A stretch of 58,180 bases of DNA from NCBI RefSeq assembly GCF_009936135.1, contig NZ_CP047901.1, positions 1 through 58,180 on the forward strand. Direction: 5' to 3'. The notes beneath the pieces are model-generated. The model was not told the DNA's origin. It did not search any database and was given only the letters and a program-made list of their open reading frames with translations. The position numbers and the translations under genes were made by a program. The DNA is from Candidatus Chazhemtobacterium aquaticus. GTDB lineage: Bacteria; Patescibacteriota; Microgenomatia; UBA1400; Chazhemtobacteraceae. Positions 1 to 58,180 of this stretch are shown one piece after another (positions within the stretch are counted from its first letter, which is position 1; each line of letters opens with the position of its first letter).

Positions 1-1
1 G

Positions 2-3000
2 AGTTTTGAGAGTAACCATCTCACTCTAAAGACCTACAACCAAGGTAATATCCTCTTAGATTCTGTCTTAACCCAGTTGTCTGGTGGTTTGTCTGTATCC
101 TCCTACGCCACCATCTCTTCATCTCTAGCTCTAGGTAACACCAATGCCTCAGCTGGCCCCGGACACCTTAACATGACTGGTAACCTTACCATGGGTGGCA
201 ACCTTAATCTGACCTCAGAAGCTCTACAAACCAACTCCACCACTAGAATAACCAACACCGGTAACCTAACCAACATTGGTACTACCCAGTTTAATGGTTT
301 GACATATACCTGGCCAGCCACCCACGAAACCTCTGGCTACGTCTTGAGCAACAACGGTTCCGGTACCTTAACCTGGGTAGACGCCAACTCAGCCGCTTCA
401 GGTAGCATCTACTGGACCCAAACCGGTGCAGCAGTTCATCCCAAGAACTCCACCGTTGACCTGCTTGTTGGTGGATCTGCTACCTCCTCTGCCAAGTTTG
501 CTGTCCTAAACATCAACTCTGGCACTCCCACAGCCAGCATCTCTGGCACCACCGCCAATGTCGCTACCTACCTAACGGGTCAAGGTAATCTTGCCACCAC
601 CAACATGGCCCCATTAACCATTGGCGGCTCTACTACTGGCAGCCTTACCCTTGATGAGAACACTACCATCACCGGTAATCTTGCTCTATCAGGCAACGAA
701 GCCGATCTCACCTTCTCTGGCACCGGCAACCACGACATCACTGCCTCAGCCGGTACCCTTCGCTTTGGTGCTGCCACCTTAACCGGTGCTATCACCGGCA
801 ACTCCCAAAACATCACCGGTCTAAACAATCTAACTGGTGTCACCTCCACTTTCTCTACCTCAATCACTACTCCTCTACTCACCAACGCTGGCAACCTCAC
901 CCTCTCCGCCACTGGTGCCAATAATATTCTCTTCTCCACCAACGGCACAGAAAGATGGCGCGTCACCAGCACTGGCATTCTTCAATCCAACGGTGCCCAA
1001 ACCATTCAAACCTCCAACGCCAACCTAACCCTCGCCACTGGCGGTGGCAATGGCCACATCGTTCTTACACCCAACGGTACCGGCAATGTTGGTGTCAATA
1101 ACGCCTCACCCGCCTACAAACTCGATGTCACTGGCGATATTAACTTCACCGGCGCTCTTCGAGCCAACGGCACTGCTGGCACCACTGGTCAAGTCCTTGT
1201 CTCTCAAGGATCAAGCAATCCTGTTTGGAGCGACATTTCAGGAGCAATTGGTGGCGATGCCTGGCTCCAGGGCGGCAACTCCTTTGGTGCTACCGGCATT
1301 CTTGGTACCAACGACAGCAACGACCTTCAATTTGAGACCAACAACACCACTCGCATGACCATAGACACCTCAGGTGATGTAGGAATTGGCACCACCAATC
1401 CTGGAGCCAAACTTGAAACCGCAGGTGCCATCTCCATAACCACCGGCTACGGGACCATCAGCTCCACTGACATTCGCAACCCTACCCTCGGCGGAAGAGG
1501 TACCTCACCCAATGCTGGTTCCCTAGCCTTCGGTGATAACACTGGCTGGAAATACCATATTGGCACCTCCGTTACTGGCACCTTCACCCCTAGAGTCACC
1601 TTCGTCGACTCAGGCAACGTCGGTATTGGTAACACCGCTCCAACCTCACTTCTCTCTGTAGGATCATCCTCCCAATTCCAAGTCGATTCCTCCGGACGTA
1701 TGGTTAGAATCGACGGAGTCGCCCACACCATTGATGATGTCTCTGGTAACTTAACTCTTACCAGCAACTCCACCACCATTTCCCTAAACGACAATGTCAC
1801 CTTCGCTGGCACCACTACCTTAAACGGCCTCACCTATACCTGGCCAGGATCACAAACCGCCAACTATGTCCTTTCTACCAATGGTTCAGGTACTCTAACC
1901 TGGGTCGCTGCCGATGCAGCTGCCGCCGGCAGTATCTACTGGACTCTTACCAATGAGCAACTTCATCCCAAAAACGCTTCCTGGCACGATCTTATGATCG
2001 GCGGCACCTCCACTGCTTCCGCCAAGTTCTTCGCCCAAGCCAACACTGGTGACGGATATTTCTCAGGTGAACTCGGTCTTGGTACTACTACTCCCACCGC
2101 CAAGCTCGACATCCAAGCCACTCCATCTGTTTACACTAGCGAGGTTGGTAACATCAGAATCAGCAACGCCAGCGACACCACCGAAAAACTCTACCTAGGC
2201 TTCGACAACAACCTCGGCACCTATGGTTCTGGATATATTCAATCCTCTAAAACCGGTACCACCTGGCTTCCCACCCTTATCAACCCCAACGGTGGCTATG
2301 TTGGCATCAACAACACCAGCCCATCCCGAGCTCTCCACGTCGAAGACGACAGTGGCATCTACGTTGGAGATGGAACTAAAAATATCCAGATCTTCACCTC
2401 AGGTACTGACAACGACATCTCCTCATCTCACACTCTTCACCTTAACTACAACAACAACCAAGCTGTTTCTGTCGGCGAAGGTGGTACCAGCAACCTTTAC
2501 GTCTCCGGCAGTGTTGGTATTGGCAATACCTCACCTACCTCCCTTTTCTCTGTTGGCTCCTCATCCCAATTCCAAGTCAACTCCTCAGGTAACATCGTTA
2601 ACCTCGGTGGTGCAGCCCACTCCATCAGTAATGCTTCCGGAAATCTCACCATCAACTCCGCTGGCACCCTCGTTTTAGCTGACACCAACATCCAACTCTC
2701 TGGTGGCTCCACCACCTTTGATGTATACAATAACGCTGCCGACACCACCCTCACTATCAACAACTCAAGTGCTACCTACCGCTCCCACCTTTCCTTAGAG
2801 GGCCAACTTAAACTCGGTACCTACACCGCCACTCCATCAGGTATCGCTGCTGGTGCCGTTTACTACGACACCACTCTTGACCGTCCCTACTACTTCAACG
2901 GTCTAGGCAACTGGGTTCCTTTCAGTGCCGGTGAAGGTGGAGGCGGATCAAAATGGACTATCACCGATGGATCACTTCACCCCAACAACTCAACTCTAGA

Positions 3001-6000
3001 TCTCACCATTGGTGGCTCCTCCACCAGCTCCGCTGCTTTCGCCTTCACTGGTATCTCATCCTCCACCAGAACCGCCACCATCTCAGGTAACTTAGCCCTC
3101 TCTGTTCCTACCGGATCCGCTCCCACCACCTCACTTAATATCCTTAACGGTGGCAGCTTCAATATCAAAACCTCTGTTGGTGGAGATGCTGGCCTCGCTT
3201 CCCGCCTCTTCATCAGTAACGATGGCAAAGTCGGTATTGGTACTACTTCCCCCCTGAGCGAACTTCACATCCCCAACGGCACCATCCGCACCGACGGCTT
3301 TGTCAGCGAAAGCGACTGGGGCAGCTTTGGTTTCAATATGTATTGGGACAATACTCAATCACAATGGGAATACGCCAGTAACGGTTACGCCTCCCTTATC
3401 CAACAAGACGGCACCAATGGTGGTCTCTACATTGCCACCGCCACCAGTGGCACCGCCGGCAATCTAGCCAGCTGGTCCAAAGCCCTTACTATCGACGTCG
3501 ACGGTAATGTCGGCATCGGCACCGATACACCTCAGGCCAAACTCGACATTGCCGGTGCTTCCTCCACCATCACCAACACCTCAGGTGACATCACCATCAA
3601 CTCAGCCTCTGGCAAAATCTCCTTTGCTGGTGACTCACTCAACAACTTCCTCCACGCCACTGCCTCAGGCCAGATCAAACCCGGTTCATATGGCAGCAAC
3701 CCCTACCCCATTGGTGACGGTGCCATCATCTACCGCTCCGACTTAAACCAACTCTACTACTATAACGGCACCTCCTGGCAATCCATGGGCTCCGGCTCTG
3801 GCTACTGGGACGTCTTCAGCGGTCTTCTCTTCCCCTCCAACTACTCCACCTACGATCTAGCTGTTGGTGGCAACACCACCGCCTCAGCCAAATTTTTTGT
3901 CAACCACTCCACCGGAGCCATCAAGATCGCTGACTCTGCCGGTACCGATTTCCATACCATTGCCAACGATGGTAACAACCTCAAGATCACCGGCAGCAGC
4001 AACGGTTCCAAAGTCATCCTCCAACCCGATCTCCAGATCAATGGTGGCGATATCCTGGGCTCATCAGGCTCCACCAGAATCTCTCTTGTGGATACTCTAA
4101 GCCTCACCTCAGTCTCTGGTTTCCTCGCCATTGATCGAGCTGCTACCATCTCCGCGGGTCTAGCTAGCGACCTTACTCTCCACCTCAAAGGTGCCGCCAG
4201 TCAAACCGCCAACTATATGGCCATCACCAGCAATGGTGGTTCCACTGGTAATATCTTTGCAGTTGATAGCTCAGGTAATGTCGGTATAGGCAGAACCTCC
4301 CCCAGTGCCAAACTCGATGTAGCCGGCTCCGCCACTATTTCAGGCACCTTAGCCGTTGGTGTCATGAACCAAGCCGATGCCGGCACCTGTAATGCTGCCG
4401 CCGAAGGTCGCATCTTCTACGACAAAGGAGTCCGCCTTTACAAAGCCTGCACCTACAACTCAGACGACTCATCCTACGCCTGGCGCCCCTTAGGTGGTCT
4501 CTCCGATCAACACCGTCGAGACATTTCCACCGATTCCGTTGTCAACAACCAAGTCATCCGTAAAGGTTGGACCTATTCACAAGGTGCCGCAGTCAACCAA
4601 CAAGCCACCGTTTCCTACGGCATTACCTTCGATGATGTTCCCATCGTAGTTGCCGCCCGCGCCGGTAACAAAACCGCCGCTCCTGCTCCCACCAGCCTTA
4701 GCGATTGTACCTCCAGCACCTACTACATCGAAAAAGGTGTTTCCATGAAAAACATCAGCACCACTGGCTTCCAAATCGAAGTCGGCAGCAGCACTGGAGC
4801 TTACGACACTAGCGACTATGTCTGTTTCACCTGGATCGCCATCGGTTCCTACTCATCAGGTTACGGTGCTGACCTAGCTGAGTACTATCTCACCCACGAT
4901 GCCAGCCTTGATGCTGCTGAAATCGTTGCTATCGACCCCGACAACGACATCGCCGTCACCAAAGCCGATCCCACCACCAACCCCGCCGTTATCGGTATCG
5001 TCTCCACCCAAGCCGGAGCCATCCTTGGTAACAAAGACGGTACTACTCCAGGTGTTGAAACCTCCATTACCGGTCAAGAGGTTGAAAACGGCAGCAAAAC
5101 TGTCCCTGTCGCTCTCGCCGGCCGAGTTCCTGTTAAAGTCAGCCTTGAGAACGGCCCCATCTACCGCGGTGACGCCCTTACTCTCTCACCCACTCTTCCT
5201 GGTACCGCCGTCAAAGCCACCACTCCCGGCCCCATCATCGGTAGAGCTTTGGAAAACTTCACCGGCACTGCCACTATCGTCGACTCCCTAGATCCAGATC
5301 AAGTTAACAATGAACAGCAGCTTGAGCAGGAAGCCTTCAACGACCTTAACCAGGGCATCGGTAAGATCATGGTCTTCATTCAAAACTCCTACTACTCTCC
5401 TGTCATGACTGCTTCCTCTGCCACTTCCTCAGCCACCATAGCCTTTGATCATCAAGGCAATCTCATCAACCCCAACGATGACCTAACAGCTCAAGCTCAA
5501 GCCTCCACCCAAACCGATTTCTCCTTCTTTGATCGCTTCATCTCCCTCATCGTCAAGAACCTAACTGCCCTAAACATCACCAGCCGCTCTATCACCACCC
5601 AAGAACTCGTCTCCCCTCTAGTTGATGCCGACCAAATTACCACCAATACTCTCACCACTAACCTCATCAAGCCTCAATCAGACTCTGACCTGATCCTCTC
5701 GCTCAATAACCAATCCGCTACCACTCCAGCCCAGCTTCTCATCACCGACAGTCAGGACAATACCGTCACCAGCATCGACTCCTCTGGTAACGCTACCTTC
5801 TCAGGAGAGCTAGTTGCCAACTCTGCCAAATTTGACTCCCTCGAGGTAGGCAACCTTAAAGCCAACCAGATTGAAGGCCTAACCGACACCCTCTCCCAGA
5901 TCAAATCAGCCTCGGAAGCAGCCCAGCTTTTCTTAGATCGCCTCACCGCCAAGCACTCTCTTCAGGACGAGTCGCTTAACGCCACTGCTCAACAACTCAT

Positions 6001-6829
6001 CTCTACTAGTAGCAGTCAGCTCATCTCTACCCTAGAAGACAACTTCACTCTTGACAGTGATGGCACCCACCTAGCTCTTACCGGCCTCTCCTCCGACTAC
6101 GCCTACTTCAGTGACTACCTTGCTGTTGAAGGTACCTTAATGACCAACGATCTCTACGTCGAAAACAACCTCATCACCTCCTCCATCTCAAGTCCTCTGG
6201 ATGCTGATGATCAAACCCTCTACCTCCAACCCACTGGTACCGGCGCCATCAACCTTCTATCAGGTCTCCTTATTCTTGATGAATCAGGTACTGTTTCCTT
6301 AAATGGCAACCTCATTGTTACAGGTACTCTCGAATCAGGCTCCGCCACTATCTCCGGCACTCTTGATCTGAGGGCTACCAACCTCGACAACAGCGGAGAA
6401 GCTACTCACTCCGGCTTTGGTCGCCTCCTCTCCATCTACAATGAGCAAGGTGAGCAAGTTGCCAGTGTTAACGCCTCTGGCTCAGCCCAGTTTAACGACC
6501 TCACCACTCGCCAAATCATCATCGCCGCTTCCCAAGACTCCACCCCATCAGCCAGTCAACTCTCCACCAACAGCAACACAACTATTGGCACTGCCACCAT
6601 CCCCGCCGGTGAACTCACCACCTACATCGAAAACAACAATATTTCAGACACTACCCTCATCTACATAACCCCCATCTCCGACACCAAAAACCAAGTCCTT
6701 TATGTTAAAAATAAGTATAGCTGTCCGGTTGATGCTCCTCTCTCCTGCCAACCCTTCTTCACTGTTGCCATCAACCAACCCACCACACAAGACATCCAAT
6801 TTAACTACTGGCTCATCCAGACTCAATAA
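2..6829 (+). CDS. Giant repeat-rich surface protein, tail-fibre-like; 5' end lies outside the window
   Basis: Frame 2 is open from nt 2 to TAA at 6827-6829. Codons 2-76 read SFESNHLTLKTYNQGNILLDSVLTQ without a stop, so the TTG at 77 in the ORF track is an artefact. The protein is T/S/N/G-rich with many copies of the fibre-type motif VGIG(T/N)T(S/N)PxAKLD(V/I). Larger diverged repeats are (F/L)NGLTYTWP..GSGTLTWV..GSIYWT..HPKN at nt 290-520 and 1821-2050, and VGIGNT(A/S)PTSL(L/F)SVGSSSQFQV at nt ~1618 and ~2512. An ADLAEYY...PVALAGRVPVKV module lies at 4864-5262. Confidence 0.85.
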   Translation, partial: SFESNHLTLKTYNQGNILLDSVLTQLSGGLSVSSYATISSSLALGNTNASAGPGHLNMTGNLTMGGNLNLTSEALQTNSTTRITNTGNLTNIGTTQFNGLTYTWPATHETSGYVLSNNGSGTLTWVDANSAASGSIYWTQTGAAVHPKNSTVDLLVGGSATSSAKFAVLNINSGTPTASISGTTANVATYLTGQGNLATTNMAPLTIGGSTTGSLTLDENTTITGNLALSGNEADLTFSGTGNHDITASAGTLRFGAATLTGAITGNSQNITGLNNLTGVTSTFSTSITTPLLTNAGNLTLSATGANNILFSTNGTERWRVTSTGILQSNGAQTIQTSNANLTLATGGGNGHIVLTPNGTGNVGVNNASPAYKLDVTGDINFTGALRANGTAGTTGQVLVSQGSSNPVWSDISGAIGGDAWLQGGNSFGATGILGTNDSNDLQFETNNTTRMTIDTSGDVGIGTTNPGAKLETAGAISITTGYGTISSTDIRNPTLGGRGTSPNAGSLAFGDNTGWKYHIGTSVTGTFTPRVTFVDSGNVGIGNTAPTSLLSVGSSSQFQVDSSGRMVRIDGVAHTIDDVSGNLTLTSNSTTISLNDNVTFAGTTTLNGLTYTWPGSQTANYVLSTNGSGTLTWVAADAAAAGSIYWTLTNEQLHPKNASWHDLMIGGTSTASAKFFAQANTGDGYFSGELGLGTTTPTAKLDIQATPSVYTSEVGNIRISNASDTTEKLYLGFDNNLGTYGSGYIQSSKTGTTWLPTLINPNGGYVGINNTSPSRALHVEDDSGIYVGDGTKNIQIFTSGTDNDISSSHTLHLNYNNNQAVSVGEGGTSNLYVSGSVGIGNTSPTSLFSVGSSSQFQVNSSGNIVNLGGAAHSISNASGNLTINSAGTLVLADTNIQLSGGSTTFDVYNNAADTTLTINNSSATYRSHLSLEGQLKLGTYTATPSGIAAGAVYYDTTLDRPYYFNGLGNWVPFSAGEGGGGSKWTITDGSLHPNNSTLDLTIGGSSTSSAAFAFTGISSSTRTATISGNLALSVPTGSAPTTSLNILNGGSFNIKTSVGGDAGLASRLFISNDGKVGIGTTSPLSELHIPNGTIRTDGFVSESDWGSFGFNMYWDNTQSQWEYASNGYASLIQQDGTNGGLYIATATSGTAGNLASWSKALTIDVDGNVGIGTDTPQAKLDIAGASSTITNTSGDITINSASGKISFAGDSLNNFLHATASGQIKPGSYGSNPYPIGDGAIIYRSDLNQLYYYNGTSWQSMGSGSGYWDVFSGLLFPSNYSTYDLAVGGNTTASAKFFVNHSTGAIKIADSAGTDFHTIANDGNNLKITGSSNGSKVILQPDLQINGGDILGSSGSTRISLVDTLSLTSVSGFLAIDRAATISAGLASDLTLHLKGAASQTANYMAITSNGGSTGNIFAVDSSGNVGIGRTSPSAKLDVAGSATISGTLAVGVMNQADAGTCNAAAEGRIFYDKGVRLYKACTYNSDDSSYAWRPLGGLSDQHRRDISTDSVVNNQVIRKGWTYSQGAAVNQQATVSYGITFDDVPIVVAARAGNKTAAPAPTSLSDCTSSTYYIEKGVSMKNISTTGFQIEVGSSTGAYDTSDYVCFTWIAIGSYSSGYGADLAEYYLTHDASLDAAEIVAIDPDNDIAVTKADPTTNPAVIGIVSTQAGAILGNKDGTTPGVETSITGQEVENGSKTVPVALAGRVPVKVSLENGPIYRGDALTLSPTLPGTAVKATTPGPIIGRALENFTGTATIVDSLDPDQVNNEQQLEQEAFNDLNQGIGKIMVFIQNSYYSPVMTASSATSSATIAFDHQGNLINPNDDLTAQAQASTQTDFSFFDRFISLIVKNLTALNITSRSITTQELVSPLVDADQITTNTLTTNLIKPQSDSDLILSLNNQSATTPAQLLITDSQDNTVTSIDSSGNATFSGELVANSAKFDSLEVGNLKANQIEGLTDTLSQIKSASEAAQLFLDRLTAKHSLQDESLNATAQQLISTSSSQLISTLEDNFTLDSDGTHLALTGLSSDYAYFSDYLAVEGTLMTNDLYVENNLITSSISSPLDADDQTLYLQPTGTGAINLLSGLLILDESGTVSLNGNLIVTGTLESGSATISGTLDLRATNLDNSGEATHSGFGRLLSIYNEQGEQVASVNASGSAQFNDLTTRQIIIAASQDSTPSASQLSTNSNTTIGTATIPAGELTTYIENNNISDTTLIYITPISDTKNQVLYVKNKYSCPVDAPLSCQPFFTVAINQPTTQDIQFNYWLIQTQ

Positions 6830-6832
6830 TCT

Positions 6833-9800
6833 ATGGCGCTCAACCTAAAACCCACCATCTTAAAAATCTCCTCTTGCACAAAACACGCTCTCTTAAAAGT
6901 TCCACCCCTAATCAGACAAGTCCGTCCCACCATCACCACTCACTATCGCCGATTTAAAAGAAATCCTCGCCACTACTTACTTACCCACCGTCGCCAAACC
7001 TTAATTGCTACCTCTCTCCTTCTCCTCTTTCTCTTTGGTCTAATTAACTCAAGCCTTACTTTCTTAAGCAACCTCCCCCCTCAAGCACCACCCTTCACCA
7101 CCCCTCTCGTCTCTGATTACTACATTCATGCCGAAAACCAAGTCTTTTCAGCCAGGCTTGGTAACAAAGATACCAAGTCTCCCTCAGTCAATTTCCGCGT
7201 TAACAACCAAGACATCACTTTTTCCCTAAAAGACGCCAACCCCTCCAAGCCTAAGAAAAAAGGCCAATCTCTCATCTTCGAAAACGTGGCTGACCATCTC
7301 AATATCTCCTATCAAACCCTACCAAACGGTATCAAAGAAGAACTAATCCTTACCAAACTACCAACTACTAATACTTTCCACTTCACCCTCGACTACTCCA
7401 ATCTTAATAGTCCTAAAGTTCTAAACAACATCAATGCCCCAGTTTTTTACGACCAACAAGGCAACTATCTCTTCCACTTTGAAAAACCCTTCGCTTACGA
7501 CTCAGCCGGCAACAGATCCGATGACGCCAGCCTCATCATCAAAATCGACCCAGATACTAACAAATATATAGCCCAACTTTCTGTCTCTCAAACCTGGCTC
7601 TCCTCCCCCGACCGTGTCTACCCCGTTTACATCGACCCCACCATTGTTCACGACAACTCCTCAGAATTCTCCGGCACTATGAATCGCACCCACGACGCCG
7701 GATCAGGCTCAGCACCAATAATCGAAAACTATTATCTTGAAAACACAACCGACGCAAGTACCGTCGGACTATGGCACATGAACGACATTTCCGGGTCAAC
7801 AATCACAGACTCAAGCGGACAAAACAATAACGGTACTGCCACAGGAACCACCATCACAACTGGATTGCTCGACAACGCTAGGAGTTTTAATGGGAGCAGT
7901 GATTACGCTGTAGTTCCAAATAATAAAAGCCTCGAACCGCCCACTAGTATCACCTTCGAGTCGTGGATAAAAATAGAAGGTGATGGTAGCCATTCTGACG
8001 GCGTCTATATCCTAACCAAGGGACAGCACAGCGCTCAACCATATTTTTCATACTCACTCGGTTATTACGCGGCATCAGATTTAATCGGGTGTAACATTGC
8101 CATCAGCGGAACATACAGGCAAGTTACGTCACAATCAACTTTTACATCCTCAAGCCCGTGGACACACGTAGCGTGCACTTACGACGGAAACGAAATCGCC
8201 ATCTATATAAACGGTATAAAAGAAAATAGTGCTGCATACTCAGGATCAATCAACTACGGCCTTAACACCAGTAATGATCTTAGAATTGGTGACTGGGGAT
8301 ATTCCACATATACAAGGAGATTCCAGGGAAAAGTCGATGAAGTCCGCATCTCAAACACCGCTCGAACTCCTGAAGAAATCTGGGCATCCGCTCAAAAAAA
8401 ACCATCAAGTACATATACCTCCCCTGTTATTGACCTAACCAACGCTACCAGCTTTAACTCACTTTCATGGTCCGGAACAGGTATCCCCACCGGAGATGGT
8501 GAAACCGCCAGTAGCAGTTCTGGTCTGGTTGCCCAATGGAACTTTAACGAAACCTCCGGTACCACCGCCAGTGTCGCCACCGGTTCTTGTGGTTCTACCT
8601 GTAACGGTACACTCACCAACTTTTCCAACACCTCTAGTCAAGACGCCCTCGCTAACTCTGGCTGGACAGCCATCCATAACCGCTGGGGTACTGGTGCTAT
8701 CAACCTTGACGGCACTGACGACTATATCTCCGTCACACAAAATGCCAGCATTAACTTTAATCAAACTAGTCCATTCACCATTGAAGCGTGGGTAAAACCA
8801 ATAGGATCAGGATATATAGCCAACAAACAACAAAATGTAACCAACGAATTTGTTTGGAGTCTTGATTACAACTCCTCAACAAATAAATTCGCATTTTCAC
8901 TCTCGAAACAAAATGTTTCCGGCCTTACTGCCACATCAGCAGAGTCATTTTTACCCGGAAAATGGTATCACGTTGTTGGTGTTAGTAATGGAACAGACTT
9001 TTATATCTACGTAAACGGCCGACAACAAGCCAGCACCAACATTAGCTTCACAGGTGCTACCCAATCTCTTGCAACTCTCTATTTTGGTCAGTTATATAAC
9101 AACACTAATCGATTAAAAGGAACCATCGACACCATTCGTATATACTCCAGAGCTCTTACAGCCGGTGAAATCCTCAGCAACTACAACCACACCCAACTCC
9201 AATTCCAAACCAGAACCAGCACTGACTCTGCCTCCTGGGAAGCCTGGAAAACCACCAGCAACGATACTCAAATATACTCCTTTGACGACACTACTCTTTT
9301 TAACCCCTCCCAGTCAGGCCTAATTGGCTACTGGCCTTTTAATGAAACCAGTGACAACTCCTGTCCAGGTGGTGAAGACGCCTGTGACGCTACCAGCAAC
9401 TCCAATGACGGCACTGCCACCGGAACCAACATTGTTGATGGTGTTTTCGGTAAAGCCCGTCGTTTCAGCAGTTCAACCATTAACGCCGGTAACGTCTCCC
9501 CCTTAAGCTTTCTTGAATACAACAGCAACATGACCTTCAGTGCCTGGATCAAAACCGGTACCGACCAGTCCGGCACCATTCTCTCCAAACAAGAATCGTC
9601 AGGCAACTACCGTGGCTACAACCTCCAAACTGGCAGCGGTGGATACATATATTTCCAACTCGTCAACATCTACTCCACCAATACTCTCGAGGTCAGATCG
9701 ACAAACAATCTTAATTTCTACGACAACCAATGGCACTTAGTTACTGCCACCTACGACGGCTCCGCCACGCCGGCAGGAGTCAAGATCTACTTCGACGGTA

Positions 9801-12800
9801 TTCAGGTTGCTACCACCACCACCATCAACACTCTAAGCGCCACTATTGCCAACTCCTCCCCTTTCCACATCGGCTCTCGCAATGGCGCCGCCCAGTTCTT
9901 CAACGGCCTCATCGACGAAGTCCGTGTCTTTAACTCCGTCCTTGACTCTGAAACCATCAAAGATCAGTACGTTTTAGGGTCAACCAATCATTTAAGTCTC
10001 CACCCCTCCCTTGACGCCATCTTAAAAAACGAGGGTAACGCCAGCCTAAATCTAACCACCGGCAAACTTAAAGTCGATCACGCCACCGTCGCCTACTATA
10101 CTCTCGACCAAACCGGTGGTTCCGGTGCCTACATCAAAGATCTCTCTTACAACGACAATCACCTTACCCCCACTGGTACGTCTTCCACCGACGGTATCTC
10201 AAATAAAGCCAGAAGCTTCAACGGAACCAGTAGCGATTATCTTTCTATAAACTCAAATTTAGGTTTAGGTACATCCAACATTACGATTGAAGCTTGGGTA
10301 TATATCAACTCCACCTCTCGTAACGGCGCTTTTGTTAAAATTGGCAACACGGGTGGTTACGGCATCGGCATTGGAGCCAGTACCTTTGATACTACTAGTC
10401 AAGGCAATGACCTAATCCTGCTCTACGAGAATGTTCGCTGGATCGATACCAACACAACCTTAGGAACAGGCTGGCATCACGTAGCCATGGTCATAGATGG
10501 TACTGGAGTCCCATCCGCCTACAAAGACGGTGTTCTTGTAGGTACATACGGCGGATCAAATGCTGTCTCACCCTCCAGTAACTCATATATTGGCGGCTAC
10601 ACAACCGGCGGATATGTTCGCTACTACAACGGCATAATAGACGAGGTTCGCATCAGCAATGTTGCTCGCACCGCCACCGAGATCGCCGAGAGCTACCGCC
10701 TTGGACGCAATCACAAGTTTAGTCTCATCAGCACCTCATCCAACAACCTATCAACCACCGACCACCTTCCCGTCTCCATTGCCGCTGACGAACCAGGTAC
10801 ATATCTCCAAACCAGCATCTCTGAAAGCTCATACAAAGACCTGGAACCAGAAAACAACACTGTTGCCCTCTACCACCTAGAAGAAGAAAGCCCGTCCAGC
10901 TCATATCTCGTTCAAGACTCCTCTGTCTACAAAAATCACGGTACCCCCACCTCCATCACACTCAATCAAGGTGTTATAGGCAACAGCGCCAAGTTCAGCG
11001 GTTCCGGCCAAATCAACCTCGGTAACCCATCCTCTCTTCAAATCACCGGTAATCAAACCATTGAGATGTGGATCTATCCCACCAGCTTCTCAGCAAGAAG
11101 AAACCCCTTCGCCAAAGCCTATGGCGGTGAAGGCACAATTACCCAAGAAACCAATGGCACTCTCAACTACTACTACGGTACTGCCGGCGGCAATACCACT
11201 CCCTACCAAGCCTTTAACTCCTCAGCTGCCTTAGAACTCAACAAATGGACCCACATCGCTCTGGTTCGGGACCTCACCAACATGACCCTCACCTGGTATT
11301 TCAATGGCGTCGTCGTCAACACTGCCACTGCTTCCTACGCATCCGCTACCGCCAGCTCACTTAACGCCCTCATCGGTAACGGCTACACCAACTACTTCAT
11401 CGGTTCTCTTGACGAAGTCCGCATTAGCAATGTAGCCAGAAGTGCCGAAAAAATACGCCAATCTTATGAAGCCGGTAAACGTACTCATTCCATTACTATC
11501 GACTTTGGCGCCTCACTTGACAGTGGCAACTTGATCTCCAACTCATCCGACACCTCCTTTACCATTGATGCCACCACCAAAGGTCTCTCTCAAAAAGGTG
11601 CCAATCTCTATACCGGTGACACCATCATCATCAAAGAAAACTACGACGGCACAGAATACATCGCCCAAGGCGAAGTCGCCTCAGTCAATAAAAGTACTGG
11701 CGCCGTCACTGTTTCAAGTTGGCAATCAGGCTCAACCTTCCCCGCCAGTGGTTTTACTATCAATGCCACCGTCTTTAAGTGGCAAACCGAGTACATCAAC
11801 ATTTCCAATATCCCCGATCAAGACCGAGACACTATTTACAACATTGGCCTTAAAATTACCGATGGTAATCAAGGCCGGTCTATCTGGATTGACAACCTAA
11901 GAAAATCCAGCGGCTACTACACCAACAACCTCTCCACCAGCATCGACTCCACTCCCAACCGCTACTTCCAGTACCGCGCCATCTTAACCTCTGCCGATAG
12001 CCAAGTGACTCCCACCTTAAACTCAGTCACTCTCGACTATGTCCAAAACTATACCCCCAACCAACCCTCTCTCGAGGCCGCCTACCTCCACGACAATCTC
12101 TACACCCCAGACTCCACCCCCACTATCCGCTTTTCCGCCACTGACGACGATAATGATGATATAAATTACCAAGTCCAGATCTACACCGATGCTGACTTTA
12201 GCTCCCCCACGAGTTACACAAGCGGCACTGACTCCGGTTTTGCCAACATCACCACCCCCGCCGATACCGCTCCTTTCAATGAAGGCGACACCATTAGCTT
12301 CACCTTCCCCACTCTCACCAGCGGCACCACTTATTTCTACCGTGTTCGCGCCATCGACCCTAGTGGTACCAACAGCTACGGCGACTGGTCTACCACCAAA
12401 TCCTTTACTATCAACACCTCACTTACCAACAACGCCTGGCATCAAACCCACGCTGATCAATTCTCCAGCGATACTGCCTCCCTCTTCATTAACATTAGCG
12501 ATGTCGGCAACTCCGTCACCATCAACAACCCTCTCATCTACCGCACTGTTACTATCAACAACTCAGGATCACAGCAGAGTAACTATGATGCTCTCATCGA
12601 ACTAGACACCGCCTCCCTCATCTCAGCTGGTAAGATGCAATCAGACTGTGATGATATTCGTTTCTGGACCGATGATACTTTAACCACCAATCTAAACTAC
12701 TATCTTGAATCCGGTTGCAACACCAGCACCACCCAAATCTGGGTTCGCATTCCCACCCTAAACTCAGGCGACAACATCATCTACCTCTCCTACAACGATG

Positions 12801-14797
12801 CCTCTGCCACCTCTGGATCACAGACCTGGACAGGAGCCAATGCCATAATACCCAGAACCACTTCATGCCCAGTAGGATCGACTCGCTTTTCTACTCTAGA
12901 TAACTTATACCCAAGAGGCAATAGCACTTATGGAGGAAGTTACGACGGACAACACCGGCACCTGATTAGTGGCACAACTTCAACCCACAACCCAACCGGA
13001 CAAATTCTATCAGGGAGTGACTATTATGTTACCTGGGTTGGATCACATAGTCACACATATAGTTTCGACTCAGGATACAATGCCCCCACCCCAAATTATG
13101 TTGAAACAATATTTTGCAGCTATGACTCACTCCCAAACTTAATTTCCACAGACGACATTGTTATATTTGAAACCTTACCCTTAGGTTGGACTAGAAACAC
13201 AACTTACGACAATCGTTTTATGAAAGGAGCAATATCATATGGTACCACTGGAGGTGGTCCTCACAGCCACACCATGTCTGGTACAACCAGCACCAAAAGC
13301 GCAGATGGAGGTATTGTTGGTATATATCCTTATGCATCATATATCTGGCCAGCTCCTGGCCATTCTCACTCAATAAATGGATCAACTGGATCAAGCGACC
13401 CTCTACCCCCATACAGAACCCAAATATTTGCATCACCCGACACCTCCGTTAGCATCCCCCCAACCTCAATCATTATGACAAATGGAAGTACGTTACCGCC
13501 GTATGGGTGGATCAGATTCACTAGCCTAGATGGATATTTTCCTTATGGCAGTTCTTCATCGGGCACTACTGGAGGTTCCACAACTCACACACATACTTTT
13601 TCTTTCACCACGGGTAGCTCTGGATCACAATCAGGAGTTGGTTCTAGCGGAACGAGTAACCACGCTAGTGCACACACTCACACAGGGAGCGGAACATCTG
13701 GCGCAGGCTCAAATCTTCCACCATATCTCGACATGGTTTTCATTCAAAAAAAATCAGACCCCACAACCAAAACGTTCGGTAACGAAACCACCAATACCCA
13801 AACTCTTATCTCTACTAAAATAACCGGAGCCCAAATCCATGACGCCAATTGGCACCAACTCACCTTCACCGACGACGAAACCAACGGGTCTATCTATTAC
13901 CAAATCCTCTATGACAACTCTGGCACTCCTACTCTCATTCCTGATGGCATCCTCTCAGGTAACTCCACTGGTTTCACCACCTCACCTGTCAACCTCTCTA
14001 GTATCTCCAAAACCACCTACCCCGAACTATATATCAAAGCCAACTTCACCTACTCCGGTGGCGCCCCCATTCTCTACGACTGGACCGTCACCACCAACGA
14101 TCCACCCAACACCCCCACCCTCGACTCACCCGCCAGTGGCAGCAAGCAGGTCACCATTCTCCCCACCTTAAAAACCACTACTACTGATCCGGAAAGCGAC
14201 TATCTCCGCTACAAGATCCAACTCTGTACCAACGAAGCCATGACCGAGAACTGCCAGACCTTTGACCAAACCAGCTCTCAAACCGGCTGGTCAGGCCAAG
14301 ACACTCAAAGCAACACTGCCTATGCCTCCGGCACCCAGGCCTCATACACCCTCCAAACTGCCCTCTCCCATAACCAAACCTATTACTGGCGCTCCTACGC
14401 CATTGACCCTGGTGGCAGTAACACCTGGAGCACCACCCAAACCTACCCCTCCTACTTCACCACCATCCACGTTGTCCCTCCTTCTGAGTGTGTTGCCGAA
14501 GTCGCACCCGACTTTAGCAGTATCATCATCCGTTGGGTCGACAACACCCTTAACGAAGACTCATTTGAATTAGAAAAGAAAATCAATTCTGGCGCTTTCA
14601 CCAACATCCAGACCACTCTGCCTGATATCACCTCATATCAAGACTCAACAGTCTCTGCCACCAATGCCTATCAATATCGAGTCCGTACCATCATCAACTC
14701 TGACCCATCAGTCTGGTGTACCACCGCAGTTCTTGATCTAGGTACCGGTAGCTTCCAGTTTGAAGGGCTTCAACTAGAAGGACTCCAAGTCCACTAG
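6833..14797 (+). CDS. Giant membrane-anchored surface protein: 5x LamG (Laminin_G_3-like), FN3-like, DUF2341-like and three HxH tail-collar-like modules
   Basis: 2,654-aa ORF starting at an ATG 4 nt after the previous stop. N-terminal TM helix (LIATSLLLLFLFGLINSSL). Five LamG-type module ends: DEVRISNTARTPEEI (~8336), DTIRIYSRALTAGEI (~9128), DEVRVFNSVLDSETI (~9914), DEVRISNVARTATEI (~10640), DEVRISNVARSAEKI (~11411). Each is preceded by the W/Y-x-(F/L)-(N/D)E..G..(D/S)SS..N.G entry motif. DUF2341-like block CDDIRFW..QIWVRIPTLNSGDNIIYLSYND at ~12525-12820. FN3-like modules at ~12055-12415 and ~14100-14735. Confidence 0.9.
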   Translation: MALNLKPTILKISSCTKHALLKVPPLIRQVRPTITTHYRRFKRNPRHYLLTHRRQTLIATSLLLLFLFGLINSSLTFLSNLPPQAPPFTTPLVSDYYIHAENQVFSARLGNKDTKSPSVNFRVNNQDITFSLKDANPSKPKKKGQSLIFENVADHLNISYQTLPNGIKEELILTKLPTTNTFHFTLDYSNLNSPKVLNNINAPVFYDQQGNYLFHFEKPFAYDSAGNRSDDASLIIKIDPDTNKYIAQLSVSQTWLSSPDRVYPVYIDPTIVHDNSSEFSGTMNRTHDAGSGSAPIIENYYLENTTDASTVGLWHMNDISGSTITDSSGQNNNGTATGTTITTGLLDNARSFNGSSDYAVVPNNKSLEPPTSITFESWIKIEGDGSHSDGVYILTKGQHSAQPYFSYSLGYYAASDLIGCNIAISGTYRQVTSQSTFTSSSPWTHVACTYDGNEIAIYINGIKENSAAYSGSINYGLNTSNDLRIGDWGYSTYTRRFQGKVDEVRISNTARTPEEIWASAQKKPSSTYTSPVIDLTNATSFNSLSWSGTGIPTGDGETASSSSGLVAQWNFNETSGTTASVATGSCGSTCNGTLTNFSNTSSQDALANSGWTAIHNRWGTGAINLDGTDDYISVTQNASINFNQTSPFTIEAWVKPIGSGYIANKQQNVTNEFVWSLDYNSSTNKFAFSLSKQNVSGLTATSAESFLPGKWYHVVGVSNGTDFYIYVNGRQQASTNISFTGATQSLATLYFGQLYNNTNRLKGTIDTIRIYSRALTAGEILSNYNHTQLQFQTRTSTDSASWEAWKTTSNDTQIYSFDDTTLFNPSQSGLIGYWPFNETSDNSCPGGEDACDATSNSNDGTATGTNIVDGVFGKARRFSSSTINAGNVSPLSFLEYNSNMTFSAWIKTGTDQSGTILSKQESSGNYRGYNLQTGSGGYIYFQLVNIYSTNTLEVRSTNNLNFYDNQWHLVTATYDGSATPAGVKIYFDGIQVATTTTINTLSATIANSSPFHIGSRNGAAQFFNGLIDEVRVFNSVLDSETIKDQYVLGSTNHLSLHPSLDAILKNEGNASLNLTTGKLKVDHATVAYYTLDQTGGSGAYIKDLSYNDNHLTPTGTSSTDGISNKARSFNGTSSDYLSINSNLGLGTSNITIEAWVYINSTSRNGAFVKIGNTGGYGIGIGASTFDTTSQGNDLILLYENVRWIDTNTTLGTGWHHVAMVIDGTGVPSAYKDGVLVGTYGGSNAVSPSSNSYIGGYTTGGYVRYYNGIIDEVRISNVARTATEIAESYRLGRNHKFSLISTSSNNLSTTDHLPVSIAADEPGTYLQTSISESSYKDLEPENNTVALYHLEEESPSSSYLVQDSSVYKNHGTPTSITLNQGVIGNSAKFSGSGQINLGNPSSLQITGNQTIEMWIYPTSFSARRNPFAKAYGGEGTITQETNGTLNYYYGTAGGNTTPYQAFNSSAALELNKWTHIALVRDLTNMTLTWYFNGVVVNTATASYASATASSLNALIGNGYTNYFIGSLDEVRISNVARSAEKIRQSYEAGKRTHSITIDFGASLDSGNLISNSSDTSFTIDATTKGLSQKGANLYTGDTIIIKENYDGTEYIAQGEVASVNKSTGAVTVSSWQSGSTFPASGFTINATVFKWQTEYINISNIPDQDRDTIYNIGLKITDGNQGRSIWIDNLRKSSGYYTNNLSTSIDSTPNRYFQYRAILTSADSQVTPTLNSVTLDYVQNYTPNQPSLEAAYLHDNLYTPDSTPTIRFSATDDDNDDINYQVQIYTDADFSSPTSYTSGTDSGFANITTPADTAPFNEGDTISFTFPTLTSGTTYFYRVRAIDPSGTNSYGDWSTTKSFTINTSLTNNAWHQTHADQFSSDTASLFINISDVGNSVTINNPLIYRTVTINNSGSQQSNYDALIELDTASLISAGKMQSDCDDIRFWTDDTLTTNLNYYLESGCNTSTTQIWVRIPTLNSGDNIIYLSYNDASATSGSQTWTGANAIIPRTTSCPVGSTRFSTLDNLYPRGNSTYGGSYDGQHRHLISGTTSTHNPTGQILSGSDYYVTWVGSHSHTYSFDSGYNAPTPNYVETIFCSYDSLPNLISTDDIVIFETLPLGWTRNTTYDNRFMKGAISYGTTGGGPHSHTMSGTTSTKSADGGIVGIYPYASYIWPAPGHSHSINGSTGSSDPLPPYRTQIFASPDTSVSIPPTSIIMTNGSTLPPYGWIRFTSLDGYFPYGSSSSGTTGGSTTHTHTFSFTTGSSGSQSGVGSSGTSNHASAHTHTGSGTSGAGSNLPPYLDMVFIQKKSDPTTKTFGNETTNTQTLISTKITGAQIHDANWHQLTFTDDETNGSIYYQILYDNSGTPTLIPDGILSGNSTGFTTSPVNLSSISKTTYPELYIKANFTYSGGAPILYDWTVTTNDPPNTPTLDSPASGSKQVTILPTLKTTTTDPESDYLRYKIQLCTNEAMTENCQTFDQTSSQTGWSGQDTQSNTAYASGTQASYTLQTALSHNQTYYWRSYAIDPGGSNTWSTTQTYPSYFTTIHVVPPSECVAEVAPDFSSIIIRWVDNTLNEDSFELEKKINSGAFTNIQTTLPDITSYQDSTVSATNAYQYRVRTIINSDPSVWCTTAVLDLGTGSFQFEGLQLEGLQVH
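12845..13752 (+). repeat. Three tandem ~100-aa in-frame modules, each with two HxH motifs (phage tail-collar/MdpB-like)
   Basis: Module 1 contains PVGSTRFSTLDNLYPRG..GGSYDGQHRHLISGTTS..GSHSHTYSF..PNYVETIFCSY. Module 2 contains PLGWTRNTTYDNRFMKG..TGGGPHSHTMSGTTS..GHSHSINGSTGSSDPLPPYRTQIFAS. Module 3 contains PPYGWIRFTSLDGYFPYG..TGGSTTHTHTFSF..AHTHTGSGTSGAGSNLPPYLDMVFIQKK. The period is ~300 nt. Confidence 0.7.
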
Positions 14798-15557
14798 TAA
14801 TCAACCAAGCTTATCCAACCACACCTACTCCACTAAAAGCACAATCCTCATATATTTTTCCTATAACACTATCAATCTACTATTATCTACCAATCAGCAT
14901 ATCAAAACATAAACTAGGACATCTTTAGACATCAAGCTCCTCTATCCTTTTACGTCAATCATCAATAAACATTCTCCAACCCCTACTTACCAAACACATC
15001 TCTATATACTCAACTCACACTCATCATCCAAAATAAACACTCTCGATACCTCCACCCTCTTTTCTCCAATCATTAGGAAAAACCAACCAAGCTCTTCATC
15101 TTTCCAACAACTCGCCTTCATACATCTTTGCAACACATTTTTAAACATACCTTTTTATAGACACCTCTCCCAAAACGTCTCAAACACCATCTAGAAGCGT
15201 TCCCAGCCTCAAGCAATCTCTCTCATCTAGCCACAAACCCCATTTAACATACCAATATAAAACAATTTTCTCTTCTTCATTAGCAAGTAATCAGTCTTCA
15301 CTCTCACCACACTACTCCACCAACAACAAACACTAACTATCTACTTCTCGCCAATAATATCTCCAACTCCTAATCAAAAAAATTACTCAGTTCATCTAAT
15401 TTTCCGTATGCTCACACGTATGCCAATATCTACTCAATACCTCCCCCCTTAACCACTAAAGTGAACACATTTTGTCTACTCACGCTCTGTATCCCATTTC
15501 CTCCCCCCAATACTCTAAAATGAACTAAGTACCTGGTGGTATCTGTATGTCTTGAAT

Positions 15558-18500
15558 ATGTCTGTTAAAAGAAATCTTGTCTCCCGTCTTACCCGTACCC
15601 GTTTGTTGGTTCCCTTGTTGTTAATTGTCTTACTTCTTCCTGCCGTCTACTTCTATGCTACTAGACCTAAAGAAACTGCTGCTTGGTGGAATGAGAGTTG
15701 GATCTACCGAAAAAGAATTGATATTAGTAATCCAGGTGGTACTGATCTAACCGACTTTCAGATTTCTTTTACTCTAGATACTACTGATACAAGTAAGTTT
15801 CAGAGTAACTGTGAGGATCTACGTATTACTGGTGTAGATGGTAATCTCTTACCCTTCTGGATTGAAGAGAACAATCCAGGTTGTGGAGATGCTAATACTA
15901 AAGTCTGGGTTAAACTTCCTTCTATCCCCTCCTCTGGTACCTACATCTATGCCTACTATGGTAATCCTTCTGCATCCCAATCATCTGAACATGATGGAAA
16001 CAAAGTCTTTGAGTTTTTTGATGATTTTTCCAGTACCTCACTTGATACCAATAAGTGGGAAGATTGGACGACAGACAGCAATACAACTTCATACACCATT
16101 TCTAATGGAGAAATACAACTAACCGGTCAGTGTAATACAGGCATCAAAACAAAAACATATTCGGGCGAAAATTACCGAGTTATAGCCAGAACCAAAGACA
16201 ATACAGATAGCGGGCTAATCCTCAGAGTCACAGATAACGATCATCTCTATCTGATAAGAACGAATGCCAGCGGAAACGCAACAGACTATTACATGCGAAA
16301 TGGCTCATGGACATCGTTAGGAGGAGGCTACGCCAACTTTGGAACCTGGACGGAATGGAGAATTGTTGAATTTTCTGCCAACGGCACCTCACTTTCTTCC
16401 AAGGTCGATGGCACCCAACTAAATACCGTTACCAATGCAACATACTCTTCTGGCAAAATCGGTTTAAGAAGATGTAGCGGCAGTCCATATTTTGACTGGG
16501 TTTTTGTTCAAAAATTTGCATCTACAGACCCCTCCAGCTCCACCCAATCAGAAGAAATCGGCACTAGTCCAATCGGATACTGGAAATTTGATGAAGGTAC
16601 GGGCACCACTGCATACGATTCCTCATCCCATAACAACCACGGTACCATCAATACAGCCACATGGATCAACGAAGGAGAATGTATCTCTGAAAAGTGCCTT
16701 AGCTTCGACGGTAGTTCACGAGTAGACACCACTCTAAACACAAACAACCTCCCTATTCCAGTAACTTTTACCGCCTGGTTCTACCTTACCCAATCAACCA
16801 CCGAACAACCAATCATTTCTGGTTATGTTAGCCACGACAACCGTTGGGATATTATCTACAATCGAGGTGGCAACAACAAAGTCGGCTGGCTATATCACAG
16901 CGGAGGCACAGTATATTCAACCAATACAATATCCCTCAATGAATGGCACCAAATCGTAGTAATTCACACTGGAACTTCAGTTGAACTTTATCTTGACGGC
17001 ATATACCAAAATACACTTTCTACAACCAAGGGTGTAAATACAGGTCAGACGATCAGAATAGGTGCTTGGTACAATAATACTTTAAGCTTTAAAGGTCTTA
17101 TTGACGAAGTCAAAATCTATCCTTACGCCCGCACCAATGATCAAATCGAAAATGAATACAAACTCAACTCTGCTGCTGTTATAGGTTCAGGTACACTAGC
17201 AACTCCCTCGGCCAGACCTGATGACTCCATCATCGCCCATTGGTCCCTTGATGAACAAACTGGTCAAACCGCCTATGACAAAATTAATGACTACTCCCTA
17301 ACCCTGGGAGCAGACACCAACCCCAATACAGACGATCCTACCTGGAAACCTTCTACAGATTGCAAAATCAACGGATGTCTAGAATTTGCGTCTGGAAAGT
17401 ACGCCAGAAGATATCTCGACGTACCTCAAGATCATAGTATCAGCTTTTGGACAAAACCTTCGGTTATTTCTGGAACTCAAAACCTATTTAGTTTTCAAAA
17501 TCTTCACTACGTCGTCCGCCTCCTTAGCACTGGCAAAATAGGATTTCAAACACATGATGGATCTTCGTATCAATACTGCAATGGAAATATACCACCAACT
17601 ACCACCATATTTTAGTCACATACGACAGCACTACAGAAACCAAAAAAATATATATCGATGGAGAACTAGACGTATCTTGCACACAAGGAAACTATGTTGC
17701 TGGCTTAACTAATCGCATTTTTACGATTGGTGGAGTCAACACCGATTTCAACTTCTCAGGTATCATCGACGAATTTAAAATCTACAATTCTGCTCTTACC
17801 TCTGGGCAAATCAAACAAGACATGAATGCTGGTTCCACTCTAGCTGTTGGTACTACCACCAGCGAAGCTGCTGATTTTGATGATGGAGAAGGAAACCCTC
17901 CTATCGCTGAATGGAAATTTGATGAAAAAACAGGCAGTACTGCCAATGATACTAGTGGTAACAACTACACAGCAACTCTCTCCGGAGCAACCTGGGAGTC
18001 TTCTCTCTCATGTAAAGAGGGAGCATGTCTTAAGTTTGAAGGTGGATCAAACAGCTACGCCGACTTAAGCTCAGATAGTATCACCGACACAACATACACA
18101 ATCGAAGCCTGGTACCAACTCCATAACAACACCAGCCGTCAAACTATCTTCTCATTCAACAATGGCTCCGGTAACGGCTATCAATTTCTTAGTGTTGAAC
18201 GCTGGATGGATGGATCAGGCAGCTTCACAATTTTCATCGGTGATGGAACCAGTTACTCCAATTACGGCGTTACTTCCAACCTAACCGAAGCATACAACTC
18301 ATGGTCACACGTAGCCATAACTAGAAACGGAAACGACTTCATTCTTTACGTTAATGGTCAACAAAGAGGAACATTTTCTGATACCAAATCAGCCACCATG
18401 AGCCGAGTCCTCTTTGGTAGTAGGAACGGCAATAGACTTTACGGCATGCTCGACACCATGCGTATCTATGACTACGTCCGCTCTCCTGCTCAAATAGCCT

Positions 18501-19189
18501 ATGACTACAATCGAGGAGAACCAGTCGCTCACTGGAAAATGGATGAATGCCAAGGATCTACTATTCATGACTCATCAGATAATGGTAATCATGGAACCTG
18601 GAATGGCTCTGGAGGTACTCAAACATCAGTTGGTACCTGTACTACATCAGGTACTGCTTGGGGTAATGGTTCTACTGGTAAATTTGGCGCTTCTCTTAAT
18701 TTTGACGGGGAGGATGACTATCTAGTTAAAACAAGCCCGAACAATCTTCCCACAAAATCAGAAGCAACCTGGTCATGGTGGTCAAAAACAAGCAACTCAA
18801 GTTGGCTACAAGCAATAATTGGGGAACATCGCAACCAGTGGTCAATCAGACAGTCAAACAACTCGGTTTTCCTTGGAATAAACGCAGAACAACTAGGACC
18901 ATACTCATTTACTACTGACAACAACTGGAGTCATTACGCCATCACTTTCAAATCCGGTGATACTAAATTCTACAAGAATGGCAACCTCATACAAGAAGCC
19001 AGCACATCAGCAACGTCCACCGTCCCATCGCTAGCCACCCTATACATCGGCAGACGCAGTACTGTACCACCAAACTCATACAACTTCTCTGGCCAACTCG
19101 ACGACGTCCGAATCTACAACTACGCCCTCTCAGCAGCCCAAGTCAAAAAAGTCATGAACGAAGGTAGCGCTCTTAGATTCGGAGACTAA
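15558..19189 (+). pseudogene. DUF2341 + multi-LamG surface protein gene interrupted by a single frameshift (or assembly error) between 17558 and 17615
   Basis: ORF 15552/15558-17615 has an N-terminal TM helix. It also has the DUF2341 signature WNESWIYRKRIDISN..CEDLRITG..KVWVKLPSIPSSGTYIYAYYGNPSA and the LamG end IDEVKIYPYARTNDQI. It stops inside a LamG module. The frame of ORF 17822-19189 is open back to 17558. Upstream of its ATG it encodes the rest of that module: NYHHILVTYDSTTETKKIYIDGELDVSCTQGNYVAGLTNRIFTIGGVNTDFNFSGIIDEFKIYNSALTSGQIKQD. Downstream LamG ends are LDTMRIYDYVRSPAQI and LDDVRIYNYALSAAQV. Confidence 0.7.
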
Positions 19190-19272
19190 TTTATCTTAAG
19201 TCAACATCACAAAACTCCACCAAACAACACCATATTATCTTATGTTACTATCGACATATACTATATAGTTAC

Positions 19273-21444
19273 ATGCCCAACCATAGCCCCAAATCCATTC
19301 GCAAAAAGTTCTCTGATCAATTAGGTATCATCCCTATTCCCCTCATCATTGGCGCCATTCTCATGATCACTGCTGCTGCTGCCAGTATCCCCATCACCTA
19401 CATTATCAACCAAACATCCCAAGATACTCGTTCCCAAGCCACTGATAACTGCTGTGGTTCTGATGGAAGGGTGTGTACCACTGATGATGAGTGGGTAGCT
19501 GGATACTATGCTTGTCAAAGAGGTGAGTGTTCTGCCTGTTCCGGTGGGTCAAATCCAACACCTACTAGCGGAGGGTCTTGTGCTAGTGGATGGAGTTGTA
19601 ATGGACACTGTGCTGATCAAAACACAGTTAATATGTTTAACGGTACTTGGTGTGATGGTAAACAAAGATGGCTATATGAGGCAGGATGTGGAGGATCTGC
19701 TTCTAAACTAAAAAGTGAAGGTTGTGGAGGTGGGGGTGGAGGTACTTCCTGTGTATATAGTGATTTTTGTGCTGGCTGCATCCAAGCCAATCGCTGTCTC
19801 CAATATTCAGACGGCACCATCAAATACTGCAACCAATGGATCAGAGATGAATGCACAGAGTGCGAAATCGGTGGCTTCTGTCCCCAAGGAAAAAGCTGCA
19901 AATCCGGTATCAAATGCTCAAATGGATTTTGTGCCGTCAGTTGCAATACCCCCACCCCTACCAGCACTCCTGCTCCATCAGGTACCCAATGCTCTAGGAA
20001 TCAAAAAGAGTGTGTTAACTCCATCTCGTTCAAAACCTGCACTAATGGCTACTGGAGCAATCCAATATCCTGTTCTTCACTCGATCAAACAAAACCCAAG
20101 TGTGTCAACGGGTCATGTGTTTCAGCCAACGCCTCTGATGGTCGTCAAACAAATCTAGCCAGCTGCACCACCCCCTGTACAGACGTAGACAACTGCATCT
20201 GTAAAGCCAACAACTGCGTTACTCCTGTAGATGGAATCGTTACTAATGGTAATACCTGTGGTGTCAAACCTACTCCTACCTGTGTCTCACCAAATATGTC
20301 CATAGATCCAAATACCCAAACCTGCTGTCGAGGTCTACCCATGAGAATGCCCGCCTGGGGACCAGGGTATTACTGTATCGAAACTAGCCCTCCACCTCCC
20401 ACCTCCTCACCAAGCCCCACTAGTACTCCTACATATACTCCAACACCTACGGCAAGCAACACTCCCTCACCATCACCAACCGCTACATGGACACCGATAC
20501 CTACTCAAACCCCAACTCCACCCAGTCCAATAGGTACTTGCACAAGTGGATCAGCCTATCCAGATCTACTCAAATGCGCCCAATCATGTGCTGGCGACTG
20601 CACTCCTGACTCACTTGGTATTAGACGCTGCTGCCAACCAGCACCAACACCTACCTCAACACCAAGACCCTCTAGCACACCCACCTGGACTCCAACACCC
20701 ACACCCAGCGGACTCACCCCAACTATTTCTCTAACCATAGCTCCTACTGCAGTCCAAACACCACCTCCCTCTGTAACCACCACAACCACTCCAAGTCTCA
20801 GTCCCACAACCACTATCACACCAAGCGCATCACCAACTCTACCCAACTGTACTCCCGACGGTGAATACTACTACCTCACAACAATTTGTTGCTCGGGAGA
20901 ACACCATACGGAGTTCTCTGGCCTTGAAGTTTGTGGACCCTCACCCACTGCCACTCCCACTCCGTCACCCGCGGTTGTATCAGCCGTCCAGCAAGTTGCT
21001 CAAGCCATTGTTAACACAGTTACTCAGGCAGCCACTACCATCTGGAACTGGATCACCAGTGTAGGTCAAGCCAAACCAACCCCCACCCCCTCTCCAACGC
21101 CTTCACCAACTCTTACACCTTCGATCACCACTGCTCCTCCACCTCCAACTAATACCCCAACTTTCACCCCAACTCCCACCCCGACTTTCACTCCTACTGG
21201 CTCACCCACACCCCAATTCACTCTTACCATTACTCAAAACGACCTAATGAGTTACTGTGTCGAACAATACGGGAATCAATACACTTTACTTCTCACAGTC
21301 AATGGTCCCTACTGTTCTTACTACGATGGCCAAAGGACCCACCAACATCAAATTAACCCCAATTCCATCTGCCAAAACCTCACTGGTAATCCATCTGCCG
21401 TCGCCGTCCCCTTCGACAATCAATACCGCTGCGTTGTTAACTAA
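19273..21444 (+). CDS. Secreted or membrane-anchored Cys-rich protein with long Pro/Thr/Ser linkers
   Basis: 723-aa ORF with an N-terminal TM helix ([23 protein letters not shown]). Several Cys-dense blocks are separated by PT-rich linkers such as [48 protein letters not shown]. No enzymatic motif recognised. Confidence 0.75.
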
Positions 21445-21462
21445 ATGTGTATATAATGAATA

Positions 21463-22299
21463 GTGATGATCATTGTCGAATCTGCCCCCACTAAGCAATC
21501 CTTTAGAATACCCAAGCCTCTCATCTACACCTCTCTCCTTACTCTCACTGTTTTGGTTGTCACTCCCGCCATCCTAGCTCTAGCCCAATCCTCCACCCCC
21601 ACCGGAACATATCTCAATCCTCTGCCCGAAAACGAACTAGCTCAAATCACTCCTACCCCTACCCTTGAAAAAAGACCAGAGGAACTAATCTTAACTGCTC
21701 AGGCTTATCTTGAAAAAGCCATCACTCTAAGCCAAAAGGATCCCCAAACCGACCAAGACAAACAATCCATCATCACTCACCTAAACTCCAGTCTTGATCT
21801 AGCCAACCAAGCCGTCATTGCCGCTCCCAACTCTCCCGAAAGTTACCTCATCAGAGCCCGAGTCCTTGCCAGTTCCACCTCCATCCGCACCGACGCCACT
21901 CAACTGGCTCAAAAAGATCTAGAAACCGCCCAACTCTTAAGTGGTGGCCAATCAGTTTCTCTTCCCACTCAAGTCAATCTCATTAACTACGAACCCACTC
22001 AGCAAGCAGCTCTAGCCAGTAACCTCATTATCGCCAGTCCCGAAGAAAGTCAAACCTCTACCGCCTCTGCTTCCACTAACTCTAATATCACTAAACAAAC
22101 CGCCACCATTCCTGCAGGCAAACTCTCCACTACTATTTCCGACCCCGCTATCAACACCCAATCCTACATCTACCTCATCCCCTCATCCAAGGCCCAGCCC
22201 CCCTTCGTCCAAGCCAAAGGTGATGGCGTCGCCACCATTGCTCTCACCGATCTTGCTAACCAAGATGTCACCTTCGAGTACTGGATCGTCAACCCATAA
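21463..22299 (+). CDS. Secreted protein with a C-terminal ~70-aa module homologous to the C-terminus of the first giant protein
   Basis: 278-aa ORF (GTG 21463 or ATG 21466) with signal/TM segment LIYTSLLTLTVLVVTPAILALAQS. Its C-terminus is STNSNITKQTATIPAGKLSTTISDPAINTQSYIYLIPSS...ATIALTDLANQDVTFEYWIVNP. This aligns with STNSNTTIGTATIPAGELTTYIENNNISDTTLIYITPIS...FTVAINQPTTQDIQFNYWLIQ of ORF 2-6829. Confidence 0.75.
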   Translation: MMIIVESAPTKQSFRIPKPLIYTSLLTLTVLVVTPAILALAQSSTPTGTYLNPLPENELAQITPTPTLEKRPEELILTAQAYLEKAITLSQKDPQTDQDKQSIITHLNSSLDLANQAVIAAPNSPESYLIRARVLASSTSIRTDATQLAQKDLETAQLLSGGQSVSLPTQVNLINYEPTQQAALASNLIIASPEESQTSTASASTNSNITKQTATIPAGKLSTTISDPAINTQSYIYLIPSSKAQPPFVQAKGDGVATIALTDLANQDVTFEYWIVNP

Positions 22300-22391
22300 C
22301 CGTAAAACAAACACCAGCCTCTCCCACTTCTTGACATCCTGGATCAAATACGCCACAAATACTCCTACCATTAATCTGCTACAATGACTCT

Positions 22392-24536
22392 ATGAGACAA
22401 AATCTTAACAAATTTGCCACTCTAATCCTCAAAGCCGTTCTTCCTACCACCATCTTCTTAATTCCTCTCTTCTTTCTCCCCATCACCAGCGACTTCTTCA
22501 CCCTCAACAAACAAGTTCTACTTACCATCATTGCCTCGATCAGCTTACTTGCTTGGTGTCTGCGTCTCATCACTCAAAAACAACTCCGCCTTACCTTAAG
22601 CCCAGCCCTTCTTCCCCTTCTTGGCCTCTCTTTTGTCTACCTTGCCTCTTCCATCTTCCAGAATCCCAATCCCCTAAATGATCTCTTTGGACGCACCAAC
22701 TCCATTGTTGCCCTAACTATTATCTTCATCACCACCACCTCATCTCTCGCTCTACCCAGCAACATCAGTTTAACTTTCGGCGCTCTAGTTGCCTCCATTT
22801 CTCTAGCCTCCCTTTTCACTATCTACCAGTTCCTAGGTCTTTCCTCCATCTTCTCTTCCGTCGCTTGGCTTCAAAACAAATCATTTAATATTGTTGGTGG
22901 ACCACTACCTTTCTTAACTCTTTCTCTTCCTACCTTGGTAGCTAGTATCTACCTCATCTTCAAACTTGACCAGCCTCTAAAAAAACTTCTTCTTTTGGTT
23001 GCCTCTGCCCTTACCACCATTGCCTCCATTCTTGCCATTAGCCTGCTTCTTCCCAAAGATGGACAACCCCAACTCATCCTACTTCCCTACTCAGCTGGCT
23101 GGATCATTGCCGTTGACACCTTTAAAAATCTTCGCACTGCCCTTATCGGCACCGGTCCCGAATCATTCGTTAACGTTTACTCTCAACTAAAACCTGCCTT
23201 CATCAACAACACCTTCTTCTGGAGCTTAAGATTTGGCAACAGCAGTAACGAAATCTTCCACCTTCTCACCACCGTTGGCTTACTTGGACTAGCCACTTAC
23301 CTTCTTGCCACCATCCGCACTCTCATCCGTGCCTTCAAACAAACTGGAGCCCACCCCTACCTCTCAGCCAGTCGCCTCCTTCTTCTTGTAGCTCTCGCTA
23401 TTCAGTTCCTCTTCCCCGCCAGTCTACCCTTAATCACTCTCACTTTCATCAGCCTGGCTCTTACCACCATTGGCCTCAAAACCAGCTCAACCAATCCAGT
23501 CAATGACGTCAATCTCTCTTTCTTCGCTGCCGAAATCGTCAAAAGCAAATCAGACCTAGATCCAGCTCCCAAACCACGTCAAAACACCGAAATATTACCT
23601 TGGATCGTTCTAGCTTTAAGCTTAACCCTCATCCTTCCCACTGCTTACTTTAAAGCCAAAGCCTATGCTGCCGAAACTGTCTACTTCCAATCAGCTCAAG
23701 CCACTGCTGAAAACCGTGGCATTGACACCTACAATCTCCAAATCCGAGCCATTGAACTAAACCCCTACAACCCAACCTTAAGAATCTCCTACTCGCAAAC
23801 CAACATGGCTTTAGCCAATGCTCTAGCCAGTCAAGAAGAACCTTCCGATGAAGACCGCAACAACATTATCCAACTCATCCAGCAAGCCATCCGTGAAGCC
23901 AAAAACGCTACCGCTCTTGATCCCAACAGCCCCATCGCCTGGCAGAACTTAGCCAGCGTCTATCGCCAACTCATTGGTCTGGCTGATAACGCCGAGTCCT
24001 GGACTGTCGCCGCCTACACCCAAGCCATTGCTTTAGACCCCGTCAACCCTCAGTTAAGACTTGATCTTGGTGGTGTCTACTTCTCTCTTGGTAACTACGA
24101 AGAAGCCATTCGCCTCTTCTCTCAAGCGGTCGAGGCCAAACCTGACTGGGCCAACGCTTACTACAATCTTGCCGCTGCTTACTCCCAAGCCCAAGCATAT
24201 CCCCAAGCTGTTCAAGCCATGCGTATTGTCGTCGACCTCCTAGAGCCCACCTCACCCGACTACCAAACCGCTCAAGACCAGCTCAAAGAACTTGAGAAAC
24301 TAGCTGAGTCAGCCGCTCCTCCAGCCCAGGAAGGTGAACAACTCCCTCCCGTTGATGGAGAACCTGCTCAGCAACCAGAGCTTATCACCCCTACCCCCAT
24401 TCCCTCTCCTAGCATTGAACCCATCCAACTCCCTGATGGCTCGGGTATAGACTTACCTGCCCAGCCAGAAACCCAACCTCAACCGGAGGAAGAGAACCCA
24501 ACCGATCAACCTCAAGAACCCACCCCTACTCCGTAA
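22392..24536 (+). CDS. Polytopic membrane protein with C-terminal TPR repeats (O-antigen-ligase/polymerase-like architecture)
   Basis: 714-aa ORF. About 10 hydrophobic helices lie in the first ~420 aa. TPR-like repeats follow (IELNPYNPTLRISYS, ALDPNSPIAWQNLASVY, ALDPVNPQLRLDLGGVYFSLGNYEEAIRLFSQAVEAKPDWANAYYNLAAAY), then a P/E/Q-rich tail. The family assignment rests on architecture only. Confidence 0.7.
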   Translation: MRQNLNKFATLILKAVLPTTIFLIPLFFLPITSDFFTLNKQVLLTIIASISLLAWCLRLITQKQLRLTLSPALLPLLGLSFVYLASSIFQNPNPLNDLFGRTNSIVALTIIFITTTSSLALPSNISLTFGALVASISLASLFTIYQFLGLSSIFSSVAWLQNKSFNIVGGPLPFLTLSLPTLVASIYLIFKLDQPLKKLLLLVASALTTIASILAISLLLPKDGQPQLILLPYSAGWIIAVDTFKNLRTALIGTGPESFVNVYSQLKPAFINNTFFWSLRFGNSSNEIFHLLTTVGLLGLATYLLATIRTLIRAFKQTGAHPYLSASRLLLLVALAIQFLFPASLPLITLTFISLALTTIGLKTSSTNPVNDVNLSFFAAEIVKSKSDLDPAPKPRQNTEILPWIVLALSLTLILPTAYFKAKAYAAETVYFQSAQATAENRGIDTYNLQIRAIELNPYNPTLRISYSQTNMALANALASQEEPSDEDRNNIIQLIQQAIREAKNATALDPNSPIAWQNLASVYRQLIGLADNAESWTVAAYTQAIALDPVNPQLRLDLGGVYFSLGNYEEAIRLFSQAVEAKPDWANAYYNLAAAYSQAQAYPQAVQAMRIVVDLLEPTSPDYQTAQDQLKELEKLAESAAPPAQEGEQLPPVDGEPAQQPELITPTPIPSPSIEPIQLPDGSGIDLPAQPETQPQPEEENPTDQPQEPTPTP

Positions 24537-24563
24537 CCCTCCGTCAAAACAAATTTTAGACAC

Positions 24564-24602
24564 AAAAAACTCCCACCCAGGAATGGTATTCCCAAGTGGG
24601 AG
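24564..24602 (-). terminator. Rho-independent terminator for the minus-strand gene 24623-25285
   Basis: The compound hairpin is CTCCCAC (24570-24576) with GTGGGAG (24596-24602), plus an inner GGAAT/ATTCC stem. The A-run at 24564-24569 reads as a U-run downstream of the hairpin on the minus strand. Confidence 0.55.
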
Positions 24603-24622
24603 TGGTAGTACGTGACGCAACG

Positions 24623-25285
24623 TCACTCGGAGGAGGAAGCTTCGCGCTCACGCTGTTCGGGGCGTCGCTCGACTGGCCGCTTGTGTTCAGAAGAAGCGGG
24701 ATCGGGTTTACGCCGCAGTTGCGGGCGTTCCAGAGATAACCCCTGAAGACGCTTCTGCCAGCGCTCTATGATCGGAGCGAAGTCGCGAGGAATCGGGCGA
24801 AGCATCCATACCAGCGGGTTATTCTTCCAGTGCCACGCCAAGTTGGCCAAAGCGGTGTCACGGTCGCAAATCAGGTTAAAAATCAACCCGATAACGCCGA
24901 CGACGACGAGCCAGTGGCCAAGCTGAGCCAGGTCCGGCAAGGCTCCTGCCATCTGCCCCCCAATGACGGGGATCTCGGTATTCTGACCCGTCAAGTTGTA
25001 GCTTACGTAGAAGTTGAATCCCACATAAGCCAACATTACGCCGAGCAATTCGGTACGGTCATGGTGGTCATCAGCCTCCAGGCTGACGAAGATCGCGTAA
25101 ACAAACAGGCCGACAGCGACGAAGACCTCAATCACGAAGTGATCGAGCCCGGGGTCAACCCAGCCAGCCCACAACGCGATGCCGATGACAGTGCTGATCA
25201 GCAAAATGCTAATTTGCACCTTACCAGGCACAGCCTTACGAAACTTCATCCAGTAACCCCGAAGGGTTTCATTTGCATTTGCCAC
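24623..25285 (-). CDS. Hypothetical 4-TM membrane protein in a high-GC, skew-free segment
   Basis: 220-aa ORF with a GTG start at 25285, preceded by GGAGG (25296-25292) at 6-nt spacing. It has hydrophobic helices and an R/E/P-rich C-terminus. GC is ~60% in sampled 60-nt lines, versus ~40-48% in flanking host-like DNA. Confidence 0.65.
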   Translation of the reverse strand: MANANETLRGYWMKFRKAVPGKVQISILLISTVIGIALWAGWVDPGLDHFVIEVFVAVGLFVYAIFVSLEADDHHDRTELLGVMLAYVGFNFYVSYNLTGQNTEIPVIGGQMAGALPDLAQLGHWLVVVGVIGLIFNLICDRDTALANLAWHWKNNPLVWMLRPIPRDFAPIIERWQKRLQGLSLERPQLRRKPDPASSEHKRPVERRPEQREREASSSE

Positions 25286-25421
25286 AATTCACCTCCTAAG
25301 AGTGAATGCATTGTCGAATGTACGATGCTAAAGAATATACCATAAAATAGACCTATAGTCAAGAATATTACGTTGAACACTGACCTACACACATGTTACA
25401 ACACTGGAGTACAATTAATAC

Positions 25422-26117
25422 ATGGATCTAAAAAATAGAGTGCAAAAATTAAGACAACAAGGCAAAACATATGGAGAAATTCAAACCATTTTAGGCAAAC
25501 GAATACCAAAAAGCACCCTCTCACACTGGTGTCGTCATACTCCTCTACCCCCTTTCTATCAATCCAAAATTTCCCATCTAAACATCAAAAACTTAAACAA
25601 GGGTCGCTTGATTGCTGTTGAGATAAACAAAATTAAAAGACAAGAGTTACTTAATCAAATTACAGATACGAATAAACCGATCTCCACCCAAATCACCAAC
25701 CCCAATACAGCCAAAATTGCTCTCTCCATGCTTTGTTTAGGCGAAGCATCAAAATACAATCCCAAAATTAGAGGCTCTTTTTATCTAGGAAACTCCAACC
25801 CAAAAATCATTCTCATATTTCTTAAACTACTTGAAATTGCTTTTCCAGACTTTGACTCAAGAAAACTTAGATGCACTGTCCAATGTCGTGCCGACCAAGA
25901 CACAAAAAGCTTAACTAAATACTGGCATAAAATCACCAATATTCCCCTAAAACAATTCTACAAACCATTAATCGACCCAAGAACCAAGGGTAAACCAACC
26001 AAAAAACCAGACTACAAAGGTGTCTTAAGGATCGACTATTTCAACTCCAAAACCAGACTGGAGTTGGAGACTTTAGCCAATCTGGTTTATAATAACCTCA
26101 AGTCTCCGGGCCCATAG
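25422..26117 (+). CDS. HTH-domain protein with a possible LAGLIDADG-type endonuclease-like body; function uncertain
   Basis: 231-aa A-rich ORF. N-terminal resolvase-type HTH (GKTYGEIQTILGKRIPKSTLSHW). LSMLCLGEASK resembles a LAGLIDADG-type helix motif. The C-terminal block YWHKITNIPLKQFYKP..KPDYKGVLRIDYFNSKTRLELETL is also endonuclease-like. Its last 10 nt overlap the tRNA-Ala(GGC) gene. Confidence 0.6.
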   Translation: MDLKNRVQKLRQQGKTYGEIQTILGKRIPKSTLSHWCRHTPLPPFYQSKISHLNIKNLNKGRLIAVEINKIKRQELLNQITDTNKPISTQITNPNTAKIALSMLCLGEASKYNPKIRGSFYLGNSNPKIILIFLKLLEIAFPDFDSRKLRCTVQCRADQDTKSLTKYWHKITNIPLKQFYKPLIDPRTKGKPTKKPDYKGVLRIDYFNSKTRLELETLANLVYNNLKSPGP

Positions 26118-26183
26118 CGCAGTTGGTAGCGCGTCGCAATGGCATTGCGAAGGTCGTGGGTTCGATCCCCACTGGGTCCACCA
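26108..26183 (+). tRNA. tRNA-Ala (anticodon GGC), CCA encoded
   Basis: Manual cloverleaf: GGGCCCA/TA/GCGC-AGTTGGTA-GCGC/G/TCGCA-ATGGCAT-TGCGA/AGGTC/GTGGG-TTCGATC-CCCAC/TGGGTCC/A/CCA. It has the G3:U70 alanine identity pair, T33, anticodon GGC and a GTTCGATC T-loop. Confidence 0.9.
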
Positions 26184-26200
26184 CCAAATCTCAAAGCTTG

Positions 26201-26209
26201 TGCTAAAAT
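26201..26209 (+). promoter_or_regulatory. Extended -10 promoter element (TGCTAAAAT)
   Basis: TGnTAAAAT lies ~60 nt upstream of the AGGAGG/ATG of ORF 26271. No clear -35 element. Confidence 0.3.
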
Positions 26210-26270
26210 CTCTTCCACGATCCTCTGTCTGGATCAATCGCACCCCATATCCAATTTCAGGAGGTTTTTC

Positions 26271-26594
26271 ATGAACCGCATCGTTTTAACCGGTATACCC
26301 AATGACGAACTAGACGTTGTCATTGACCAGGTCTGCGCCGTGCTAAGGCGCAACGGAGTTGACTACCCCATCCTGACCTTTGAGCACGACCCGCGCAAGG
26401 TCATTCCCGTTGATCCTCACACCGGCCAAGACACCTCCGGCGCTACCCGCACCATCGATCTGCCGCCGATGCGACAGATCATCGCCAACTGGCGAGAGAT
26501 TCTCGAAGACCTCTCCAACACCTCTCGCCACACCATCATCTCCCTGCTCGTCGGCGCAGAAGTCCAGGTAGCTCTCAACGGCGAGCTGCTCTAG
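26271..26594 (+). CDS. Hypothetical 107-aa protein (high-GC segment between the two tRNA-Ala genes)
   Basis: The ATG at 26271 is preceded by AGGAGG (26259-26264). The longer ORF-track start at 26139 lies inside the tRNA and is rejected. No recognisable motifs. A strong terminator follows. Confidence 0.6.
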   Translation: MNRIVLTGIPNDELDVVIDQVCAVLRRNGVDYPILTFEHDPRKVIPVDPHTGQDTSGATRTIDLPPMRQIIANWREILEDLSNTSRHTIISLLVGAEVQVALNGELL

Positions 26595-26614
26595 AAATCA
26601 CACACCGCAACAAG

Positions 26615-26652
26615 CCATCTTCCTTCTCCAACAAGGGAGATGGTCCTTTTTT
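26615..26652 (+). terminator. Rho-independent terminator
   Basis: 11-bp stem CCATCTTCCTT (26615-26625) with AAGGGAGATGG (26633-26643), including one G:U pair. The loop is CTCCAAC and the tail is TCCTTTTTT. Confidence 0.7.
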
Positions 26653-26700
26653 ACATATCCCCACCCATCAAACCTGATAAAATGTGCTCAAGTTAATTTT

Positions 26701-26774
26701 GGGCCTGTAGCTCAGTTGGCTAGAGCGCTGCATTCGCATTGCAGAGGCCGGCGGTTCGACTCCGCCCAGGTCCA
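26701..26774 (+). tRNA. tRNA-Ala (anticodon CGC), CCA not encoded
   Basis: Manual cloverleaf: GGGCCTG/TA/GCTC-AGTTGGCTA-GAGC/G/CTGCA-TTCGCAT-TGCAG/AGGCC/GGCGG-TTCGACT-CCGCC/CAGGTCC/A. It has a G3:U70 pair and anticodon CGC. The 3' flank is CCC, not CCA. Confidence 0.9.
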
Positions 26775-26801
26775 CCCATCATCAATTATATTTTCCAAAA
26801 A

Positions 26802-26969
26802 ATGCCAGATCTTAACCTTACTTGCCAAAACTGTTCCAACATTTTCGTATTTTCCGAAGGTGAGCAGCAGTTCTATGCCCAAAAAGGCTTAACCCCTCCC
26901 AAACTCTGCCCCATCTGCAGAAGTATTAAGCAATCAGAGCAAAAACACCCCCCTAAACCTAAGTCCTAA
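26802..26969 (+). CDS. Small zinc-ribbon protein (CxxC...CxxC)
   Basis: The internal ATG at 26802 gives 55 aa: MPDLNLTCQNCSNIFVFSEGEQQFYAQKGLTPPKLCPICRS... This matches the C-x2-C..F-x-F..EQ-x-FY..KG..P-x-x-C-x2-CR zinc-ribbon pattern. The ORF-track start at 26739 overlaps the tRNA. Confidence 0.6.
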   Translation: MPDLNLTCQNCSNIFVFSEGEQQFYAQKGLTPPKLCPICRSIKQSEQKHPPKPKS

Positions 26970-28006
26970 ACCATCTCAAGCAATTTTTTCTTCAACTCCT
27001 CTACTCCTTCAAGGTTACCCGCCGATACTGGCCACACTCTTACTCCTTTTTTCTCAAAACCAGCCACAACCTCCTCAACCTCTTTCTCATTCATCAAATC
27101 CGTCTTGTTAAGCACCACCAACTCCTGTTTTTCTAGTAACTCCTTAACATGCTCCCCCATCTCTTTTCTTACTGTCTCGTAGTTCTTCCACACCTCTGCA
27201 AAAACTCTCTCCCCTTTAGACTCTCCACTCAATACATGAACCAACACTTTTGTTCTCTCAACATGCCTTAAAAACATATGGCCCAACCCCTTACCTTTAC
27301 TAGCTCCCTCAATCAAACCAGGAATATCCGCAATCACCACCGTCTCTCTTCTCTTGCTCTTACCCACCTCCATTACTCCTAGATTAGGTTCTAACGTCGT
27401 AAAAGGATAATCAGCTATCTTAGGCCTTGCTTTGGTCAAAACCGACAGTAAGGTGCTCTTACCTACATTAGGTAACCCCACCAACCCTACTTGAGCCAGT
27501 AATTTTAACTCAAACTGAGCCTCAAGCGTCTCACCCTTTGTTCCTTTCTCACTCTCATAAGGAGTCTGGTTAGTTGCTGACCGAAAGTGCCAGTTACCTC
27601 TCCCCCCTTTTCCGCCCTTAACCAGCAATACCCTCTCTCCCACCTCGCTCAAATCCCACTTTTTCTTCTCAACCTTCACCACCCTCTTACCATCTTCCTC
27701 CACCTCTCTTTTAATCTCACCTGATACTACTGTTCCCACTGGCACTCGAATCACTAAATCCTCACCCTTCTTACCCGACTGTTTCTTCCCCATTCCTCTT
27801 CCTCCATTATCAGCCTCAAACTTTTTTTTGTATCTAAACTCAGCCAAAGTATTCAAATTTGCATCTACCTCAACATACACAGACCCTCCATCACCTCCAT
27901 CACCACCATCAGGACCCCCCTTAGGTCGAAACTTCTCTCGCAAGAAATGCACCGACCCATCACCACCATCCCCTGCCTTAATTGTCACCTTCGCATAATC
28001 AATCAT
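26966..28006 (-). CDS. obg: GTPase Obg/CgtA
   Basis: The N-terminal Obg fold has Gly-rich repeats (KAGDGGDGSVHFLREKFRPKGGPDGGDGGDGGSVY). The G domain has GLPNVGKSTLL, DIPGLIEGAS and NKTD. Confidence 0.95.
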   Translation of the reverse strand: MIDYAKVTIKAGDGGDGSVHFLREKFRPKGGPDGGDGGDGGSVYVEVDANLNTLAEFRYKKKFEADNGGRGMGKKQSGKKGEDLVIRVPVGTVVSGEIKREVEEDGKRVVKVEKKKWDLSEVGERVLLVKGGKGGRGNWHFRSATNQTPYESEKGTKGETLEAQFELKLLAQVGLVGLPNVGKSTLLSVLTKARPKIADYPFTTLEPNLGVMEVGKSKRRETVVIADIPGLIEGASKGKGLGHMFLRHVERTKVLVHVLSGESKGERVFAEVWKNYETVRKEMGEHVKELLEKQELVVLNKTDLMNEKEVEEVVAGFEKKGVRVWPVSAGNLEGVEELKKKLLEMV

Positions 28007-28032
28007 CCCCCTATTTTACCTCGAAACCCAAA

Positions 28033-28061
28033 TTGACGCTTGTAAGTAAATAGTTCATAGT
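28033..28061 (+). promoter_or_regulatory. Candidate sigma70-like promoter (TTGACG-17-CATAGT)
   Basis: -35 at 28033-38 and -10 at 28056-61. The ATG at 28071 would be only ~10 nt from the -10, so the mRNA may be leaderless. Confidence 0.3.
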
Positions 28062-28070
28062 TAAACTAAC

Positions 28071-29066
28071 ATGTCCAGCCTCTCGAATCTCAAAAAAATT
28101 GCCACTCTCTCCCTCCTTATAGCCATCACCATCGCTTTTACCACCCTCACTCTTCAACTTACCCAACAATCACAAGACACCCGCTCCAAAGCCTCTCAAT
28201 CAAATCCTCCCAGCAAGGACATCCGCCAAGACGATTGTCTTCAAGACACCAATAACAACGTCGTCTGCCCTCAATACCAATCCCCCTCTCCTGATTTCTG
28301 TCATGATGGTACCCTCATTTCAGGAGGAATCGATCAATGTGGCTGTCAACTTCCACCCGCCTGCCTTCCCCGTCTCTGTTGGAATCAAGTTATCTCCTGC
28401 AATGATGGTTACTGCTGGCCCAACGGCTGTCAAGGCGTTCCCAGCACCATGGCCTGCACCATGCAGCTAGTTCCTCTTTCCCAAAAACAACTTAACCAAT
28501 ATCAGCTCTGGCAAAATGCCGGTTCGCCCATATATCCTGGATGCACAGACACCCCACCTACCAATCAAGACGACCTTTTCAGCACCCAACCGCTAACCGT
28601 CACTTTTTGGGACGCTGAGTGGGATGGCCCCACACCAGTGCCTCAATTCACCAGCACCAGCCTCCTCAAACCTAATCACAGCTACGGAGTTGAGGTCCGC
28701 TTCCACATCCAGAACGTTATAAAAAACAGCACCGCTCCCACCCCCAATATCGCCATTAGAGAAATCATTAATGGCCAAACCAAAACCACTCGCACCATCC
28801 TCTATCAGGGCGTCATGGATCACCGCGACGGCTGGAGTGACACTTTTGTAGGTAGTGTCTTTACTGTCAACGAGGGAACAAATCAAATCACAGTTGAAAT
28901 AGACCCTGATAACCAAATCGCGGAAACCAACGAAAACAACAACAACACCTCTTACTCCTGGACCACCACCCAAACTTACTCCCCCTTTGATCTAAACCAA
29001 GATGGCACCATCAATCTTCTTGACTACAATCTCTTTCTCAATGGCTGGTTAGATACTTTTAAGTAA
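28071..29066 (+). CDS. Secreted Cys-rich protein with CARDB-like region and a C-terminal dockerin-like Ca-binding repeat
   Basis: N-terminal TM/signal (IATLSLLIAITIAFTTLTL) and a Cys-rich block. NQITVEIDPDNQIAETNENNN is typical of CARDB-type modules. The C-terminus DLNQDGTINLLDYNLFLNGW fits the dockerin/EF-hand loop DxNxDGxINxxD, in one copy only. Confidence 0.7.
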   Translation: MSSLSNLKKIATLSLLIAITIAFTTLTLQLTQQSQDTRSKASQSNPPSKDIRQDDCLQDTNNNVVCPQYQSPSPDFCHDGTLISGGIDQCGCQLPPACLPRLCWNQVISCNDGYCWPNGCQGVPSTMACTMQLVPLSQKQLNQYQLWQNAGSPIYPGCTDTPPTNQDDLFSTQPLTVTFWDAEWDGPTPVPQFTSTSLLKPNHSYGVEVRFHIQNVIKNSTAPTPNIAIREIINGQTKTTRTILYQGVMDHRDGWSDTFVGSVFTVNEGTNQITVEIDPDNQIAETNENNNNTSYSWTTTQTYSPFDLNQDGTINLLDYNLFLNGWLDTFK

Positions 29067-29067
29067 T

Positions 29068-30138
29068 ATGAACCCGCGTCGCCTCTTTCTCATCCTTCTT
29101 CCCATCATTCCCGTCATCATCGGCCTTATCCTCTTCCTTGTCGCCAGTTCCCAAAACCAAGACATCCGCCAACGTGCCTCGGGCACGAACCAGCCCATTA
29201 TCACTATTAGCACTTCCCCTTCATCCCCTAAAGCCAACCAACCAGTCACCATTACTCTTTCACTTAACACCACCACCAAATCAATCTCTGGCCTAGAAAT
29301 GAAAAACTTCCTCATCATCCCCGACTCAAATATATCCTTTGCCAATACTCCCACCCTTACCTCCATCAATATCCCAGAACTAGAAGTCTTTCATTCTTCA
29401 GTCCAACAAAACAGCCCAACCAGCGATCAAATCACCGCCATTACCCACATTCTCACCCTAAAAAGCACTAATACCCCCTACTCTACCCACAACCAATTAG
29501 TTCCTTTTGCTACCATCAGCTTCACCCCTACAGCCACCGGCAGCGTTCAGCTTAAGTTTGATGTCAACAACACCATTATGACCGAATATCAAAGTGATAC
29601 TGGAAATATTCTAGGCAGTCTCGACAACCTTACTCTCACCATCACCAATCCAGACCAAGATGATAACGACGACGGTAACAATGGTGATAACGACGACAAC
29701 GATCAAGACAACACTGATGAAATTACTTACGCTTCGTGTAACCAAACCTGTAACAGTCATTATGACTGTAAAGCCGGACTCTTCTGTTATCAAAACACCT
29801 GTCGAGAACCAGCCTGCCCCTCTGCCTCAGACTGCCAATGTCCGACTACAACTCCAACCCCCACCGCTACCCCAACCGCTACTCCCACAATCACACCTAC
29901 TAGTACCCCAACCTCCACCACTACTCCCGAAACCCTCTCCCTTAACTACACCAACGACCAGCAGTTCACCATTACTCTCTCTCCTTCACCCACCGCCACT
30001 TCTACTCCTACTCCCACCGTTATATCACCCCCTCCAGACTCAAACCCCAACCTCAAAGTTGCCCTCATCGCTGCCTCTGCCTCATTCATCGTTCTTCTTC
30101 TCACCTACCTCAGCCTAAAACGTCCACCCTCAGCGTAA
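29068..30138 (+). CDS. Membrane-anchored surface protein with a cohesin-like beta-sandwich, D/N-rich tract, Cys knot, PT linker and C-terminal TM anchor
   Basis: N-terminal TM helix. The region ITISTSP...ISGLEMKNFLIIPD...PFATISFTPTATGSVQLKFD resembles cohesin domains. It is followed by DQDDNDDGNNGDNDDNDQDNTDE, then CNQTCNSHYDCKAGLFCYQNTCREPACPSASDCQC. A PT-rich linker follows, then the C-terminal helix VALIAASASFIVLLLTYLSL with KRPP. The start is 2 nt after the previous stop. Confidence 0.7.
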   Translation: MNPRRLFLILLPIIPVIIGLILFLVASSQNQDIRQRASGTNQPIITISTSPSSPKANQPVTITLSLNTTTKSISGLEMKNFLIIPDSNISFANTPTLTSINIPELEVFHSSVQQNSPTSDQITAITHILTLKSTNTPYSTHNQLVPFATISFTPTATGSVQLKFDVNNTIMTEYQSDTGNILGSLDNLTLTITNPDQDDNDDGNNGDNDDNDQDNTDEITYASCNQTCNSHYDCKAGLFCYQNTCREPACPSASDCQCPTTTPTPTATPTATPTITPTSTPTSTTTPETLSLNYTNDQQFTITLSPSPTATSTPTPTVISPPPDSNPNLKVALIAASASFIVLLLTYLSLKRPPSA

Positions 30139-30196
30139 CCCACACACCTCAACCTCCAGCTCATCCTCAACTAAACCCTAAGTTCTTCTATCCTTC

Positions 30197-31417
30197 CTAC
30201 TTCAAATAATTAAGTGGGTCTAGCCCTGCTCCACCATTCCTCAGCTCAAAATGAAGATGGGTTCCTGTTGACCTACCCGTTGATCCCATCATCCCTAAAG
30301 TATCACCTCTCTTCACTGTCTGTCCTACCACCACATTAATCTTGCTCAAATGAGCGTATAGGGTCTGATAACCATTGCCATGATCCACCACTACTCTGTT
30401 TCCATAACCCCAGTTATCCGGCCAACCAGCCACTGTCACCGTACCCGAATCAGCTGCTAGAATTGGACCACCACCTTTATTTGCAATATCCAAACCCCTA
30501 TGCCAAGGCCTCCATGGCTGGGTGATTCTTCCTGCTGCTGGCCAGATCCAGCTTCCTGTAGCCGACACCACGCCAGCATCAGGCGTTAACACTCTGGCAA
30601 TACTCGAGCTTGGTGACCAAGGCTGAGCTTTAGGCATCACTCCATCAGGCACAATCACAGTCTGGCCAATAGCCAAAGAAAAAGTCTCATCATTAGTAAA
30701 TATGTTAAACGGATAATCTACGATCGACTGCGCATCAGCCTCATATTTCTTGGCAATCGAATAAATAGTCTCTCCACTCTTAACCGTATGAACAATCCCA
30801 CTCACCGGTGGAATCCCTAACACCTGACCCGGCTTGATACTATTAACCGAACTAATCTTATCCTCATTAGCCCATCTGATCGTGTCCATGCTCACTCCAA
30901 ACTTCTCTGCAATCGTGCTTAACGTGTCTCCCTCCTGAACTGTGTATTCCATCACACCCGCTCTCGGTTTATCTGACTCAATCGTTACCGGGCTAATCGC
31001 CACACTTGAAGATCCAAGCACCGCTCCACCCATTCCTCCAGCTTCCTCAGCAGCCACGGTCTCTACCTCAACTACCGACCCTATTCTAGCTGCAAACGAA
31101 CGTTGAGTAGCCATCTCCTGATTATCTGCTCCAGCCAACAAAGTCGGCCCTACTGTGATAGCCGCAAACAACAACACTACCATTCCCATATGTACAAATA
31201 CTCCTGCATACTTACCTCTCTGCGAATACATAAAGCCTACCAGTACATCCTTTATCCCCTCAAATCCTCCAAACCAGTGTAAAAAATGACTCCTCCAATA
31301 CCGCCCCAACACCCTCAAAAACACTCCAAAATCAATTATCCATTCCCTTGCCTGAGAACTTCTTTCCTTCTCCCTCCATCCCAATCTATCCTGTCTACGT
31401 ACCCAAAACGGTCTCAT
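30197..31417 (-). CDS. LysM-domain M23 family metallopeptidase (peptidoglycan hydrolase)
   Basis: Two LysM repeats (YTVQEGDTLSTIAEKFGVSMDTIRWAN; HTVKSGETIYSIAKKYEADAQSI). M23 motifs are HRGLDIA, YAHLS and GSTGRSTGTHLHFELR. There is an N-terminal TM helix, and the exact start is uncertain. Confidence 0.9.
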   Translation of the reverse strand: MRPFWVRRQDRLGWREKERSSQAREWIIDFGVFLRVLGRYWRSHFLHWFGGFEGIKDVLVGFMYSQRGKYAGVFVHMGMVVLLFAAITVGPTLLAGADNQEMATQRSFAARIGSVVEVETVAAEEAGGMGGAVLGSSSVAISPVTIESDKPRAGVMEYTVQEGDTLSTIAEKFGVSMDTIRWANEDKISSVNSIKPGQVLGIPPVSGIVHTVKSGETIYSIAKKYEADAQSIVDYPFNIFTNDETFSLAIGQTVIVPDGVMPKAQPWSPSSSIARVLTPDAGVVSATGSWIWPAAGRITQPWRPWHRGLDIANKGGGPILAADSGTVTVAGWPDNWGYGNRVVVDHGNGYQTLYAHLSKINVVVGQTVKRGDTLGMMGSTGRSTGTHLHFELRNGGAGLDPLNYLK

Positions 31418-31458
31418 CGTCCCTCTATTTTACCTGATCTATGCAATCCATCTCTATT

Positions 31459-32640
31459 CTAACCCTCCTTCAATGATGCCAAGAACTCCTTATTACTCTT
31501 GGTTTTCTTGAGTCTCTCCACCATTACCTCAGCTCTTTCATCTGGATTAAGCATATCAAGCATCCGTCGCATCAAAATGATGCTCTGGTACTCACCATTG
31601 TTAAACAACAGATCTTCTCTTCTGGTTCCTGAGGCCATTACATCAACCGCTGGATAGATTCTCCTCTCCGCCAACTTGCGATCCAGTACCAGCTCCATGT
31701 TGCCTGTTCCCTTAAACTCCTCATAAATCAAATCATCCATTCTCGACCCAGTATCCACCAAAGCCGTACCAATAATAGTCAGTGATCCACCTTTCTCCAT
31801 ATTTCTGGCTGCTCCAAAGAATCTCTTTGGCGGGTGTAAAGCTGCTGGATCAAAACCACCAGACAACGTCCGTCCTGAAGTCGGCATCGCCAGGTTATAT
31901 GCCCTAGCCAATCTCGTGACTGAATCAAGCAAAATCACCACATCTCCACCCATCTCCACCAATCTTCGAGCCCTGTCCAAAGCCATCTCAGCCACCAATA
32001 CCTGATCCTCTGGTTTTTCATCAAAGTTACTTGCCGCCGTCTCACCCAACCTCTTGCTTTTCTTAGTCACGGCCTCAATATGCCGGCTAATATCCGTCAC
32101 CTCCTCAGGCCTCTCTCCGATCAACACCGCCATCAAGTGAACATCTGGATAGTTAAGCGCAATACCAGTCGACATCTCTTTAATCACAGTCGTTTTTCCA
32201 GCCTTAGGTGGGGACACAATCATACCTCTCTGGCCCTTACCAATCGGTGCCACTAGATCAATCAATCTAGTACTCAAAGGCTCCTTATCAGTCTCCAACT
32301 TCAACTTCTCGTTAGGATATACCGGAGTTAAATAATCAAACTTGGGTCGCCTTGATAGCTCACGCAAACTCTTGGATCCGTTTACCTCAGTAATTTTAGT
32401 CAACATCCAGTATCGCTCTCCTCCATTCTTAGGCTCTCTTGCCAATCCAGAAATCTCATCACCTTCTCGCAATCCCAATGTTCTAACCTGATTACCAGAA
32501 ATATACGCATCCCTATCAGATGGCTTAAAAAATGGCCTCACCACTCCATGATTATCCGCTCCTTCAATATCCAAAATACCCTTAATCTCCTCCACTTTAG
32601 CTCCTTCAACAACCTCGCTATTTTTACTTGCTGGGTTCAT
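31459..32640 (-). CDS. rho: Transcription termination factor Rho
   Basis: OB-fold RNA-binding N-terminal region, Walker A GQRGMIVSPPKAGKTT, Rho-type LLDSVTRLARAYN, and a C-terminus with GTGNMELVLDRKLAERRIYPAVD. Confidence 0.95.
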   Translation of the reverse strand: MNPASKNSEVVEGAKVEEIKGILDIEGADNHGVVRPFFKPSDRDAYISGNQVRTLGLREGDEISGLAREPKNGGERYWMLTKITEVNGSKSLRELSRRPKFDYLTPVYPNEKLKLETDKEPLSTRLIDLVAPIGKGQRGMIVSPPKAGKTTVIKEMSTGIALNYPDVHLMAVLIGERPEEVTDISRHIEAVTKKSKRLGETAASNFDEKPEDQVLVAEMALDRARRLVEMGGDVVILLDSVTRLARAYNLAMPTSGRTLSGGFDPAALHPPKRFFGAARNMEKGGSLTIIGTALVDTGSRMDDLIYEEFKGTGNMELVLDRKLAERRIYPAVDVMASGTRREDLLFNNGEYQSIILMRRMLDMLNPDERAEVMVERLKKTKSNKEFLASLKEG

Positions 32641-32750
32641 ATACGCAATAATTTCATTAATAATTACCTTTACCTAAAAATCGATTTCGTCGGAAAAAAC
32701 TCATCCTTAATATTTTTGAAAACCCTACTCACGCAGGCGTGAATGCCCTC

Positions 32751-32779
32751 ATTATGAAATCTCACTCACCTTTTGTCAA
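32751..32779 (-). promoter_or_regulatory. Candidate sigma70-like promoter for rho (TTGACA-17-CATAAT)
   Basis: On the minus strand the -35 TTGACA is at 32779-32774, followed by a 17-nt spacer and the -10 CATAAT at 32756-32751. It lies ~100 nt upstream of the rho ATG. The leader contains the palindrome TCACGC-AG-GCGTGA (32730-32743). Confidence 0.4.
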
Positions 32780-32962
32780 CTTATTTAAAAAAATTAAAAC
32801 CTGAAAAGATGAAACGCGTCTCGGAAGATAAGGCAAAGTGTCCTGTCCTCACCCGCCTCAACCCATTTCATCTTTCCAACTCTCAACTAGCTTCAAATTT
32901 TACCAGAAAACACCCCATAGTGTCAAGTTTCATCATCCTTCCAATTCGGCTAAACTGTATTT

Positions 32963-33619
32963 ATGTACCAAACCATCTTCACCCCCTTCCACTACCAAAC
33001 CACTAAACGCCTCCGTTACTTCTTCATTACTCTTGGCATCATCCTTTGGTTAGGTGCCTCTATTACTGCTTTTGCTCCCTCTCTTCCCCACCTACTCTAT
33101 CGTCTCTCACCCAATACTCCCAACACCCTAGCCGCCACCATTAGCAATACTGTACCCAGTAACAATGACCCCCTCTCCTACCAAGACGCCACCTCACTCC
33201 CTCCCAAAGACCCAAGCCTACCCCAGCAAAACACCCTCATCATCGACAAAATCGGGGTCAATGGTCAGATTCATGAAGGTGACAACTGGGAAGAGATCCT
33301 TAAAAAGGGTATCTGGCGCACCCCCGACTGGGGTACTCCTGAATCAAGCAACCGCCCCATCATCCTAGCTTCCCATCGCTGGGGCTATCTTGACTGGACC
33401 AATACTTTCAGAAGACTCAACTCTTTCTACAATTTGCCCAAGTTAGAATCAGGTGACACCATCTCCATCATCTGGAATCAACGCCAATACAACTATCAAG
33501 TCTATCTAAAAGAGTCATCCCAAACCATCACCGACTTCAACGCCGATCTCATTCTCTACACTTGTCAGCTCTGGAACTCACCCATCCGCATCTTCGTCTA
33601 CGCCAAGCATCTCGATTGA
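32963..33619 (+). CDS. Sortase-family transpeptidase
   Basis: N-terminal TM helix (YFFITLGIILWLGASITAFAP). Catalytic-type His in PIILASHRWGY, Cys in LILYTCQ (TLxTC-like) and Arg in NSPIRIFVY. Confidence 0.75.
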   Translation: MYQTIFTPFHYQTTKRLRYFFITLGIILWLGASITAFAPSLPHLLYRLSPNTPNTLAATISNTVPSNNDPLSYQDATSLPPKDPSLPQQNTLIIDKIGVNGQIHEGDNWEEILKKGIWRTPDWGTPESSNRPIILASHRWGYLDWTNTFRRLNSFYNLPKLESGDTISIIWNQRQYNYQVYLKESSQTITDFNADLILYTCQLWNSPIRIFVYAKHLD

Positions 33620-33652
33620 CAGTCATCTATGTATTCATTAATATATACAAAT

Positions 33653-33901
33653 ATGAATACATACTCCGTAACAGAACTACGTCAAAAAACCAGTGCCGTT
33701 ATCAAAGCCGCCCTTGAAAAGGGCTACGTCCACATTATCCAAAACTCCAAAGCCAAAGTAGCCGTTGTCGACAGCGACTATTTAACAACCCTGCAGGAAG
33801 CCTACGAAGACTATCTAGACCACCAAGTAATCAAAAATCGACGTGACGAACCCACTATCACTCTTGAAGAATATCTTAAAAAAGACACCATAAAACCATG
33901 A
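33653..33901 (+). CDS. Type II antitoxin, Phd/YefM family
   Basis: MNTYSVTELRQKTSAVIKAALEKGYVHIIQNSKAKVAVVDSDYLTTLQEAYEDYLD is Phd/YefM-like. An alternative ATG lies at 33629. Its stop overlaps the toxin start (ATGA at 33898-33901). Confidence 0.8.
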   Translation: MNTYSVTELRQKTSAVIKAALEKGYVHIIQNSKAKVAVVDSDYLTTLQEAYEDYLDHQVIKNRRDEPTITLEEYLKKDTIKP

Positions 33902-34152
33902 TCGTCACCATCTCTAGATCAGCTGAAAAAGAGCTCAAGAGATTACCACTCAGAATCAAACTAATCGTCATTTCCAAAATCAAGAGTCTAGCCAAACAAC
34001 CCAGGCCTCACAACTCCAAAAAACTGACTAACTACCCCAATGAATACCGCCTCCGAGCAGGTGATTATCGTATTCTCTACGTCATCGACGCTCACAAAAA
34101 AGAGGTTTCCGTTCGCGCTATCGCCCACCGCAAAGACGCATACAAAAAATAA
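33898..34152 (+). CDS. Type II toxin, RelE/ParE superfamily
   Basis: 84 aa. The C-terminal YRLRAGDYRILYVIDAHKKEVSVRAIAHRKDAY is typical of RelE/StbE-like mRNA interferases. It is translationally coupled to the antitoxin. Confidence 0.85.
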   Translation: MIVTISRSAEKELKRLPLRIKLIVISKIKSLAKQPRPHNSKKLTNYPNEYRLRAGDYRILYVIDAHKKEVSVRAIAHRKDAYKK

Positions 34153-34474
34153 TTCTCACCTCTACATCTTCATCAAACCTGAAATCTAGTTTTCACACCC
34201 TATTTTCACACTATATAGGCCTCGATAACCGCATCTGCGGTAATTATTTCAACACTCCACCTAAAACATATACTATTATAAGACACATAGTAACTCCCGC
34301 TCTATCCCTCACCATACTCCAGTATCGTACATATCTCACTCTCAAATACCTAATACTATTCAAATCAACACTCTATTCCTAACGAGAATATAGGATAGAT
34401 ATATCCACTAACAAATACCTAAAATATCTCCCATTTTTGTCACCAACCCCATCCCCTAGCCTCATCTTATATAC

Positions 34475-34503
34475 TTGACAAATAGAAATATATAGGATAT
34501 ACT
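34475..34503 (+). promoter_or_regulatory. Near-consensus sigma70-like promoter (TTGACA-17-TATACT)
   Basis: -35 TTGACA at 34475-34480, a 17-nt spacer, and -10 TATACT at 34498-34503. It lies ~350 nt upstream of the first island ORF. Confidence 0.5.
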
Positions 34504-34509
34504 ATAACC

Positions 34510-34855
34510 TACTTTAAAAATCAGATAAGTTTCGTTACAGACGCCAGTAGCAACCCTACTGATACGAGACTTAAATTATTAACTTTCTTTAAGTTAAACC
34601 ATACACAAGGGCGTCTCACAAGGACGCCCTTGTTGGTTTAACAGTAAGTATCTGGTCAAGAATTTACCCTCTGACTTAAAGCAGCGTCTGTCTTAAGTCA
34701 CAAAGGTAATCTCGACCAGTTACTTGCTCACTGCTCTTTTACATCCGTCAAGGTACTCATGAAATGGTGGATCACTTCTACCCTCTCCTAGCCAACCGGC
34801 TTTCAACCATTTCACGGTACCTTACGGCTAGGGAAATATATAAGGAGACACTCTA
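34510..34855 (+). promoter_or_regulatory. Long, highly structured 5' leader or candidate ncRNA (unclassified)
   Basis: Four consecutive hairpins:
- 34579-34597: TTAACTT/AAGTTAA.
- 34596-34639: core 10-bp perfect stem CAAGGGCGTC/GACGCCCTTG.
- 34643-34728: ~30 bp, imperfect, with arms CTGGTC/GACCAG, TTACC/GGTAA and TGACTTAA/TTAAGTCA.
- 34745-34827: CCGT, AAGGTAC and TGAAATGGT paired with ACCATTTCA, GTACCTT and ACGG.
An alternative pairing exists between CCTAGCC (34787-93) and GGCTAGG (34826-32). The region ends at AAGGAG (34842-47) and the ATG at 34856. Confidence 0.5.
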
Positions 34856-35293
34856 ATGAAGAAAACCATGGTTCGTGGTCTTATCGCCCTCCTCGTTCTG
34901 GTGATTGTCGGCCTCCTGGTCGCCTTCACCAATCAGGACACTTCAGTCACCACACCAACCGTCATCGTCAGCGATTATTCTCTCGACTGGCACAATGCCG
35001 TCGAAGATCTCCCTGTTGGCGTCTACAACTTCTGCAACGAAGCGTGTGGCAACAGAAACTTCACAGAATGGATTCGCCTCGGCGAAGCCACCAATACTGC
35101 AACCATCGAAGTTCACAATGTCACCCAGGCTCAAGCCTATGCTGGCGTGAACAAAGATGGCTACTTCTTCGATCCCCTGACCACCGATATTAACGGCGAC
35201 ATCGTCACCGTCGAATTGCCAGAGGGCCAGACCTCCTTCCTCCTGTGGATAGCCACAGAAAACAACGACCCATTCGGGATCGTTGACCGATAA
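34856..35293 (+). CDS. Hypothetical N-terminally anchored small protein (island gene 1)
   Basis: 145 aa. The RBS AAGGAG lies 8 nt upstream. TM helix GLIALLVLVIVGLLVAF. A terminator follows. No family recognised. Confidence 0.65.
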   Translation: MKKTMVRGLIALLVLVIVGLLVAFTNQDTSVTTPTVIVSDYSLDWHNAVEDLPVGVYNFCNEACGNRNFTEWIRLGEATNTATIEVHNVTQAQAYAGVNKDGYFFDPLTTDINGDIVTVELPEGQTSFLLWIATENNDPFGIVDR

Positions 35294-35322
35294 ACCAAAT
35301 CGGCTACCCATTACAGGACAGA

Positions 35323-35366
35323 GGGCGCAACAGCGCATTCCGCAGCCACTGCGCCCCTTCCTTTTT
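35323..35366 (+). terminator. Rho-independent terminator
   Basis: Stem GGGCGCA (35323-29) with TGCGCCC (35350-56), then CTTCCTTTTTCC. Confidence 0.55.
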
Positions 35367-35442
35367 CCCTAGCCGATTCCCCTCAGTTTTTCAAAGAAAC
35401 TTTGAAAAATTGAGGCAGAATCGCTCTTTTCTTGCCTATATC

Positions 35443-35451
35443 TGATATAAT
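35443..35451 (+). promoter_or_regulatory. Extended -10 promoter element (TGATATAAT)
   Basis: A perfect TGnTATAAT lies 37 nt upstream of the ATG at 35488. It is immediately preceded by a 35-nt AT-rich inverted repeat (35381-35415). Confidence 0.4.
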
Positions 35452-35487
35452 ATAGGACAATTATTAATTAGCCGATGAAAGGCAAAT

Positions 35488-35754
35488 ATGACCAGAAAGA
35501 ATAAACTATCTCTTTCTTTGGCTACTGCTTTTTTGAGTCTTGCACTTTTTATCAGTCCTGCAAAAGCTGAAGACAACGGCGAGTGCCAAATTGTCTACGG
35601 TGGACAGGTTTGTGGTTCATCCACTCCCGAAATCGTTGACACCGCTGGTGAAGCCGAACTGCTTTACGCTCTTTCCGGTGTCTTGTACACCACTGGACTG
35701 ACTAGCTTTGTGTTAGCCAAAAAAGCTGACAAACTCGTTCCCTTAATCGGTTAA
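35488..35754 (+). CDS. Small secreted protein with signal peptide and C-terminal hydrophobic/basic tail (island gene 2)
   Basis: 88 aa. Signal peptide LSLATAFLSLALFISPAKA-ED. The C-terminus has IVDTAGE, then the hydrophobic stretch LLYALSGVLYTTGLTSFVLA, then KKADK. Confidence 0.6.
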   Translation: MTRKNKLSLSLATAFLSLALFISPAKAEDNGECQIVYGGQVCGSSTPEIVDTAGEAELLYALSGVLYTTGLTSFVLAKKADKLVPLIG

Positions 35755-35850
35755 TCCCGATTAGGGATCGGGAAAGAGAATAAACTCTTGTTCTCTCCCC
35801 CGATCCCTGGCAATCCAGGAATCGCTTGTACATTCAATAGGAGACAGATC

Positions 35851-36252
35851 ATGTCAGAAGACAAAGGTTTTGACGCACGTCGCCAGCACCCGCATCCGTC
35901 GGACGATCGCCCGTTCCACCACGACGACATCCCTGAGGACGATCTCGACGCTTTCTTCGACGTCCCTGAAGTGGACATCCCGCGCCGGCCCACCCCACCT
36001 CCCATCCGGCCTCGCCGCGTCGAGACCGAAGATCCGCAGGAGCACTGGTCGAATGAGGTGCGCGGCACACCCAGCACGGCTCGTCAGCGGCAGCAACGCC
36101 GTCGCCAGCCTCAGGTACCCTTCCCGGCCAACCTGTTTAACGTCCCCCTGGACGAATACCTGGAAAAACCGGAGTGGTATCAAAACTTGACCTGGGGAGT
36201 CCTCGGCAGCTACATCATCGCCATTCTGGCCCTCCTCATCGCCATCCTGTAG
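35851..36252 (+). CDS. Hypothetical Pro/Arg/Asp-rich tail-anchored protein (island gene 3)
   Basis: The ATG at 35851 is preceded by AGGAGA (35839-44), giving 133 aa. There is a disordered acidic/basic N-terminal part and a C-terminal TM helix WGVLGSYIIAILALLIAIL. A terminator follows. Strand and frame were chosen on RBS, TM helix and terminator, because all six frames are open in this ~65% GC stretch. Confidence 0.5.
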   Translation: MSEDKGFDARRQHPHPSDDRPFHHDDIPEDDLDAFFDVPEVDIPRRPTPPPIRPRRVETEDPQEHWSNEVRGTPSTARQRQQRRRQPQVPFPANLFNVPLDEYLEKPEWYQNLTWGVLGSYIIAILALLIAIL

Positions 36253-36277
36253 TTCCATTCCCCCGTCTCCGCACCAT

Positions 36278-36322
36278 GGGTCGCCGTTATCGGCACACCG
36301 CCATCGGCGACCCAAAGTTTTT
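36278..36322 (+). terminator. Rho-independent terminator
   Basis: 9-bp stem GGGTCGCCG (36278-86) with CGGCGACCC (36305-13), followed by AAAGTTTTT. A second hairpin CCCTGAGA/TCTCAGGG lies at 36325-36358. Confidence 0.55.
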
Positions 36323-36429
36323 CTCCCTGAGAGCTGTTTTCATAAACATTTCTCAGGGGTAAAAACCTCCTACCACTTGGTAGCTTCAGGGAAACCTGTT
36401 GATAGCACATTCTATGGAGGAAATGCCAA

Positions 36430-36948
36430 ATGAAGAAAATCGTGATCGGTACCCTGATCGTCGTCGCGGTATTTGCCTGCGCCTGGCTGGTGCTCATCCC
36501 CATCATCGGCGGCTTGGACCTGAACTTCACCAATCCCAGTCTGGCCGGCGAACCAACCAACCCCGGCAACGGAAACCCCAGACAGACCGGCGGTCAAATG
36601 ACCTGGCTCAACGCCTGCACGTCAGAACCAGAAGAACAGGTGACCCAGTTGGTCGAAACCGGACAACCGGTTCCCAACGCCTGGATGTTTCTGGACAAGA
36701 ACGAGGCCGAGGTCGCCGCTGGAAACCTGTGGGCAATCGAAGTCCCCACCGGCGTCTACGGACAGGTTTTCATCCCCGCGACTGGGCTTACTCTTGAAGT
36801 ACGTGGCCCTGGCCGCATCCGCGTTGGCGCCGCCACCTTTTGGTGCAACGACACCGGCGATCAACCCCATCACGGGCAGATGCGCGTCCTCGACGCAAAA
36901 AACCTGCCCAAACCGGTCGGAGACTGGGTCAACATCAACTTGCCCTAG
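36430..36948 (+). CDS. Hypothetical N-terminally anchored protein (island gene 4)
   Basis: 172 aa. GGAGG lies at 36416-20. TM helix IGTLIVVAVFACAWLVLIPIIGG. A strong terminator follows. No family recognised. Confidence 0.6.
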   Translation: MKKIVIGTLIVVAVFACAWLVLIPIIGGLDLNFTNPSLAGEPTNPGNGNPRQTGGQMTWLNACTSEPEEQVTQLVETGQPVPNAWMFLDKNEAEVAAGNLWAIEVPTGVYGQVFIPATGLTLEVRGPGRIRVGAATFWCNDTGDQPHHGQMRVLDAKNLPKPVGDWVNINLP

Positions 36949-36985
36949 TCTATCCTCCCAGCCATGTCCACCAACATTGGCTACA

Positions 36986-37047
36986 AAGGCCATCTTTTCA
37001 GAACACGCAACCGCGTGCACCCCTGACGAAGATGGCCTTAACTTTTT
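36986..37047 (+). terminator. Rho-independent terminator marking the right edge of the high-GC island
   Basis: 11-bp stem AAGGCCATCTT (36986-96) with AAGATGGCCTT (37029-39), an inner CACGC/GCGTG hairpin, then AACTTTTT (T-run 37043-47). Confidence 0.6.
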
Positions 37048-37105
37048 AGCACTTAAATTGTTTTTAAGTTCTGGAAAGTTAATCAAAAAGACAATTAGTA
37101 AAAAT

Positions 37106-37873
37106 ATGACTAAAAAAATACCTCTTACCATCGTCATCCCCGTCTACAACGAGGCCTCTCGTCTGGAGCGGACCTTCACCAGTCTTAACCAGTGGCGAGT
37201 TCCTGTCGATCTTAAAATCAACCAAGTCATCTTTGTTAATGACGGCTCCACCGACGCTTCTCTAAAAATTCTTAAAAACACTCCCTTAAAGTTCTCCAAA
37301 AAGGTCATCTCCTACCGTCAAAACCAAGGTAAAGGTTACGCAGTCCGTCGTGGCATGCTTGCCTCCACCTCCTCTTACACCCTCCTTATGGATGCCGATA
37401 TTGCCACTCCCTTAAACGAGCTTAAAAAACTCCTTCCCTTCATGCATAACCAGACTGGCCTAATCATCGGTACCCGCAAAAATGGTCATTCCACTGTCAC
37501 CATTCATCAACCTTGGATTCGTGAGAACATGGGTAAAGTCTTTACCAAGCTAACTCAGCTCATCCTCGGTGTTAACGTCACCGACTTCACCTGTGGCTTC
37601 AAAGCCTTCTCTCGTGAAGCTGTTGATAAAATCTTTCCCCTTTCCCAAATCAATCGCTGGGGATATGACTCAGAAATCATCTTCTTAGGCAGCAAATTCA
37701 ATCTGTCTATTCAAGAGGTTCCTGTTAAATGGGCCGATCAAAAAGGTACCAAGGTCAATCTTGTTAAAGACTCCATTAACTCTCTTCTGGAGCTGCTCAC
37801 CATTAGATTAAACTCCATCTCTGGCGCCTACTCCACTAACCAAAACTTCTCTCCTCTAGGTATACTCAAATAA
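37106..37873 (+). CDS. Family 2 glycosyltransferase (polyprenyl-phosphate sugar transferase-like)
   Basis: The internal ATG at 37106 gives MTKKIPLTIVIPVYNEASRLE..VIFVNDGSTDAS..GKGYAVRRGM..LLMDADIATP, which are GT2/DPM1-like motifs. The ORF-track extension back to 36794 runs through the island terminator and is rejected. Confidence 0.85.
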   Translation: MTKKIPLTIVIPVYNEASRLERTFTSLNQWRVPVDLKINQVIFVNDGSTDASLKILKNTPLKFSKKVISYRQNQGKGYAVRRGMLASTSSYTLLMDADIATPLNELKKLLPFMHNQTGLIIGTRKNGHSTVTIHQPWIRENMGKVFTKLTQLILGVNVTDFTCGFKAFSREAVDKIFPLSQINRWGYDSEIIFLGSKFNLSIQEVPVKWADQKGTKVNLVKDSINSLLELLTIRLNSISGAYSTNQNFSPLGILK

Positions 37874-37875
37874 GT

Positions 37876-38697
37876 ATGACCAAACCACTAGTCAGCGTCG
37901 TTCTCCCTGTTTACAACGCCGCCCCCTATCTTCAAGCCTGTCTTGACAGTATCGCCAGCCAATCCTACCGCCCCCTTGAACTTATAGCCATCAACGACCA
38001 CTCTACCGACAACTCCCTGGATATCTTAAAAAAATTTGCCAAAGGTAAGTCCTGGGCCAAAATCCTAACCAACCCAAAAAACCTTGGCGTCTCACCCACC
38101 TTTAACAAAGGTGTGGCCAAAGCCAAATCCATCTACATAGCCCGCATGGATGCAGACGATCTCATGCACAAAGATCGGATTAAAAAACAACTAGACTTTC
38201 TCCTCACCCATCCTGACGTAGTTGCTGTCGGTACCCAATGCCAGCTCATCGACAAACACGGGCATCCTACCGGCCAAAAACTCTTTCCCACTTCTCACCA
38301 GCAGATCAAGGACATGTTATTTCGTACCGTTCCCATGCAACAACCTTCCATCATGATCAACCGCTCACTTCTTCCCAAAGATTTTGTCTTTGGTGACAGT
38401 CGTTTCTCCCCTGCCGAAGACTACGACCTCTTTTTCCGCCTTCTTCCTTACGGCAAGCTCGCCAATCTGCCCCAACTACTTCACTTCTATCGCGAACACG
38501 ACACCAATATCTCCTTAGTTAAACCCAAATTCACTTTCTGGAAGATTACTAGAGCTAAAATAAACGCCGTCCTTCACCATCGCTATATCCCCAGTTTCCG
38601 CTCCTTGACCGTTTTTCTCGCCCAATTAATCGCTATTACTCTCCTCCCCAGCTCTCTTATCTACCCCCTCCACTCAAAATTACGCGGCATGAAGTAA
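37876..38697 (+). CDS. Family 2 glycosyltransferase
   Basis: VSVVLPVYNAAPYLQACLDSIASQSY..LIAINDHSTDNS..YIARMDADD are GT-A/GT2 motifs. The start is 3 nt after the previous stop. Confidence 0.85.
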   Translation: MTKPLVSVVLPVYNAAPYLQACLDSIASQSYRPLELIAINDHSTDNSLDILKKFAKGKSWAKILTNPKNLGVSPTFNKGVAKAKSIYIARMDADDLMHKDRIKKQLDFLLTHPDVVAVGTQCQLIDKHGHPTGQKLFPTSHQQIKDMLFRTVPMQQPSIMINRSLLPKDFVFGDSRFSPAEDYDLFFRLLPYGKLANLPQLLHFYREHDTNISLVKPKFTFWKITRAKINAVLHHRYIPSFRSLTVFLAQLIAITLLPSSLIYPLHSKLRGMK

Positions 38698-38699
38698 CC

Positions 38700-41453
38700 A
38701 TGAAATTCAAACTCTCAGCCAAAACCAAACTCAACCTCAAATCCATTCTTCCTCCCTTCATCTATCTCCTTCTTACCTCCCTACTTATTTTCCTAAACTA
38801 CGAACCCAACACCTGGTTTACTGGTTGGGACAATCTTCACCCTGAATTCAATCCCGATATTAATCTAAAAAGAGCCCTTGATACCACTTGGCAGGAATAC
38901 CAATCTCTAGGACTAGTCGGCGGTATGGGCCATGCTGCCGATCTTTTACGCCAACTCTTCTTAATACCCTTCTACTCCTTCCTTCATCCCTCTCTCATCC
39001 GCTATCTCTTCGCCTTTATTACCCTCACCCTAGGACCCATCGGCACCTATCTTCTCACCCGTCACACCCTTACCAACTTTCCCCGTTTCTCCATCAACAC
39101 TAAGATCATCGCCTCCTTTTTTGCCGGACTTTTCTATCTCCTCAATCTAGGCACTCTCCAAACTTTCTACGCTCCTTTCGAGACCTTCATTGCCTTTTAT
39201 GCCTCCCTCCCCTGGCTTCTTTTAAGTGTCTTTGTTTACCTAGACTCACCTACCCGTCGCCACCTTCTTTTCCTCATTCTCGTCAATCTACTCTCCACGC
39301 CTTCCTTCTATATCCAAACCCTCTTCCTTGTTTATCTCTTCACCCTCCTACCCATAATCATTACTCATTTACTCAAAAAAGAAGCCCTACTTCAAAAAAT
39401 ATCCACTCTCTTTTTCTTAAGTCTAATCACTCTTATCACCCACGCCTTTTGGCTTTTCCCCGTTGCCCATTTTACTCTAAACAACGCCTCAGTTACCCTC
39501 ACCTCTGCCCAAAATCATCTCGGCACCCAGGATGTGGCCTTAAGAAATCAAGAATTTGGCGACCTCAAAAACGTCACTTTGCTTAAAGGTTTCTGGTTCG
39601 ATTTTGTCTCACTTAATCCTGCCACTGATAAGTTCGAAATCATGATGGGTCCCTGGACCGATCATCTAAATCAACCAGTCGTTCTAATCATCGGCTACTC
39701 ATTCTTTGTCCTTGTTCTCATCGGCCTCTTCTACTCACTCAAAAAACGCCTCCCTCACTCCATCCCTCTTGCCTTTACTCTATTCCTCTCCCTCTTCTTC
39801 CTTATCAACTCCAATCCTCCCACCGGTTTTCTTTTCGATTTTCTTACTGACCAGATCCCCTTGCTTGGCCAATCATTCCGCTCTGTTTACACCAAGTGGT
39901 CTACCCCTGCCGCCCTCTCCTACTCCCTCTTTTTTAGCATTGGTGTTATTTTCTTACTTGATCTTTTTTCTTTCCTCCACACCCACCTTACCACCTTTAT
40001 CACCTCCTTCACTCTCATCCTAACACTCCTTATCTTCTCCGGACCCATGTTCCAAGGCCACCTAATCTATCCTGCCATGAAACAATCCATTCCCGATGCC
40101 TATTTCCAGCTCTTTGATTTCTTCGACCATCAAGACAAAAATACTAGGATCGCCAACTTACCCCAGCACACTCTCTGGGGTTGGCAGTTTTATAACTGGG
40201 GCTATCAAGGCTCAGGCTTTCTCTGGTATGGGATTGAGCAGCCCATCCTAGATCGCGCCTTTGACACCTGGTCCTCTGCTTCAGAAAACTACTACCACCA
40301 AATCTCCCAAGCCATCTACTCTCAAAACCTCACTCAATTAGAGAATCTCATCGATCAATACCAGATCAACTGGTTTATTCTCGACCGCTCTCTTATCATT
40401 CCCGCCTCCACCTCTCAAAAAGCCCTCTTCATTCCCCAAATTGAAAAACTCTTAAACCAAAGCGACAAAATTGATCATATCTCCGATTTTGACTTTATCT
40501 CCGTCTACCAAACCAACCCTTCCACTCAACCACAAAACTTTTTCTCCACCAAGGCCTTTAATCCTCAACCCATCATCTTTGCCGATCCCGAGCTTGATAC
40601 CACCCAATTTAATCTTCTTGAAACCCCCTCAGTCAATCGCTCCACCACCAAAAACGAAGCCACTAACTGCGACCCCTACAACTCCACCTCCTACACCAAA
40701 ACCATTGCCCCCGACAAAATTACCTATACCTCCATTAACGCCAATCTCTGTGACCACTTCACCTATCCCCAACTTCCCCATGCCTACGGCTACAAAATCA
40801 CCATTGATCATCAAAATATCTCCGGCCAGCCGCTTCTTGTTTGTCTTGAATCATACGCTAGTGGCACCTGCCTGATTTACCAATATCTTGATACCGACTC
40901 CAACCACCCTTTTACTACTTCCACCCTTACCGTTCCTCCCATGAATCCCCAAGATTATGGTTACACCCTCCATCTCTACAACTACTCCATCGGTCGTCTC
41001 AAGACCGAAAACGCTTGGCGCCAAATCGAGATTCAACCTCTTAATCCCACCACCTTCGATCTCACTCCAAACTCCTCAACCCATCCATATACACAACTAA
41101 ATACCACTCAGAAGCGCGCCTACTCCCTCTACACCGCCTCTGCCTCCTCATCTCAAGCCAACTCCTTACTTGTCCTAAACCAAGCCTATGACGAGGGCTG
41201 GAAAGCCTATCAAGCCAACTTTTTCTCTCAAAAACTTCCCAACTGGCTACTTTACCTTAACTCGCTTCTACTTGTTCCCATCCCTGAAGACCAGCACATC
41301 ATCGCCAACGACTGGGCCAACGGCTGGCTACTTCCCCAAGACGACTCACACCTGATTATTGTCTACCGACCTCAACTCTTTCAATTTTTTGGCTTCTCAC
41401 TCCTTCTCTTTCTCCCCTTGCTCACATTCCTTCATCCCAACAAACAAGATTAA
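38700..41453 (+). CDS. Large polytopic membrane protein, GT-C-type glycosyltransferase-like (YfhO/AftD-like architecture)
   Basis: 917 aa. About 12 TM helices lie in the first ~470 aa, with an early periplasmic-loop acidic motif (WFTGWDNLHPEFNPD). A large soluble C-terminal domain and a terminal TM helix follow. It directly follows two GT2 genes. The family call is by architecture. Confidence 0.6.
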   Translation: MKFKLSAKTKLNLKSILPPFIYLLLTSLLIFLNYEPNTWFTGWDNLHPEFNPDINLKRALDTTWQEYQSLGLVGGMGHAADLLRQLFLIPFYSFLHPSLIRYLFAFITLTLGPIGTYLLTRHTLTNFPRFSINTKIIASFFAGLFYLLNLGTLQTFYAPFETFIAFYASLPWLLLSVFVYLDSPTRRHLLFLILVNLLSTPSFYIQTLFLVYLFTLLPIIITHLLKKEALLQKISTLFFLSLITLITHAFWLFPVAHFTLNNASVTLTSAQNHLGTQDVALRNQEFGDLKNVTLLKGFWFDFVSLNPATDKFEIMMGPWTDHLNQPVVLIIGYSFFVLVLIGLFYSLKKRLPHSIPLAFTLFLSLFFLINSNPPTGFLFDFLTDQIPLLGQSFRSVYTKWSTPAALSYSLFFSIGVIFLLDLFSFLHTHLTTFITSFTLILTLLIFSGPMFQGHLIYPAMKQSIPDAYFQLFDFFDHQDKNTRIANLPQHTLWGWQFYNWGYQGSGFLWYGIEQPILDRAFDTWSSASENYYHQISQAIYSQNLTQLENLIDQYQINWFILDRSLIIPASTSQKALFIPQIEKLLNQSDKIDHISDFDFISVYQTNPSTQPQNFFSTKAFNPQPIIFADPELDTTQFNLLETPSVNRSTTKNEATNCDPYNSTSYTKTIAPDKITYTSINANLCDHFTYPQLPHAYGYKITIDHQNISGQPLLVCLESYASGTCLIYQYLDTDSNHPFTTSTLTVPPMNPQDYGYTLHLYNYSIGRLKTENAWRQIEIQPLNPTTFDLTPNSSTHPYTQLNTTQKRAYSLYTASASSSQANSLLVLNQAYDEGWKAYQANFFSQKLPNWLLYLNSLLLVPIPEDQHIIANDWANGWLLPQDDSHLIIVYRPQLFQFFGFSLLLFLPLLTFLHPNKQD

Positions 41454-41833
41454 ACAACAGCTGCCTCCAGCCTCCTTATCCGCTTCTCATGCCTATCAAG
41501 CATCCTCCCCTGATGATCAGTAATCACCGTTAACTTCCTATCAATTCCATCAATCTTACTCTCTAACCCATCAACCCTATCGCCAACTTCCCTAATCGAC
41601 TCTGCATTAGCCATTATCAACTCCCTATTTTCCCGCACAACCTCTACAACAAGCTTCATTTCTCGCTCTACCGCCGGGCCAACCGCCTTGTTTACCGCTT
41701 TATCCACCGCTGGACCAACCGATCTATCTATTGCCTTGTTTACCGCTTTATCCACCGCTGGACCAACCGATCTACCTATTGCCTCTCCAACCATCCCCGC
41801 AATCCACCTCTTATCATCCATTGTCAACGCCAT
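41450..41833 (-). CDS. Hypothetical coiled-coil protein with internal 16-aa tandem repeat
   Basis: 127-aa ORF containing SVGPAVDKAVNKAIDR/SVGPAVDKAVNKAVGP repeats and a heptad-like C-terminal half. It overlaps the convergent GT-C gene by 4 nt. Confidence 0.55.
   Translation of the reverse strand: MALTMDDKRWIAGMVGEAIGRSVGPAVDKAVNKAIDRSVGPAVDKAVNKAVGPAVEREMKLVVEVVRENRELIMANAESIREVGDRVDGLESKIDGIDRKLTVITDHQGRMLDRHEKRIRRLEAAVV
41685..41780. repeat. 48-bp tandem direct repeat x2 (one mismatch), coding
   Basis: GCCTTGTTTACCGCTTTATCCACCGCTGGACCAACCGATCTA(T/C)CTATT occurs at 41685-41732 and 41733-41780. A degenerate partial copy lies just upstream. Confidence 0.85.
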
Positions 41834-42284
41834 ATACCCTAGTATATCAAAACAAAAAGCCTCAGAAGCGGGCTGGTGACATGCCTGCCCAACCTGTCAC
41901 CAAACCCCTTCTAAGGCCTTTACCTTCCTTGACAGCGTTTTTTTGGAGTGCTAACCTTCACACAGATTCGTGCCACCTGTCCTGGCACAATCTTAAAATG
42001 GAAAGGCATTACTATTCGAGTTAGGCTGCGGTAGTAATGCCTTTCTCGTCTCTACTTTCCAAATTCCAAACAAAATTTTGTTAATTTCAGCGTCTTTTAC
42101 TGATACACCGCAGTATAGCACTACAATCTCCAAATCGTCAACCTGTAGTAAATTATTACAGTAAAATCCCCATATCCTATATCAATATTTTTCTCTAAAA
42201 TAGCCACGAAAATGACCTCTTATCATCCTAATAAATCTCTTGTGGAAAACTCATTCCTACTCTATCTTGGTGTATAGTTAACTC

Positions 42285-43637
42285 ATGTCCAAACCTTCCT
42301 CCATCTTTCTCTGCTCTTCCTGTGGCAACGAGTTTCCCAAGTGGTCTGGACAGTGTCCTGCATGTAAAAACTGGAACACTCTCTCTGAGCTCAAACTCCC
42401 AAACTCCCCCTCTCCTTCCTCCTCCACTCCGCTTAAATCAACCACTCCTTCCTCCGCCCTTAAAACCACTGCCAAGTCCACTCTTCCAAGCCAAATCGGT
42501 GAACTTGACCGCGTCTTAGGACCTGGTCTAACTCAAGGTGGTGTCTATCTCCTCGCTGGCGAACCCGGCATCGGTAAATCCACTCTCCTAACTCAACTCA
42601 CCCTCGCCCTCACCTCTGCTACTCAAAACACCATCACCTACGTCTGCTCTGAAGAAAACGCCGCCCAAGTCGCCACCCGCATCAACCGACTTCAAAAAGC
42701 ATCTCATCACCCCAACCGCATCTCACTTCTAGAAACCAGTAATGTTGAAGCTATTCTAAAGCACCTAAACACTCATCCGTCTACCACCCTCATCGTCGAC
42801 TCCATTCAATCAGTAGCCAGCGACACTCTTTCTACCACCGCCGGCTCCATGTCTCAAATTAGATCTGCTAGTAATCTCCTTATTCACTTTGCCAAATCAA
42901 CTGGTACACCCACCATTCTAGTCGGCCACGTTACTAAATCAGGCCAACTAGCTGGACCCAAGCTACTCGAACACATGGTTGATGTTGTTCTCCAACTGGA
43001 GGGCGATCGTCACCATGACTTAAGACTTTTACGAGGCGTCAAAAACCGCTTCGGCCCCACCGATGAAACCGGCCTCTTTCAGATGACTAGCTCTGGACTA
43101 ATTGAGGTCAAGAACCCAGGCTCTCTTTTTCTCTCCGACCAATCAGCCACTGCTCCTGGATCAGCCAAAACCTTGGTCATGGAAGGTACCAGACCCCTAC
43201 TTGTCGAGATTCAAGCCCTTACCGTACCCACTGAGCTAGCCATCCCTCGACGCGTCGCCCAGGGTATTCCTGTTCCCAAACTCCAGCTCATCTGCGCTGT
43301 TCTCACCAAACACTTGAATCTAAAACTCAACTCCTACGATGTCTTCGTCAACGTCACCGGCGGGCTCCGCCTCACCGATCCTGCCGCCGACCTGAGTTTA
43401 GCTCTCGCCATTATCAGCAGCTACAAAAATTTAAGCCTCCCTATAAACTCTCTTGCCCTTGGTGAACTAGGCCTTCTTGGCGAAATCCGCCCCATTGCCT
43501 ACCTTGACAAACGCCTTAAAGAGGCCAAAAATTTAGGCTACCAACCTCTTGATCCCAAAATCAACAATCTAAAAAAACTAAGCGCCACTCTGTTCTCCTC
43601 ATCAACTAAGCCCCAAAAGCCTCAAGCATCTGCTTGA
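42285..43637 (+). CDS. radA: DNA repair protein RadA/Sms
   Basis: N-terminal zinc finger CSSCGNEFPKWSGQCPACKNWN, Walker A GEPGIGKST, the KNRFG motif, and a Lon-like C-terminal domain. Confidence 0.95.
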   Translation: MSKPSSIFLCSSCGNEFPKWSGQCPACKNWNTLSELKLPNSPSPSSSTPLKSTTPSSALKTTAKSTLPSQIGELDRVLGPGLTQGGVYLLAGEPGIGKSTLLTQLTLALTSATQNTITYVCSEENAAQVATRINRLQKASHHPNRISLLETSNVEAILKHLNTHPSTTLIVDSIQSVASDTLSTTAGSMSQIRSASNLLIHFAKSTGTPTILVGHVTKSGQLAGPKLLEHMVDVVLQLEGDRHHDLRLLRGVKNRFGPTDETGLFQMTSSGLIEVKNPGSLFLSDQSATAPGSAKTLVMEGTRPLLVEIQALTVPTELAIPRRVAQGIPVPKLQLICAVLTKHLNLKLNSYDVFVNVTGGLRLTDPAADLSLALAIISSYKNLSLPINSLALGELGLLGEIRPIAYLDKRLKEAKNLGYQPLDPKINNLKKLSATLFSSSTKPQKPQASA

Positions 43638-43772
43638 TCTCCTTCTCGATTCTCTTCCAGTCACCCTTCGCCTTCTTAATCTCTTCAAAAATCAACTCTG
43701 CATCTACTAACACCTGGTCATCCTTGATGATTAACTTTGTTTTGGCCATATTATTTTCACTAATTATTAGCT

Positions 43773-44972
43773 CTATTTGTATCCAACTGGTACCTCAGTC
43801 AACACCACTCCCAAACTCATCCTTCTATTCTCCTTATCCAACATCTCTACATACACATCTACTTCCTCGCCAACCTTAAACTCTCTTCCTGCAGGCATCT
43901 TACTTATATGAATCAAGCCATCAATCCCAGCCTCAAAATTCACAAATACTCCAAAAGGCGCTAGTCTTACCACCGTACCCTTGTGCTGAGTTCCTTCAGC
44001 ATAGTTTTTCTCAATTGATTGCCATGGATCATTAGCTAATCTCTTGACTGACAAGTTAAGCTTACTCGTATCTTCCTCAATTCCAATCACTTGAACCTTC
44101 ACCTTATCCCCTACTTTGTAGTATTTGTTTGGATCATCAACCTTCTCCCAACTAATCTCACTAATATGAATCAAGCCTTCCAGCTTACCCTGATCCTCAT
44201 CCTTATCATCACTAATCTCTACCTTAATAGTCACAAACACTCCAAACGGCATGATTCCACTCACTACACCTTCTAACACATCACCCTTCTTAATCTTCTT
44301 TAAGGCCTCACCCTTCTTAGCAATCTCACCTGCCTCAGACACAATCTTCTCGCTAAAAATCAACCTGTTTTGCTCTCTGTCTACCTCAATTACTTGAGCT
44401 TTAAATGTCTTATCAATCAACTTATCCATCTTGCCCAGGTATTCCTGGCTAAACTGCGACGCTGGCACAAACCCTCTCATCCCATCTACCAACACAATCA
44501 ATCCTCCCTTGTTCGTCTCAAGACCCTTAATCTCAATTGGTTTACCTGTCTCCAACCACTCACTGAACAACTCCCATCTCTTGTCATCAGCTGCCTGGCG
44601 CAAACTTAGCAAGATCTGACCTTGATCATTCTCTGGGTTTTTCACAAACACCTCAATCTCATCCCCGACACTTAAAGTCTGAATCAACGCTGCTGCTGCC
44701 TCTGCTTCTTTATCGATTACTAGCCCTTCAGTTTTTGCCCCAATATCAACCAACACCAATCTTTTCCTTACCTCAGTCACCATACCCTTAATCACATCAC
44801 CTCTCTTGGGTACATTTAACTGATACCCAGTTTTAGCCAACAACTCATCCATCGACTTAAATCCTTTCGACTTAGAAACAACCTTCTCTTTCTTGGTGAT
44901 TTTTTTAGAGTTCTTTTTTACCACCTCTTTCTTTCCTTTTTTTAAGGCAGAACTCTTTCGCTTAGTAGCCAA
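43773..44972 (-). CDS. rpsA: 30S ribosomal protein S1 (four S1 domains, Lys-rich N-terminal extension)
   Basis: TTG start. Four repeated S1/OB motifs (G.V..V....V.VDIG...EG; GVVSGIMPFGVFV; GTVVRLAPFGVFVNF..GIDGLIHIS). Confidence 0.9.
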   Translation of the reverse strand: MATKRKSSALKKGKKEVVKKNSKKITKKEKVVSKSKGFKSMDELLAKTGYQLNVPKRGDVIKGMVTEVRKRLVLVDIGAKTEGLVIDKEAEAAAALIQTLSVGDEIEVFVKNPENDQGQILLSLRQAADDKRWELFSEWLETGKPIEIKGLETNKGGLIVLVDGMRGFVPASQFSQEYLGKMDKLIDKTFKAQVIEVDREQNRLIFSEKIVSEAGEIAKKGEALKKIKKGDVLEGVVSGIMPFGVFVTIKVEISDDKDEDQGKLEGLIHISEISWEKVDDPNKYYKVGDKVKVQVIGIEEDTSKLNLSVKRLANDPWQSIEKNYAEGTQHKGTVVRLAPFGVFVNFEAGIDGLIHISKMPAGREFKVGEEVDVYVEMLDKENRRMSLGVVLTEVPVGYK

Positions 44973-45072
44973 CTCTAATTATTAACCTATCTTTAAGCAG
45001 ACAGGTCATGTAAATTACTTGATAACAATAGCCGTCATTTTATCACACCTCTAGGCTCAAGCACAATCACCG

Positions 45073-46155
45073 CTATCCAATCACCCCACCACCCAGTAGT
45101 TCATCACCTTCATAAAACACCGCCGCCTGACCTGCCGCCACTCCTCTCTGTGGTTCATCAAGCTCAACTCTCATTTTCTCACCACTCCACTCTCCTCTTG
45201 CTCCAATCAATTTGCCCCCATGCCGAATTCTTACCCTAAAACCATCCTCACTTACTCTCTTACTCCACACCCAGCTTAAATCACTAACCATCAAACTCTC
45301 CCTATATGTCTCAGCCCCAAACCCAACCACCAACCTATTGTTCTTTACATCCTTGTCCACTACATAAAAAACCGGAATCTCTCCTCCGAACTTTTTCTGA
45401 AAATTAGCACTCACTTGCCAACCACCTCTCTGGCCAATTGTGTAAAACCAAACACCCCTGTGCTTACCCACTACTCTTCCGCTTGTATCCACTACCTCGC
45501 CTTCATTATCCTGCAGCCTCCTATGCAAAAACTCGCTTATATCTACATCCCCCACAAAACATATCCCCTGACTATCTTTCTTATCCGCCACTGGCAAACC
45601 AACCTCACTCGCAATTTTTCTCACCTCTTTTTTCTCATAACTCCCCAAGGGAAACATTGCCCGACCCAACTCCTCCTGACCCAATCGGTACAGAAAATAG
45701 GTCTGGTCCTTCCATTTATCCTTAGGCATAAACAAACCCCATCTTGTCTGATCCTCTTCCTCAACTTTCCTGACCTCTGCATAATGACCAGTCGCTATCT
45801 TGTCAAAACCCTCGCTTCTCGCCCACTCCAAAAACATACCAAACTTTATCTCACTGTTACACCAAACATCCGGGTTTGGTGTCAAACCCTTAGCATAATC
45901 ATCATAAAACCGATCAATCACCCTCTCCTTGTACTCCTTTTGAAAGTCTAACACCCCAAAGGGTATCTCTAATGCCATTGCCACTTTTAAAGCATCCTGA
46001 CGGTCCCTCGATGCTTTACACCCCGGTCCTTCATCCCAACACACCAGGTGCACACCAACTACATCATATCCCTCACGTTTAAGCAGATAAGCGCTCACCG
46101 CACTATCCACCCCACCGCTTAATCCGACAGCTACTTTTTCGCGACTCATGGGCAC
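45073..46155 (-). CDS. mnmA: tRNA 2-thiouridine(34) synthase MnmA
   Basis: PP-loop VAVGLSGGVDSAV. Conserved NPDVWCNSEIKF and DQTYFL motifs, and a C-terminal barrel. Confidence 0.9.
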   Translation of the reverse strand: MPMSREKVAVGLSGGVDSAVSAYLLKREGYDVVGVHLVCWDEGPGCKASRDRQDALKVAMALEIPFGVLDFQKEYKERVIDRFYDDYAKGLTPNPDVWCNSEIKFGMFLEWARSEGFDKIATGHYAEVRKVEEEDQTRWGLFMPKDKWKDQTYFLYRLGQEELGRAMFPLGSYEKKEVRKIASEVGLPVADKKDSQGICFVGDVDISEFLHRRLQDNEGEVVDTSGRVVGKHRGVWFYTIGQRGGWQVSANFQKKFGGEIPVFYVVDKDVKNNRLVVGFGAETYRESLMVSDLSWVWSKRVSEDGFRVRIRHGGKLIGARGEWSGEKMRVELDEPQRGVAAGQAAVFYEGDELLGGGVIG

Positions 46156-46174
46156 AATTATACTACTCCTAGCC

Positions 46175-47056
46175 TCACATAGCCACCACTTTTATCATCT
46201 CTGCCGCCACATTCACACCCGTTCTCTTCTCAAAATACTTAAACTGAGCCGTTCTGTTTATCTCCAATACCACCCAATCCTGCTTCTCCTCGTCCCAAGC
46301 TACGTCTAAACCTGCATAATCAATCGCAAACAACTCACACGCCCTCAAACACAACTCTCTAAGCCTCCTCATCTTTTTCTCACTTAATTTAACCAACTTA
46401 CCTTCCTCACCCTCATATTTACTCTTCTGTCTATGTCTCATCTCACCTAAATACTTACCTCCCACCACAATACAGCGATACCACTGTTTTATCTTCAACT
46501 TTGGCTGCACCAACACCTCTCCCGTCTTGTATCCTTTCATCACCTCCTCAAATCCATCCCAGTCTCGAACCAACTTAACTGCCCTACCATGGCTACCAAA
46601 CCGCCCCTTAACCACCATTGGAAAATTAAACCACGGCTCTTCCTCAAAATCCTCCCAACCTGATTTACTCCCAAAACTCACAAAATCAACCGTTGATACT
46701 CCATACTTTGCCAACACCAAGCCCTGTTCCAACTTACCCATCAATGGAAACTTCTCAAAACTCTCTCCATTCAACACTTTTGCCCTACCATCTCTCTTTA
46801 ACATCTCCAGCACCGCTGTCTTTGTTCCCACCATCGAACTTCCTTTTTTACTAGAGGCTCGCATCACCACCACCTCATAATCATCCAACCTTCTCTTCTT
46901 CCGCAAATCTATCTCCACCTTACCTCCACTCACTCCTAAACTAATCTGTCCGTACTTAACCAAATCAACCTCATATCCCATCTTTCTACCCTCCTCTGCC
47001 AATCTTACTGGCTCATACTCCTTCACAAACCGAGTTAATATCAACATTTTTTTCAT
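46175..47056 (-). CDS. RimK-like ATP-grasp ligase (paralog 1)
   Basis: 293 aa with ATP-grasp core motifs (PMVVKGRFGSHGRAVKLV; LVQPKL; YAGLDVAWDEE..WVVLEINRTAQF). Confidence 0.8.
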   Translation of the reverse strand: MKKMLILTRFVKEYEPVRLAEEGRKMGYEVDLVKYGQISLGVSGGKVEIDLRKKRRLDDYEVVVMRASSKKGSSMVGTKTAVLEMLKRDGRAKVLNGESFEKFPLMGKLEQGLVLAKYGVSTVDFVSFGSKSGWEDFEEEPWFNFPMVVKGRFGSHGRAVKLVRDWDGFEEVMKGYKTGEVLVQPKLKIKQWYRCIVVGGKYLGEMRHRQKSKYEGEEGKLVKLSEKKMRRLRELCLRACELFAIDYAGLDVAWDEEKQDWVVLEINRTAQFKYFEKRTGVNVAAEMIKVVAM

Positions 47057-47095
47057 GTTCCCATCTTATCACCCCCACCTGTTTTTAAGAATCCT

Positions 47096-48007
47096 TTACC
47101 TCTCAGCCTTCCCCACCAAGTACTCCACAATCATCTTTACAATATTTTTACCTGTCCTTTTCTCCATCACCCTAAACTCCGGTGCTTCGTTTACCTCAAC
47201 CACATACACCTTTCCATCTCGACTATCTTTCACTAAATCAATTCCCGCCACCTCCACCTCCACTGCTCGAGCCGCCGCCTCTGCCACCTCTACCACCTCA
47301 CTTGGCACCTCCTTAAGTCCTTCCGATCTCCCCAGCGACTTATTCATCACCAACTTTTCTTCCTTAGCCTGTCTCTTAAAACCCGCCACCACTTTGTATC
47401 CCACCACAAAAACTCGATAATCCCCATCATTAGGTATATACGGTTGAATCAAAAACCCTCTAAAGACTGGTACCTCCCTACCTTCCTCAACTGCAACTCT
47501 TTTTCTTTCCTCCAACTTCTCTGCCAACTCATCCAAATCCTCTCTTTTCCTAATCCAAAAGGTCCCCATCCCATGTCTGCCTCCCTTGCTTAACTTAACC
47601 ACTACCGGCAACTCCCAATTATCTAACTCACTCACTAAATCAGCCAGCTTCTCTACCAAAACTGTTTTAGGATAACTTACCCCTTTCTCAATTAACTGCC
47701 ACCCCATTACTGCCTTAAATCGTCGCAACGGACCCTCTGTCCCCAGATACTCATCCACCATTGGAATCTTATGTTTTCGCGCATACAAATCAAGCAATTT
47801 ACTCCACTCCAACTCTGATCCCACTGCTCGAAAGTAAAACAAATCAAAATCACTTAACTTCATATCTCCAAAATATATCTCGGTGTCCTGCAAACTAAGC
47901 TGCCGATACTTAATCGGCACTATCTCAATCCCCAGCTTCAGCCCTTCCTCCACAAACCGCTTATGAGTCTCAAATTTATCCAGTCTATAAAAATATGCAA
48001 TTTTCAT
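47096..48007 (-). CDS. RimK-like ATP-grasp ligase (paralog 2)
   Basis: 303 aa with PVVVKLSKGGRHGMGTF, FLIQPYIPNDGDYRVFVVG and VAGIDLV..KVYVVEVNEAPEF. Confidence 0.8.
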   Translation of the reverse strand: MKIAYFYRLDKFETHKRFVEEGLKLGIEIVPIKYRQLSLQDTEIYFGDMKLSDFDLFYFRAVGSELEWSKLLDLYARKHKIPMVDEYLGTEGPLRRFKAVMGWQLIEKGVSYPKTVLVEKLADLVSELDNWELPVVVKLSKGGRHGMGTFWIRKREDLDELAEKLEERKRVAVEEGREVPVFRGFLIQPYIPNDGDYRVFVVGYKVVAGFKRQAKEEKLVMNKSLGRSEGLKEVPSEVVEVAEAAARAVEVEVAGIDLVKDSRDGKVYVVEVNEAPEFRVMEKRTGKNIVKMIVEYLVGKAER

Positions 48008-48011
48008 ACTC

Positions 48012-49316
48012 CTATCTTACTCTAACTAACCGAGGATCAATCAGAAACTCCTTCAAGTCTTTTCTCCCTAAAATCATCTTTGTTCGTAATCCATGCCTAT
48101 TAGTCACACTTGCCTGCGCCCTAAATCTCACTCCTTTAAGCTTCATGTCCACCTCAATGATCTTCCGTCTTTCCTTACCTAAAGCTGACCGAAAAGTTCT
48201 CTCCCATAACACATGCTCCTGGCTCAATAACCCCAACTCAGTCGCCAATTCTTCGTCAATACTTGAACGAAAAGCTCCCGTGTCAAGCTTTGCCCTCACC
48301 TCAACCCGCTTACCCTTATGTGGCTTTAATCTCACCGTTTCAAACACCCCCACCACCTGTTTCTCACCCGGTACCCCTCTCACTCGATGAGAAAACTTTG
48401 AAGCAAACAATGCCTTAGCCACTCTGACTGCTTTTTCCACGTCCTCAATCTCTATCCCCTCAACCCGCTCCAACCTTCGCTTCAATCCAGTCATATTCGC
48501 CAGCTGGATCGACAGCCCGGGCTGATCATTGATCTCAATCACCATTGGACCCCTTTCCTTATCAAGCAAAATATCTACTCCAAAGTAACCCAAGCCTGGT
48601 CGTTTAAACTGGATTCTACTCGCCGTTTCAAGCACTTTATTCCAAAAAGGTATCGCAATCCCATTCACCTTTTTCTTAGTTCCCGGAAAGTGCTTAATCC
48701 TCCTATCATGATGTACTGCATGGGTCGTTATCCCTGTAGCCAAATCCACCCCCAAACCAATGGCTCCCTGATGCAAGTTGCTCTTCCCCTTACTTTCCTC
48801 CGTTGGCACTCTAAGCATCGCCATCACCGGCACCCTATTAAACACAATCACTCTTACATCCGGAGTTCCCCCCACTGCTACCTTAACAAACTTCGGGTGA
48901 ATCTTGACCCGTCTCTCAATCAAAGCCCTATCCGGCAAGTTATTTCTACTATACCTTCCTTCAATAATATCGTTAGCATGAAGTTTCAAGTCACCCACTC
49001 CGACCTTGCCTCCATCCATCAACAGCCACTCACCCGCATACTTAGCCGGCTTTTTTACCACCATGATCCCCGATCCACCCAATCCATCTACTGGCTTGAT
49101 TACAAAACCATCATCCAAAGAATTCCAGTCAAACTCCTCTACCTCTTGAGACGAACCAAGCAATCCCAAGATCTCTGGATGCGGTATCTTGTACTTCCGC
49201 AAAAACTGCTTGGTCAGCATCTTTGAATCAGCCGTCTTTCTAGACTGCTTCTTGTTCAAGCCCAAGTAATATTTGCTCCGGGCATTAATCCCTAAGATAT
49301 CCTTCGCATTAGCCAT
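48012..49316 (-). CDS. Alpha-L-glutamate-ligase-like ATP-grasp fused to a retropepsin-like (RimB/'ATP-dependent Zn protease' PF05618-type) domain
   Basis: The N-terminal ILGINARSKYYLGLNKKQSRKTADSKMLTKQFL and the body (VIKPVDGLGGSGI; YFGVDILLDKERGPMVIEINDQPG) match the RimK-related E-ligase-like family. The C-terminal part is VGVFETVRLKPHKGKRVEVRAKLDTGAFRSSI...VTNRHGLRTKMILGRKDLKEFLIDP. It carries the DTGA aspartic-protease signature and the LGR..L..FL(I/V)DP ending of that domain. Confidence 0.8.
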   Translation of the reverse strand: MANAKDILGINARSKYYLGLNKKQSRKTADSKMLTKQFLRKYKIPHPEILGLLGSSQEVEEFDWNSLDDGFVIKPVDGLGGSGIMVVKKPAKYAGEWLLMDGGKVGVGDLKLHANDIIEGRYSRNNLPDRALIERRVKIHPKFVKVAVGGTPDVRVIVFNRVPVMAMLRVPTEESKGKSNLHQGAIGLGVDLATGITTHAVHHDRRIKHFPGTKKKVNGIAIPFWNKVLETASRIQFKRPGLGYFGVDILLDKERGPMVIEINDQPGLSIQLANMTGLKRRLERVEGIEIEDVEKAVRVAKALFASKFSHRVRGVPGEKQVVGVFETVRLKPHKGKRVEVRAKLDTGAFRSSIDEELATELGLLSQEHVLWERTFRSALGKERRKIIEVDMKLKGVRFRAQASVTNRHGLRTKMILGRKDLKEFLIDPRLVRVR

Positions 49317-49318
49317 TT

Positions 49319-50302
49319 TTATCTCTCCAACAATTTACGAAACCGCCACCTCTCCAACAACCGCAAACCATCATATCTCCCAATTAAAACATCCAAAACC
49401 ACAATCGCTACCACCGCAATCTCAGGATTAAGCAGTACCCACTCCTGCAAACCCTGAGTACTCATAACCAAGAAACTCAACAAAGCCAGCAACAATGTCT
49501 GACCTGTCATTACCAAGGCTGTTTTTAAGGTCGTTGTAATCTGCACCTCTATAAAAGTCTCTACCAAGAGAATCAGTAACAAAATCGGGAAGATACTAAT
49601 CTTCACCAAACCCTCTAACTTCAACCATGGAGATGCCAACATCAAGCCCAACACCCCCATCGACACAAACCAGATCAACAAAGCCATACGTGGTAAAGAC
49701 GGCAACTTTAGCTTCCTCATCACCATTCTAGCCAACGTTGCCATCAACAAAATCCCGCCAAACAAAATTACTCCCACCGTCACTCCAGTTGCCAAAAATG
49801 CCACCGCGATCACCGCTGGAGTAAAAATTCCAAACCCATGCAGACCCACCACATGCCTGGCCGCTGCGATCAGCGCCGCTACCAACGGAAACAGCATCAT
49901 CAACACTATCGTATTCGCTGGTACCCCATTACTTACCGCTCTCCTAATCGCCACCTGCAAAAAATTGGCCACTCCAAGCTGGCCCACCTCCTTAGAATCA
50001 AGCACTCTCTCCAATCTTGTCTTGGCTTCTTTAGGCTCAGTCAAGTCATCTTTAGGTGGTTTAACTTCTTGCACTGCTGCAGCTGTTGCCTCCTCAGCTG
50101 ACATGCTTGCCTCACCTGGCTCACTAGACATCGTTGCCACCAACATATCTTCTCCCACTTGAGCTCTCACCTCACCAGTTACCACCAATAATCCCAACAC
50201 CACCAATAGTAATATCCCTTTTTTCATCATTTCTCGCCTCTGCCTCAACCTAAATTCTAACTCTAAAGCGAATTCTACCAAACGCCCGTGCCTAAGTGTC
50301 AA
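49319..50302 (-). CDS. 7-TM membrane protein of the 'inactive transglutaminase-associated 7TM' type
   Basis: 327 aa. A signal/TM segment is followed by a soluble acidic segment and then seven hydrophobic helices. The C-terminal IGRYDGLRLLERWRF matches the conserved ending of that 7TM family. It sits 2 nt upstream of the ATP-grasp/retropepsin gene. Confidence 0.65.
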   Translation of the reverse strand: MTLRHGRLVEFALELEFRLRQRREMMKKGILLLVVLGLLVVTGEVRAQVGEDMLVATMSSEPGEASMSAEEATAAAVQEVKPPKDDLTEPKEAKTRLERVLDSKEVGQLGVANFLQVAIRRAVSNGVPANTIVLMMLFPLVAALIAAARHVVGLHGFGIFTPAVIAVAFLATGVTVGVILFGGILLMATLARMVMRKLKLPSLPRMALLIWFVSMGVLGLMLASPWLKLEGLVKISIFPILLLILLVETFIEVQITTTLKTALVMTGQTLLLALLSFLVMSTQGLQEWVLLNPEIAVVAIVVLDVLIGRYDGLRLLERWRFRKLLER

Positions 50303-52137
50303 ACAACAGTTACATCACTATACCGATGTCCATCATCACTTAATCTTCGTTCAATCTCCAGCTTGGCCTCACTACCTACCCCTGCCACCACCAACTCAAA
50401 AGTATAAAGTTGACCATCGCCCTCGGTTTTACCCAATCTGATCACCCCCCCAAATTCACTAATCAATCCGCTCACCTCAGCCATTATCCCCCTCTCATCC
50501 CGACCTGCCAGCCTTATCTTCATCAATCCCGACCTCACCCCCTCCAACTCACTTCTCTCAAATACCCTAACTACCTCCTCTACTGCCCTATTTCCCAATC
50601 CCATCTCTAAATACAGCTCCTCAATATCTCTAACTCCAAGCTCCATCAACACCAAGCGCATCTTCTTCCGTTCATTCTCACCCCAAACCAAGTCATTCAA
50701 ATCATCAAATCCCTTCGACTTCATCCAGGATGTTAACAAACCTCTGCCACGCTCAAGATCAGCCGTCGCTCCAATCTCTTTAGCTATCTCCTCTAACTTC
50801 TCTCTTGTTTTAGGCAACATCGCATACTCAAACAATCCAACATCCACCCCATTACCCTCCTTCATTACCAGTCTCACCACCGCTGCATTTGGAATATTAA
50901 TACTCAAAGGAAACTCTCTATCATCAACCAATATTGATCCCACACTATGTAATAACTGCGGATCAATACTCACCACCAAATCCACCCCAGTTGCTTCCTC
51001 AGGTAAAAACTTAATCACCCTCCCCTCAGTATCAAAAAATAGCTTTAGACTGTACCTGCTCACATCCTCTCCCCTTCTCAAACCTCTCACCACCCCCCAA
51101 GCATTAAACTCCTCCATCTCCTCAGTTACAAATGCTACCTCTGTTGATCCTTCTTTTAGTCTTAATCCCTCATGCATCGCCCGATACCCGTTATACGTCT
51201 TTTCTGTTATGTAATCATCCGCCCTTTGTGGATCAACCAATCCATCCTCGCTTACCCTTATATACTGACTAGCCATCCGGCAATCAAGTTCACTAGGCAA
51301 TACCACCCTAAAACTAACTAACTGAACCTGTGAAAAATCTCTAGCTCGCATGCTCTCCCTTTTCTTAACTGCCTCCCAATATCCCATCACCTGCCACTCA
51401 ACTCTACCCTCAACTCCCATCTCAACCAACATTCTCTCCAATCTTGTCTGCCAATGATACAAAAACTCTCTTCTTAGCCTCAAGTCACTATCTATCCTTC
51501 TCTTAGCCTCCTCCATCTTCTCTGGATATAGATAAAACACCGACAAATCCTCCAGTTTTCGTTTTACCTCCCACACCCCCAAAGACTCAGCCAGTGGCAC
51601 ATACACCTCAAACGTTTCTCTCGCTTTAGCAATCCTCTTTTCCTGAGGCATCGGCTCTAACGTCATCATATTATGCGTCCTGTCGGCTAGCTTAATCAAC
51701 GCCACCCGTGGATCCAAGCCACTCTCTCTTACCACCCTCTTTGTCGTCTCAATATCCTCCTGTCTCTTTGTTCTTCCCGTTCCCTTTAACTCAGTTACAC
51801 AACCAACCAACTTTGCCACCTCTGCACCAAACTTAGCTTCCAATTCCTCCAAACTTACTCCAGCATCCTCAACCACATCATGAAGCAACGCAGCTGCCAA
51901 AATCTGTTCATCATCTATACCCATCACCTCTCTAACCAAACTAGCTACCGCCACCAAATGATCGGTATAATCAGAGCCATCCCTTCGTTTCTGACCTGCA
52001 TGTTTCTCCAGTACAAAATCATATGCCTGTCTTTCAAGCTCACTACCAGATTGATACTCCTCTGTTTTTAACGCAAATCCCCATCCCTTTCTTAACTCAA
52101 AATCAACTCTATGTATATCTCTCTCCAATCCTGACAT
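50299..52137 (-). CDS. RelA/SpoT homolog (long RSH): intact HD hydrolase domain, degenerate synthetase domain, TGS and ACT domains
   Basis: HD motifs are HLVAVA, LLHDVVED and IKLADRTHNMMTL. The synthetase-region equivalents are altered:
- GRxKxxxSI is replaced by MGYWEAVKK.
- DLxxxR is replaced by QLVSFR.
- YQSLHT is replaced by YRAMHE.
- EVQIRT is replaced by EVAFVT.
The C-terminal ACT-like segment is IRLAGRDERGIMAEVSGLISEFGGVI. The gene overlaps the downstream 7TM gene by 4 nt. Confidence 0.85.
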   Translation of the reverse strand: MSGLERDIHRVDFELRKGWGFALKTEEYQSGSELERQAYDFVLEKHAGQKRRDGSDYTDHLVAVASLVREVMGIDDEQILAAALLHDVVEDAGVSLEELEAKFGAEVAKLVGCVTELKGTGRTKRQEDIETTKRVVRESGLDPRVALIKLADRTHNMMTLEPMPQEKRIAKARETFEVYVPLAESLGVWEVKRKLEDLSVFYLYPEKMEEAKRRIDSDLRLRREFLYHWQTRLERMLVEMGVEGRVEWQVMGYWEAVKKRESMRARDFSQVQLVSFRVVLPSELDCRMASQYIRVSEDGLVDPQRADDYITEKTYNGYRAMHEGLRLKEGSTEVAFVTEEMEEFNAWGVVRGLRRGEDVSRYSLKLFFDTEGRVIKFLPEEATGVDLVVSIDPQLLHSVGSILVDDREFPLSINIPNAAVVRLVMKEGNGVDVGLFEYAMLPKTREKLEEIAKEIGATADLERGRGLLTSWMKSKGFDDLNDLVWGENERKKMRLVLMELGVRDIEELYLEMGLGNRAVEEVVRVFERSELEGVRSGLMKIRLAGRDERGIMAEVSGLISEFGGVIRLGKTEGDGQLYTFELVVAGVGSEAKLEIERRLSDDGHRYSDVTVV

Positions 52138-52223
52138 CTTACTCCCAGATCATACAAAAAAATCATCCAAAAAGCAAATACTACAGGACACAACGCTCCT
52201 TTACCATTTCCGTCGTAAACCGA

Positions 52224-53465
52224 CTATTCCATCTCTACTACTCCAAAATCTTTCTTTCCCTTCCTTACCAAAAAATACTTATCATAAAACAACTCGTAAC
52301 TTACACCGTTTTGTTCAACTACTCTTCGAGCCTCACTCTTGGAGCTAACTAAACCTAGCTCCACCAACACTTCTTCAATAACTATCTCTGATTTACTCTT
52401 AATCTCCATATGGGGAATTGCCAGCTTAACAAACTCAAAGTCGCTCCTACTCATCCTTTCCTTACCCCGATCGAACAAAACTTGAGCCACTTTACGTGAC
52501 TGCTTTGCCTTTTTCTCACCATGTACTGTTGTCACCAACTCCTCCGCTAAAACCCTTTGCACCAATCTACCCTGACGATCTTTGTCCCAATCGCTCAACA
52601 CCTTCTTAATCACTTTTATGTCTTTAAATGAATAAAACTTTAACAAAGTTGGTGCCAATTCATCACTTACATTAATCAAAAACTGATACAGGCCAAAGGG
52701 ATGAGTCTTTTCAGGATCAAGCCAGATCGCTGATCCAGATTCTGTTTTGCCAAACTTTCTTCCAGTTTTTGGATCAACAATCAATGGAAAAGATAAACCA
52801 TGAGCCGTTTTCTCATACTTCCTTCTAATCAAATCGACTCCTTGCAAGATATTGCCCCACTGGTCAGACCCACCCATCTGCACATTACATCCATGTTTCT
52901 CAAACAATACTGCAAAATCATATGCCTGCAACAACTGATACGAAAACTCTGCGTAAGATAATCCCTGTTCTCGTTCCAACCTTGCTTTCACTGACTCCTT
53001 GTCCATCATTGAACTAACTGGCATATACTTACCCACTTCTCGCAAAAACTCAATCAGCTTAACCTTCCCCAACCAATCAACATTATCAATCATATGCACT
53101 CTCTTACCATCAAAATCCAAAAATCTAGATAATTGTTTCTTCAACTTCCTCTTATTTGCCTCAATCACTTTGTAATCCACCATTGGCCTCTCCGCGTCCT
53201 TTCCAGACGGATCTCCAATCAACGACGTTCCTCCACCCATAATGATAATCGCCTTATGTCCAGCATCTACAAATCTCTTCGCCATCGTCACCCCCATCAA
53301 ATGACCGATGTGCAAACTGTCTCCCGTCGGATCAATCCCAATATACACCGTCACCTCTTTGCTCAAATCCTTGTCCAACCCGGGTGTTGCATCATAAACC
53401 AAACCCCGCCACTTAAGATCTCTCCAAAAATTTTTATCAATCATTGTCATAATTTTATCACTCAT
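52224..53465 (-). CDS. tyrS: Tyrosine--tRNA ligase
   Basis: Class I HIGH motif (DSLHIGHL), KMSKS equivalent KFGKT, GGSDQWGN, and a C-terminal S4-like domain (SKSEARRVVEQNGV). Confidence 0.95.
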   Translation of the reverse strand: MSDKIMTMIDKNFWRDLKWRGLVYDATPGLDKDLSKEVTVYIGIDPTGDSLHIGHLMGVTMAKRFVDAGHKAIIIMGGGTSLIGDPSGKDAERPMVDYKVIEANKRKLKKQLSRFLDFDGKRVHMIDNVDWLGKVKLIEFLREVGKYMPVSSMMDKESVKARLEREQGLSYAEFSYQLLQAYDFAVLFEKHGCNVQMGGSDQWGNILQGVDLIRRKYEKTAHGLSFPLIVDPKTGRKFGKTESGSAIWLDPEKTHPFGLYQFLINVSDELAPTLLKFYSFKDIKVIKKVLSDWDKDRQGRLVQRVLAEELVTTVHGEKKAKQSRKVAQVLFDRGKERMSRSDFEFVKLAIPHMEIKSKSEIVIEEVLVELGLVSSKSEARRVVEQNGVSYELFYDKYFLVRKGKKDFGVVEME

Positions 53466-53468
53466 TAA

Positions 53469-54239
53469 TTACTTAAGTGTCACCATCATCCCATCACGAG
53501 CAAGCAAACACCTTTTTGCCCGCAGAAAATTCTCTATCTCCTTAACATTCTCAGAATGATTTACATGAGTATAAATCACCTCTCGCTTCAATATATCCAC
53601 AGATTTCTCAATTGTCAGATGATTAAATTTTGAAGCAGGATAAGTATTTTCATTTAAGAAAGTCCCATCAAATACAACAACATCAATCATCGCGATTTCC
53701 TTAATCATCTTTTCTGTTATCTCGCTCACATCAGGTGAATACCATACCTTACCTGACGAATCGGATACGATTACAGCCACTGTGGGAAATCCAGGGTCAT
53801 GGGGAACATCGACCAGCTTCACTCCACACTTCTTTGCATTATCCTCACTCACCAACTTAACAAAACCTGACTTGACCATATACTCAATTTCTTGATTGGG
53901 AAACCTTTTCCAAAGTCTCCGAACCCTCTCAGACACCAACACCGGAACCTTACACGGCCGACCTCCAGACAACTCAATTAACCCATTCGCATGATCAAAA
54001 TGAAAATGAGTTATCACAATCAAATCTAAATCTCGAATCTTCAATCCAACACCACTTAATTGCTGACGAAAATCCGGACCACAATCCAATAGAATTCTTG
54101 ACCTTTTTGTCTCAACCAACAAACTACTCCTCAGCCGCTGTTTATTCTTTTTCTTTAAAGCAGCACGGCAATACTTACAGTCGCAATCCACTTGAGGCAA
54201 ACCACCATTAGCGCCAGTTCCCAAAAAAGTTATCTTCAT
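53469..54239 (-). CDS. MBL-fold metallo-hydrolase (PhnP/tRNase Z-like)
   Basis: The N-terminal FLGTGANGGLPQVDCDCKYC has the Cys cluster seen in PhnP/PqqB-like members. The HxHxDH motif is ITHFHFDHANG. The 4-nt overlap (ATGA, 54236-54239) is with the upstream NTase-like gene. The stop (53469-53471) lies 3 nt upstream of the tyrS start at 53465. Confidence 0.8.
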   Translation of the reverse strand: MKITFLGTGANGGLPQVDCDCKYCRAALKKKNKQRLRSSLLVETKRSRILLDCGPDFRQQLSGVGLKIRDLDLIVITHFHFDHANGLIELSGGRPCKVPVLVSERVRRLWKRFPNQEIEYMVKSGFVKLVSEDNAKKCGVKLVDVPHDPGFPTVAVIVSDSSGKVWYSPDVSEITEKMIKEIAMIDVVVFDGTFLNENTYPASKFNHLTIEKSVDILKREVIYTHVNHSENVKEIENFLRAKRCLLARDGMMVTLK

Positions 54240-55177
54240 TTCAACCCATTACTAATTCGCAACTCTGTCAATACTGGCCACAACTTAATCACTCCCCTAT
54301 ACAGACCTTCCACCTCATCCAAATCAACCGCCGAACCCATTGACCTCAATCGACGAATCTCATGAACTACAGTCACTAACGCCTCACTTCCTAGGGCATT
54401 CGGGAAATTATCAATAATTTCTTCCCAAGTACCAACCTCAATATTCTTACCGTCCTCAACAACATTAGCCATCGCCCATTTTAAGCTGTAATCCAACACA
54501 TGTATCGTTTGAGGACCCAAAAACTCTACCGGCAATACATGTCTATTTGTCCTCAACATTCTAAAATTATCACTAATGCCATCTAAACCTCCTACTGTTA
54601 AATTATGATCGCTTATCACCACCCCAGCTCGCGCCATCTCAGCTATTTGACGGGCCGCCTCCTCATCACCCCACAAACCCAATGATTGTCCAAATAATCC
54701 TCTTGTTAGCTTGGGAGGCTCAAATGCCAAAGCCGCCCTTGCTGAAGGGTAAATCAATGAATGAACCATATGAAGATTGGCATCAGGACCAGCCACCAAA
54801 CGTGCAATCGCCATCTGGGCATCTTCAAGTCTAATCGTCGAAGCAAACACTGGGGTTGTCCCAAATTTTTCCATAATCTTTCTCGTTGCAACGTTCATTG
54901 CATCTAAAACCAAATCGTAAGCGTCTAAATTAACTGGATCGTCTTCTTGAGCACCGTCAAGCAAAATTACCAAATCATCATCACTGATCACTCCACCAAC
55001 TTCCCCTTTAAGCTCAGCCTGTCTAGCCTTACTTCCAGAAACTGCAATCCACTTAACTCTTGCTCCTATCTCAGGGTTTTCTTTAACAGCAGTATCAATT
55101 TCATCAACTATTGCCCCAACAACTGGTTGCGCCAAAAACTCAACTCTCAATTTTTCTTGCTCTGGTGTTCTCGCCAT
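54236..55177 (-). CDS. Hypothetical protein with a Pol-beta-type nucleotidyltransferase-like signature
   Basis: The start is reassigned to the ATG at 55177 (MARTPEQEKL...), because the ORF-track start at 55270 lies inside the T-box terminator/antiterminator. The segment IAVSGSKARQAELKGEVGGVISDDDLVILLD resembles the hG(G/S)-x(n)-D-x-D NTase motif. The fold call is tentative. Confidence 0.6.
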   Translation of the reverse strand: MARTPEQEKLRVEFLAQPVVGAIVDEIDTAVKENPEIGARVKWIAVSGSKARQAELKGEVGGVISDDDLVILLDGAQEDDPVNLDAYDLVLDAMNVATRKIMEKFGTTPVFASTIRLEDAQMAIARLVAGPDANLHMVHSLIYPSARAALAFEPPKLTRGLFGQSLGLWGDEEAARQIAEMARAGVVISDHNLTVGGLDGISDNFRMLRTNRHVLPVEFLGPQTIHVLDYSLKWAMANVVEDGKNIEVGTWEEIIDNFPNALGSEALVTVVHEIRRLRSMGSAVDLDEVEGLYRGVIKLWPVLTELRISNGLK

Positions 55178-55197
55178 ATTTTTTATAAATAAATAAC

Positions 55198-55490
55198 AAA
55201 AAAGCCCTTGCTTGAATCCAAAAAAAATTAGACTCAAACAAGGGCCTTCAAGAACTAAAGACGGTACCACCTTGCTTTTGCCATTCTGTCACCAGAATGA
55301 CCTCACCGAGTGCTCTGTTTACCTTAAATAGGTGACACACTCTCGATATTTTACGGTTATCTTCCGTGTCTGATTTAGTCAGACCAGCTCCAGAGGGTAA
55401 TTTCACATTTTGAATTCGACTGGTTTGCAGCTACCACCAGCTCTCTTATGTCACTTCAAAAAGCTACTATTTCTCCTTCAACGCCTTTGA
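55198..55490 (-). promoter_or_regulatory. T-box riboswitch leader, probable Tyr (UAC) specifier, with intrinsic terminator
   Basis: Elements on the minus strand:
- T-box sequence AAGGUGGUACCGU (55273-55261).
- Canonical antiterminator: helix CAAGG/CCUUG, 7-nt bulge UGGUACC, helix GUCUU/AAGGC.
- Competing 15-bp terminator: GCCCUUGUUUGAGUC (55245-55231) with GGAUUCAAGCAAGGGC (55219-55204), then U6 (55203-55198).
- Stem I K-turn (GUU bulge, tandem G:A pairs).
- AGUA element.
- AG bulge AGAGAG followed by distal hairpin CUGGU-GGUAGCUGCAA-ACCAG.
- Specifier-loop 3' side GAAAUUACC, with UAC at 55399-55397 one nt before the lower helix. Confidence 0.85.
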
Positions 55491-55510
55491 CAAAATTTTA
55501 AAGTAAAAAC

Positions 55511-55539
55511 AAAGTACCAAGACAAAAACAAACTGTCAA
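55511..55539 (-). promoter_or_regulatory. Candidate promoter for the T-box leader (TTGACA-17-TACTTT)
   Basis: On the minus strand, -35 is at 55539-55534 and -10 at 55516-55511. It sits directly after the lysS stop. Confidence 0.35.
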
Positions 55540-55548
55540 CCTTAAGCC

Positions 55549-57006
55549 TTACCTCTCAGGTCGCAAAGTCGGAAAAATAATTGTATCCTTCAAATTAGGC
55601 TGATTTGTCACAATCGCTGTAAATCGATCAATCCCCATTCCCCATCCTGCCGTTGGTGGCATACCATACTCAAGCGCTCGAATATAATCCTCATCTAGCA
55701 TCTGTGCTTCCTTAAAACCTGCCTCCAACAGCTTTTTCTCCTCCTCCCATCTCTCTCGCTGATCTTGTGGATCATTAAGCTCATTATATGCATTAAAAAT
55801 CTCAAAACCGGCTACCACCAAAGCCACACTTGCCACCTTACTTGGATCACCACTCTTTCTTTTTGCCAACGGCTTCATTTCATACGGATGATCGATCAAA
55901 AAAACCGGCCCCGTCATTTTGGGTCTGCAATACTCCTTATACAACTCATCCAACACATTGGCATACCCCTCTACCTCCTCCAACTCTACTTTCAGCCCCC
56001 TACTCTTAATCATCTCCCGCAACCCCTTTTCATCCTTGACTTCATCAATATCAATCTTCGTATCCCGAAACACTAAATCTCTGAAGGTAATCCTCTCCCA
56101 ACCTGGACTAAAATCAATTTTCTTACCCTGATACTCTATCTTATACTTCCCTGTTACCTCCTTTACTGCCCCACCCAACATCTCCTCTGATAACTTCATT
56201 AAATCCTCATAGTTGGCATATGCCCAGTAAAACTCCATCATTGTAAACTCTGGATTATGTTGCCGATCGATTCCCTCATTTCGAAAATCCTTAGCAATCT
56301 CATATACCTTTTCATATCCCCCCACAATCAATCTCTTTAGATACAACTCATCAGCAATTCGTAAATAAAACTCACTCTTCAACGCGTTATGAAAAGTCTT
56401 AAAGGGTCTCGCGGTCGCTCCTCCGTAAATTGGCTGTAACACTGGTGTTTCCACCTCCATAAACCCCTTTTTATCCATAAACTGACGCAGAAATCTCACC
56501 ATCCGTGTTCTTGCATCAAACACCTTCCTCACCTCTGGGTTAAGTATCAAATCTACATACCTCTGCCGATATCTCTCCTCCACATCCTTAAATCCATGCC
56601 AACTCGAAGGCAGTGGCCTTACCGCCTTACTCAACAATCCAAACACCTTTACCTCCACACTTATCTCTCCCGCCTTAGTCTTAAACACACCACCACCTGC
56701 TTGCACAAAATCACCAATATCCACCAACTCCTGTATCATCCACTCCCTCTCACTCACGTTATCCTTCTTTATAACCAACTGCATTTGACCTGACTCATCT
56801 CTCAAATCCATAAAAATCAAACCTCCATGCCCCCTTATTGCCATCACTCTACCAACCACCTTCACTTTCTCACCCTCTTTCTCCCTTGCCTCAGCAATAA
56901 CATCTGTCCTTTCCGTCTTTCCAATATACGGATCTACTCCCAGCTCCTTAAGCTGCTTAATTTTTTCAATTCTCTGTTCTCTAATTCCTGACAATCTCCC
57001 GGCCAT
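55549..57006 (-). CDS. lysS: Lysine--tRNA ligase (class II)
   Basis: N-terminal OB anticodon-binding domain. Class II motifs are FMEVETPVLQ, FRNEGID..HNPEFTMMEFY and GMGIDRF. Confidence 0.95.
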   Translation of the reverse strand: MAGRLSGIREQRIEKIKQLKELGVDPYIGKTERTDVIAEAREKEGEKVKVVGRVMAIRGHGGLIFMDLRDESGQMQLVIKKDNVSEREWMIQELVDIGDFVQAGGGVFKTKAGEISVEVKVFGLLSKAVRPLPSSWHGFKDVEERYRQRYVDLILNPEVRKVFDARTRMVRFLRQFMDKKGFMEVETPVLQPIYGGATARPFKTFHNALKSEFYLRIADELYLKRLIVGGYEKVYEIAKDFRNEGIDRQHNPEFTMMEFYWAYANYEDLMKLSEEMLGGAVKEVTGKYKIEYQGKKIDFSPGWERITFRDLVFRDTKIDIDEVKDEKGLREMIKSRGLKVELEEVEGYANVLDELYKEYCRPKMTGPVFLIDHPYEMKPLAKRKSGDPSKVASVALVVAGFEIFNAYNELNDPQDQRERWEEEKKLLEAGFKEAQMLDEDYIRALEYGMPPTAGWGMGIDRFTAIVTNQPNLKDTIIFPTLRPER

Positions 57007-57050
57007 GGCTGAATTTTACCCCAAAGCCAACCCACACGCTACTCATCTGC

Positions 57051-58016
57051 CTACCAACTAGGTAATCTTCCAGTCAGATATTTCTCCACATCCAAAGCCG
57101 CCTGCACTCCCATTCCCGCTGCTGTGATTGCCTGACGATACCGAAAATCAACCACATCTCCAGCCGCAAACACTCCCTCAACCGAACTCATCGTTGGATA
57201 ACCCTCTAACCACTCTTTTCTTTCCTCCACACTATTCTTCACCATTCTTGTCACCACATACCCGTGACTGTCAACCTCAATCGCATCACCCAAAAAATCA
57301 GTATCAGGAATATGTCCAATCGCTAAAAACAAACCATCAGCCTCTACCTCTTCCTCCTTACCCGTCTTTACATCTTTTATTTTAATACCTTCCAGTATAC
57401 TTTCGCCCTTAACTCCCACCACCTCGCTGTTCCACCTCACCCTAACCTTGTCTTCACCCAAGACTCTCTCCTGCATCACCTTACTAGCTCTAAATTCATC
57501 TCTTCTGTGGACTATCTCCACCCTTTTAGCAAACTTAGCTAAAGCCAAAGCATCCTCCATCGCTACATCTCCACCTCCAACTAAATAGGTGATCTTATCT
57601 TTAAAAAAAGCTGCGTCACAAGTCGCACAAGTACTCACCCCTCTCCCTAACAATCTCTCCTCACCCACATTAAGCATTTTCGCCCTCGCCCCCGTGGCCA
57701 CTATCACTACTTTAGCCTCCTCTAGCTGGTCACCTACCCAAACTTTTTTAAACTCCCCTCCAAGCTCAACCTTTGTTACATTCTCATTTCGTATCTCCGC
57801 TCCAAACTTTTCCGCCTGAGTTCTCATCTCCACCATCAACTCAGGACCCTGAATACCCTTTGCGAAACCTGGATAGTTTTCCACTTCAGTCGTCAACATC
57901 AACTGACCCCCAGCCTTCTCTCCTGCCAGAACCAACGGGTTAAGCCTAGCCCTAGCCAAATATATGGCTGCCGCATAACCAGCTGGACCCGATCCAATTA
58001 CAATTACCTCTCTCAT
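57051..58016 (-). CDS. trxB: Thioredoxin-disulfide reductase
   Basis: FAD motif [14 protein letters not shown], redox-active CATCDA, NADPH motif [12 protein letters not shown], and C-terminal GVFAAGDV. Confidence 0.95.
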
Positions 58017-58180
58017 ATCACCTTCTTAATCATATTCTCATACATTACCCTACCTCCAAATCCAACTTGTCGATCCACTTCCTTACCATCCTTAAACATT
58101 ATCACCGTCGGGATACTCATCACTCCAAACCTCATTGCTGTTTGCTGGTTTGCATCAACGTCCAATTTACCAACCTCAAC
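58013..58180 (-). CDS. trxA: Thioredoxin, C-terminal 55 codons only (N-terminus outside the window)
   Basis: Not in the ORF track because it is under 60 aa. The minus-strand frame from 58180 reads [55 protein letters not shown]. This matches the thioredoxin C-terminal half (KxDVDxN...FGVxSIPTxxxFKxGxxVDxxVG). Its stop overlaps the trxB ATG (ATGA). Confidence 0.8.

Follow-up and report, generated by a model that had tools for sequence, protein, structure and literature searches.

Why should one strand of a bacterial chromosome be starved of G, whichever way its genes point? The window analyzed here is the whole stretch of 58,180 nt; it makes up bases 1–58,180 of the closed genome (801,504 bp) of the uncultured bacterium 'Ca. 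Chazhemtobacterium aquaticus' Ch65, a genome whose length and four base percentages equal the published values to two decimals. The whole-chromosome G/C disparity of Ch65 is already known. Kadnikov et al. (2020; PMC7143001) made this disparity of the order UBA1400 (Microgenomates) the headline of their paper and described a cumulative skew that is monotonic, independent of gene distribution and common to Collierbacteria and Beckwithbacteria; their hypothesis was that origin and terminus lie close together or that replication is of the unidirectional theta type. In a survey of 17,873 complete genomes, Ch65 is also named as an obvious outlier (Laws of Genome Nucleotide Composition, 2024; PMC11514846). 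Since the disparity has been published, observing it adds nothing new by itself.

Our analysis concerns the same genome, with the same composition and the same monotonic skew. Kadnikov et al. (2020) proposed one-way replication and located no oriC, dif or polar words; here, oriC, Xer and polar-word markers point to a chromosome with the normal two arms, 7 of the 15 families sampled have the trait, and the bias is found to be re-imposed on orthologues that have changed strand. No stronger departure from Chargaff's second parity rule than the Ch65 skew is known for a cellular chromosome.

Strand asymmetry in the window

The + strand of the window (1..58180) is C-rich and G-poor, with no sign change, and is the start of a one-signed chromosome. 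It contains 8,458 G and 18,787 C, giving a GC skew of −0.379, which departs from G=C by 62.6 SD; the AT skew is +0.030. All 29 of the 2-kb bins were negative (−0.10 to −0.62), as were 229 of 231 windows of 500 nt (mean −0.382, absolute skew <0.1 in ten); the only two positive ones lie at 19.25–20.0 kb. Read on the + strand, third-position skew per ORF averaged −0.63 for 20 + ORFs and −0.68 for 18 − ORFs, so the sign of the skew is independent of gene orientation. The earlier note, which had ascribed the strong asymmetry to the strand and not to coding, was right in this, and the sliding-window calculation gave neither an absolute skew below ~0.1 nor a sign that followed gene orientation, the two outcomes it had set against itself beforehand. 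Its view that the skew is far above ordinary bacterial values also held, as classical sister families reach only 0.04–0.15. Two of its hand counts of G/C were exact (4/22 at 7021–7080 and 6/18 at 44041–44100) and two were slightly off (8/16 claimed and 9/14 found at 1–60; 5/24 claimed and 6/22 found at 27001–27060).

Seven + ORFs at 77..24536, which by Pfam encode giant LamG/DUF2341 surface proteins and a TPR protein, have the C-rich strand as their sense strand and GC3 skews of −0.56 to −0.84. They include a zone of weak raw skew at 15.5–19.8 kb; the positive 500-nt windows start at 19.25–19.5 kb. Two LamG-domain genes there (15552..19189, + strand) have raw skews of only −0.14 and −0.12, and their third positions are still biased (GC3 skew −0.56 and −0.63). 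The only window ORF without bias is a doubtful one on the − strand (24623..25285; GC3 skew +0.05), which has no Pfam match and is overlapped by a + frame. The weakest bias in the window otherwise belongs to GC-rich (0.53–0.60) small ORFs at 34856..36797 on the + strand (GC3 skew −0.14 to −0.60), a segment that differs among strains: run X6 contigs, whose depth is about 450×, omit 464 and 338 bases there.

The genes on the − strand have the G-rich strand as sense. They include obg (26966..28006; GTP1_OBG and MMR_HSR1), with a GC3 skew on the + strand of −0.80, the rho transcription terminator gene (31459..32640; −0.62 on the + strand), and a fourteen-gene block at 43773..58016 (Pfam; −0.63 to −0.86 on the + strand) with rpsA (S1), mnmA, three ATP-grasp genes, a 7TM-transglutaminase-like gene, a relA/spoT-like gene, tyrS, and others. 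Between them, on the + strand, lies a radA/sms-like gene (42285..43637; Zn ribbon, AAA_25, and ChlI by Pfam; GC3 skew −0.71), and the S/P/T-rich linker that had been noticed in its product is present from residue 41. Pfam confirms the names Obg, S1, RadA-like and ATP-grasp.

As had been proposed from the window, the strand bias shapes the proteins. Products of the + strand are richer in T, H, Q, and P (1.7–1.8×) and also in N, I, and S; those of the − strand are richer in M (3×), E (2×), V, W, G, and R, and K is nearly equal between the two (1.1×). The genome can be regarded as a natural experiment on how far mutation pressure alone can push proteins. The long shadow ORFs were explained correctly as well: TAG and TGA are 2–2.6× rarer on the + strand, and genome-wide 311 stop-free frames of at least 100 codons lie on + opposite − genes, against 80 in the reverse arrangement. 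Examples on the G-poor strand are a 178-codon frame opposite mnmA (45415..45951, + strand) and a second one at 48690–49226.

One-signed composition of the chromosome and its mutational signature

The same sign extends around the circle. All 81 of the 10-kb bins of the Ch65 chromosome were negative (−0.03 to −0.55), with no sign switch at dnaA (~210 kb) or at ~685 kb. Genome-wide there are 239,063 C (29.83%), 119,994 G (14.97%), 223,376 A (27.87%), and 219,071 T (27.33%), a C:G ratio of about 2:1 with A close to T. The description of the minus strand as G/T-rich is thus borne out for G; for T it fails, given these A and T percentages. Across 396 + and 346 − ORFs, GC3 and GC4 skews share their + strand sign, and in sense terms + genes have a GC3 skew of −0.55 and − genes one of +0.59. 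Intergenic DNA has a GC skew of −0.285.

At fourfold sites the + strand C/G frequencies are 0.407/0.055 in + genes and 0.317/0.086 in − genes, and the − strand is purine-rich. At twofold sites, C/(C+T) on the + strand is 0.51–0.65 and G/(G+A) is 0.20–0.32, the same for both gene orientations; the G-rich − strand drifts to G over A and to T over C. Rates inferred on the assumption of stationarity gave, on the + strand, T>C at 3.4 times A>G and G>A at 1.5 times C>T. Strains 3% apart showed balanced substitution directions in unpolarized counts, the three divergent strains being unrooted and 40 of their 918 variant rows being listed. Strains present in public runs have word shares from 0.92 down to 0.35, and those compared are 0–3.5% divergent; the closest strain in the metagenome scan is 96.5% identical (L004), and the next relative is at 60% at the protein level. 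Transcription was considered as a cause and rejected: the sign does not differ between + and − genes, and in the rpoB/ribosomal-protein block, which lies entirely on +, GC4 skew equals that of the remaining + genes.

The sign of classical GC skew reverses at the origin and at the terminus (Grigoriev, 1998, and others, as cited in PMC7143001). Ch65 shares the classical transition signature and has a small arm-dependent term of classical sign; unlike the classical case, it has no sign switch, its amplitude is 3–10 times that of sister families, and there is no overall AT skew.

Two-arm markers in Ch65 and its relatives

The dnaA and dnaN genes lie at 208–211 kb, with rnpA and yidC divergent from them, and we placed oriC between the two pairs, at ~210 kb; three of the seven perfect DnaA boxes of the genome fall within 209.4–214.9 kb. 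In an unbiased k-mer scan for polar words, GTAGGGGA/TAGGGGAG ranked first. Within 219–682 kb, GTAGGGGA occurs 31 times on the + strand (0.6 expected); elsewhere in the genome it is absent from + and present 12 times on −. It switches strand at dnaA/oriC and again at 682–687 kb, beside an Xer-like gene (681.4–682.3 kb), and the density of GTAGGGGA/TAGGGGAG rises toward this Xer-flanked site. Word convergence and Xer gene (681–687 kb) are ~470 kb from oriC. A search for dif with the E. coli and B. subtilis consensuses gave nothing convincing; the candidate dif is a 10-nt inverted repeat with a 6-nt spacer at 684,064–684,089. Ch65 encodes an FtsK with a gamma domain. Its word resembles the KOPS and other words that converge on dif, in switching at dnaA and at an Xer-flanked site with FtsK gamma present. 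Unlike in KOPS systems, the polarity of the word is uncoupled from the sign of GC skew, and binding by FtsK is putative.

Gene orientation is in part consistent with two arms. The cumulative orientation curve is V-shaped (minimum at 187 kb, maximum at 589 kb), only 63–69% of coding DNA runs with the inferred arms, and the tRNA genes favour neither direction (24 of 49 co-oriented). In the right arm, the C-rich + strand carries the rRNA operon, rpoB, and the L16 ribosomal-protein operon, so the suggestion that core housekeeping genes are as a general rule on the G-rich strand is not supported. The accompanying idea that the G-rich strand is the leading strand applies locally, because in the arm that holds the window the − strand has the polarity of a leading strand; it fails genome-wide, the sign being constant in every 10-kb bin, across oriC and the terminus-like site at ~685 kb.

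A one-signed skew on a two-arm layout implies two layers of skew. In our model of GC4 skew, a constant of −0.67 is joined by ±0.064 for the arm and 0.10 for the gene strand: the skew is a large strand-fixed constant plus a small arm-dependent term of classical sign and of about classical size. The best change points (155/720 kb for GC4, 220/565 kb for AT4) do not coincide closely with oriC and dif, and at dnaA itself the skew hardly steps. Adjusted for orientation, GC4 skew runs smoothly from −0.46 to −0.83 without a jump, a test that island heterogeneity limits. The G+T richness of a leading strand appears at twofold sites and in the small arm term; the constant leaves the G-rich strand A-rich at fourfold sites, with A close to T genome-wide.

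The combination recurs in relatives. In G035, of the same family and another genus, every 20-kb bin is positive (constant +0.54, arm term 0.14) and the polar word switches strand at dnaA and at 122–127 kb. Three genomes of families f16 and f3 (G033, G015, and G002) are one-signed at all sampled sites, and in each of them this word changes strand twice, once at dnaA and once elsewhere. A one-signed skew together with these two word switches is thus found in five genomes of three families, Ch65 included; the other two-arm marks were examined in Ch65 and partly in G035. None of 11 genomes from 7 families changes sign across dnaA, and eight sister families flip there. The G-rich strand is the dnaA-sense strand in 11 of the 11 one-signed genomes tested. 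The arm terms of one-signed genomes (median ~0.09) are similar to the flip amplitude of classical sister families (median ~0.11).

Between Ch65 and G035, 21 orthologues have changed strand, and 21 of 21 carry the bias of their present strand, which shows that the pressure is active; their composition follows the present strand even at codon positions 1 and 2. This rules out 'sequence memory', in which segments would keep an ancestral skew. The type of UDG was also considered as a cause, since family-1 Ung is found chiefly among one-signed families, and family-4 UDG chiefly among classical families. It was rejected: G035 is strongly biased with a family-4 UDG, and a UDG cannot set global polarity.

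Explanations for the one-signed skew

We give about an even chance to the explanation that the published disparity of Ch65 is a strand-fixed, mutation-driven and still-acting bias that overlies an ordinary two-arm chromosome and comes from a one-directional DNA transaction. G:C pairs with G on the + strand would be those lost, and the drift of the − strand to G and T at transition-silent sites would be the signature of C>T and A>G on that strand. The two-arm layout beneath the bias would be the one marked by an oriC at ~210 kb and by a polar G-rich word converging on the Xer-flanked site at ~685 kb. The constant would then arise from a transaction distinct from bidirectional fork movement, one in which the dnaA-sense strand is again and again left, or handled, as the exposed strand all around the circle. 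More tentatively, and somewhat short of even, we suggest that GC skew is here uncoupled from fork direction, as a chromosome-wide, strand-fixed mutational process acting on a bidirectionally replicating chromosome. It could possibly take the form of a rare but very mutagenic stage that leaves one fixed strand single-stranded all the way round, or of the deterministic inheritance of one template strand, which would pass on its time-dependent damage preferentially. Either form, if true, would be a DNA transaction not described for cellular chromosomes. If confirmed, this would make GC skew useless for inferring origin, terminus and fork direction in these lineages, undermine the skew-based reading of replication direction in CPR and DPANN genomes, and leave a new strand-specific DNA transaction to be found.

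Several points count against this explanation. The arm term in Ch65 is small and not sharply placed, and the transition signature is the one expected from exposure of the lagging template, in keeping with a one-way fork. What polar words and dif indicate directly is the polarity of segregation, not fork direction. The Ch65 genome yielded no relaxase of PF03432 or PF08751, the two families sought, and a search for a frequent one-signed word that might be an uptake or nicking signal yielded none (best z 3.6).

The published alternative (Kadnikov et al., 2020), which we consider doubtful and clearly less probable, is that one dnaA-sense fork copies nearly the whole circle, so that the − strand is leading everywhere. 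The two-arm marks would then be either relics or features needed for segregation alone. This hypothesis, stated in PMC7143001, accounts for a skew that is one-signed in every 10-kb bin, for the identity of G-rich and dnaA-sense strands in all 11 genomes, and for a transition signature equal to the classical leading-strand bias; a minority of bidirectional rounds in a mixture would reproduce the small arm term. From the skew alone, a constant plus a classical term and a mixture of one-way and two-way replication are mathematically the same. The doubt arises because the chromosome otherwise looks normal and two-armed: oriC, the strongly selected polar word, the Xer site, operon orientation, and the classical-sized arm term speak against the only published explanation. 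The word is kept ~50-fold above expectation on what would be the lagging strand of a 470-kb arm, its convergence with the Xer gene lies ~470 kb from oriC and not next to it, the sole fork would meet all of the rRNA, rpoB, and ribosomal-protein operons head-on, and the cumulative gene-orientation curve is V-shaped. One-way replication would moreover need an intrinsic asymmetry 3–5 times that of sister families, and this asymmetry would have to co-vary with the one-way fraction to hold the arm term at its classical size.

Plasmid replicons with unidirectional theta or rolling-circle replication (Del Solar et al., 1998, as cited in PMC7143001) resemble Ch65 in their one-signed composition. Unlike them, Ch65 divides its genes 55:45 between the strands, words and Xer site split its circle into two arms, its dimer-resolution or terminus-like site is away from the origin, and neither of the two searched relaxase families is present. 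Co-orientation of highly expressed genes with a single fork, as would be expected of such replicons, is not seen in Ch65, where rRNA, rpoB, and L16 run the opposite way.

Selection on codon usage, mRNA or protein composition, in place of mutation, is very improbable. Ch65 does keep GNN, CNN, and UNN tRNAs for the listed four-codon boxes, so both codon regimes are decodable; however, the bias is strongest at fourfold sites and present in intergenic DNA, it has opposite consequences for + and − mRNAs and proteins, and it is re-imposed on genes that change strand. Still less credit goes to the model implicit in the earlier note, an ordinary replichore skew of unusual strength whose sign flips elsewhere. 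The location of the window in an arm with leading-strand polarity on the − strand agrees with it, but the closed 801.5-kb genome has no sign change and so refutes it; the contrast across dnaA between one-signed genomes and flipping sister families also counts against it. An assembly or sequencing artefact, such as strand-specific chemistry, for which no supporting evidence was found, is the least probable of all and in practice refuted by the intact Pfam-matching genes on both strands, by A=T while C=2G (not expected from base-conversion chemistry), by independent assemblies of other studies, which are identical over the covered parts for run X3 and ~97% identical with the same composition for the others, and by the occurrence of the trait in relatives.

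The strand asymmetry of Ch65 has a partial counterpart in vertebrate mitochondrial DNA, in which heavy and light strands are asymmetric and replication proceeds by strand displacement. There, too, the silent-site G/C asymmetry is one-signed and of comparable size, and A>G and C>T dominate one strand. Unlike mitochondrial DNA, the Ch65 genome is 50 times larger, has DnaA and oriC, shows no A excess on its C-rich strand, and has a skew in which no gradient or discontinuity from an origin was seen. The proteomes of Borrelia and Treponema are reportedly strand-dependent (McInerney, 1998; Lafay et al., 1999), and in Ch65 codon and amino-acid usage likewise depend on the coding strand; in those spirochaetes the effect follows leading and lagging strands and flips at the origin, whereas in Ch65 it follows one physical strand all the way round.

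Extent of the strand asymmetry and its coding signature

The window contained 8,458 G and 18,787 C on the + strand, a GC skew of −0.379 that lies 62.6 SD from G = C, and its AT skew was +0.030. GC skew was negative in 29 of 29 2-kb bins and in 229 of 231 windows of 500 nt, the sole positives lying at 19.25–20.0 kb. The earlier note had relied on base counts from four 60-nt lines; two of them (4 G/22 C and 6/18) were exact and two slightly off (9/14 where 8/16 was claimed, and 6/22 where 5/24 was claimed). Read on the + strand, skew at third codon positions (GC3 skew) averaged −0.63 in the 20 + ORFs and −0.68 in the 18 − ORFs. Because the sign is the same in both orientations, the bias is tied to the strand rather than to coding, as the note had proposed.

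The window corresponds to bases 1–58,180 of the 801,504-bp single-contig genome of 'Ca. Chazhemtobacterium aquaticus' Ch65. That genome as a whole had C 29.83%, G 14.97%, A 27.87%, and T 27.33% on the + strand, and every 10-kb bin was negative (−0.03 to −0.55). The disparity is already known for exactly this genome, since the same four percentages and the same length are printed in two papers: it is the title result of one (Kadnikov et al., 2020; PMC7143001, section 3.4), and the other singles out Ch65 as an obvious outlier in a set of 17,873 complete genomes (PMC11514846). Outside the window, two islands of low GC (0.38–0.41) and weak skew (−0.12 to −0.22), at 160–180 kb and 500–510 kb, may have been acquired too recently for the strand pressure to have reshaped them.

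Genes were called greedily as longest ORFs of at least 90 codons, which gave 396 + and 346 − ORFs versus 449 and 389 in the published paper. The bias is independent of gene orientation. Genome-wide, third positions had C 0.358 and G 0.103 in + genes, and G 0.358 and C 0.092 in − genes read in their own sense; the skew of intergenic DNA was −0.285. On the + strand, C/G at fourfold sites was 0.407/0.055 in + genes and 0.317/0.086 in − genes, and the all-+ rpoB/ribosomal-protein block had a fourfold-site GC skew (GC4 skew) equal to that of other + genes. At twofold sites, where silent changes are transitions only, C/(C+T) was 0.51–0.65 and G/(G+A) 0.20–0.32 on the + strand, equal in both gene orientations. 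These ratios mean that − strand purines drift to G and pyrimidines to T, as C>T and A>G changes on that strand would produce. The − strand is also about 69% purine at fourfold sites, an excess that needs a transversion asymmetry and because of which A and T are nearly equal overall.

The products follow the strand, an effect that the earlier note had described. In this analysis, those of + genes are enriched in T, H, Q, P, N, I, and S, and those of − genes in M, E, V, W, G, and R. Its explanation of the long shadow ORFs also held, with TAG and TGA 2–2.6 times rarer on the + strand, which holds 311 shadow frames of 100 codons or more versus 80 on the − strand. The 801 kb encode 48 tRNA genes and a tmRNA; among the tRNAs listed, four-codon boxes retain GNN, CNN, and UNN anticodons together, a set in keeping with two opposite codon regimes in one genome.

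An active, strand-fixed mutational bias

The bias is mutational, fixed to the strand, and active. Comparison of Ch65 with G035, a genome from another genus of its family, gave 396 reciprocal best hits (median identity 55%) in almost perfectly collinear order. Strand type was kept in 375 pairs and switched in 21, the switched pairs being less similar (41–44% vs. 54–56%). All 21 switched orthologues carried the bias of their present strand, with mean sense GC3 skews of −0.53 versus +0.42 in one direction and +0.55 versus −0.39 in the other, and codon positions 1 and 2 shifted too. Composition thus follows the present strand in this comparison, which answers the orthologue test that the earlier note had suggested, and a relic or "segment memory" is thereby excluded as the source of the bias.

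A close strain, L004, was 96.5% identical to Ch65 over 21.3 kb. The differences of L004 and three public-run strains from Ch65 were mostly transitions, and on the + strand C<>T outnumbered G<>A by a factor of 2.3 over all sites, rising to 5 at fourfold sites, with the two directions balanced. If the process is stationary, the + strand rate of T>C is 3.4 times that of A>G, and that of G>A is 1.5 times that of C>T.

Chromosome polarity and the origin of the skew

The bias coexists with a conventional oriC–dif architecture (the dif site being putative), and several markers, each independent of the others, point to a normal two-arm chromosome in Ch65. The dnaN and dnaA genes lie at 208.1–211.0 kb (− strand), with rnpA and yidC divergent from them on the right side, and the interval 209.4–214.9 kb holds three of the genome's seven perfect TTATCCACA boxes. 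An unbiased ranking of words by the difference in strand preference between chromosome halves placed GTAGGGGA/TAGGGGAG first. GTAGGGGA occurs 31 times on the + strand, always within 219,164–682,324, and 14 times on the − strand, of which 12 are in the left arm. In the right arm, from oriC to ~685 kb, these 31 copies compare with 0.6 expected under a second-order Markov model; the word is retained there against compositional pressure. An Xer-like tyrosine recombinase gene (681,366–682,319) lies at the convergence point of this polar word, and FtsK with a gamma domain is present. The cumulative gene-orientation curve is V-shaped, with its minimum at ~187 kb and its maximum at ~589 kb. The rRNA operon (413–419 kb), rpoB (300 kb), and the L16 ribosomal-protein operon (314.5 kb) are all on the + (C-rich) strand of the right arm. 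Given these operons and the two-arm markers, the earlier reading of the G-rich strand as the leading strand stands for the window, which is in the left arm, but not for the genome.

We decomposed the fourfold-site skew taking 216 kb as oriC and 685 kb as the point where the word changes strand. The constant component was −0.67 for GC4 skew and −0.146 for AT4 skew (A vs. T at fourfold sites), the arm term ±0.064 (leading strand G-richer) and 0.033 (leading strand T-richer), and the gene-strand term 0.10 and 0.16, respectively. The arm term is poorly localised in Ch65, with best change points at 155/720 kb (GC4) and 220/565 kb (AT4), and the skew has almost no step at dnaA itself.

G035 repeats the pattern. 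Its 725.5-kb contig has G 25.1% and C 15.2%, none of its 20-kb bins is negative, and in its two arms TAGGGGAG has strand ratios of 18:0 and 2:17, with switches at dnaA and at 122–127 kb; the decomposition gave a constant of +0.54 and an arm term of 0.14. Three closed genomes, G033 and G015 (family f16) and G002 (f3), were one-signed at 12 of 12 sampled sites each, their raw skew having two levels that change at dnaA and where the polar word switches strand; the skew flips in G055, a classical genome. In both Ch65 and G035, ~100 kb separates the point where gene orientation switches from the point where the polar word does, and the block between has the weakest bias. Of the two arms, that downstream of dnaA is the shorter (36–46% of the circle) in five of five one-signed genomes (Ch65, G035, G033, G015, and G002).

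The survey took in 20 genomes of the order, representing 15 families, and covered 20 kb either side of dnaA where the contig allowed. Skew flipped from negative to positive at dnaA, as in classical genomes, in eight families (f5, f6, f8, f9, f11, f13, f14, and f19) and did not flip in seven (f1, f3, f7, f10, f15, f16, and weakly f12), where raw skews reached 0.40. In the non-flipping families, the fourfold-site skew over both gene orientations mostly steps classically across dnaA, with a median half-amplitude (~0.09) similar to that of classical families (~0.11). The dnaA-sense strand was the G-rich strand in 11 of 11 one-signed genomes. A DnaA tree grouped f10, f16, and f1 but did not resolve the placement of the remaining one-signed families, which fall close to where the classical clade begins; a single origin with later loss and several origins are both possible. 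Family-1 Ung occurs mostly in one-signed families (Ch65 locus, 110,176–110,838) and family-4 UDG mostly in classical ones; G035 (UDG locus, contig C1, 695,544–696,155) is an exception, so UDG type was rejected as the cause and the split looks phylogenetic.

The large constant would need a process with one global direction. We prefer, at about an even chance of its being right, a two-layer model that adds to bidirectional replication a second, one-directional DNA transaction dominating mutation input. Ordinary replication from oriC would give the small arm term, and the second transaction, as the source of most mutations, the large constant. Among candidates for its machinery, no relaxase of the two families searched was found in the Ch65 genome, nor was an abundant one-signed word. 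The published idea of largely one-way replication in the dnaA-sense direction (Kadnikov et al., 2020), for which our literature search found no published test, ranks second and seems to us rather unlikely. It accounts for the sign of the skew and for the transition signature, but under it the sole fork would meet the rRNA, rpoB, and ribosomal-protein operons head-on, the lagging strand would carry the selected polar word along a 470-kb arm, the putative dif would be far from the terminus, and the intrinsic asymmetry would have to exceed that of sister families several-fold and be tuned to keep the arm term at its classical size. It is for these costs that the two-layer model is preferred; skew alone cannot separate the two models, since mixing one-way with two-way replication rounds gives the same algebra as adding an arm term to a constant. 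Beyond the published paper are the conflict of the skew with other polarity marks, its repetition in five genomes of three families, the family-level map of the trait, and the strand-switch test.

Genes and variable elements of the window

Pfam confirmed the genes that the earlier note had named, namely Obg (26966–28006), S1 (43773–44972), and three ATP-grasp genes (46175–49316) on the − strand and a RadA-like gene (42285–43637) on the + strand, and identified Rho (31459–32640, −). The region 77–19189 (+) encodes giant secreted-type proteins of 2250 and 2654 aa, with two smaller LamG paralogues downstream; the 2654-aa protein has five Laminin_G_3 domains plus DUF2341, and the 2250-aa protein had no Pfam match. 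A T-box leader (Rfam RF00230, 99.4 bits) at 55237–55490 (−) overlaps the called start of the − ORF 54236–55270.

Small GC-rich ORFs (0.53–0.60) occupy 34856–36797, where the strand bias is the weakest of the window; contigs from the public run X6 skip 464 and 338 bases there, so this segment varies between strains. Within the − ORF 41450–41833, a tandem repeat (41684–41733) is short by exactly one 48-bp copy in a contig of run X3 that is otherwise identical over the covered parts; repeat number thus varies among near-identical strains.

Follow-up and report, generated by a model that had tools for sequence, protein, structure and literature searches.

We consider it fairly probable that the four small genes A–D, located at 34856–36948 of the window (the whole stretch of 58,180 nucleotides that was analysed), form the variable and strongly transcribed front of a cell-envelope gene cluster that is old and has been inherited vertically, in a Microgenomates CPR host. 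The conserved core of this cluster would comprise a B-type peptide, a D-family ectodomain protein, two glycosyltransferases (GT2) and a giant presumed membrane protein, with a sortase gene nearby in several lineages. A–D probably provide a strain-specific surface that is shown to hosts and phages, and the biochemical functions of their products are those that we infer from sequence.

Gene calls, expression signals and transcription

Genes A (34856–35293, 145 aa), B (35488–35754, 88 aa), C (35851–36252, 133 aa) and D (36430–36948, 172 aa) are four real genes under purifying selection, and like all features given below they lie on the plus strand. The first-pass annotation had chosen these frames and named a GC-frame analysis as the check on strand. 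Comparison with relatives revealed that the plus strand frames evolve as coding sequences, with an excess of substitutions at codon position 3 and dN/dS of 0.1–0.5, whereas the rival minus-strand ORFs contain one to four stops in relatives. A check for chimeric assembly, announced beforehand, was also run: both borders are spanned by independent assemblies, the independent contigs are 100% identical, one contig that spans the region has 84x depth, and the region is not chimeric. Hydropathy agrees with the membrane or secretion features proposed for all four products: A and D each have a hydrophobic anchor at the N-terminus, B combines a signal peptide with a hydrophobic segment near its C-terminus, and C is anchored by its C-terminal end. 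The strong Shine–Dalgarno site claimed for every gene was found for A (AAGGAG, 34842–47), C (AGGAGA, 35839–44) and D (GGAGG, 36416–20), while B has only a weaker GAAAGG. As had been suspected, none of the four belongs to a family in Pfam, NCBIfam, PHROGs or PADLOC.

The genes do possess their own expression signals, in the form of promoter elements and terminators. The three terminators named earlier are strong hairpins followed by U-tracts (z −2.8 to −6.5), located after A (35323–35366, −18.1 kcal/mol, then UUCCUUUUUCC), after C (36277–36325, −24.7 kcal/mol, then AAAGUUUUUCU) and after D (36986–37047, −28.9 kcal/mol, then AACUUUUUAG). Each is accompanied by a further hairpin, at 35381–35415 (−19.3 kcal/mol, z −6.9), 36317–36366 (−24.2 kcal/mol) and 37038–37083 (−17 kcal/mol), respectively, the second of which overlaps the promoter-like element TTTTCA-17-TAAAAA (36337–65) that precedes D. 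Paired changes were found in the hairpins after C in L059 and L061, and the terminator region after D is 97–98% identical between strains. Gene B is preceded by an extended −10 promoter element, TGATATAAT (35443–35451), which was read directly in the sequence and is also kept in L059 and L061. Between B and C there is a hairpin without U-tract (35763–35808, −32 kcal/mol, z −7.1), and RNA-library contigs cover 35635–35882 and 35767–35840; B and C are probably co-transcribed.

A–D are transcribed in natural communities. Within 18 kb, metatranscriptomes X25 and X28 gave contigs for A, B, C and D only, and X27 and X31, compared over 3.8 kb only, again gave contigs just for A–D; this RNA evidence consists of unstranded assembled contigs that may include DNA, and run X26 was DNA-like. 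RNA contigs begin at 34761–34782 in the gene-A module and at 36374–36397 for D.

Composition, conserved position and the foreign-island proposal

The region 34470–37050 had been described as having about 65% GC and no skew. The GC content was overstated: it is 51.7% over this interval and 58.7% in the core (35800–36950), reaches 63–67.5% in 200-nt windows only, and is equalled or exceeded in 50 of 556 equal-sized windows. The skew is reduced rather than absent (−0.16, while the window mean is −0.38; bases 36001–36060 hold 20 G and 20 C). Whole-chromosome G/C strand disparity has been published for the order UBA1400 (PMC7143001). The reported openness of all six frames is a side effect of high GC. 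The G fraction of the cassette is 21.7% (14.6 ± 3.2% for comparison), the highest of all 2.6-kb stretches in the window. The anomaly is a property of individual genes, not of a block, and C and D stand out clearly at synonymous sites (G3 is 0.28 in C, 0.23 in D, 0.13 in A, 0.11 in B and 0.03–0.11 in 32 other genes; GC3 is 0.74, 0.74, 0.65 and 0.39 in the same order, and 0.34–0.60 in other genes). High expression alone is insufficient to explain the anomaly, since GC3 is ordinary in the gene for ribosomal protein S1.

Downstream of D lie a first GT2 gene, resembling polyprenyl-phosphate sugar transferases (37106–37873), a second GT2 gene (37876–38697) and a gene for a 917-aa protein (38700–41453), whose polytopic membrane nature is presumed from its terminal sequences. 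The two GT2 products match Pfam Glycos_transf_2 at 96.7 and 113.5 bits; their nearest NCBIfam models (PgfS, ArnC, AglJ, dolichyl-/polyprenyl-phosphate sugar transferases) are all below cut-off. The 917-aa protein had no match among families and solved structures. The order D-family gene, GT2, GT2, giant protein is repeated in L003, L004, L077, L079 and L081. The D homologues of these lineages (23–46% identity) abut the GT2 pair and giant protein on the upstream side in the first four, and in L081 the homologue is two small genes upstream of them.

The first-pass annotation had proposed a horizontally acquired high-GC island or mobile-element remnant, possibly a defence, exclusion or host-interaction cassette tied to the neighbouring toxin–antitoxin (TA) pair. 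The synonymous-site outliers C and D, the top-ranking G fraction, an allele dS above that of the flanks, the TTAACTT...AAGTTAA hairpins near both ends and the TA pair upstream would all fit such an origin, which we nevertheless regard as quite improbable. Every related strain found has the cassette at this site, with the sortase gene on one side and the GT2 genes on the other, and position and order are constant in deeply diverged lineages as well. In all five lineages with the repeated order, the D-family genes have a higher GC content and a weaker skew than their flanks, and so does an unrelated gene occupying the D slot in L072. The anomaly is therefore old and travels with the gene slot, and no donor composition is identified. 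In addition, C3 is far above G3 in the cassette, as in plus strand genes of the host. Neither an integrase nor a flanking tRNA nor long repeats could be found, searches of A–D against phage, plasmid, IMG/VR viral-contig and PADLOC sets gave no match, and the left hairpin is missing in L077. The excess of allele dS over flank dS indicates alleles older than the strains, which may move between related lineages. The TA pair (Phd/YefM–ParE, 33629–34152; ParE 44.6 bits, cut-off 23; PhdYefM 27.4 bits, under the cut-off of 29.8) is absent from L071, which retains A–D, so it is a separate strain-variable indel outside the cassette. A defence or exclusion unit tied to this pair is not supported, and a host-interaction cassette stays a live reading.

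Allelic divergence and gene replacement

A, C and D occur as alleles that have diverged deeply or vary in length, inside flanks that are 92–100% identical. Identity between strains is 76–90% for A, 61–99% for C and 60–82% for D, and returns abruptly to 97–98% at 37001. Their dS values are 0.16–1.16, while those of the sortase, Rho and GT genes are 0.06–0.35. Since dN/dS is below 1 in all cassette genes, positive selection is not demonstrated, and relaxed constraint with recombination could give the same picture. A rival reading is that these are ordinary, weakly constrained lineage-specific envelope genes with no special role, shaped by relaxed selection and local mutation bias only, with their composition set by amino-acid content and local mutational context and without diversifying or balancing selection; dN/dS below 1, disordered linkers, indel-tolerant regions and the few alleles sampled are consistent with it. 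We consider this unlikely. The dS is 3–10 times that of the flanks and has sharp boundaries, so relaxed constraint cannot be its cause, and the compositional anomaly sits at synonymous sites. Moreover, A–D are the locally best-covered transcripts, and the D domain and B module are kept over deep divergence with fixed synteny.

Upstream of the alleles, a sigma-70-type promoter (TTGACA-17-TATACT, 34475–34503, 11 of 12 consensus positions), invariant in six strains and present as TTGACA...TATAAT in the diverged L077, precedes a structured leader RNA (34510–34731, fold z-score −8.9). Its predicted fold contains a 5' hairpin (34528–34574), two small hairpins (34579–34597 and 34599–34640) and a long hairpin of 34 pairs (34643–34731), six of which show compensatory double changes in L077. 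The leader is near-invariant across six strains, has no match in Rfam even at E ≤ 10 and contains no plus strand ORF of at least 20 aa. In the variant lacking A, an RNA contig links 34664–34728 with gene B. The near-invariance of leader and B could be due partly to a recent recombinational sweep rather than to constraint.

The gene-A module (34730–35431), which consists of a promoter-like element (TTTACA-16-TGAAAT, 34738–65), a leader hairpin, gene A and two hairpins, is present or absent between strains. In L059 and L061, some 33 nt stand in place of its 702 nt, and forms with and without it occur together in one DNA sample and also in one RNA sample. This indel is separate from the TA pair. 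Gene C varies in length (58, 59, 103, 134 and 135 aa, plus a partial form of more than 160 aa; one read-set variant skips 222 nt), and its variants share VPFPA.LF..P..EY.EK.EWYQN beside the anchor only, or the anchor alone. Swapped or missing whole-gene modules, with one or two strong hairpins in every spacer, might suggest an integron- or shufflon-like array, in which ORFs alternate with hairpin sites and site-specific recombination causes the loss of A and replacement of C. We give this very little credence: neither the surroundings of the locus nor the annotated neighbours include a recognisable integrase or recombinase gene, the hairpins have no sequence in common, the gene-A junction is a replacement and not a clean excision, and gene order is unchanged across strains. 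No phase-variation repeats, invertible elements or DGR were found at the cassette.

If the cassette is the variable front of an envelope cluster, as we prefer, homologous recombination anchored on B and on the hairpin-rich conserved spacers would replace alleles and generate the diversity of A, C and D. The likely pressure would come from phages, or from organisms to which the probable epibiont attaches. Elevated GC3 and G3 in C and D might accompany this turnover, either because repair at a hot spot of recombination is GC-biased or because alleles flow between related lineages, and would not come from a single import.

Products, the neighbouring sortase and known systems

Extracytoplasmic features recur among the products, including conserved Cys pairs in A, B and D and transmembrane or lipoprotein leaders throughout the D family. 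A carries a membrane anchor at its N-terminus, together with two conserved Cys and an invariant FTNQ..S motif; its dN/dS is 0.21–0.48 with an excess of third-position changes, and ten clusters were found at 71–99% identity, along with a 29.5% identical homologue in L077. D consists of an N-terminal anchor, in which VFAC may be a degenerate lipobox, a variable stalk rich in G/N/P/T and a beta-sandwich domain of about 110 aa with two invariant Cys. AF2 predicted an N-terminal helix for both A and D (residues 2–25/26, with 2–26 in D), a beta-sandwich ectodomain for A (pLDDT 64), and disorder at 27–68 and a beta domain (pLDDT 70–84) for D; both models, built from 9–10 sequences, are moderate overall (pLDDT 64–65). 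Fold searches gave generic beta-sandwich matches only for A (E about 0.01) and no match for D against PDB and BFVD folds. A profile search with D gave 17 clusters at E < 1e-10, all transmembrane- or lipoprotein-anchored, and 22 family members had no match among Pfam and PDB sequences. The D domain belongs to an undescribed family. D products are 39–74% identical between strains, with dS of 0.8–1.2. C, which carries the GC peak, has a tail anchor and a charged P/R/D/E-rich N-terminus that is probably disordered and cytoplasmic; its dN/dS is 0.13–0.40.

B contains a signal peptide, cleaved after AKA as judged by eye, a Cys33–Cys42 loop, the motif IVDTA (35632–35646), a hydrophobic segment and a basic tail. 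Across strains B is 94–100% identical (dN/dS about 0.1), and C, VYG, C, VDT, Y, GL, F and K are invariant in five lineages. Its C-terminal module is also found on proteins of 82, 167 and 179 aa upstream of D homologues (L081, L079, L003). The L081 homologue scores 11.7 bits against TIGR01167 LPXTG_anchor (cut-off 15.9), and the B-type sorting signal, whose motif is not LPXTG, matched none of the curated anchor models at cut-off. B is a candidate sortase client without a passenger domain. The neighbouring sortase gene (32963–33619, 218 aa; Pfam Sortase 36.1 bits, cut-off 26.6), whose best NCBIfam matches are class D sortases, weak and sub-threshold, probably encodes the processing enzyme. In L072 a sortase gene immediately precedes the B homologue, and in L003 one is located 2 kb upstream of the B-module protein; in L079 and L081, none was found closer than 8 kb to the B-module genes.

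The small, secreted or membrane-bound products with Cys loops might instead include a toxin or bacteriocin, either B as a Sec-exported disulfide-loop peptide or D as an effector, with C as immunity protein and diversification driven by antagonism. Strong transcription agrees with this, as do the highly polymorphic and coexisting variants of A, C and D and the VYGGQVC loop of B, which we take to recall loosely the YGNGV-C box of class IIa bacteriocins. However, the chance of this seems slight. Toxins usually vary along with immunity genes, whereas B, the proposed peptide, is the best conserved of the genes and ends in a retained anchor or sorting-type module common to stalk proteins of other lineages. 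D keeps the N-terminal anchor or lipobox family-wide, and the genes in synteny with it encode glycosyltransferases rather than exporters or immunity proteins. Family searches with A–D matched no toxin, bacteriocin or immunity family.

For an envelope cluster, the following course may be proposed. B would be exported by Sec and retained in the membrane by its C-terminal segment, and the neighbouring sortase would cut it at (I/V)VDT|[GAS], within the candidate substrate stretch SSTPEIVDTAGEA, leaving a disulfide-looped peptide of about 25 residues on the wall or on a partner. In A and D, the N-terminal helix or lipid would hold disulfide-bonded beta-sandwich domains on flexible T/S/P/N/G-rich stalks, which the GT2 and large membrane protein machinery may glycosylate, as synteny and sub-threshold GT similarity suggest. 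C would be tail-anchored with a disordered arm in the cytoplasm.

Among known systems, horizontally acquired genomic islands resemble the cassette in the atypical composition and codon usage seen in C and D and in the indel nature of gene A, but the cassette lacks mobility genes, tRNA flanks and long repeats, is syntenic over deep divergence and shows the anomaly in every lineage. With strain-variable surface islands it shares sharp-edged divergence peaks and gene presence or absence in near-identical flanks, variants within one community, envelope products and high expression; it differs in being tiny (four genes of 88–172 aa) and in its nearly invariant B. As in LPXTG sortase anchoring of Gram-positive bacteria, B has an N-terminal signal peptide and a three-part C-terminal signal (motif ending in T plus a small residue, hydrophobic segment, basic tail), and a sortase-family gene adjoins it as in dedicated one-client systems. 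Conserved pairing of client and processing enzyme is also the principle applied to dedicated sorting systems (bioRxiv 10.1101/2023.06.07.544157). In contrast to LPXTG systems, the motif of B is (I/V)VDT[GAS], an invariant disulfide loop (C-x2-VYG-x4-C) precedes it, invariant residues lie inside the hydrophobic segment, the passenger domain is lacking, the anchor-model cut-off is missed and the neighbouring sortase is too divergent for class assignment. Glycosylation modules that combine a GT2 with a large membrane transferase include Pgf of Streptococcus mutans, actinobacterial Ppm1/Pmt, and GtrB or CsbB with YfhO. The locus resembles them in that one GT2 has best matches of dolichyl- or polyprenyl-phosphate type, a second GT2 adjoins, the large protein (917–1284 aa) is presumably in the membrane, and all lie immediately downstream of anchored T/S/P-stalk proteins with synteny kept; it departs from them in GT matches far under equivalog cut-offs, in a large protein without family or structure match and in a link to the stalk proteins that consists of synteny.

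Gene models and composition of the region

The four plus-strand genes proposed by the first-pass annotation between 34470 and 37050 are present as described: A (34856–35293, 145 aa), B (35488–35754, 88 aa), C (35851–36252, 133 aa) and D (36430–36948, 172 aa). In comparisons with relatives gathered by exact-protein look-ups and homology searches, substitutions in the plus frames gathered at codon position 3 and dN/dS ranged from 0.1 to 0.5. The rival minus-strand ORFs contained one to four stops in relatives and their identity was below that of the plus frames. The plus strand is thus favoured, and the minus-strand ORFs are by-products of high GC. No significant match was obtained for A–D, nor for three minus-strand ORFs, in Pfam, NCBIfam, PHROGs and PADLOC, in agreement with the earlier view that the four proteins belong to no known family. 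The check for mis-assembly was negative, since independent contigs from two other runs were 100% identical over 15,015 and 6,766 nt, one contig of sequencing run X1 (84x word depth) spanned the region with zero differences, and contigs of runs X4 and X13 crossed both of its borders.

The composition of the region has to be weighed against a background that is unusual but known, because a whole-chromosome G/C strand disparity of comparable size has been published for UBA1400 Microgenomates (PMC7143001). For strain Ch65 (CP047901), 14.97% G and 29.83% C were given and a sortase was reported in the genome (PMC7143001). The closest named protein in our searches was from "Microgenomates group bacterium ADurb.Bin238". 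Over the whole 58-kb window the plus strand has 32.3% C vs 14.5% G, and GC skew per kb runs from -0.10 to -0.64 irrespective of gene strand. Plus-strand genes have 6.6% G and 43% C at third positions (G3 and C3), and minus-strand genes mirror that with a third-position C of ~6%. The amino-acid composition of the proteins in the window also shifts with coding strand.

Against this background, the GC of ~65% without skew that had been ascribed to the island stood only in part. GC was 51.7% for 34470–37050 and 58.7% for 35800–36950, and values of 63–67.5% were reached only in 200-nt windows; skew was lowered to -0.16 (window mean -0.38 ± 0.12) but not abolished. The G fraction of the region was the top value among 556 equal-size windows, and 50 of the 556 had a GC equal to or above that of the region. 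At synonymous sites C and D were clear outliers (G3 0.28 and 0.23 vs 0.03–0.11 in 32 other genes; GC3 0.74 in both vs 0.34–0.60), A was marginal (G3 0.13, GC3 0.65) and B was ordinary (G3 0.11, GC3 0.39), so that atypical composition of the kind used to call islands was found in C and D, weakly in A and not in B. High expression was ruled out as the source of high GC3, since the GC3 of the S1 gene is ordinary. The excess of GC3 and G3 is compatible with allele exchange between related lineages or with GC-biased repair at a hot spot of recombination. A second weak-skew stretch (15552–20000, -0.10 to -0.16) contains large ORFs of secreted or surface type (687, 455 and 723 aa) without a rise in third-position G (0.07–0.08), so its cause is another than in C and D.

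Mosaic variation and deep synteny

Comparison between strains revealed that the cassette is a sharp-edged mosaic within flanks that are 92–100% identical, with identity returning to 97–98% exactly at position 37001. The gene-A module (34730–35431) is replaced by ~33 nt in the relatives' loci L059 and L061, and single samples were found to hold both the form with A and the form lacking it. The leader RNA upstream of A, gene B and the spacers are 94–100% identical between strains. Protein identity is 71–86% for A (29.5% in the diverged locus L077, despite 85% for GT2 and 94% for B there), 39–74% for D and 60–93% for C, which may also be replaced by tail-anchored variants of 58, 59 or 103 aa. Synonymous divergence (dS) in A, C and D is 0.16–1.16 vs 0.06–0.35 in the sortase, Rho and GT2 genes, so that the alleles are older than the strains carrying them and allele replacement by recombination is indicated. 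Mere relaxed constraint on these proteins could not raise dS within such sharp borders. An integron-like array of exchangeable genes was likewise rejected, as neither a recombinase nor shared core sites were found and the gene-A junction is a replacement. Targeting by a diversity-generating retroelement was rejected, because alleles differ at all codon positions and no repeat of at least 40 nt involves 34470–37050 (with a non-exhaustive search for a reverse transcriptase).

Two further regions of the window vary between strains. The first (28071–30138), a further variable region of surface proteins, consists of two genes, for products of 331 aa (with a CARDB domain) and 356 aa; L064 aligns to it in fragments only (28164–28473, 28562–29494 and 29829–30076), and gene calls also differ in L059. 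The second is the intergenic stretch after the 917-aa gene (41454–42284), in which 48 nt are tandemly duplicated (perfect to 98%) at 41685–41780 and which other strains have replaced; L059 is unaligned over 41448–41853 and a contig of run X26 skips 41437–41854.

The arrangement of the locus is far older than this variation. Where context could be read, homologues of D (23–46% identity) lie directly upstream of the series GT2, GT2 and giant protein (together 37106–41453 in the window, the last being the 917-aa protein, taken as a polytopic membrane protein) in L003, L004, L077 and L079; in L081 two small genes lie between the D homologue and the GT2, GT2 and giant-protein homologues. This deep synteny, together with proteins bearing the module of B, indicates that the cassette is ancestral. 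Furthermore, the D-family genes have GC above and skew below their flanks in each lineage (GC 0.58 vs 0.41–0.46 in L004, 0.56 vs 0.44 in L079 and 0.63 vs 0.50 in L081), so the compositional anomaly is a long-standing property of a variable gene slot. Where strand bias is as extreme as in this lineage, a local weakening of it then marks fast-turnover genes rather than foreign DNA, which calls for caution with composition-based island calls. In the more distant relative L072, an unrelated N-terminally anchored protein of 225 aa (846–1523) occupies the place between B and a GT2 gene, and its G3 is raised (0.23 vs 0.06 in the neighbouring GT2). The D slot accepts non-homologous ectodomain genes with a common composition signature.

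The interpretation as a foreign island is contradicted by the deep synteny, by the recurring anomaly and by the lack of mobility genes and mobile-element matches. The cassette was present and syntenic in all relatives found, and homology searches found no homologues of A–D outside this lineage. No relatives of the cassette were recovered from phage and plasmid DNA collections, nor from IMG/VR by protein-pattern scans with A and D alignments. No recombinase was recognised among the neighbouring genes, no repeat of at least 40 nt involves the region, and no tRNA is nearer than 26.7 kb; the window has two tRNA-Ala genes, at 26108 and 26700. Hairpins with TTAACTT and AAGTTAA arms occur close to both compositional borders (34579–34597 and 37038–37083), and were rejected as island ends because the left member of the two forms part of the leader RNA and is absent from L077. 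The original observation is therefore partly confirmed, the gene model being correct and the "foreign island" interpretation not.

A role in defence and a link to the adjacent toxin–antitoxin pair had also been suggested, and neither survived. No match in PADLOC-DB was found at E<=0.1 for A–D or for the two TA proteins (33629–34152; genes overlapping by 4 nt, ParE at 44.6 bits vs a cut-off of 23, PhdYefM at 27.4 bits, just below 29.8). L071 keeps A–D and lacks the ParE/Phd pair, which is an independent insertion. By eye, L003 has a HicB/HicA-like pair (4991–5471) between the B-module gene and the D homologue, so that different TA pairs are inserted in the same conserved envelope cluster in different lineages, and the spacers of this cluster seem to serve addiction modules as points of insertion. 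Polymorphism of the kind seen here would fit a cassette of toxin and immunity genes; such a cassette is at odds with the conservation and anchoring of B and with the synteny of D with glycosyltransferases.

Proteins, leader RNA and transcription

Gene B encodes a signal peptide, a mature part of ~25 residues with one disulfide loop, the motif IVDTA, a hydrophobic segment and a basic tail. The Sec signal peptide has a basic n-region, a hydrophobic core at residues 7–25 (KD 1.82 in a hydropathy scan) and, as read from the sequence, a cleavage-type site AKA-ED. The motif consists of an invariant VDT followed by G, A or S (IVDTA, IVDTS, VVDTG); compared with LPXTG, T and a small residue are kept and L and P are replaced. 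The hydrophobic segment, roughly EAELLYALSGVLYTTGLTSFVLA, itself carries conserved residues and is followed by KKADK, in which K78 is invariant. Across five lineages the module keeps C33, V36-Y37-G38, C42, V50-D51-T52, Y67, G70-L71, F74 and K78. The LPXTG anchor model (TIGR01167 / Gram_pos_anchor) did not match B, and the B homologue of L081 scored 11.7 bits, below the cut-off of 15.9. A module of the B type ends a protein upstream of D in L081 (82 aa), L079 (167 aa) and L003 (179 aa), the latter two with T/P-rich stalks. A sortase-family gene precedes the cassette in the window (32963–33619), abuts B in L072 and in L003 lies upstream of the module protein at a distance of 2 kb; a PDB sequence search gave no match for the window's sortase. 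In the proposed scheme, this sortase would cleave B at VDT|[GAS], with a predicted cut after T52, within SSTPEIVDTAGEA. A metagenome scan with the B alignment added only close strains, apart from a CQIVYGGQ match in L078, an unrelated high-GC contig, which was dismissed as chance.

Protein A has an N-terminal helix, an invariant FTNQ..S, two conserved Cys and a beta-sandwich (AF2 pLDDT 64), for which a fold search of PDB gave only generic beta-sandwich matches (E ~0.01, TM ~0.35). Protein D has a helix at residues 2–26, a disordered stalk rich in G/N/P/T and, modelled by AF2 at pLDDT 70–84, a beta-sandwich with no fold match in PDB or BFVD. The D profile recovered 17 further clusters at E<1e-10, all of which combine an N-terminal anchor (TM helix or lipoprotein leader) with a variable linker and the same ~110-aa domain with two invariant Cys; 22 family members had no shared Pfam match and no PDB sequence match. 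A and D were considered as paralogues, which was rejected as they have no detectable similarity. The N-terminus of protein C is charged, rich in P/R/D/E and variable in length; it is followed by a conserved membrane-proximal motif and a C-terminal anchor. Read sets hold length variants of C, one of which skips 222 nt within 35882–36105, most of the GC-richest P/R/D-rich segment, so that the GC peak itself is an indel-prone and probably disordered insert. Several N-terminally anchored proteins of the window (19273–21444, 28071–29066 and 29068–30138) share a similar motif after the hydrophobic segment, including NQDIRQRA, which the invariant FTNQDTS of A resembles; motifs of this type may represent a lineage-specific N-terminal processing or sorting signal.

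A near-consensus promoter (TTGACA-17-TATACT, 34475–34503, plus strand) precedes a noncoding stretch of ~220 nt (34510–34731) with no plus-strand ORF of at least 20 aa, which runs on into A's own leader in strains with gene A. Its fold has a z of -8.9 vs shuffled sequence, and it is almost invariant in six strains at a flanking synonymous divergence of up to 0.35, a near-invariance to which a recent recombinational sweep could have added. L077 lacks two small hairpins and retains the 5' hairpin and the long one; of the 34 pairs in the latter, 6 are changed on both sides. A window-wide Rfam scan found nothing at gathering threshold for the leader and nothing at E<=10 within 34100–34860, and no second copy occurs in the window or any fetched locus. 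The leader is a real structured RNA element; it could serve as an attenuator, a stability element or a processing site. Elsewhere in the window, the minus-strand gene 54236–55270 is preceded by a T-box leader (55237–55490, minus strand) with 99.4 bits, a value higher than the gathering score.

Four metatranscriptomes were compared with 18 kb (X25, X28) or 3.8 kb (X27, X31); their contigs are unstranded, depth is only a rough guide, and a fifth "RNA" run, X26, looks like DNA. Over 18 kb, contigs came only from A, C and D in X25 (depths 17–45) and only from A, B and D in X28, with none from Obg, Rho, the sortase gene, the GT2 genes or the 917-aa gene. In X27 and X31 only cassette genes were covered, and contigs were absent both from the start of the GT2 gene and from the TA genes. 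Contigs start at 34761–34782 and 36374–36397, just 3' of promoter-like elements at 34738–65 and 36337–65. RNA contigs bridge the B–C spacer, and in X27 one contig links the 3' part of the leader to B via the variant junction without A; the leader is poorly represented in RNA contigs vs coding regions. As for the expression signals claimed for each gene, Shine-Dalgarno motifs are all present, that of B being weaker, and the intrinsic terminators (35323–66, 36277–36325 and 36986–37047) are hairpins of -18 to -29 kcal/mol followed by U-runs, two of the three missed by a simple terminator scan owing to loops longer than 8 nt. Additional strong hairpins are present in every spacer. A 30-codon upstream ORF (34764–34856) was discarded as it is not conserved and 2-nt indels in L068 break its frame. 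The window has four ATATAGGA octamers, three of which are grouped in this region, at 34388–34395 (upstream of the leader promoter), 34490–34497 (in the promoter spacer) and 35450–35457 (just after the -10 element of gene B); these three could form an operator for a shared regulator; a count of four is mildly unusual, being reached in 6 of 100 shuffles.

A probable variable surface-protein locus

Attachment to other microbes is the presumed way of life of CPR (Patescibacteria) cells, and to our knowledge their surface molecules besides type IV pili are almost entirely "hypothetical proteins". The best-supported reading of the cassette is a strain-variable set of envelope proteins fronting a conserved module of sortase, surface protein and glycosylation. 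The ectodomains of A and D would be exposed on the cell surface, and the adjacent GT2 and large-protein genes may glycosylate their stalks; the best similarities of the GT2 proteins, all below cut-offs, are to polyprenyl-phosphate sugar transferases such as PgfS, ArnC and AglJ. Phages or host partners might drive the diversification.

A more ambitious proposal, which we consider rather unlikely, is a CPR-specific surface-display system with three undescribed parts: a B-type sortase signal with a minimal client, the D ectodomain family and a controlling leader RNA. The signal, a disulfide loop plus (I/V)VDT[GAS], would be dedicated to the system, and B would be its minimal client without a passenger domain. 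D would represent a new disulfide-bonded beta-sandwich ectodomain family, joined by A in this clade and genetically coupled to a putative glycosylation machine of GT2 and the giant membrane protein, and the conserved structured leader would control the cassette. If this were true, hypervariable D and A alleles would set the hosts to which the epibiont can attach, or the phages that adsorb to it.

Under the best-supported reading, the locus provides a short list of envelope proteins with strong transcription and differences between strains, and conserved synteny ties them to a sortase and a glycosylation module. Many CPR genomes could be annotated with the help of the candidate sorting signal, which is testable, and of the new ectodomain family. 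Three components of the locus have no counterpart in the libraries searched, namely the sorting module of B, the ectodomain family of D and the leader RNA; the locus that contains them is of a known kind, a sortase-associated, strain-variable surface-protein locus.

Follow-up and report, generated by a model that had tools for sequence, protein, structure and literature searches.

The window analysed here, a stretch of 58,180 nucleotides, is from a member of the Microgenomates in order UBA1400, a relative of Collierbacteria. On its minus strand, a four-gene operon (50230-46175) encodes, in this order, a seven-transmembrane (7TM) protein, a fusion of an ATP-grasp ligase with a retropepsin-like protease, and two RimK-like ATP-grasp proteins, RimK-like 1 and RimK-like 2. 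The gaps measure 2 nt between 7TM and fusion, 4 nt between fusion and RimK-like 1 and 39 nt between RimK-like 1 and RimK-like 2. A gene encoding an RSH homologue lies upstream, and mnmA then rpsA lie beyond RimK-like 2 at the downstream end of the set. The five minus-strand genes described in the initial annotation are thus present, with the RSH, fusion and both RimK-like ORFs at the positions given there; its spacings from the 7TM gene to RimK-like 2 and its downstream genes were confirmed on the sequence, and each of its family assignments (RSH, 7TM, ATP-grasp, retropepsin and RimK) was upheld in profile searches. Several translation genes, namely mnmA, rpsA, tyrS and lysS, are found around the locus.

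Protein families and active sites of the operon

The 7TM protein (49319..50230, minus strand, 303 aa) matches PF14402 (7TM_transglut; 3e-26, profile positions 57-247) and, with 69 bits, the RloB profile NF052267, to which it aligns solely at positions 312-506 of 508. Its signal peptide is followed by a disordered extracytoplasmic linker rich in acidic residues and Ala, then by seven TM helices and, in the cytoplasm, by a basic C-terminal helix. The protein corresponds to the C-terminal module of RloB, with a short disordered outer segment in place of the inactive transglutaminase domain. The best 120 homologues listed range from 176 to 381 aa, most being of about 300, and carry PF14402 as their sole domain. 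The AF2 model (pLDDT 83.4, residues 23-54 disordered) has no structural relative in the PDB.

The fusion ORF (48012..49316, minus strand) joins an N-terminal RloC-type ATP-grasp ligase domain (about aa 1-305, 48402..49316) to a C-terminal retropepsin-like domain (about aa 318-434, 48012..48365) by a flexible linker (aa 307-317, pLDDT <50), both domains being on the cytoplasmic side. The ligase domain is recognized by ATPgrasp_ST (PF14397; 7e-64) and, over its full length, by TIGR02291 (263.6 bits, below the trusted cut-off of 314), and its residues N180, Q183, G184, A185, D248, E261 and N263 are invariant. Using Foldseek, its matches are ArgX/LysX and RimK, a poly-alpha-L-glutamate synthetase, with E about 1e-8. 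The protease domain matches Asp_protease_2 (5e-6) and, weakly, the RloA3 and RimB profiles, while the fusion scores slightly below the cut-off of PF05618 (26.4 bits against 27). Its DTGA motif stands at residues 345-348 (nt 48284-48273); xD[TS]GA is found in all 79 fusion orthologues, and in 78 of them position -2 from the Asp is occupied by K or R. This domain aligns to the RloA crystal structures 9g58 and 9g59, including the K-x-D-T-G-A and T-x-R motifs, and Foldseek returns 9g58 with an E of 2e-6 and a TM of 0.57. The catalytic residues of ligase and protease are both conserved.

RimK-like 1 (47096..48007, minus strand, 303 aa; PF08443, 4e-22) aligns over its full length to Pseudomonas RimK 7qyr, and RimK-like 2 (46175..47056, minus strand, 293 aa; PF08443, 2e-19; Rimk_N, 6e-7), which includes the pre-ATP-grasp N-domain, to E. 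coli RimK. The latter enzyme is an S6 glutamate ligase and poly-alpha-Glu synthetase (PDB 4iwx, 5zct) whose ATP-grasp fold, ATP-binding Lys and D and ExN metal ligands are kept in the paralogues of the window, as are counterparts of R8, R64, R189 and N262, the residues of RimK that contact poly-Glu (PMC10092738). However, identity to it amounts to 20-30%, and scores against the S6-ligase equivalog NF007764 are 52.9 and 38.5 bits, far under the cut-off of 331. Moreover, the Arg/His/Arg loop that enters the RimK active site (RSNLHRGG) is missing from both, being replaced by LVMNKSLGRS in RimK-like 1 and shortened to KYEGEEG in RimK-like 2. Without this loop, RimK-like 1 and 2 may be inactive; as the loop has diverged in the clade of the window, the chemistry of its RimK paralogues may be altered or lost.

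A perfect TATAAT (46162-46157) is placed 7 nt before the mnmA ATG (46149), within a promoter-like site (46147..46162, minus strand) recognized from its consensus match alone. mnmA is likely a separate leaderless transcript, so that the ligase operon would end there.

Conservation of the block and the RSH/7TM junction

More than 575 related stretches are present in GTDB species genomes, and gene order was surveyed at 80 species-level loci, with denominators differing by gene position (72-79). In 75/77 loci the gene immediately before the ligase-protease fusion is that of the 7TM protein, with a gap of mostly -7 to +30 nt. The initially described set of three ATP-grasp genes, one of them fused to the protease, is real. 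A RimK-like gene occupies the position +1 from the fusion in 59/76 loci and a second one the position +2 in 32/72. At least one is included among the five genes after the fusion in 63/79 loci, and 39/79 carry two or three as in the window, while the 16/79 loci with no nearby RimK-like gene include some on contigs ending early. The block formed by the 7TM gene, the fusion and usually one or two RimK genes is conserved across many Microgenomates species.

The start of the 7TM gene had first been placed at a TTG (50302), giving a 4-nt overlap with the RSH gene. This start was rejected, no Shine-Dalgarno sequence being found there. The ATG at 50230, 68 nt beyond the RSH stop, is preceded by an SD-like GAGG and opens a signal-peptide-like N-terminus; all the homologue N-termini compared are likewise hydrophobic and signal-peptide-like. 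Gene callers on eight contigs of the same species also give a 303-aa protein and a 68-nt gap to RSH, and in two sister species a stop codon interrupts the in-frame 5' extension, at 3 codons upstream in L097 and at 10 in L092. Together, these observations favour ATG 50230 over the overlap, and, in the absence of an overlap, the translational coupling of the 7TM gene to RSH that had been proposed does not hold.

The 68-nt spacer (50231..50298, minus strand) displays a promoter-like block with an extended -10 box, TGGTAGAAT, at 50280-50272, and a TTGACA (50302-50297) overlaps the RSH stop codon. The spacer block AGGCACGGG(C/T)GTTTG(G/A)TAGAATTCGC is invariant in four contigs with protein identities of 80-99%, and its conservation exceeds that of the flanking coding DNA. 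Across loci, the 60 nt before the 7TM start include a -10 box in 70/77 cases, 32 of them TGn-extended, whereas the same count for the fusion gene is 28/84 with none TGn-extended. Counted from the 7TM ATG, the first position of the box is -12 or -13 in 36/77 loci and lies between -22 and -9 in 51/77, compared with 13/84 for the fusion gene. The ligase operon is predicted from these patterns to have its own promoter-like element, often leaderless across relatives. Neither a terminator-like site nor an Rfam match was found in the spacer and, with no terminator between RSH and the operon, read-through from RSH may occur. Thus, of the internal promoter and terminator that the initial annotation expected if RSH were separate from the ligase genes, a conserved promoter-like element is found in the spacer whereas a terminator is not.

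Relation to RloABC and RimABK systems and proposed function

The association of 7TM, ATP-grasp and retropepsin proteins, rightly presented at first as a known but functionally unsolved neighbourhood, is now referred to as RloABC (PMC12239564), and the locus represents a compact form of the RloABC/RimBK ligase/protease systems that occurs across the Microgenomates. Like RloABC of Pseudomonas aeruginosa and other Gammaproteobacteria (Lormand et al. 2025, PMC12239564), it groups in one operon the genes for an ATP-grasp of RloC type (PF14397/TIGR02291 region), a 7TM module of RloB type (PF14402) and a retropepsin of RloA type with K-x-D-T-G-A. It differs by a 7TM protein devoid of the periplasmic inactive transglutaminase domain, by a protease that has no signal peptide and is joined to the C-terminus of the cytoplasmic ligase, by the order B-(C::A) instead of A-B-C, by the one to three RimK paralogues attached in most loci, and by its host, a Patescibacteria lineage, whereas RloB is reported to be 96% proteobacterial (PMC12239564). 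RloA and RimB cut runs of at least 8 Glu, and the defects of a triple rloA deletion are suppressed by deletion of rloB or rloC (PMC12239564).

The RimABK system and the RimBK hybrid (Little et al. 2025, PMC11957791; Grenga et al. 2020, PMC7343187) also combine a cytoplasmic retropepsin with an alpha-L-glutamate ligase, either paired or fused, and in some species a second-messenger hydrolase gene (rimA) stands alongside. RimB stimulates poly-alpha-Glu synthesis by RimK, and the RimBK hybrid is proteolytically active (PMC11957791). However, this hybrid carries its protease at the N-terminus of a true RimK, whereas that of the window is C-terminal to an RloC-type ligase. RimABK has no membrane partner, and the RimK-like genes of the window are separate and score below the family equivalog cut-offs.

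On balance, the four genes probably constitute an operon with its own promoter, encoding a compact RloABC/RimB-RimK variant that would act on glutamate chains, with RSH outside. By analogy with these systems, we infer a membrane-tethered synthesis and trimming of poly-alpha-glutamate. Docked on the 7TM protein at the inner membrane face, the fused ligase would build alpha-linked glutamate chains that are either free or attached to an acceptor. The retropepsin domain, dimerised via oligomers of the fusion, would trim these chains and may also boost ligase turnover as RimB does for RimK. The 7TM protein would anchor the enzyme or pass the product outward, and the RimK paralogues would bind acidic chains in order to elongate or prime them.

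An envelope substrate in place of poly-glutamate is unlikely. In this reading, the ligases would amidate or cross-link, for example, a stem peptide of peptidoglycan, a polysaccharide of the surface or a precursor linked to lipid, and the 7TM protein would serve as flippase or present the acceptor. The name of PF14397 derives from an association with sugar transfer, Pseudomonas rlo mutants show cell-shape, beta-lactam and osmotic phenotypes, and vesicle production is altered on disruption of an RloB homologue. Ddl, a Mur ligase, a glycosyltransferase, UppS or DsbA are encoded upstream in some loci, but these genes differ among loci and show no conserved association with the module. Furthermore, the fused protease belongs to a poly-Glu-cutting family and retains K-x-D and the T-x-R arginine, and the closest structural matches of the ligase, RimK, ArgX and LysX, act on peptide or protein carboxylates.

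Just as doubtful is the coexistence of two unrelated systems, in which the RimK paralogues would tail S6, as in E. coli and Pseudomonas, and the 7TM protein and fusion would work separately at the envelope. Both paralogues are indeed alignable over their full length to S6-glutamate ligases and keep the poly-Glu-contacting Arg, the 7TM gene and fusion occur without a nearby RimK-like gene in the 16 loci mentioned above, and the surroundings of the locus are rich in translation genes. Nevertheless, the 4-nt and 39-nt spacings and the recurrent order of fusion then RimK-like gene point to one unit, and both the low equivalog scores and the diverged active-site loop argue against S6 ligases. A search of the window yielded no S6 gene, on which a Glu-Glu C-terminus could be looked for, and no acidic-tailed protein.

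The RSH homologue and its lineage-restricted position

The RSH homologue (50299..52137, minus strand, 612 aa) matches HD_4 (1e-34) and, marginally, RelA_SpoT (28.6 bits, cut-off 27), and reaches 262 bits against TIGR00691 (cut-off 499). It has the long layout, with an intact HD hydrolase, a degenerate synthetase, a degenerate TGS region and an ACT-like C-terminus. When aligned with Mtb/Msm Rel, the synthetase motifs GRPKHYW, DLVGVR and EVQIRT are changed to WQVMGYW, QLVSFR and EVAFVT, a degenerate pattern common to the RSH clade as aligned; from these motifs, the protein would be at most a (p)ppGpp hydrolase. Acinetobacter SpoT is a monofunctional, hydrolase-only long RSH. Its structure (PDB 7qpr) likewise combines an intact HD with a synthetase kept but catalytically degenerate, whereas the RSH of the window, distantly similar to it (E 4e-30), has no zinc-finger region, a degenerate TGS region and a hydrolase role that is predicted.

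The linkage of RSH to the operon is not a conserved feature, since RSH adjoins the 7TM gene in 0/80 species-level loci and lies within 10 kb in 2/80. Adjacency is limited to the species of the window and two or three close relatives (L081-L088, L094, L097 and L092/L093; RSH identity of 86% in L097, 7TM identity of 80% in L092/L093). It is therefore very improbable that a hydrolase-only RSH was recruited in this lineage as operon regulator, with (p)ppGpp levels setting ligase activity in the manner of RimA, a c-di-GMP phosphodiesterase and trigger enzyme for RimK/RimB (PMC7343187). Such a recruitment would fit the retention of a degenerate synthetase domain, the same-strand position of RSH directly upstream with no terminator in the window species, L097 and L092/L093, the variation of the genes upstream of RSH among them (tyrS vs EamA) where adjacency holds, and the precedent of second-messenger hydrolases co-transcribed with RimB/RimK in some species only (PMC7343187, PMC12239564). 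Yet similarly close relatives are devoid of adjoining RSH (L063, with 83% 7TM identity, L001, L002, L089 and L091), three more distant RSH orthologues have unrelated neighbour genes, the module is present in many genomes with no RSH nearby, and a conserved promoter-like element, without gene overlap, separates RSH from the 7TM gene.

RSH is thus a neighbour outside the conserved module. Its distance from the module is 1.6-6 kb in L096, L003 and L016, which also accords with a regulatory link; L096 displays the intermediate arrangement RSH-DsbA-orf-UppS'-7TM, and in L003 and L016 RSH is about 6 kb upstream. RSH likely reached the side of the operon in one narrow lineage, by loss of the genes in between (DsbA, UppS and LeuRS) from a syntenic block.

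The ligase-protease fusion and its partners

The gene at 49316-48012 (minus strand) encodes a 434-aa protein in which an N-terminal ATP-grasp ligase, probably of the RloC type, is followed by a C-terminal retropepsin-like domain. The ATP-grasp and retropepsin assignments, already proposed in the initial annotation, hold in profile searches. The ligase part matches ATPgrasp_ST (PF14397; 7e-64, 216 bits for a cut-off of 31.4) and aligns over its full length to TIGR02291 (9-303 of 317) with 263.6 bits, below the cut-off of 314.2. The protease part gives an aspartyl-protease match and weak matches to the RloA3/RimB families of NCBIfam, defined in 2025. The AF2 model (pLDDT 81) displays two domains connected by a low-confidence linker (residues 307-317). 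The N-terminus belongs to the ATP-grasp domain and carries no signal sequence, and the protease domain occupies residues 318-434. By Foldseek, the first domain is related to ArgX/LysX, RimK, and cyanophycin synthetase, and the second one to the RloA crystal structure 9g58.

The 120 best relatives of the fusion share 55-73% identity, and all count 429-460 aa. Residues N180, Q183-A185, D248, E261, and N263 of the ligase are invariant, as are D345-A348, G417, R418, and D420 of the protease. The signature xD[TS]GA occurs in each of the 79 orthologues encoded by the loci, 78 of which also have a basic residue (K or R) at position -2 from the Asp, and the K-x-D and T-x-R positions of the protease domain align to the RloA structures 9g58/9g59.

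The neighbouring 303-aa 7TM protein (50230-49319, minus strand) belongs, as had been proposed, to 7TM_transglut (PF14402; 3e-26, 92.7 bits for a cut-off of 25) and aligns to the C-terminal 7TM part of the RloB profile NF052267 (NCBIfam, 2025). Its AF2 model (pLDDT 83) begins with a signal helix and continues through a disordered acidic stretch into seven TM helices, with a basic helix at the C-terminus (aa 291-302). Only about 80 residues, mostly disordered, stand between the signal peptide and TM1, and no profile match to a transglutaminase domain was found in the protein. The 120 best homologues display PF14402 only, most of them being about 300 aa long. Its signal peptide and its basic loops lead us to infer an N-out, C-in topology. 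A Foldseek search of the model against the PDB returned no meaningful match (best E = 3.2) and therefore gives no clue as to whether the protein is a transporter or an anchor.

Two RimK-like genes follow the fusion on the same strand, RimK-like 1 (48007-47096) and RimK-like 2 (47056-46175). Their family assignment is borne out by matches to PF08443 (4e-22 and 2e-19, respectively), both above the Pfam domain cut-off, and both proteins score below the equivalog cut-offs of TIGR00768 (94 and 97 bits vs 143) and NF007764 (52.9 and 38.5 vs 331). They align to RimK over their full length, with the ATP-binding Lys and the metal ligands kept, as well as the counterparts of R8, R64, R189, and N262, which contact poly-Glu in RimK. 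The active-site loop RSNLHRGG (R211, H215, R216) of RimK, the S6 ligase, is, in contrast, replaced by LVMNKSLGRS in RimK-like 1 and by a shortened KYEGEEG in RimK-like 2. This replacement and this shortening extend across the Collierbacteria-like clade (the window and loci L003-L017), and the canonical EFRSNxSLGG loop is retained by many RimK-like genes of the more distant Woesebacteria- and Shapirobacteria-type loci. The Collierbacteria-like loops point to a lineage-specific change or to a loss of ligase chemistry. No S6 gene was found in the window or in the fetched loci, and a search for candidate substrates among the proteins of the window revealed neither an acidic C-terminal tail nor a poly-E run.

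When one genome per GTDB species was scanned, more than 575 stretches encoding the fusion were identified, and the best 80 of these loci carry the labels of Collier-, Woese-, and Shapirobacteria and other Patescibacteria. Neighbourhoods were counted by tblastn and ORF clustering. The 7TM gene stands immediately 5' of the fusion in 75/77 loci, a RimK-like gene immediately 3' in 59/76, and a second one in 32/72; at least one RimK-like gene occurs among the next five genes in 63 of 79 loci. The genes 5' of the 7TM gene are variable (DsbA, UppS, LeuRS, membrane proteins).

Other genes occur in some of these neighbourhoods. A gene of about 204 aa, with a SAM-methyltransferase-like motif recognized by eye, is found among the RimK-like genes of L025, L035, L039, L046, L048, L053, L056, and L059, which are more distant, mainly Woesebacteria-type loci. 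A 486-aa protein, ATP-grasp-like by eye, is encoded 3' of the fusion in L018, L022, L037, L044, and L050, directly so in four of them. Both proteins may belong to the module as accessory components.

Probable limits of the transcription unit

All five minus-strand ORFs of the initial annotation, including RSH (52137-50299), are present at the positions given there, and the gaps between them are confirmed at 2 nt (7TM-fusion), 4 nt (fusion-RimK-like 1), and 39 nt (RimK-like 1-RimK-like 2). The 4-nt overlap described between the RSH and 7TM genes is, however, an artefact of ORF extension, a 68-nt spacer being present instead. The TTG at 50302 is rejected as the 7TM start: it lacks a Shine-Dalgarno sequence, the extension is stopped in sister species, and gene callers choose the ATG at 50230. 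Indeed, in-frame stop codons lie 3 and 10 codons 5' of the 7TM ATG in two sister species, and gene calls on eight contigs of the window species give the 68-nt gap and a 303-aa product. The ATG at 50230 has GAGG just 5' and opens a signal-peptide-like sequence, MMKKGILLLVVLGLLVV; the N-termini of the compared homologues are likewise hydrophobic and signal-peptide-like.

Within the spacer, four contigs share an invariant block, AGGCACGGG(C/T)GTTTG(G/A)TAGAATTCGC, whose conservation exceeds that of the coding DNA around it. This block includes, at 50280-50272, an extended -10 box, TGGTAGAAT. Boxes matching at least five of six positions were counted upstream of the 7TM ATG in 77 loci, with the fusion gene (84) as a control. 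Such a box starts 12-13 nt 5' of the ATG in 36/77 loci and falls between -22 and -9 in 51/77, vs 13/84 for the control. Between -60 and -9, the counts reach 70/77, 32 of them TGn-extended, vs 28/84 with no TGn-extended box for the control. This placement and the conserved block argue that the 7TM gene is the first of a transcription unit, which it opens with its own predicted promoter, often leaderless; the claim is based on comparative position and conservation. A generic promoter scan, with 9 sites vs 14.8 expected by chance, was uninformative by itself.

The translational coupling of RSH to the operon, as initially proposed, is thus not supported: the genes do not overlap, the spacer carries a conserved -10 element, and the adjacency is found in 0/80 species loci. 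Of the internal promoter and terminator that could separate RSH from the ligase genes, a promoter-like element is present, whereas no terminator-like site was found after RSH; read-through from RSH is therefore possible. An Rfam scan of 43500-53600 (E <= 1) gave no match, and no riboswitch or leader RNA was identified in the RSH-7TM spacer.

At the other end, mnmA and rpsA had been listed as the next genes, and their membership in the operon is rejected. Indeed, mnmA follows the RimK genes in Collierbacteria-like loci only, and a perfect TATAAT stands 7 nt 5' of its ATG at 46149 (46147-46162 region). With mnmA carrying this element of its own, RimK-like 2 is probably the last gene of the ligase operon. 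Together with the -10 boxes of the 36/77 loci, which end 6-7 nt 5' of the start codon, this TATAAT suggests that leaderless transcription is frequent in these bacteria.

The conserved block of the spacer (50231-50298) is 26 nt long, which exceeds the needs of a -10 box, and it does not vary between species with 80-99% protein identity. It resembles the leaderless promoters TGGTAAAAT(A/T)CGC..ATG of two related contigs (L089 and L096), as if, in the window clade, the start codon had shifted about 45 nt downstream.

RSH as a neighbour of the module

The RSH protein was correctly assigned to its family, with a match to HD_4 (1e-34) and a marginal one to RelA_SpoT (28.6 bits for a cut-off of 27). 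Aligned to mycobacterial Rel and relatives, it shows the HD motifs HDVVED and ADRTHNM, and residues H46, H60, H86, D87, E90, D91, D152, and N156 are invariant in the alignment of RSH relatives. The HD hydrolase motifs are thus common to this protein and to the bifunctional long RSH enzymes (Rel/SpoT), whereas the RxKH, Mg-binding D, and EIQIRT of their synthetase are absent: RPKH has become QVMG, DL is QL, and QIR is AFV. From its motifs, the window RSH is best interpreted as a predicted hydrolase of (p)ppGpp that carries a pseudo-synthetase domain. It belongs to a Microgenomates clade of about 600 aa (P0246-P0263), in which the HD is intact and RxKH, QIR, and the zinc-finger region are missing, the Mg-binding Asp being additionally lost in the window subclade. 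The whole clade may consist of hydrolase-only long RSH enzymes.

The RSH linkage is not conserved. RSH is adjacent in none of the 80 loci, and a profile search of the flanks detected it in two only (L003 and L016), about 6 kb upstream. It stands directly beside the 7TM gene in the window species, which is carried by anaerobic-digester or biogas samples (ERZ794915, SRR19330069, ERZ925063), and in a 96% relative. The adjacency is also seen in a relative with 86% RSH identity (L097), in the order tyrS-RSH-7TM as in the window, and in one with 80% 7TM identity (L092/L093), with EamA genes 5' of RSH. It was not found in other relatives of comparable closeness, namely L063 (83% 7TM identity), L001, L002, and the contigs encoding P0002 and P0011, which are 73% and 70% fusion relatives. 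The order in L096 is intermediate, RSH-DsbA-orf-UppS'-7TM, and suggests that RSH came to lie next to the 7TM gene when the genes between them were lost from a syntenic block. Three RSH orthologues (34-38% identity) lie in unrelated contexts, beside HisRS, GyrB, and a beta-CASP RNase. In this survey, the metagenome scan for close RSH relatives gave two loci, and RSH contexts come from protein-based look-ups. By these gene orders, RSH falls outside the conserved unit, and its link finds no support as a general trait.

A narrower role is improbable. It would require that, in one narrow Microgenomates lineage, an RSH keeping its hydrolase and having lost its synthetase was captured beside the Rlo-like operon as a RimA-like, (p)ppGpp-sensing trigger enzyme tuning a membrane-tethered glutamate ligase/protease. 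If true, a stringent-response signal would be tied to polyglutamylation in an ultra-small bacterium.

Two genes lie at 53469-55270. One encodes a 256-aa MBL-fold protein that matches the Anti-Pycsar Apyc1 cyclic-nucleotide phosphodiesterase family, with weak PADLOC matches. It overlaps by 4 nt an unannotated ORF of 313-344 aa with no Pfam match, and the pair also occurs in L061. No PADLOC defence-system model was matched by RSH, 7TM, fusion, or either RimK-like protein.

Relation to RloABC and RimBK

The 7TM/ATP-grasp/retropepsin neighbourhood was reportedly first described by Iyer et al. in 2009. The window locus shares with RloABC the seven-TM module (PF14402) of RloB, and the fusion has the retropepsin catalytic motif and the basic substrate-channel residues of RloA. 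RloB, however, starts with a periplasmic inactive transglutaminase domain that the window 7TM protein lacks, and RloA is a secreted, stand-alone protease with a signal peptide, whereas here the protease is unsecreted and included within the ligase polypeptide. In the RimBK hybrid, the RimB domain is N-terminal on RimK, whereas the window protease is C-terminal and its ligase is of the ATPgrasp_ST/RloC type, not RimK. The locus thus resembles RloABC and RimBK but departs from two defining features of RloABC and from the domain order of RimBK. Apart from the 2025 paper (PMC12239564), no follow-up on Rlo was found in the literature searched, nor any prior link of RimK or retropepsin with CPR among the top-ranked matches.

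RloA and RimB cut runs of at least eight Glu, and the loss of RloA proteases is suppressed by deletion of rloB or rloC (PMC12239564). RimB not only shortens poly-Glu but also boosts its synthesis by RimK, and proteolytic activity has been shown for a RimB-RimK hybrid (PMC11957791). Because of this analogy, we infer that the locus would work like RloABC and RimBK: the fusion, partnered with the 7TM protein, would synthesize alpha-linked glutamate chains at the membrane and limit their length, and the RimK paralogues would either elongate or prime these chains or have drifted into a different function.

Genomes of about 1 Mb, in many species, retain this stripped-down set, which lacks the transglutaminase domain and has its protease fused to a cytoplasmic ligase; this suggests a minimal core of 7TM protein, RloC-type ligase, and retropepsin. 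The transglutaminase domain and the secretion of the protease are both found in Gammaproteobacteria and neither here, so that the two are predicted to cooperate in the periplasm. The single-polypeptide ligase-protease is also a handy object for in vitro study of substrate, product, and ligase/protease cross-talk.

Elsewhere in the window, two very large ORFs (2250 and 2654 aa) lie back to back on the plus strand (77-14797). Throughout the window, G is strongly depleted compared with C on the plus strand (GC skew -0.10 to -0.62, with a steadily falling cumulative skew), independently of gene strand. Proteins encoded on the plus strand (RadA, 42285-43637, for example) have a high content of S/T/P/L, and those encoded on the minus strand a high content of G/E/V/R. 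A whole-genome G/C strand disparity is likewise described in Ch65, Collierbacteria, and Beckwithbacteria of the order UBA1400 (PMC7143001).

Follow-up and report, generated by a model that had tools for sequence, protein, structure and literature searches.

Why would a leader RNA that appears to sense tRNA-Tyr stand ahead of two uncharacterised enzyme genes, with tyrS only third in line? The question is raised by an operon on the minus strand of the window, by which we mean the whole 58,180-nucleotide stretch of Candidatus Chazhemtobacterium aquaticus DNA that was analysed. The best overall explanation, to which we assign a probability of about 0.6, is that a T-box switch responding to tRNA-Tyr governs tyrS together with a pair of enzymes acting on a tyrosine-centred molecule. 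The features are as follows.

55237..55490, minus strand: T-box leader RNA, comprising Stem I (K-turn, specifier loop, AG bulge, distal loop), Stem II/IIA-B, Stem III and antiterminator (RF00230 and covariation)
55480-55478, minus strand: GA/K-turn UGA, read in the sequence
55468-55465, minus strand: AGUA element, read in the sequence
55446-55442, minus strand: AGAGA bulge, read in the sequence
55397..55399, minus strand: specifier UAC (Tyr), read directly, followed by C at 55396 instead of the usual purine
55271-55262, minus strand: T-box sequence GGUGGUACCG, read in the sequence
55263..55269, minus strand: T-box bulge UGGUACC (sequence and RF00230), invariant in alignment A3 of related leaders
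55195..55248, minus strand: intrinsic terminator with a 20-22 bp stem (55248..55201) and a U-tract (terminator scan and minimum-free-energy fold)
54236-55177, minus strand: ORF1, 313 aa from ATG, an acidic protein with a KNTase/MNT-like nucleotidyltransferase fold
53469-54239, minus strand: MBL, 256 aa, a binuclear metallo-hydrolase of the PhnP/PqqB/PRK02113 clade; the first 4 nt of its gene overlap the end of ORF1
52224-53465, minus strand: tyrS, 413 aa, a bacterial-type TyrRS, beginning 3 nt past the MBL stop codon

The first-pass annotation had described the leader as a tyrosine-specific T-box with all the hallmarks of the family and a strong competing terminator, and a search with the Rfam covariance model bears this out. 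In particular, RF00230 matched positions 55490..55237 (minus strand) over the full model (1-219) with 99.4 bits (E = 9.7e-21), which exceeds the gathering score of 93 bits, and the 5' arm of the terminator overlaps the 3' side of the antiterminator. Folding of the whole leader gave z = -4.05 relative to shuffles. When 8 related leaders were compared, compensatory changes were found in 27 of 65 predicted pairs, located in Stem I, Stem III and the upper stem of the terminator, and both the UGGUACC bulge and the UAC are kept in related leaders. We consider it very probable that the leader works as a class-I (transcriptional) T-box riboswitch for tRNA-Tyr and reads into the ORF1-MBL-tyrS message; its RNA elements and their conservation are observed directly, and tRNA-dependent readthrough would be expected by analogy with the T-box family. 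(Note that the leader of one relative, L019, has no T-box bulge and looks degenerate, and that an ultrashort Stem I is combined with a terminator in some relatives.)

The specifier loop reads GAAAUUACC and then CUCU, and the RF00230 alignment places an insertion in this loop, leaving the specifier register ambiguous by one position. The register could be settled as UAC because UAC stands in this position in 19 of the 20 distinct leaders from relatives. The C that follows the codon had been flagged as an irregularity; the C itself is confirmed, but it is not a lone oddity, since the base in this position among related leaders is C (n = 11), U (n = 4) or A (n = 4), and we therefore regard it as a trait of the lineage. 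It could be argued that the specifier has been mis-assigned (the neighbouring frames would give ACC for Thr or UUA for Leu) or that the leader is a decaying relic, given the insertion in the covariance-model alignment, the missing purine, and the degenerate look of L019 and of a second relative, L029, which has an extra A within the codon. Against both readings, the UAC register stays fixed in 19 of 20 leaders while the flanking base changes, the synthetase downstream is TyrRS in all cases, UGGU complements A73 of tRNA-Tyr, as read from the genes of relatives, and the helices are preserved by compensatory substitutions. We regard either possibility as extremely improbable.

The switch resembles a well-known one. 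The tyrS leader of Bacillus subtilis, the founding T-box, likewise has a K-turn, an AGUA...GAA specifier loop with UAC, an AG bulge and distal loop, Stem II/IIA-B, Stem III, a UGGN bulge and a competing terminator, and tyrS is the regulated synthetase in both. The present lineage differs in having a pyrimidine 3' of the codon in 15 of 19 leaders where a purine is otherwise conserved, in the ultrashort Stem I with terminator of some relatives, and in the two extra genes ahead of tyrS. In the literature library that was searched, no T-box paper turned up for Patescibacteria, the host lineage here.

By this mechanism, the specifier UAC would pair with the GUA anticodon of tRNA-Tyr, and UGGU in the bulge would pair with the free 3' ACCA (discriminator A73) of uncharged tRNA-Tyr. 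This second pairing would stabilise the antiterminator over the very strong terminator, such that RNA polymerase would read through into a single polycistronic ORF1-MBL-tyrS message. Since the window holds no tRNA-Tyr gene, anticodon and discriminator pairing were checked in relatives, whose tRNA-Tyr genes have the expected A73 and no encoded CCA. A tRNA gene lacking CCA had been noted in the window, and this is true of tRNA-Ala(CGC) at 26701-26774, which has no encoded CCA and is followed by CCCA, whereas tRNA-Ala(GGC) does encode CCA.

The layout of the genes, including the 4-nt overlap, the 3-nt gap and the position of tyrS behind ORF1, is exactly as first annotated, and the third gene is clearly a TyrRS (TIGR00234, 328 bits against a cut-off of 113.8; PF00579, 230.9 bits). 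A search for T-box-linked homologues of the two other genes uncovered the order T-box, ORF1, MBL, tyrS in about 30 related metagenomic loci, the trio being found across many tiny-genome Patescibacteria. In all the gene-called loci that were checked, MBL lies directly 3' of ORF1, either overlapping it or no more than 1 nt away, and TyrRS lies downstream of the pair in every locus long enough to show it. The proposal of operon-wide control is consistent with this spacing and this conserved order. (A promoter-like site at 53618..53590, inside coding sequence, occurs at chance frequency for the region; an internal promoter is possible.) ORF1 and MBL are probably a translationally coupled pair that has co-evolved with tyrS as a unit.

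The pair keeps its linkage where the TyrRS has been replaced. The TyrRS of some loci is 63% identical to that of the window and the TyrRS of others 28-35%, with ORF1 and MBL near 50%, and in L010 the TyrRS is of the archaeal type (PRK08560, 372 bits). That the pair is linked to bacterial and archaeal TyrRS alike suggests that the common partner is a chemical one, tyrosine or Tyr-AMP, and not a specific protein or tRNA contact. Extra amino-acid genes have joined the operon in two lineages only: an ELFV dehydrogenase in L001, and a group-II PLP decarboxylase (below all equivalog cut-offs) with an ArgE/DapE deacylase-GNAT fusion in L011. The L011 operon recalls the tyrS-tdcA-tyrP tyramine cluster of Enterococcus, in which tyrosine-responsive antitermination of tyrS is likewise combined with clustered tyrosine-metabolising enzymes (PMC3315439); that cluster has no NTase/MBL pair, however, and the decarboxylase is absent from the window.

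The product of ORF1 belongs to a very rare, undescribed family: searches found 18 homologues in a set of 5.8e9 proteins and 28 representatives in one of 1.84e9. It has no Pfam match at E <= 1 (including NTP_transf_2) and no NCBIfam match. Its description as nucleotidyltransferase-like is nevertheless upheld by an invariant G48 S49 ... D66 x D68 motif (GS...DxD) and by a match of the family profile to PDB nucleotidyltransferases (2rff, E = 5e-5). The AF2 model (pLDDT 90.3) finds its closest folds, weakly, in kanamycin nucleotidyltransferase ANT(4') and in MntA (Foldseek, E = 5e-3, TM 0.25-0.29). ORF1 has the two-domain architecture of ANT(4'), MntA and HI0073, in which an N-terminal Pol-beta NTase domain bearing GS...DxD precedes a helical bundle, but differs from ANT(4') and the minimal nucleotidyltransferases in sequence (14-16% identity) and in having its own set of invariant residues (T114, R116, E118, H139, E153, H226, K233 and W234). 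Judging from these motifs, ORF1 is probably catalytically competent.

The PDB lists MntA as the MNT antidote in a toxin-antitoxin system. The target of MntA is the HEPN toxin HepT, in which it AMPylates a tyrosine. ORF1 might AMPylate a protein such as TyrRS or another translation factor at a Tyr residue, with MBL removing the mark, so that the two would form a reversible switch tuning charging whenever tRNA-Tyr is left uncharged; a weak match of ORF1 to the DrrA AMPylation domain and the tight translational coupling, which suits a writer/eraser pair, fit this idea. The linkage persists whichever type of TyrRS is present, however, which argues against TyrRS as a conserved target; a search for a HEPN toxin or defence-system signature found none, and PhnP-type enzymes are not known to act as de-AMPylases. 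We think such a protein switch quite improbable.

MBL had been described as PhnP/tRNase Z-like, and its domain (Pfam Lactamase_B_2, 86.7 bits), sequence and fold matches place it in the PhnP/PqqB clade. It has an invariant binuclear site (H78 H80 D82 H83 H147 D170 H225) and an invariant Cys3 zinc site (C19 C21 C24), and its AF2 model (pLDDT 95.4) resembles PqqB (TM 0.83), 6b9v (TM 0.75), PhnP (TM 0.74) and the short tRNase Z ELAC1 (TM 0.68). PqqB, a hydroxylase of PQQ biosynthesis that acts on a Tyr-derived ring, matches best in structure and shares the N-terminal Cys motif, but in its version of HxHxDH (NGDVDH or DSQIDH) the first two histidines are missing, where MBL keeps HFHFDH, and no pqq genes lie near MBL. 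The top PDB sequence match is 6b9v (E = 4.7e-18), which, like E. coli PhnP, shares the HxHxDH...H...D...H site, the CxCxxC structural zinc motif and a length of about 250 aa; identity is only 25-26%, however, and neither phn genes nor ribF lie nearby. The PDB title of 6b9v is 'a New Diphosphatase from the PhnP Family' (it is named 'FAD photoproduct diphosphatase' in PMC7599082), and Brucella homologues were crystallised with AMP or GMP. Every NCBIfam equivalog fell below cut-off, among them PqqB (TIGR02108, 78.6 bits against 245), PhnP (75.8 against 272) and RNase Z (67.9 against 293, the N-terminal motif alone aligning). MBL is thus neither an RNase Z nor a PqqB.

Two functions had been suggested for the pair, tRNA(Tyr) maturation or repair and tyrosine metabolism, and these can be separated only in part. 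In a tRNA-Tyr 3'-end module co-induced with TyrRS, MBL would trim the trailer or open a 2',3'-cyclic phosphate and the NTase would rebuild CCA. An RNA substrate is favoured by the tRNA-Tyr genes inside the operons of L015 (directly after the terminator U-tract) and L010 (between MBL and tyrS), by the strongly basic MBL of a distant clade (pI 9.2-9.9) and by the likeness of the MBL fold to short tRNase Z. Moreover, L002, L011, L017 and L022 have tRNA-Tyr genes immediately ahead of the leader, CCA is encoded in none of these genes, and CCA-adding enzymes share the NTase fold. Against this, ORF1 is acidic in all members (pI 4.84 here, 4.4-6.1 in the family), has no PolyA_pol or tRNA-NTase domain, and has small-molecule or protein nucleotidyltransferases as its top structural matches; MBL carries no RNase Z signature beyond the N-terminal motif, and at the length of PhnP it would not accommodate an exosite arm. 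The need for CCA is also general, the tRNA-His and tRNA-Glu genes adjoining related operons lacking it like all neighbouring tRNAs, so a family with so few representatives cannot be the general CCA enzyme. Furthermore, because a T-box is induced solely by tRNA with an intact CCA end, damaged tRNA-Tyr would not turn the switch on. We consider a role in tRNA-Tyr maturation or repair unlikely.

ORF1 and MBL might instead be passengers, co-transcribed with tyrS for historical reasons and serving a housekeeping role unrelated to tyrosine. An earlier survey (PMC2494555) counted about 8% of the genes under T-box control as unrelated or unknown in function, and two distant ORF1 relatives (P0090 and P0102) are unlinked to MBL or tyrS. 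However, the pair occurs in this context alone in all loci examined, holds it although the sequences diverge by roughly 24-60%, the type of TyrRS is swapped and the neighbouring genes change, and is kept in a genome with no contig longer than 801 kb. That the association survived so much rearrangement disfavours chance hitch-hiking, and we judge this explanation rather improbable. The B. subtilis rtpA-ycbK operon (anti-TRAP), as it is cited in PMC2494555, is a precedent for T-box control of proteins that are neither synthetases nor biosynthetic and that act back on amino-acid homeostasis, although with unrelated proteins and another amino acid, so that the likeness is one of logic only.

A small-molecule role for the pair is slightly favoured over tRNA repair because of the TyrRS-independent linkage, the added amino-acid enzymes, the acidic ORF1 and the CCA-less neighbouring tRNAs. 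(The nearest folds of ORF1 belong to an aminoglycoside enzyme and a Tyr-AMPylating one; the diphosphatase title of 6b9v, the AMP or GMP in the Brucella crystals and the amino-acid enzymes of L001 and L011 lean the same way.) ORF1 is a predicted KNTase-like nucleotidyltransferase, and MBL a predicted binuclear phosphodiesterase or diphosphatase of the PhnP type. The folds, the active-site residues and the genomic setting tentatively suggest, at somewhat less than even odds, that the two act on a small nucleotide-linked or nucleotidylatable tyrosine-centred molecule (tyrosine, a tyrosine analogue or a tyrosyl-adenylate-like compound). ORF1 would nucleotidylate a hydroxyl or phosphate group of this molecule, MBL would cleave an NMP-containing phosphodiester or diphosphate, and the pair would be induced alongside TyrRS to restore Tyr-tRNA charging when charging falls. 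The switch itself is ordinary; the enzyme pair under its control is a new, testable lead.

The minus-strand intergenic region between lysS and ORF1 gave a significant full-length match to the Rfam T-box model RF00230 (99.4 bits against a gathering score of 93, E = 9.7e-21). The elements of this leader are listed below; the GA/K-turn, AGUA, AGAGA bulge, specifier loop and T-box sequence were placed by reading the sequence against the RF00230 model.

Elements of the T-box leader in the window
Between lysS (55549-57006) and ORF1, minus strand, intergenic region holding the leader
55490..55237, minus strand, match to T-box RF00230
55480-55478, minus strand, GA/K-turn UGA
55468-55465, minus strand, AGUA
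55446-55442, minus strand, AGAGA bulge
GAAAUUACC, minus strand, specifier loop, with closing pairs GGAG/CUCU
55399-55397, minus strand, specifier UAC, with the last loop base C at 55396
55271-55262, minus strand, T-box sequence GGUGGUACCG
55248..55201, minus strand, intrinsic terminator with a stem of 20-22 bp, including the U-tract to 55195; overlaps the antiterminator, so that the two are mutually exclusive

All of the Stem I consensus features of RF00230, namely the GA/K-turn, the S-turn specifier loop (AGUA...GAA), the AG bulge and the distal loop, are aligned in the window leader, and its fold has a z-score of -4.05 when compared to dinucleotide shuffles. By the usual rule the specifier codon is formed by the three bases that precede the last loop base, and this gives UAC for the window leader, with C55396 as the last loop base, subject to a one-position ambiguity there where the covariance-model alignment inserts a base in the specifier loop. 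As a Tyr codon, it matches the synthetase encoded downstream, a tyrosyl-tRNA synthetase (TyrRS).

Related loci were identified in metagenomes and MAGs through homologues of ORF1. In every related locus with upstream DNA present, a T-box precedes the ORF1 homologue; the scores are 76-105 bits, with three divergent or truncated leaders at about 40 bits. UAC occupies a common register in 19 of 20 distinct leaders, which, together with the RF00230 match, bears out the Tyr T-box with a UAC specifier proposed in the first-pass annotation. The bulge of the T-box sequence reads UGGUACC in most of the 20 leaders (UGGUAUC or UGGUAAC in three), and 27 of the 65 pairs in an RNAalifold consensus of eight leaders show compensatory changes, the pairs in question belonging to Stem III, distal Stem I and the upper terminator. 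As UGGU requires, the tRNA-Tyr(GUA) genes adjoining the operons of the relatives carry A73, the discriminator base that the first-pass annotation had expected (the window's own tRNA-Tyr lies beyond the window). Because of the register of UAC and the match between A73 and UGGU, we regard the Tyr assignment of the leader as secure on comparative grounds. Note that the conserved purine 3' of the specifier is absent from the window leader. The C found in its place had been flagged as an irregularity; the base is as described, but among the leaders with UAC 11 have C at this position, 4 have U and 4 have A, so the missing purine is a peculiarity of the lineage rather than an error, and one that leaves the other T-box features unaffected.

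Like other class-I T-boxes, the leader would bind uncharged tRNA-Tyr by pairing of the specifier with the anticodon and of UGGU with ACCA, and tRNA binding would stabilise the antiterminator, allowing ORF1, MBL and tyrS to be transcribed. The RNA elements are present in the leader, whereas the response to tRNA is predicted from the behaviour of the T-box family, of which the window switch is a new member. (No paper on T-boxes in CPR/Patescibacteria turned up in the literature searched, though such papers may exist.)

Several of the related leaders depart from this plan. Two look degenerate, one of which (L019:96-303) keeps UAC and lacks the UGGUACC bulge, while the other (L029:3612-3862) has a truncated Stem I and reads GAAUUAACA, a 1-nt insertion that places an extra A within the codon; these changes could reflect genuine decay or faults of the assembly. 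In the Tyr leader of locus L010 (4913-5180), Stem I is ultrashort and the specifier sits in the terminal loop (AAGUAAUACA), yet the leader ends in a terminator and U-tract. The best-known T-boxes of the ultrashort Stem I kind are actinobacterial and act at the level of translation. Locus L001 holds a second, weak T-box (3383-3630, 41 bits) with the ultrashort Stem I hairpin UCGGA-GUCGCGA-UCCGA, a specifier that is possibly CGC or GCG, a terminator and the bulge UGGUACC. Downstream of it lie genes for an uncharacterised 273-aa protein and for an S9/alpha-beta-hydrolase-like one, and an ORF of 111 aa. We considered whether this second T-box controls a paralogous ORF1 system and rejected the idea, the 273-aa protein being unrelated to ORF1 (hhalign probability 0.1). 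In locus L015 (2269-2713), a tRNA-Tyr(GUA) gene at 2599-2683 lies inside the T-box operon. Because this gene starts directly after the U-tract of the terminator, the T-box of L015 seems to govern transcription of the very tRNA that is its ligand. The lineage thus departs from known T-boxes, and widens their documented range and variation, in the pyrimidine after the specifier, in pairing a terminator with a Stem I of ultrashort length (in L010 and in the second L001 leader) and in the apparent own-tRNA control of L015.

The genes under the leader have the following positions, which, with the 4-nt overlap and the 3-nt gap, agree with those of the first-pass annotation.

Genes of the operon
54236-55177, minus strand, ORF1, 313 aa counted from ATG
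53469-54239, minus strand, MBL, 256 aa, overlapping ORF1 by 4 nt
52224-53465, minus strand, tyrS, beginning after a 3-nt gap, bacterial-type TyrRS (TIGR00234, 328 bits)

Public gene calls (protein cluster P0001, 344 aa) place the start of ORF1 at a GTG at 55270. Since this GTG is within the T-box terminator and the resulting N-terminal extension of 31 residues (window 55178-55270) is not conserved in ORF1 homologues, it is probably a mis-called start, and the ATG at 55177 is the likely one.

A Rel/SpoT-family gene, rel (HD_4 and RelA_SpoT domains, 612 aa, window 50299-52223), begins 86 nt past tyrS. No terminator is apparent in these 86 nt, so T-box readthrough may run on into this (p)ppGpp enzyme gene; the tyrS-rel arrangement is not conserved in relatives. 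Past rel, four genes at 46175-50302 encode a 7TM_transglut membrane protein, an ATPgrasp_ST-retropepsin-like protease fusion and two RimK-like ATP-grasp enzymes, a system of the peptide-ligase type, and are followed by mnmA and a gene for an S1-domain protein. (Elsewhere in the window, 77-14797 on the plus strand is occupied by two consecutive giant ORFs of 2250 aa and 2654 aa.)

To compare gene order we used a tblastn table across all loci. Every gene of the ORF1 family directly precedes a member of the MBL clade wherever the contig continues, the two overlapping or lying at most 1 nt apart in every gene-called locus. This adjacency extends to a remote branch of ORF1 proteins (23-28% identity; hhalign E = 1e-53 to 1e-59) and to the still more distant protein of L010. 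A TyrRS comes next in all loci that extend far enough, and the order T-box, ORF1, MBL, TyrRS therefore recurs outside the window. The synthetases themselves vary: those of one group are 63% identical to the window enzyme and the others 28-35%, while identity of ORF1 and MBL is near 50%, and the TyrRS of L010 is of the archaeal/eukaryal type (PRK08560, 372 bits). The linkage of ORF1 and MBL to tyrS thus persists although the synthetase has been exchanged among loci. That the two genes are passengers of the tyrS operon seems quite improbable to us. A literature search for a T-box together with tyrS and MBL found nothing, and the regulated enzyme pair is undescribed. Two operons carry further genes, one (L001) an ELFV amino-acid dehydrogenase and the other (L011) a decarboxylase of the group-II PLP kind together with a deacylase-GNAT fusion whose deacylase part is of the ArgE/DapE type. 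Two distant NTase-like relatives (P0090 and P0102) are linked neither to MBL nor to tyrS, and their context gives no functional clue. (Note that the MAG of locus L012, which is the L001 contig CAZIMC010000002.1, is titled 'uncultured Gammaproteobacteria'; its gene content, with a T-box, a sortase and the CPR-restricted pair, is Patescibacteria-like, so that the label may be wrong or the MAG chimeric.)

The tRNA-Tyr genes near these operons differ in type as well.

tRNA genes in the window and beside the related leaders
Window 26108-26183, tRNA-Ala(GGC), encodes CCA
Window 26701-26778, tRNA-Ala(CGC), followed by CCCA, with no exact CCA
L002:5463-5534, tRNA-Tyr, 72 nt, just upstream of the leader
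L011:4247-4318, tRNA-Tyr, 72 nt, just upstream of the leader
L017:3145-3216, tRNA-Tyr, 72 nt, just upstream of the leader
L022:3457-3528, tRNA-Tyr, 72 nt, just upstream of the leader

The four tRNAs just upstream of leaders have G1-C72 and no long variable arm, that is, a class-I shape, and the adjacent TyrRS is bacterial-type. The tRNA-Tyr of L015 retains the variable arm. In L010 (6741-6845), a tRNA-Tyr(GUA) gene inside the T-box operon, set between MBL and tyrS and flanked by spacers 5 nt and 26 nt long, has C1-G72 alongside the archaeal-type TyrRS; C1-G72 tRNA-Tyr and mixed tRNA-Tyr identities have been described in CPR bacteria (PMC5370408).

ORF1 has no family match in Pfam (E <= 1, including PF01909 and PF18765), NCBIfam, PHROGs or PADLOC, and a single-sequence PDB search returned nothing significant. 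Its relatives number only 18 among 5.8 billion clustered proteins, it is found in 2 of 185,579 GTDB species genomes, and those members that have a name belong to the Patescibacteria, Candidatus Collierbacteria among them. (The window's own copies are also present on an 801,504-bp contig.) A profile search recovered 28 representatives among 1.84 billion proteins, and the T-box thereby labels an enzyme from a family without a database model. The first-pass description of ORF1 as nucleotidyltransferase (NTase)-like is nonetheless supported, outside every curated family, by sequence and model evidence. The Pol-beta NTase signature hG[GS]...[DE]x[DE] is present as G48-S49 and D66-x-D68, invariant in the tyrS-linked clade, and the family has an invariant set of its own (T114, R116, E118, H139, E153, H226, K233 and W234). 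An AlphaFold2 model (pLDDT 90.3) has an alpha/beta domain at the N terminus and a bundle of helices at the C terminus; Foldseek ranks kanamycin nucleotidyltransferase ANT(4') and MntA, a minimal NTase, highest, with probabilities of 0.96-1.0 that go with weak scores (E ~5e-3, TM 0.21-0.29). The family profile matches 2rff, an NTase in the PDB, at E = 5e-5, and gives weaker matches to DrrA, KNTase and MNT proteins. Distant members score 21-25 bits against the Pfam NTP_transf_2 gathering score of 21. A protein AMPylation switch formed by ORF1 and MBL is, in our judgement, highly improbable. A defence or toxin-antitoxin reading of ORF1 (MNT-HEPN, AbiEii, CBASS) was rejected, PADLOC giving noise-level matches only and the gene having no toxin partner; a HEPN-type Rx4-6H motif in its C-terminal domain was also set aside, R206 and H213 being conserved in the close subfamily and not family-wide.

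For MBL, the first-pass assignment as a PhnP-like MBL-fold hydrolase holds. The binuclear ligands H78, H80, D82, H83, H147, D170 and H225 (HxHxDH plus distal H, D and H) are invariant, and a structural zinc site CxCxxC (C19, C21 and C24, plus H228) is conserved in at least 90% of sequences. The closest structures to its model (pLDDT 95.4) are PqqB (TM 0.83), 6B9V (TM 0.75), E. coli PhnP (TM 0.74) and the short tRNase Z (TM 0.68). The best PDB sequence match is 6B9V (E = 4.7e-18), titled in the PDB 'a New Diphosphatase from the PhnP Family' and described as 'FAD photoproduct diphosphatase' (PMC7599082). MBL falls below every NCBIfam equivalog cut-off in this group (PRK02113, PqqB, PhnP, RNase Z). 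Because it misses those of PhnP (TIGR03307, 75.8 bits against 272) and PRK02113 (101.9 bits against 386), and because E-values drop from 1e-44 to 1e-24 between its own clade and the general family, we place MBL in a separate subfamily. PhnP proper and Apyc1 were rejected on the curated cut-offs, and PADLOC gave only generic motif matches. PqqB was rejected as well: whereas the PqqB active site lacks the first two His of HxHxDH, MBL keeps the full HFHFDH, scores 78.6 bits against a cut-off of 245 (TIGR02108) and has no pqq genes in its loci. An identity as RNase Z does not stand, despite the nearness in fold: the 256-aa protein scores 67.9 bits against 293 for RNase Z (TIGR02651), and the alignment covers residues 33-89 alone instead of running full length through the exosite arm.

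A role in tRNA-Tyr maturation or repair had been suggested for the pair, in part from a window tRNA gene lacking an encoded CCA, which is indeed the case for tRNA-Ala(CGC). An end-repair module for tRNA-Tyr would fit with the tRNA-Tyr genes embedded in the operons, with the basic MBLs of the distant clade and with the tRNase Z-like fold of MBL; it is distinctly unlikely, however, given that the family signatures are absent, that ORF1 is negatively charged (the family is acidic in all members, pI 4.4-6.1) and its family too rare for a general enzyme, and that T-box induction itself requires an intact CCA end. Moreover, encoded CCA is absent from all tRNAs seen in related loci, His and Glu as well as Tyr. 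Because CCA-less genes are thus general in these loci rather than specific to tRNA-Tyr, we also dropped the idea that ORF1 is a CCA-adding enzyme or poly(A) polymerase; it is acidic and has no PolyA_pol (PF01743) or class-I tRNA NTase domain in Pfam or NCBIfam.

We favour instead a small-molecule role for ORF1 and MBL around tyrosine or tyrosyl-nucleotide chemistry, to which we give a probability of roughly 35-40%. The linkage of the pair is indifferent to the type of TyrRS and of tRNA-Tyr, which points to a shared chemical partner; ORF1 is acidic and resembles NTases acting on small molecules or tyrosine side chains; the closest characterised relatives of MBL cleave nucleotide-containing small molecules; and the genes recruited into the operons of relatives encode amino-acid enzymes. 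More specifically, though we think this unlikely, the pair could be an unrecognised, T-box-induced enzyme system for aminoacylation homeostasis that works on a tyrosine-nucleotide conjugate. It might, for example, neutralise or recycle tyrosyl-adenylate-like compounds (natural TyrRS inhibitors or faulty side-products), or reversibly O-nucleotidylate tyrosine.

The T-box is itself textbook, and its value here lies in the functional label that it attaches to two uncharacterised enzymes, predicted to respond to uncharged tRNA-Tyr. In earlier surveys, about 8% of T-box-controlled genes had unrelated or unknown functions (PMC2494555), which provides a precedent for an uncharacterised enzyme pair under a T-box; the present case stands out by its conservation and by the chemistry implied. 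As two soluble proteins of ~30 kDa with few candidate substrates, the pair offers a cheap biochemical entry point. The genomes of Patescibacteria are very small and, on present knowledge, encode few pathways for making amino acids. Retained in such genomes, and attached to tyrS despite swaps of both synthetase type and tRNA-Tyr type, the pair likely matters for sustaining tyrosine charging in these bacteria. Should it act on tyrosyl-nucleotide compounds or on the ends of tRNA-Tyr, it would represent a new class of T-box-regulated function and, in the case of a tyrosine-nucleotide conjugate, a minimal-genome bacterium would meet uncharged tRNA-Tyr with more synthetase and with dedicated small-molecule chemistry.
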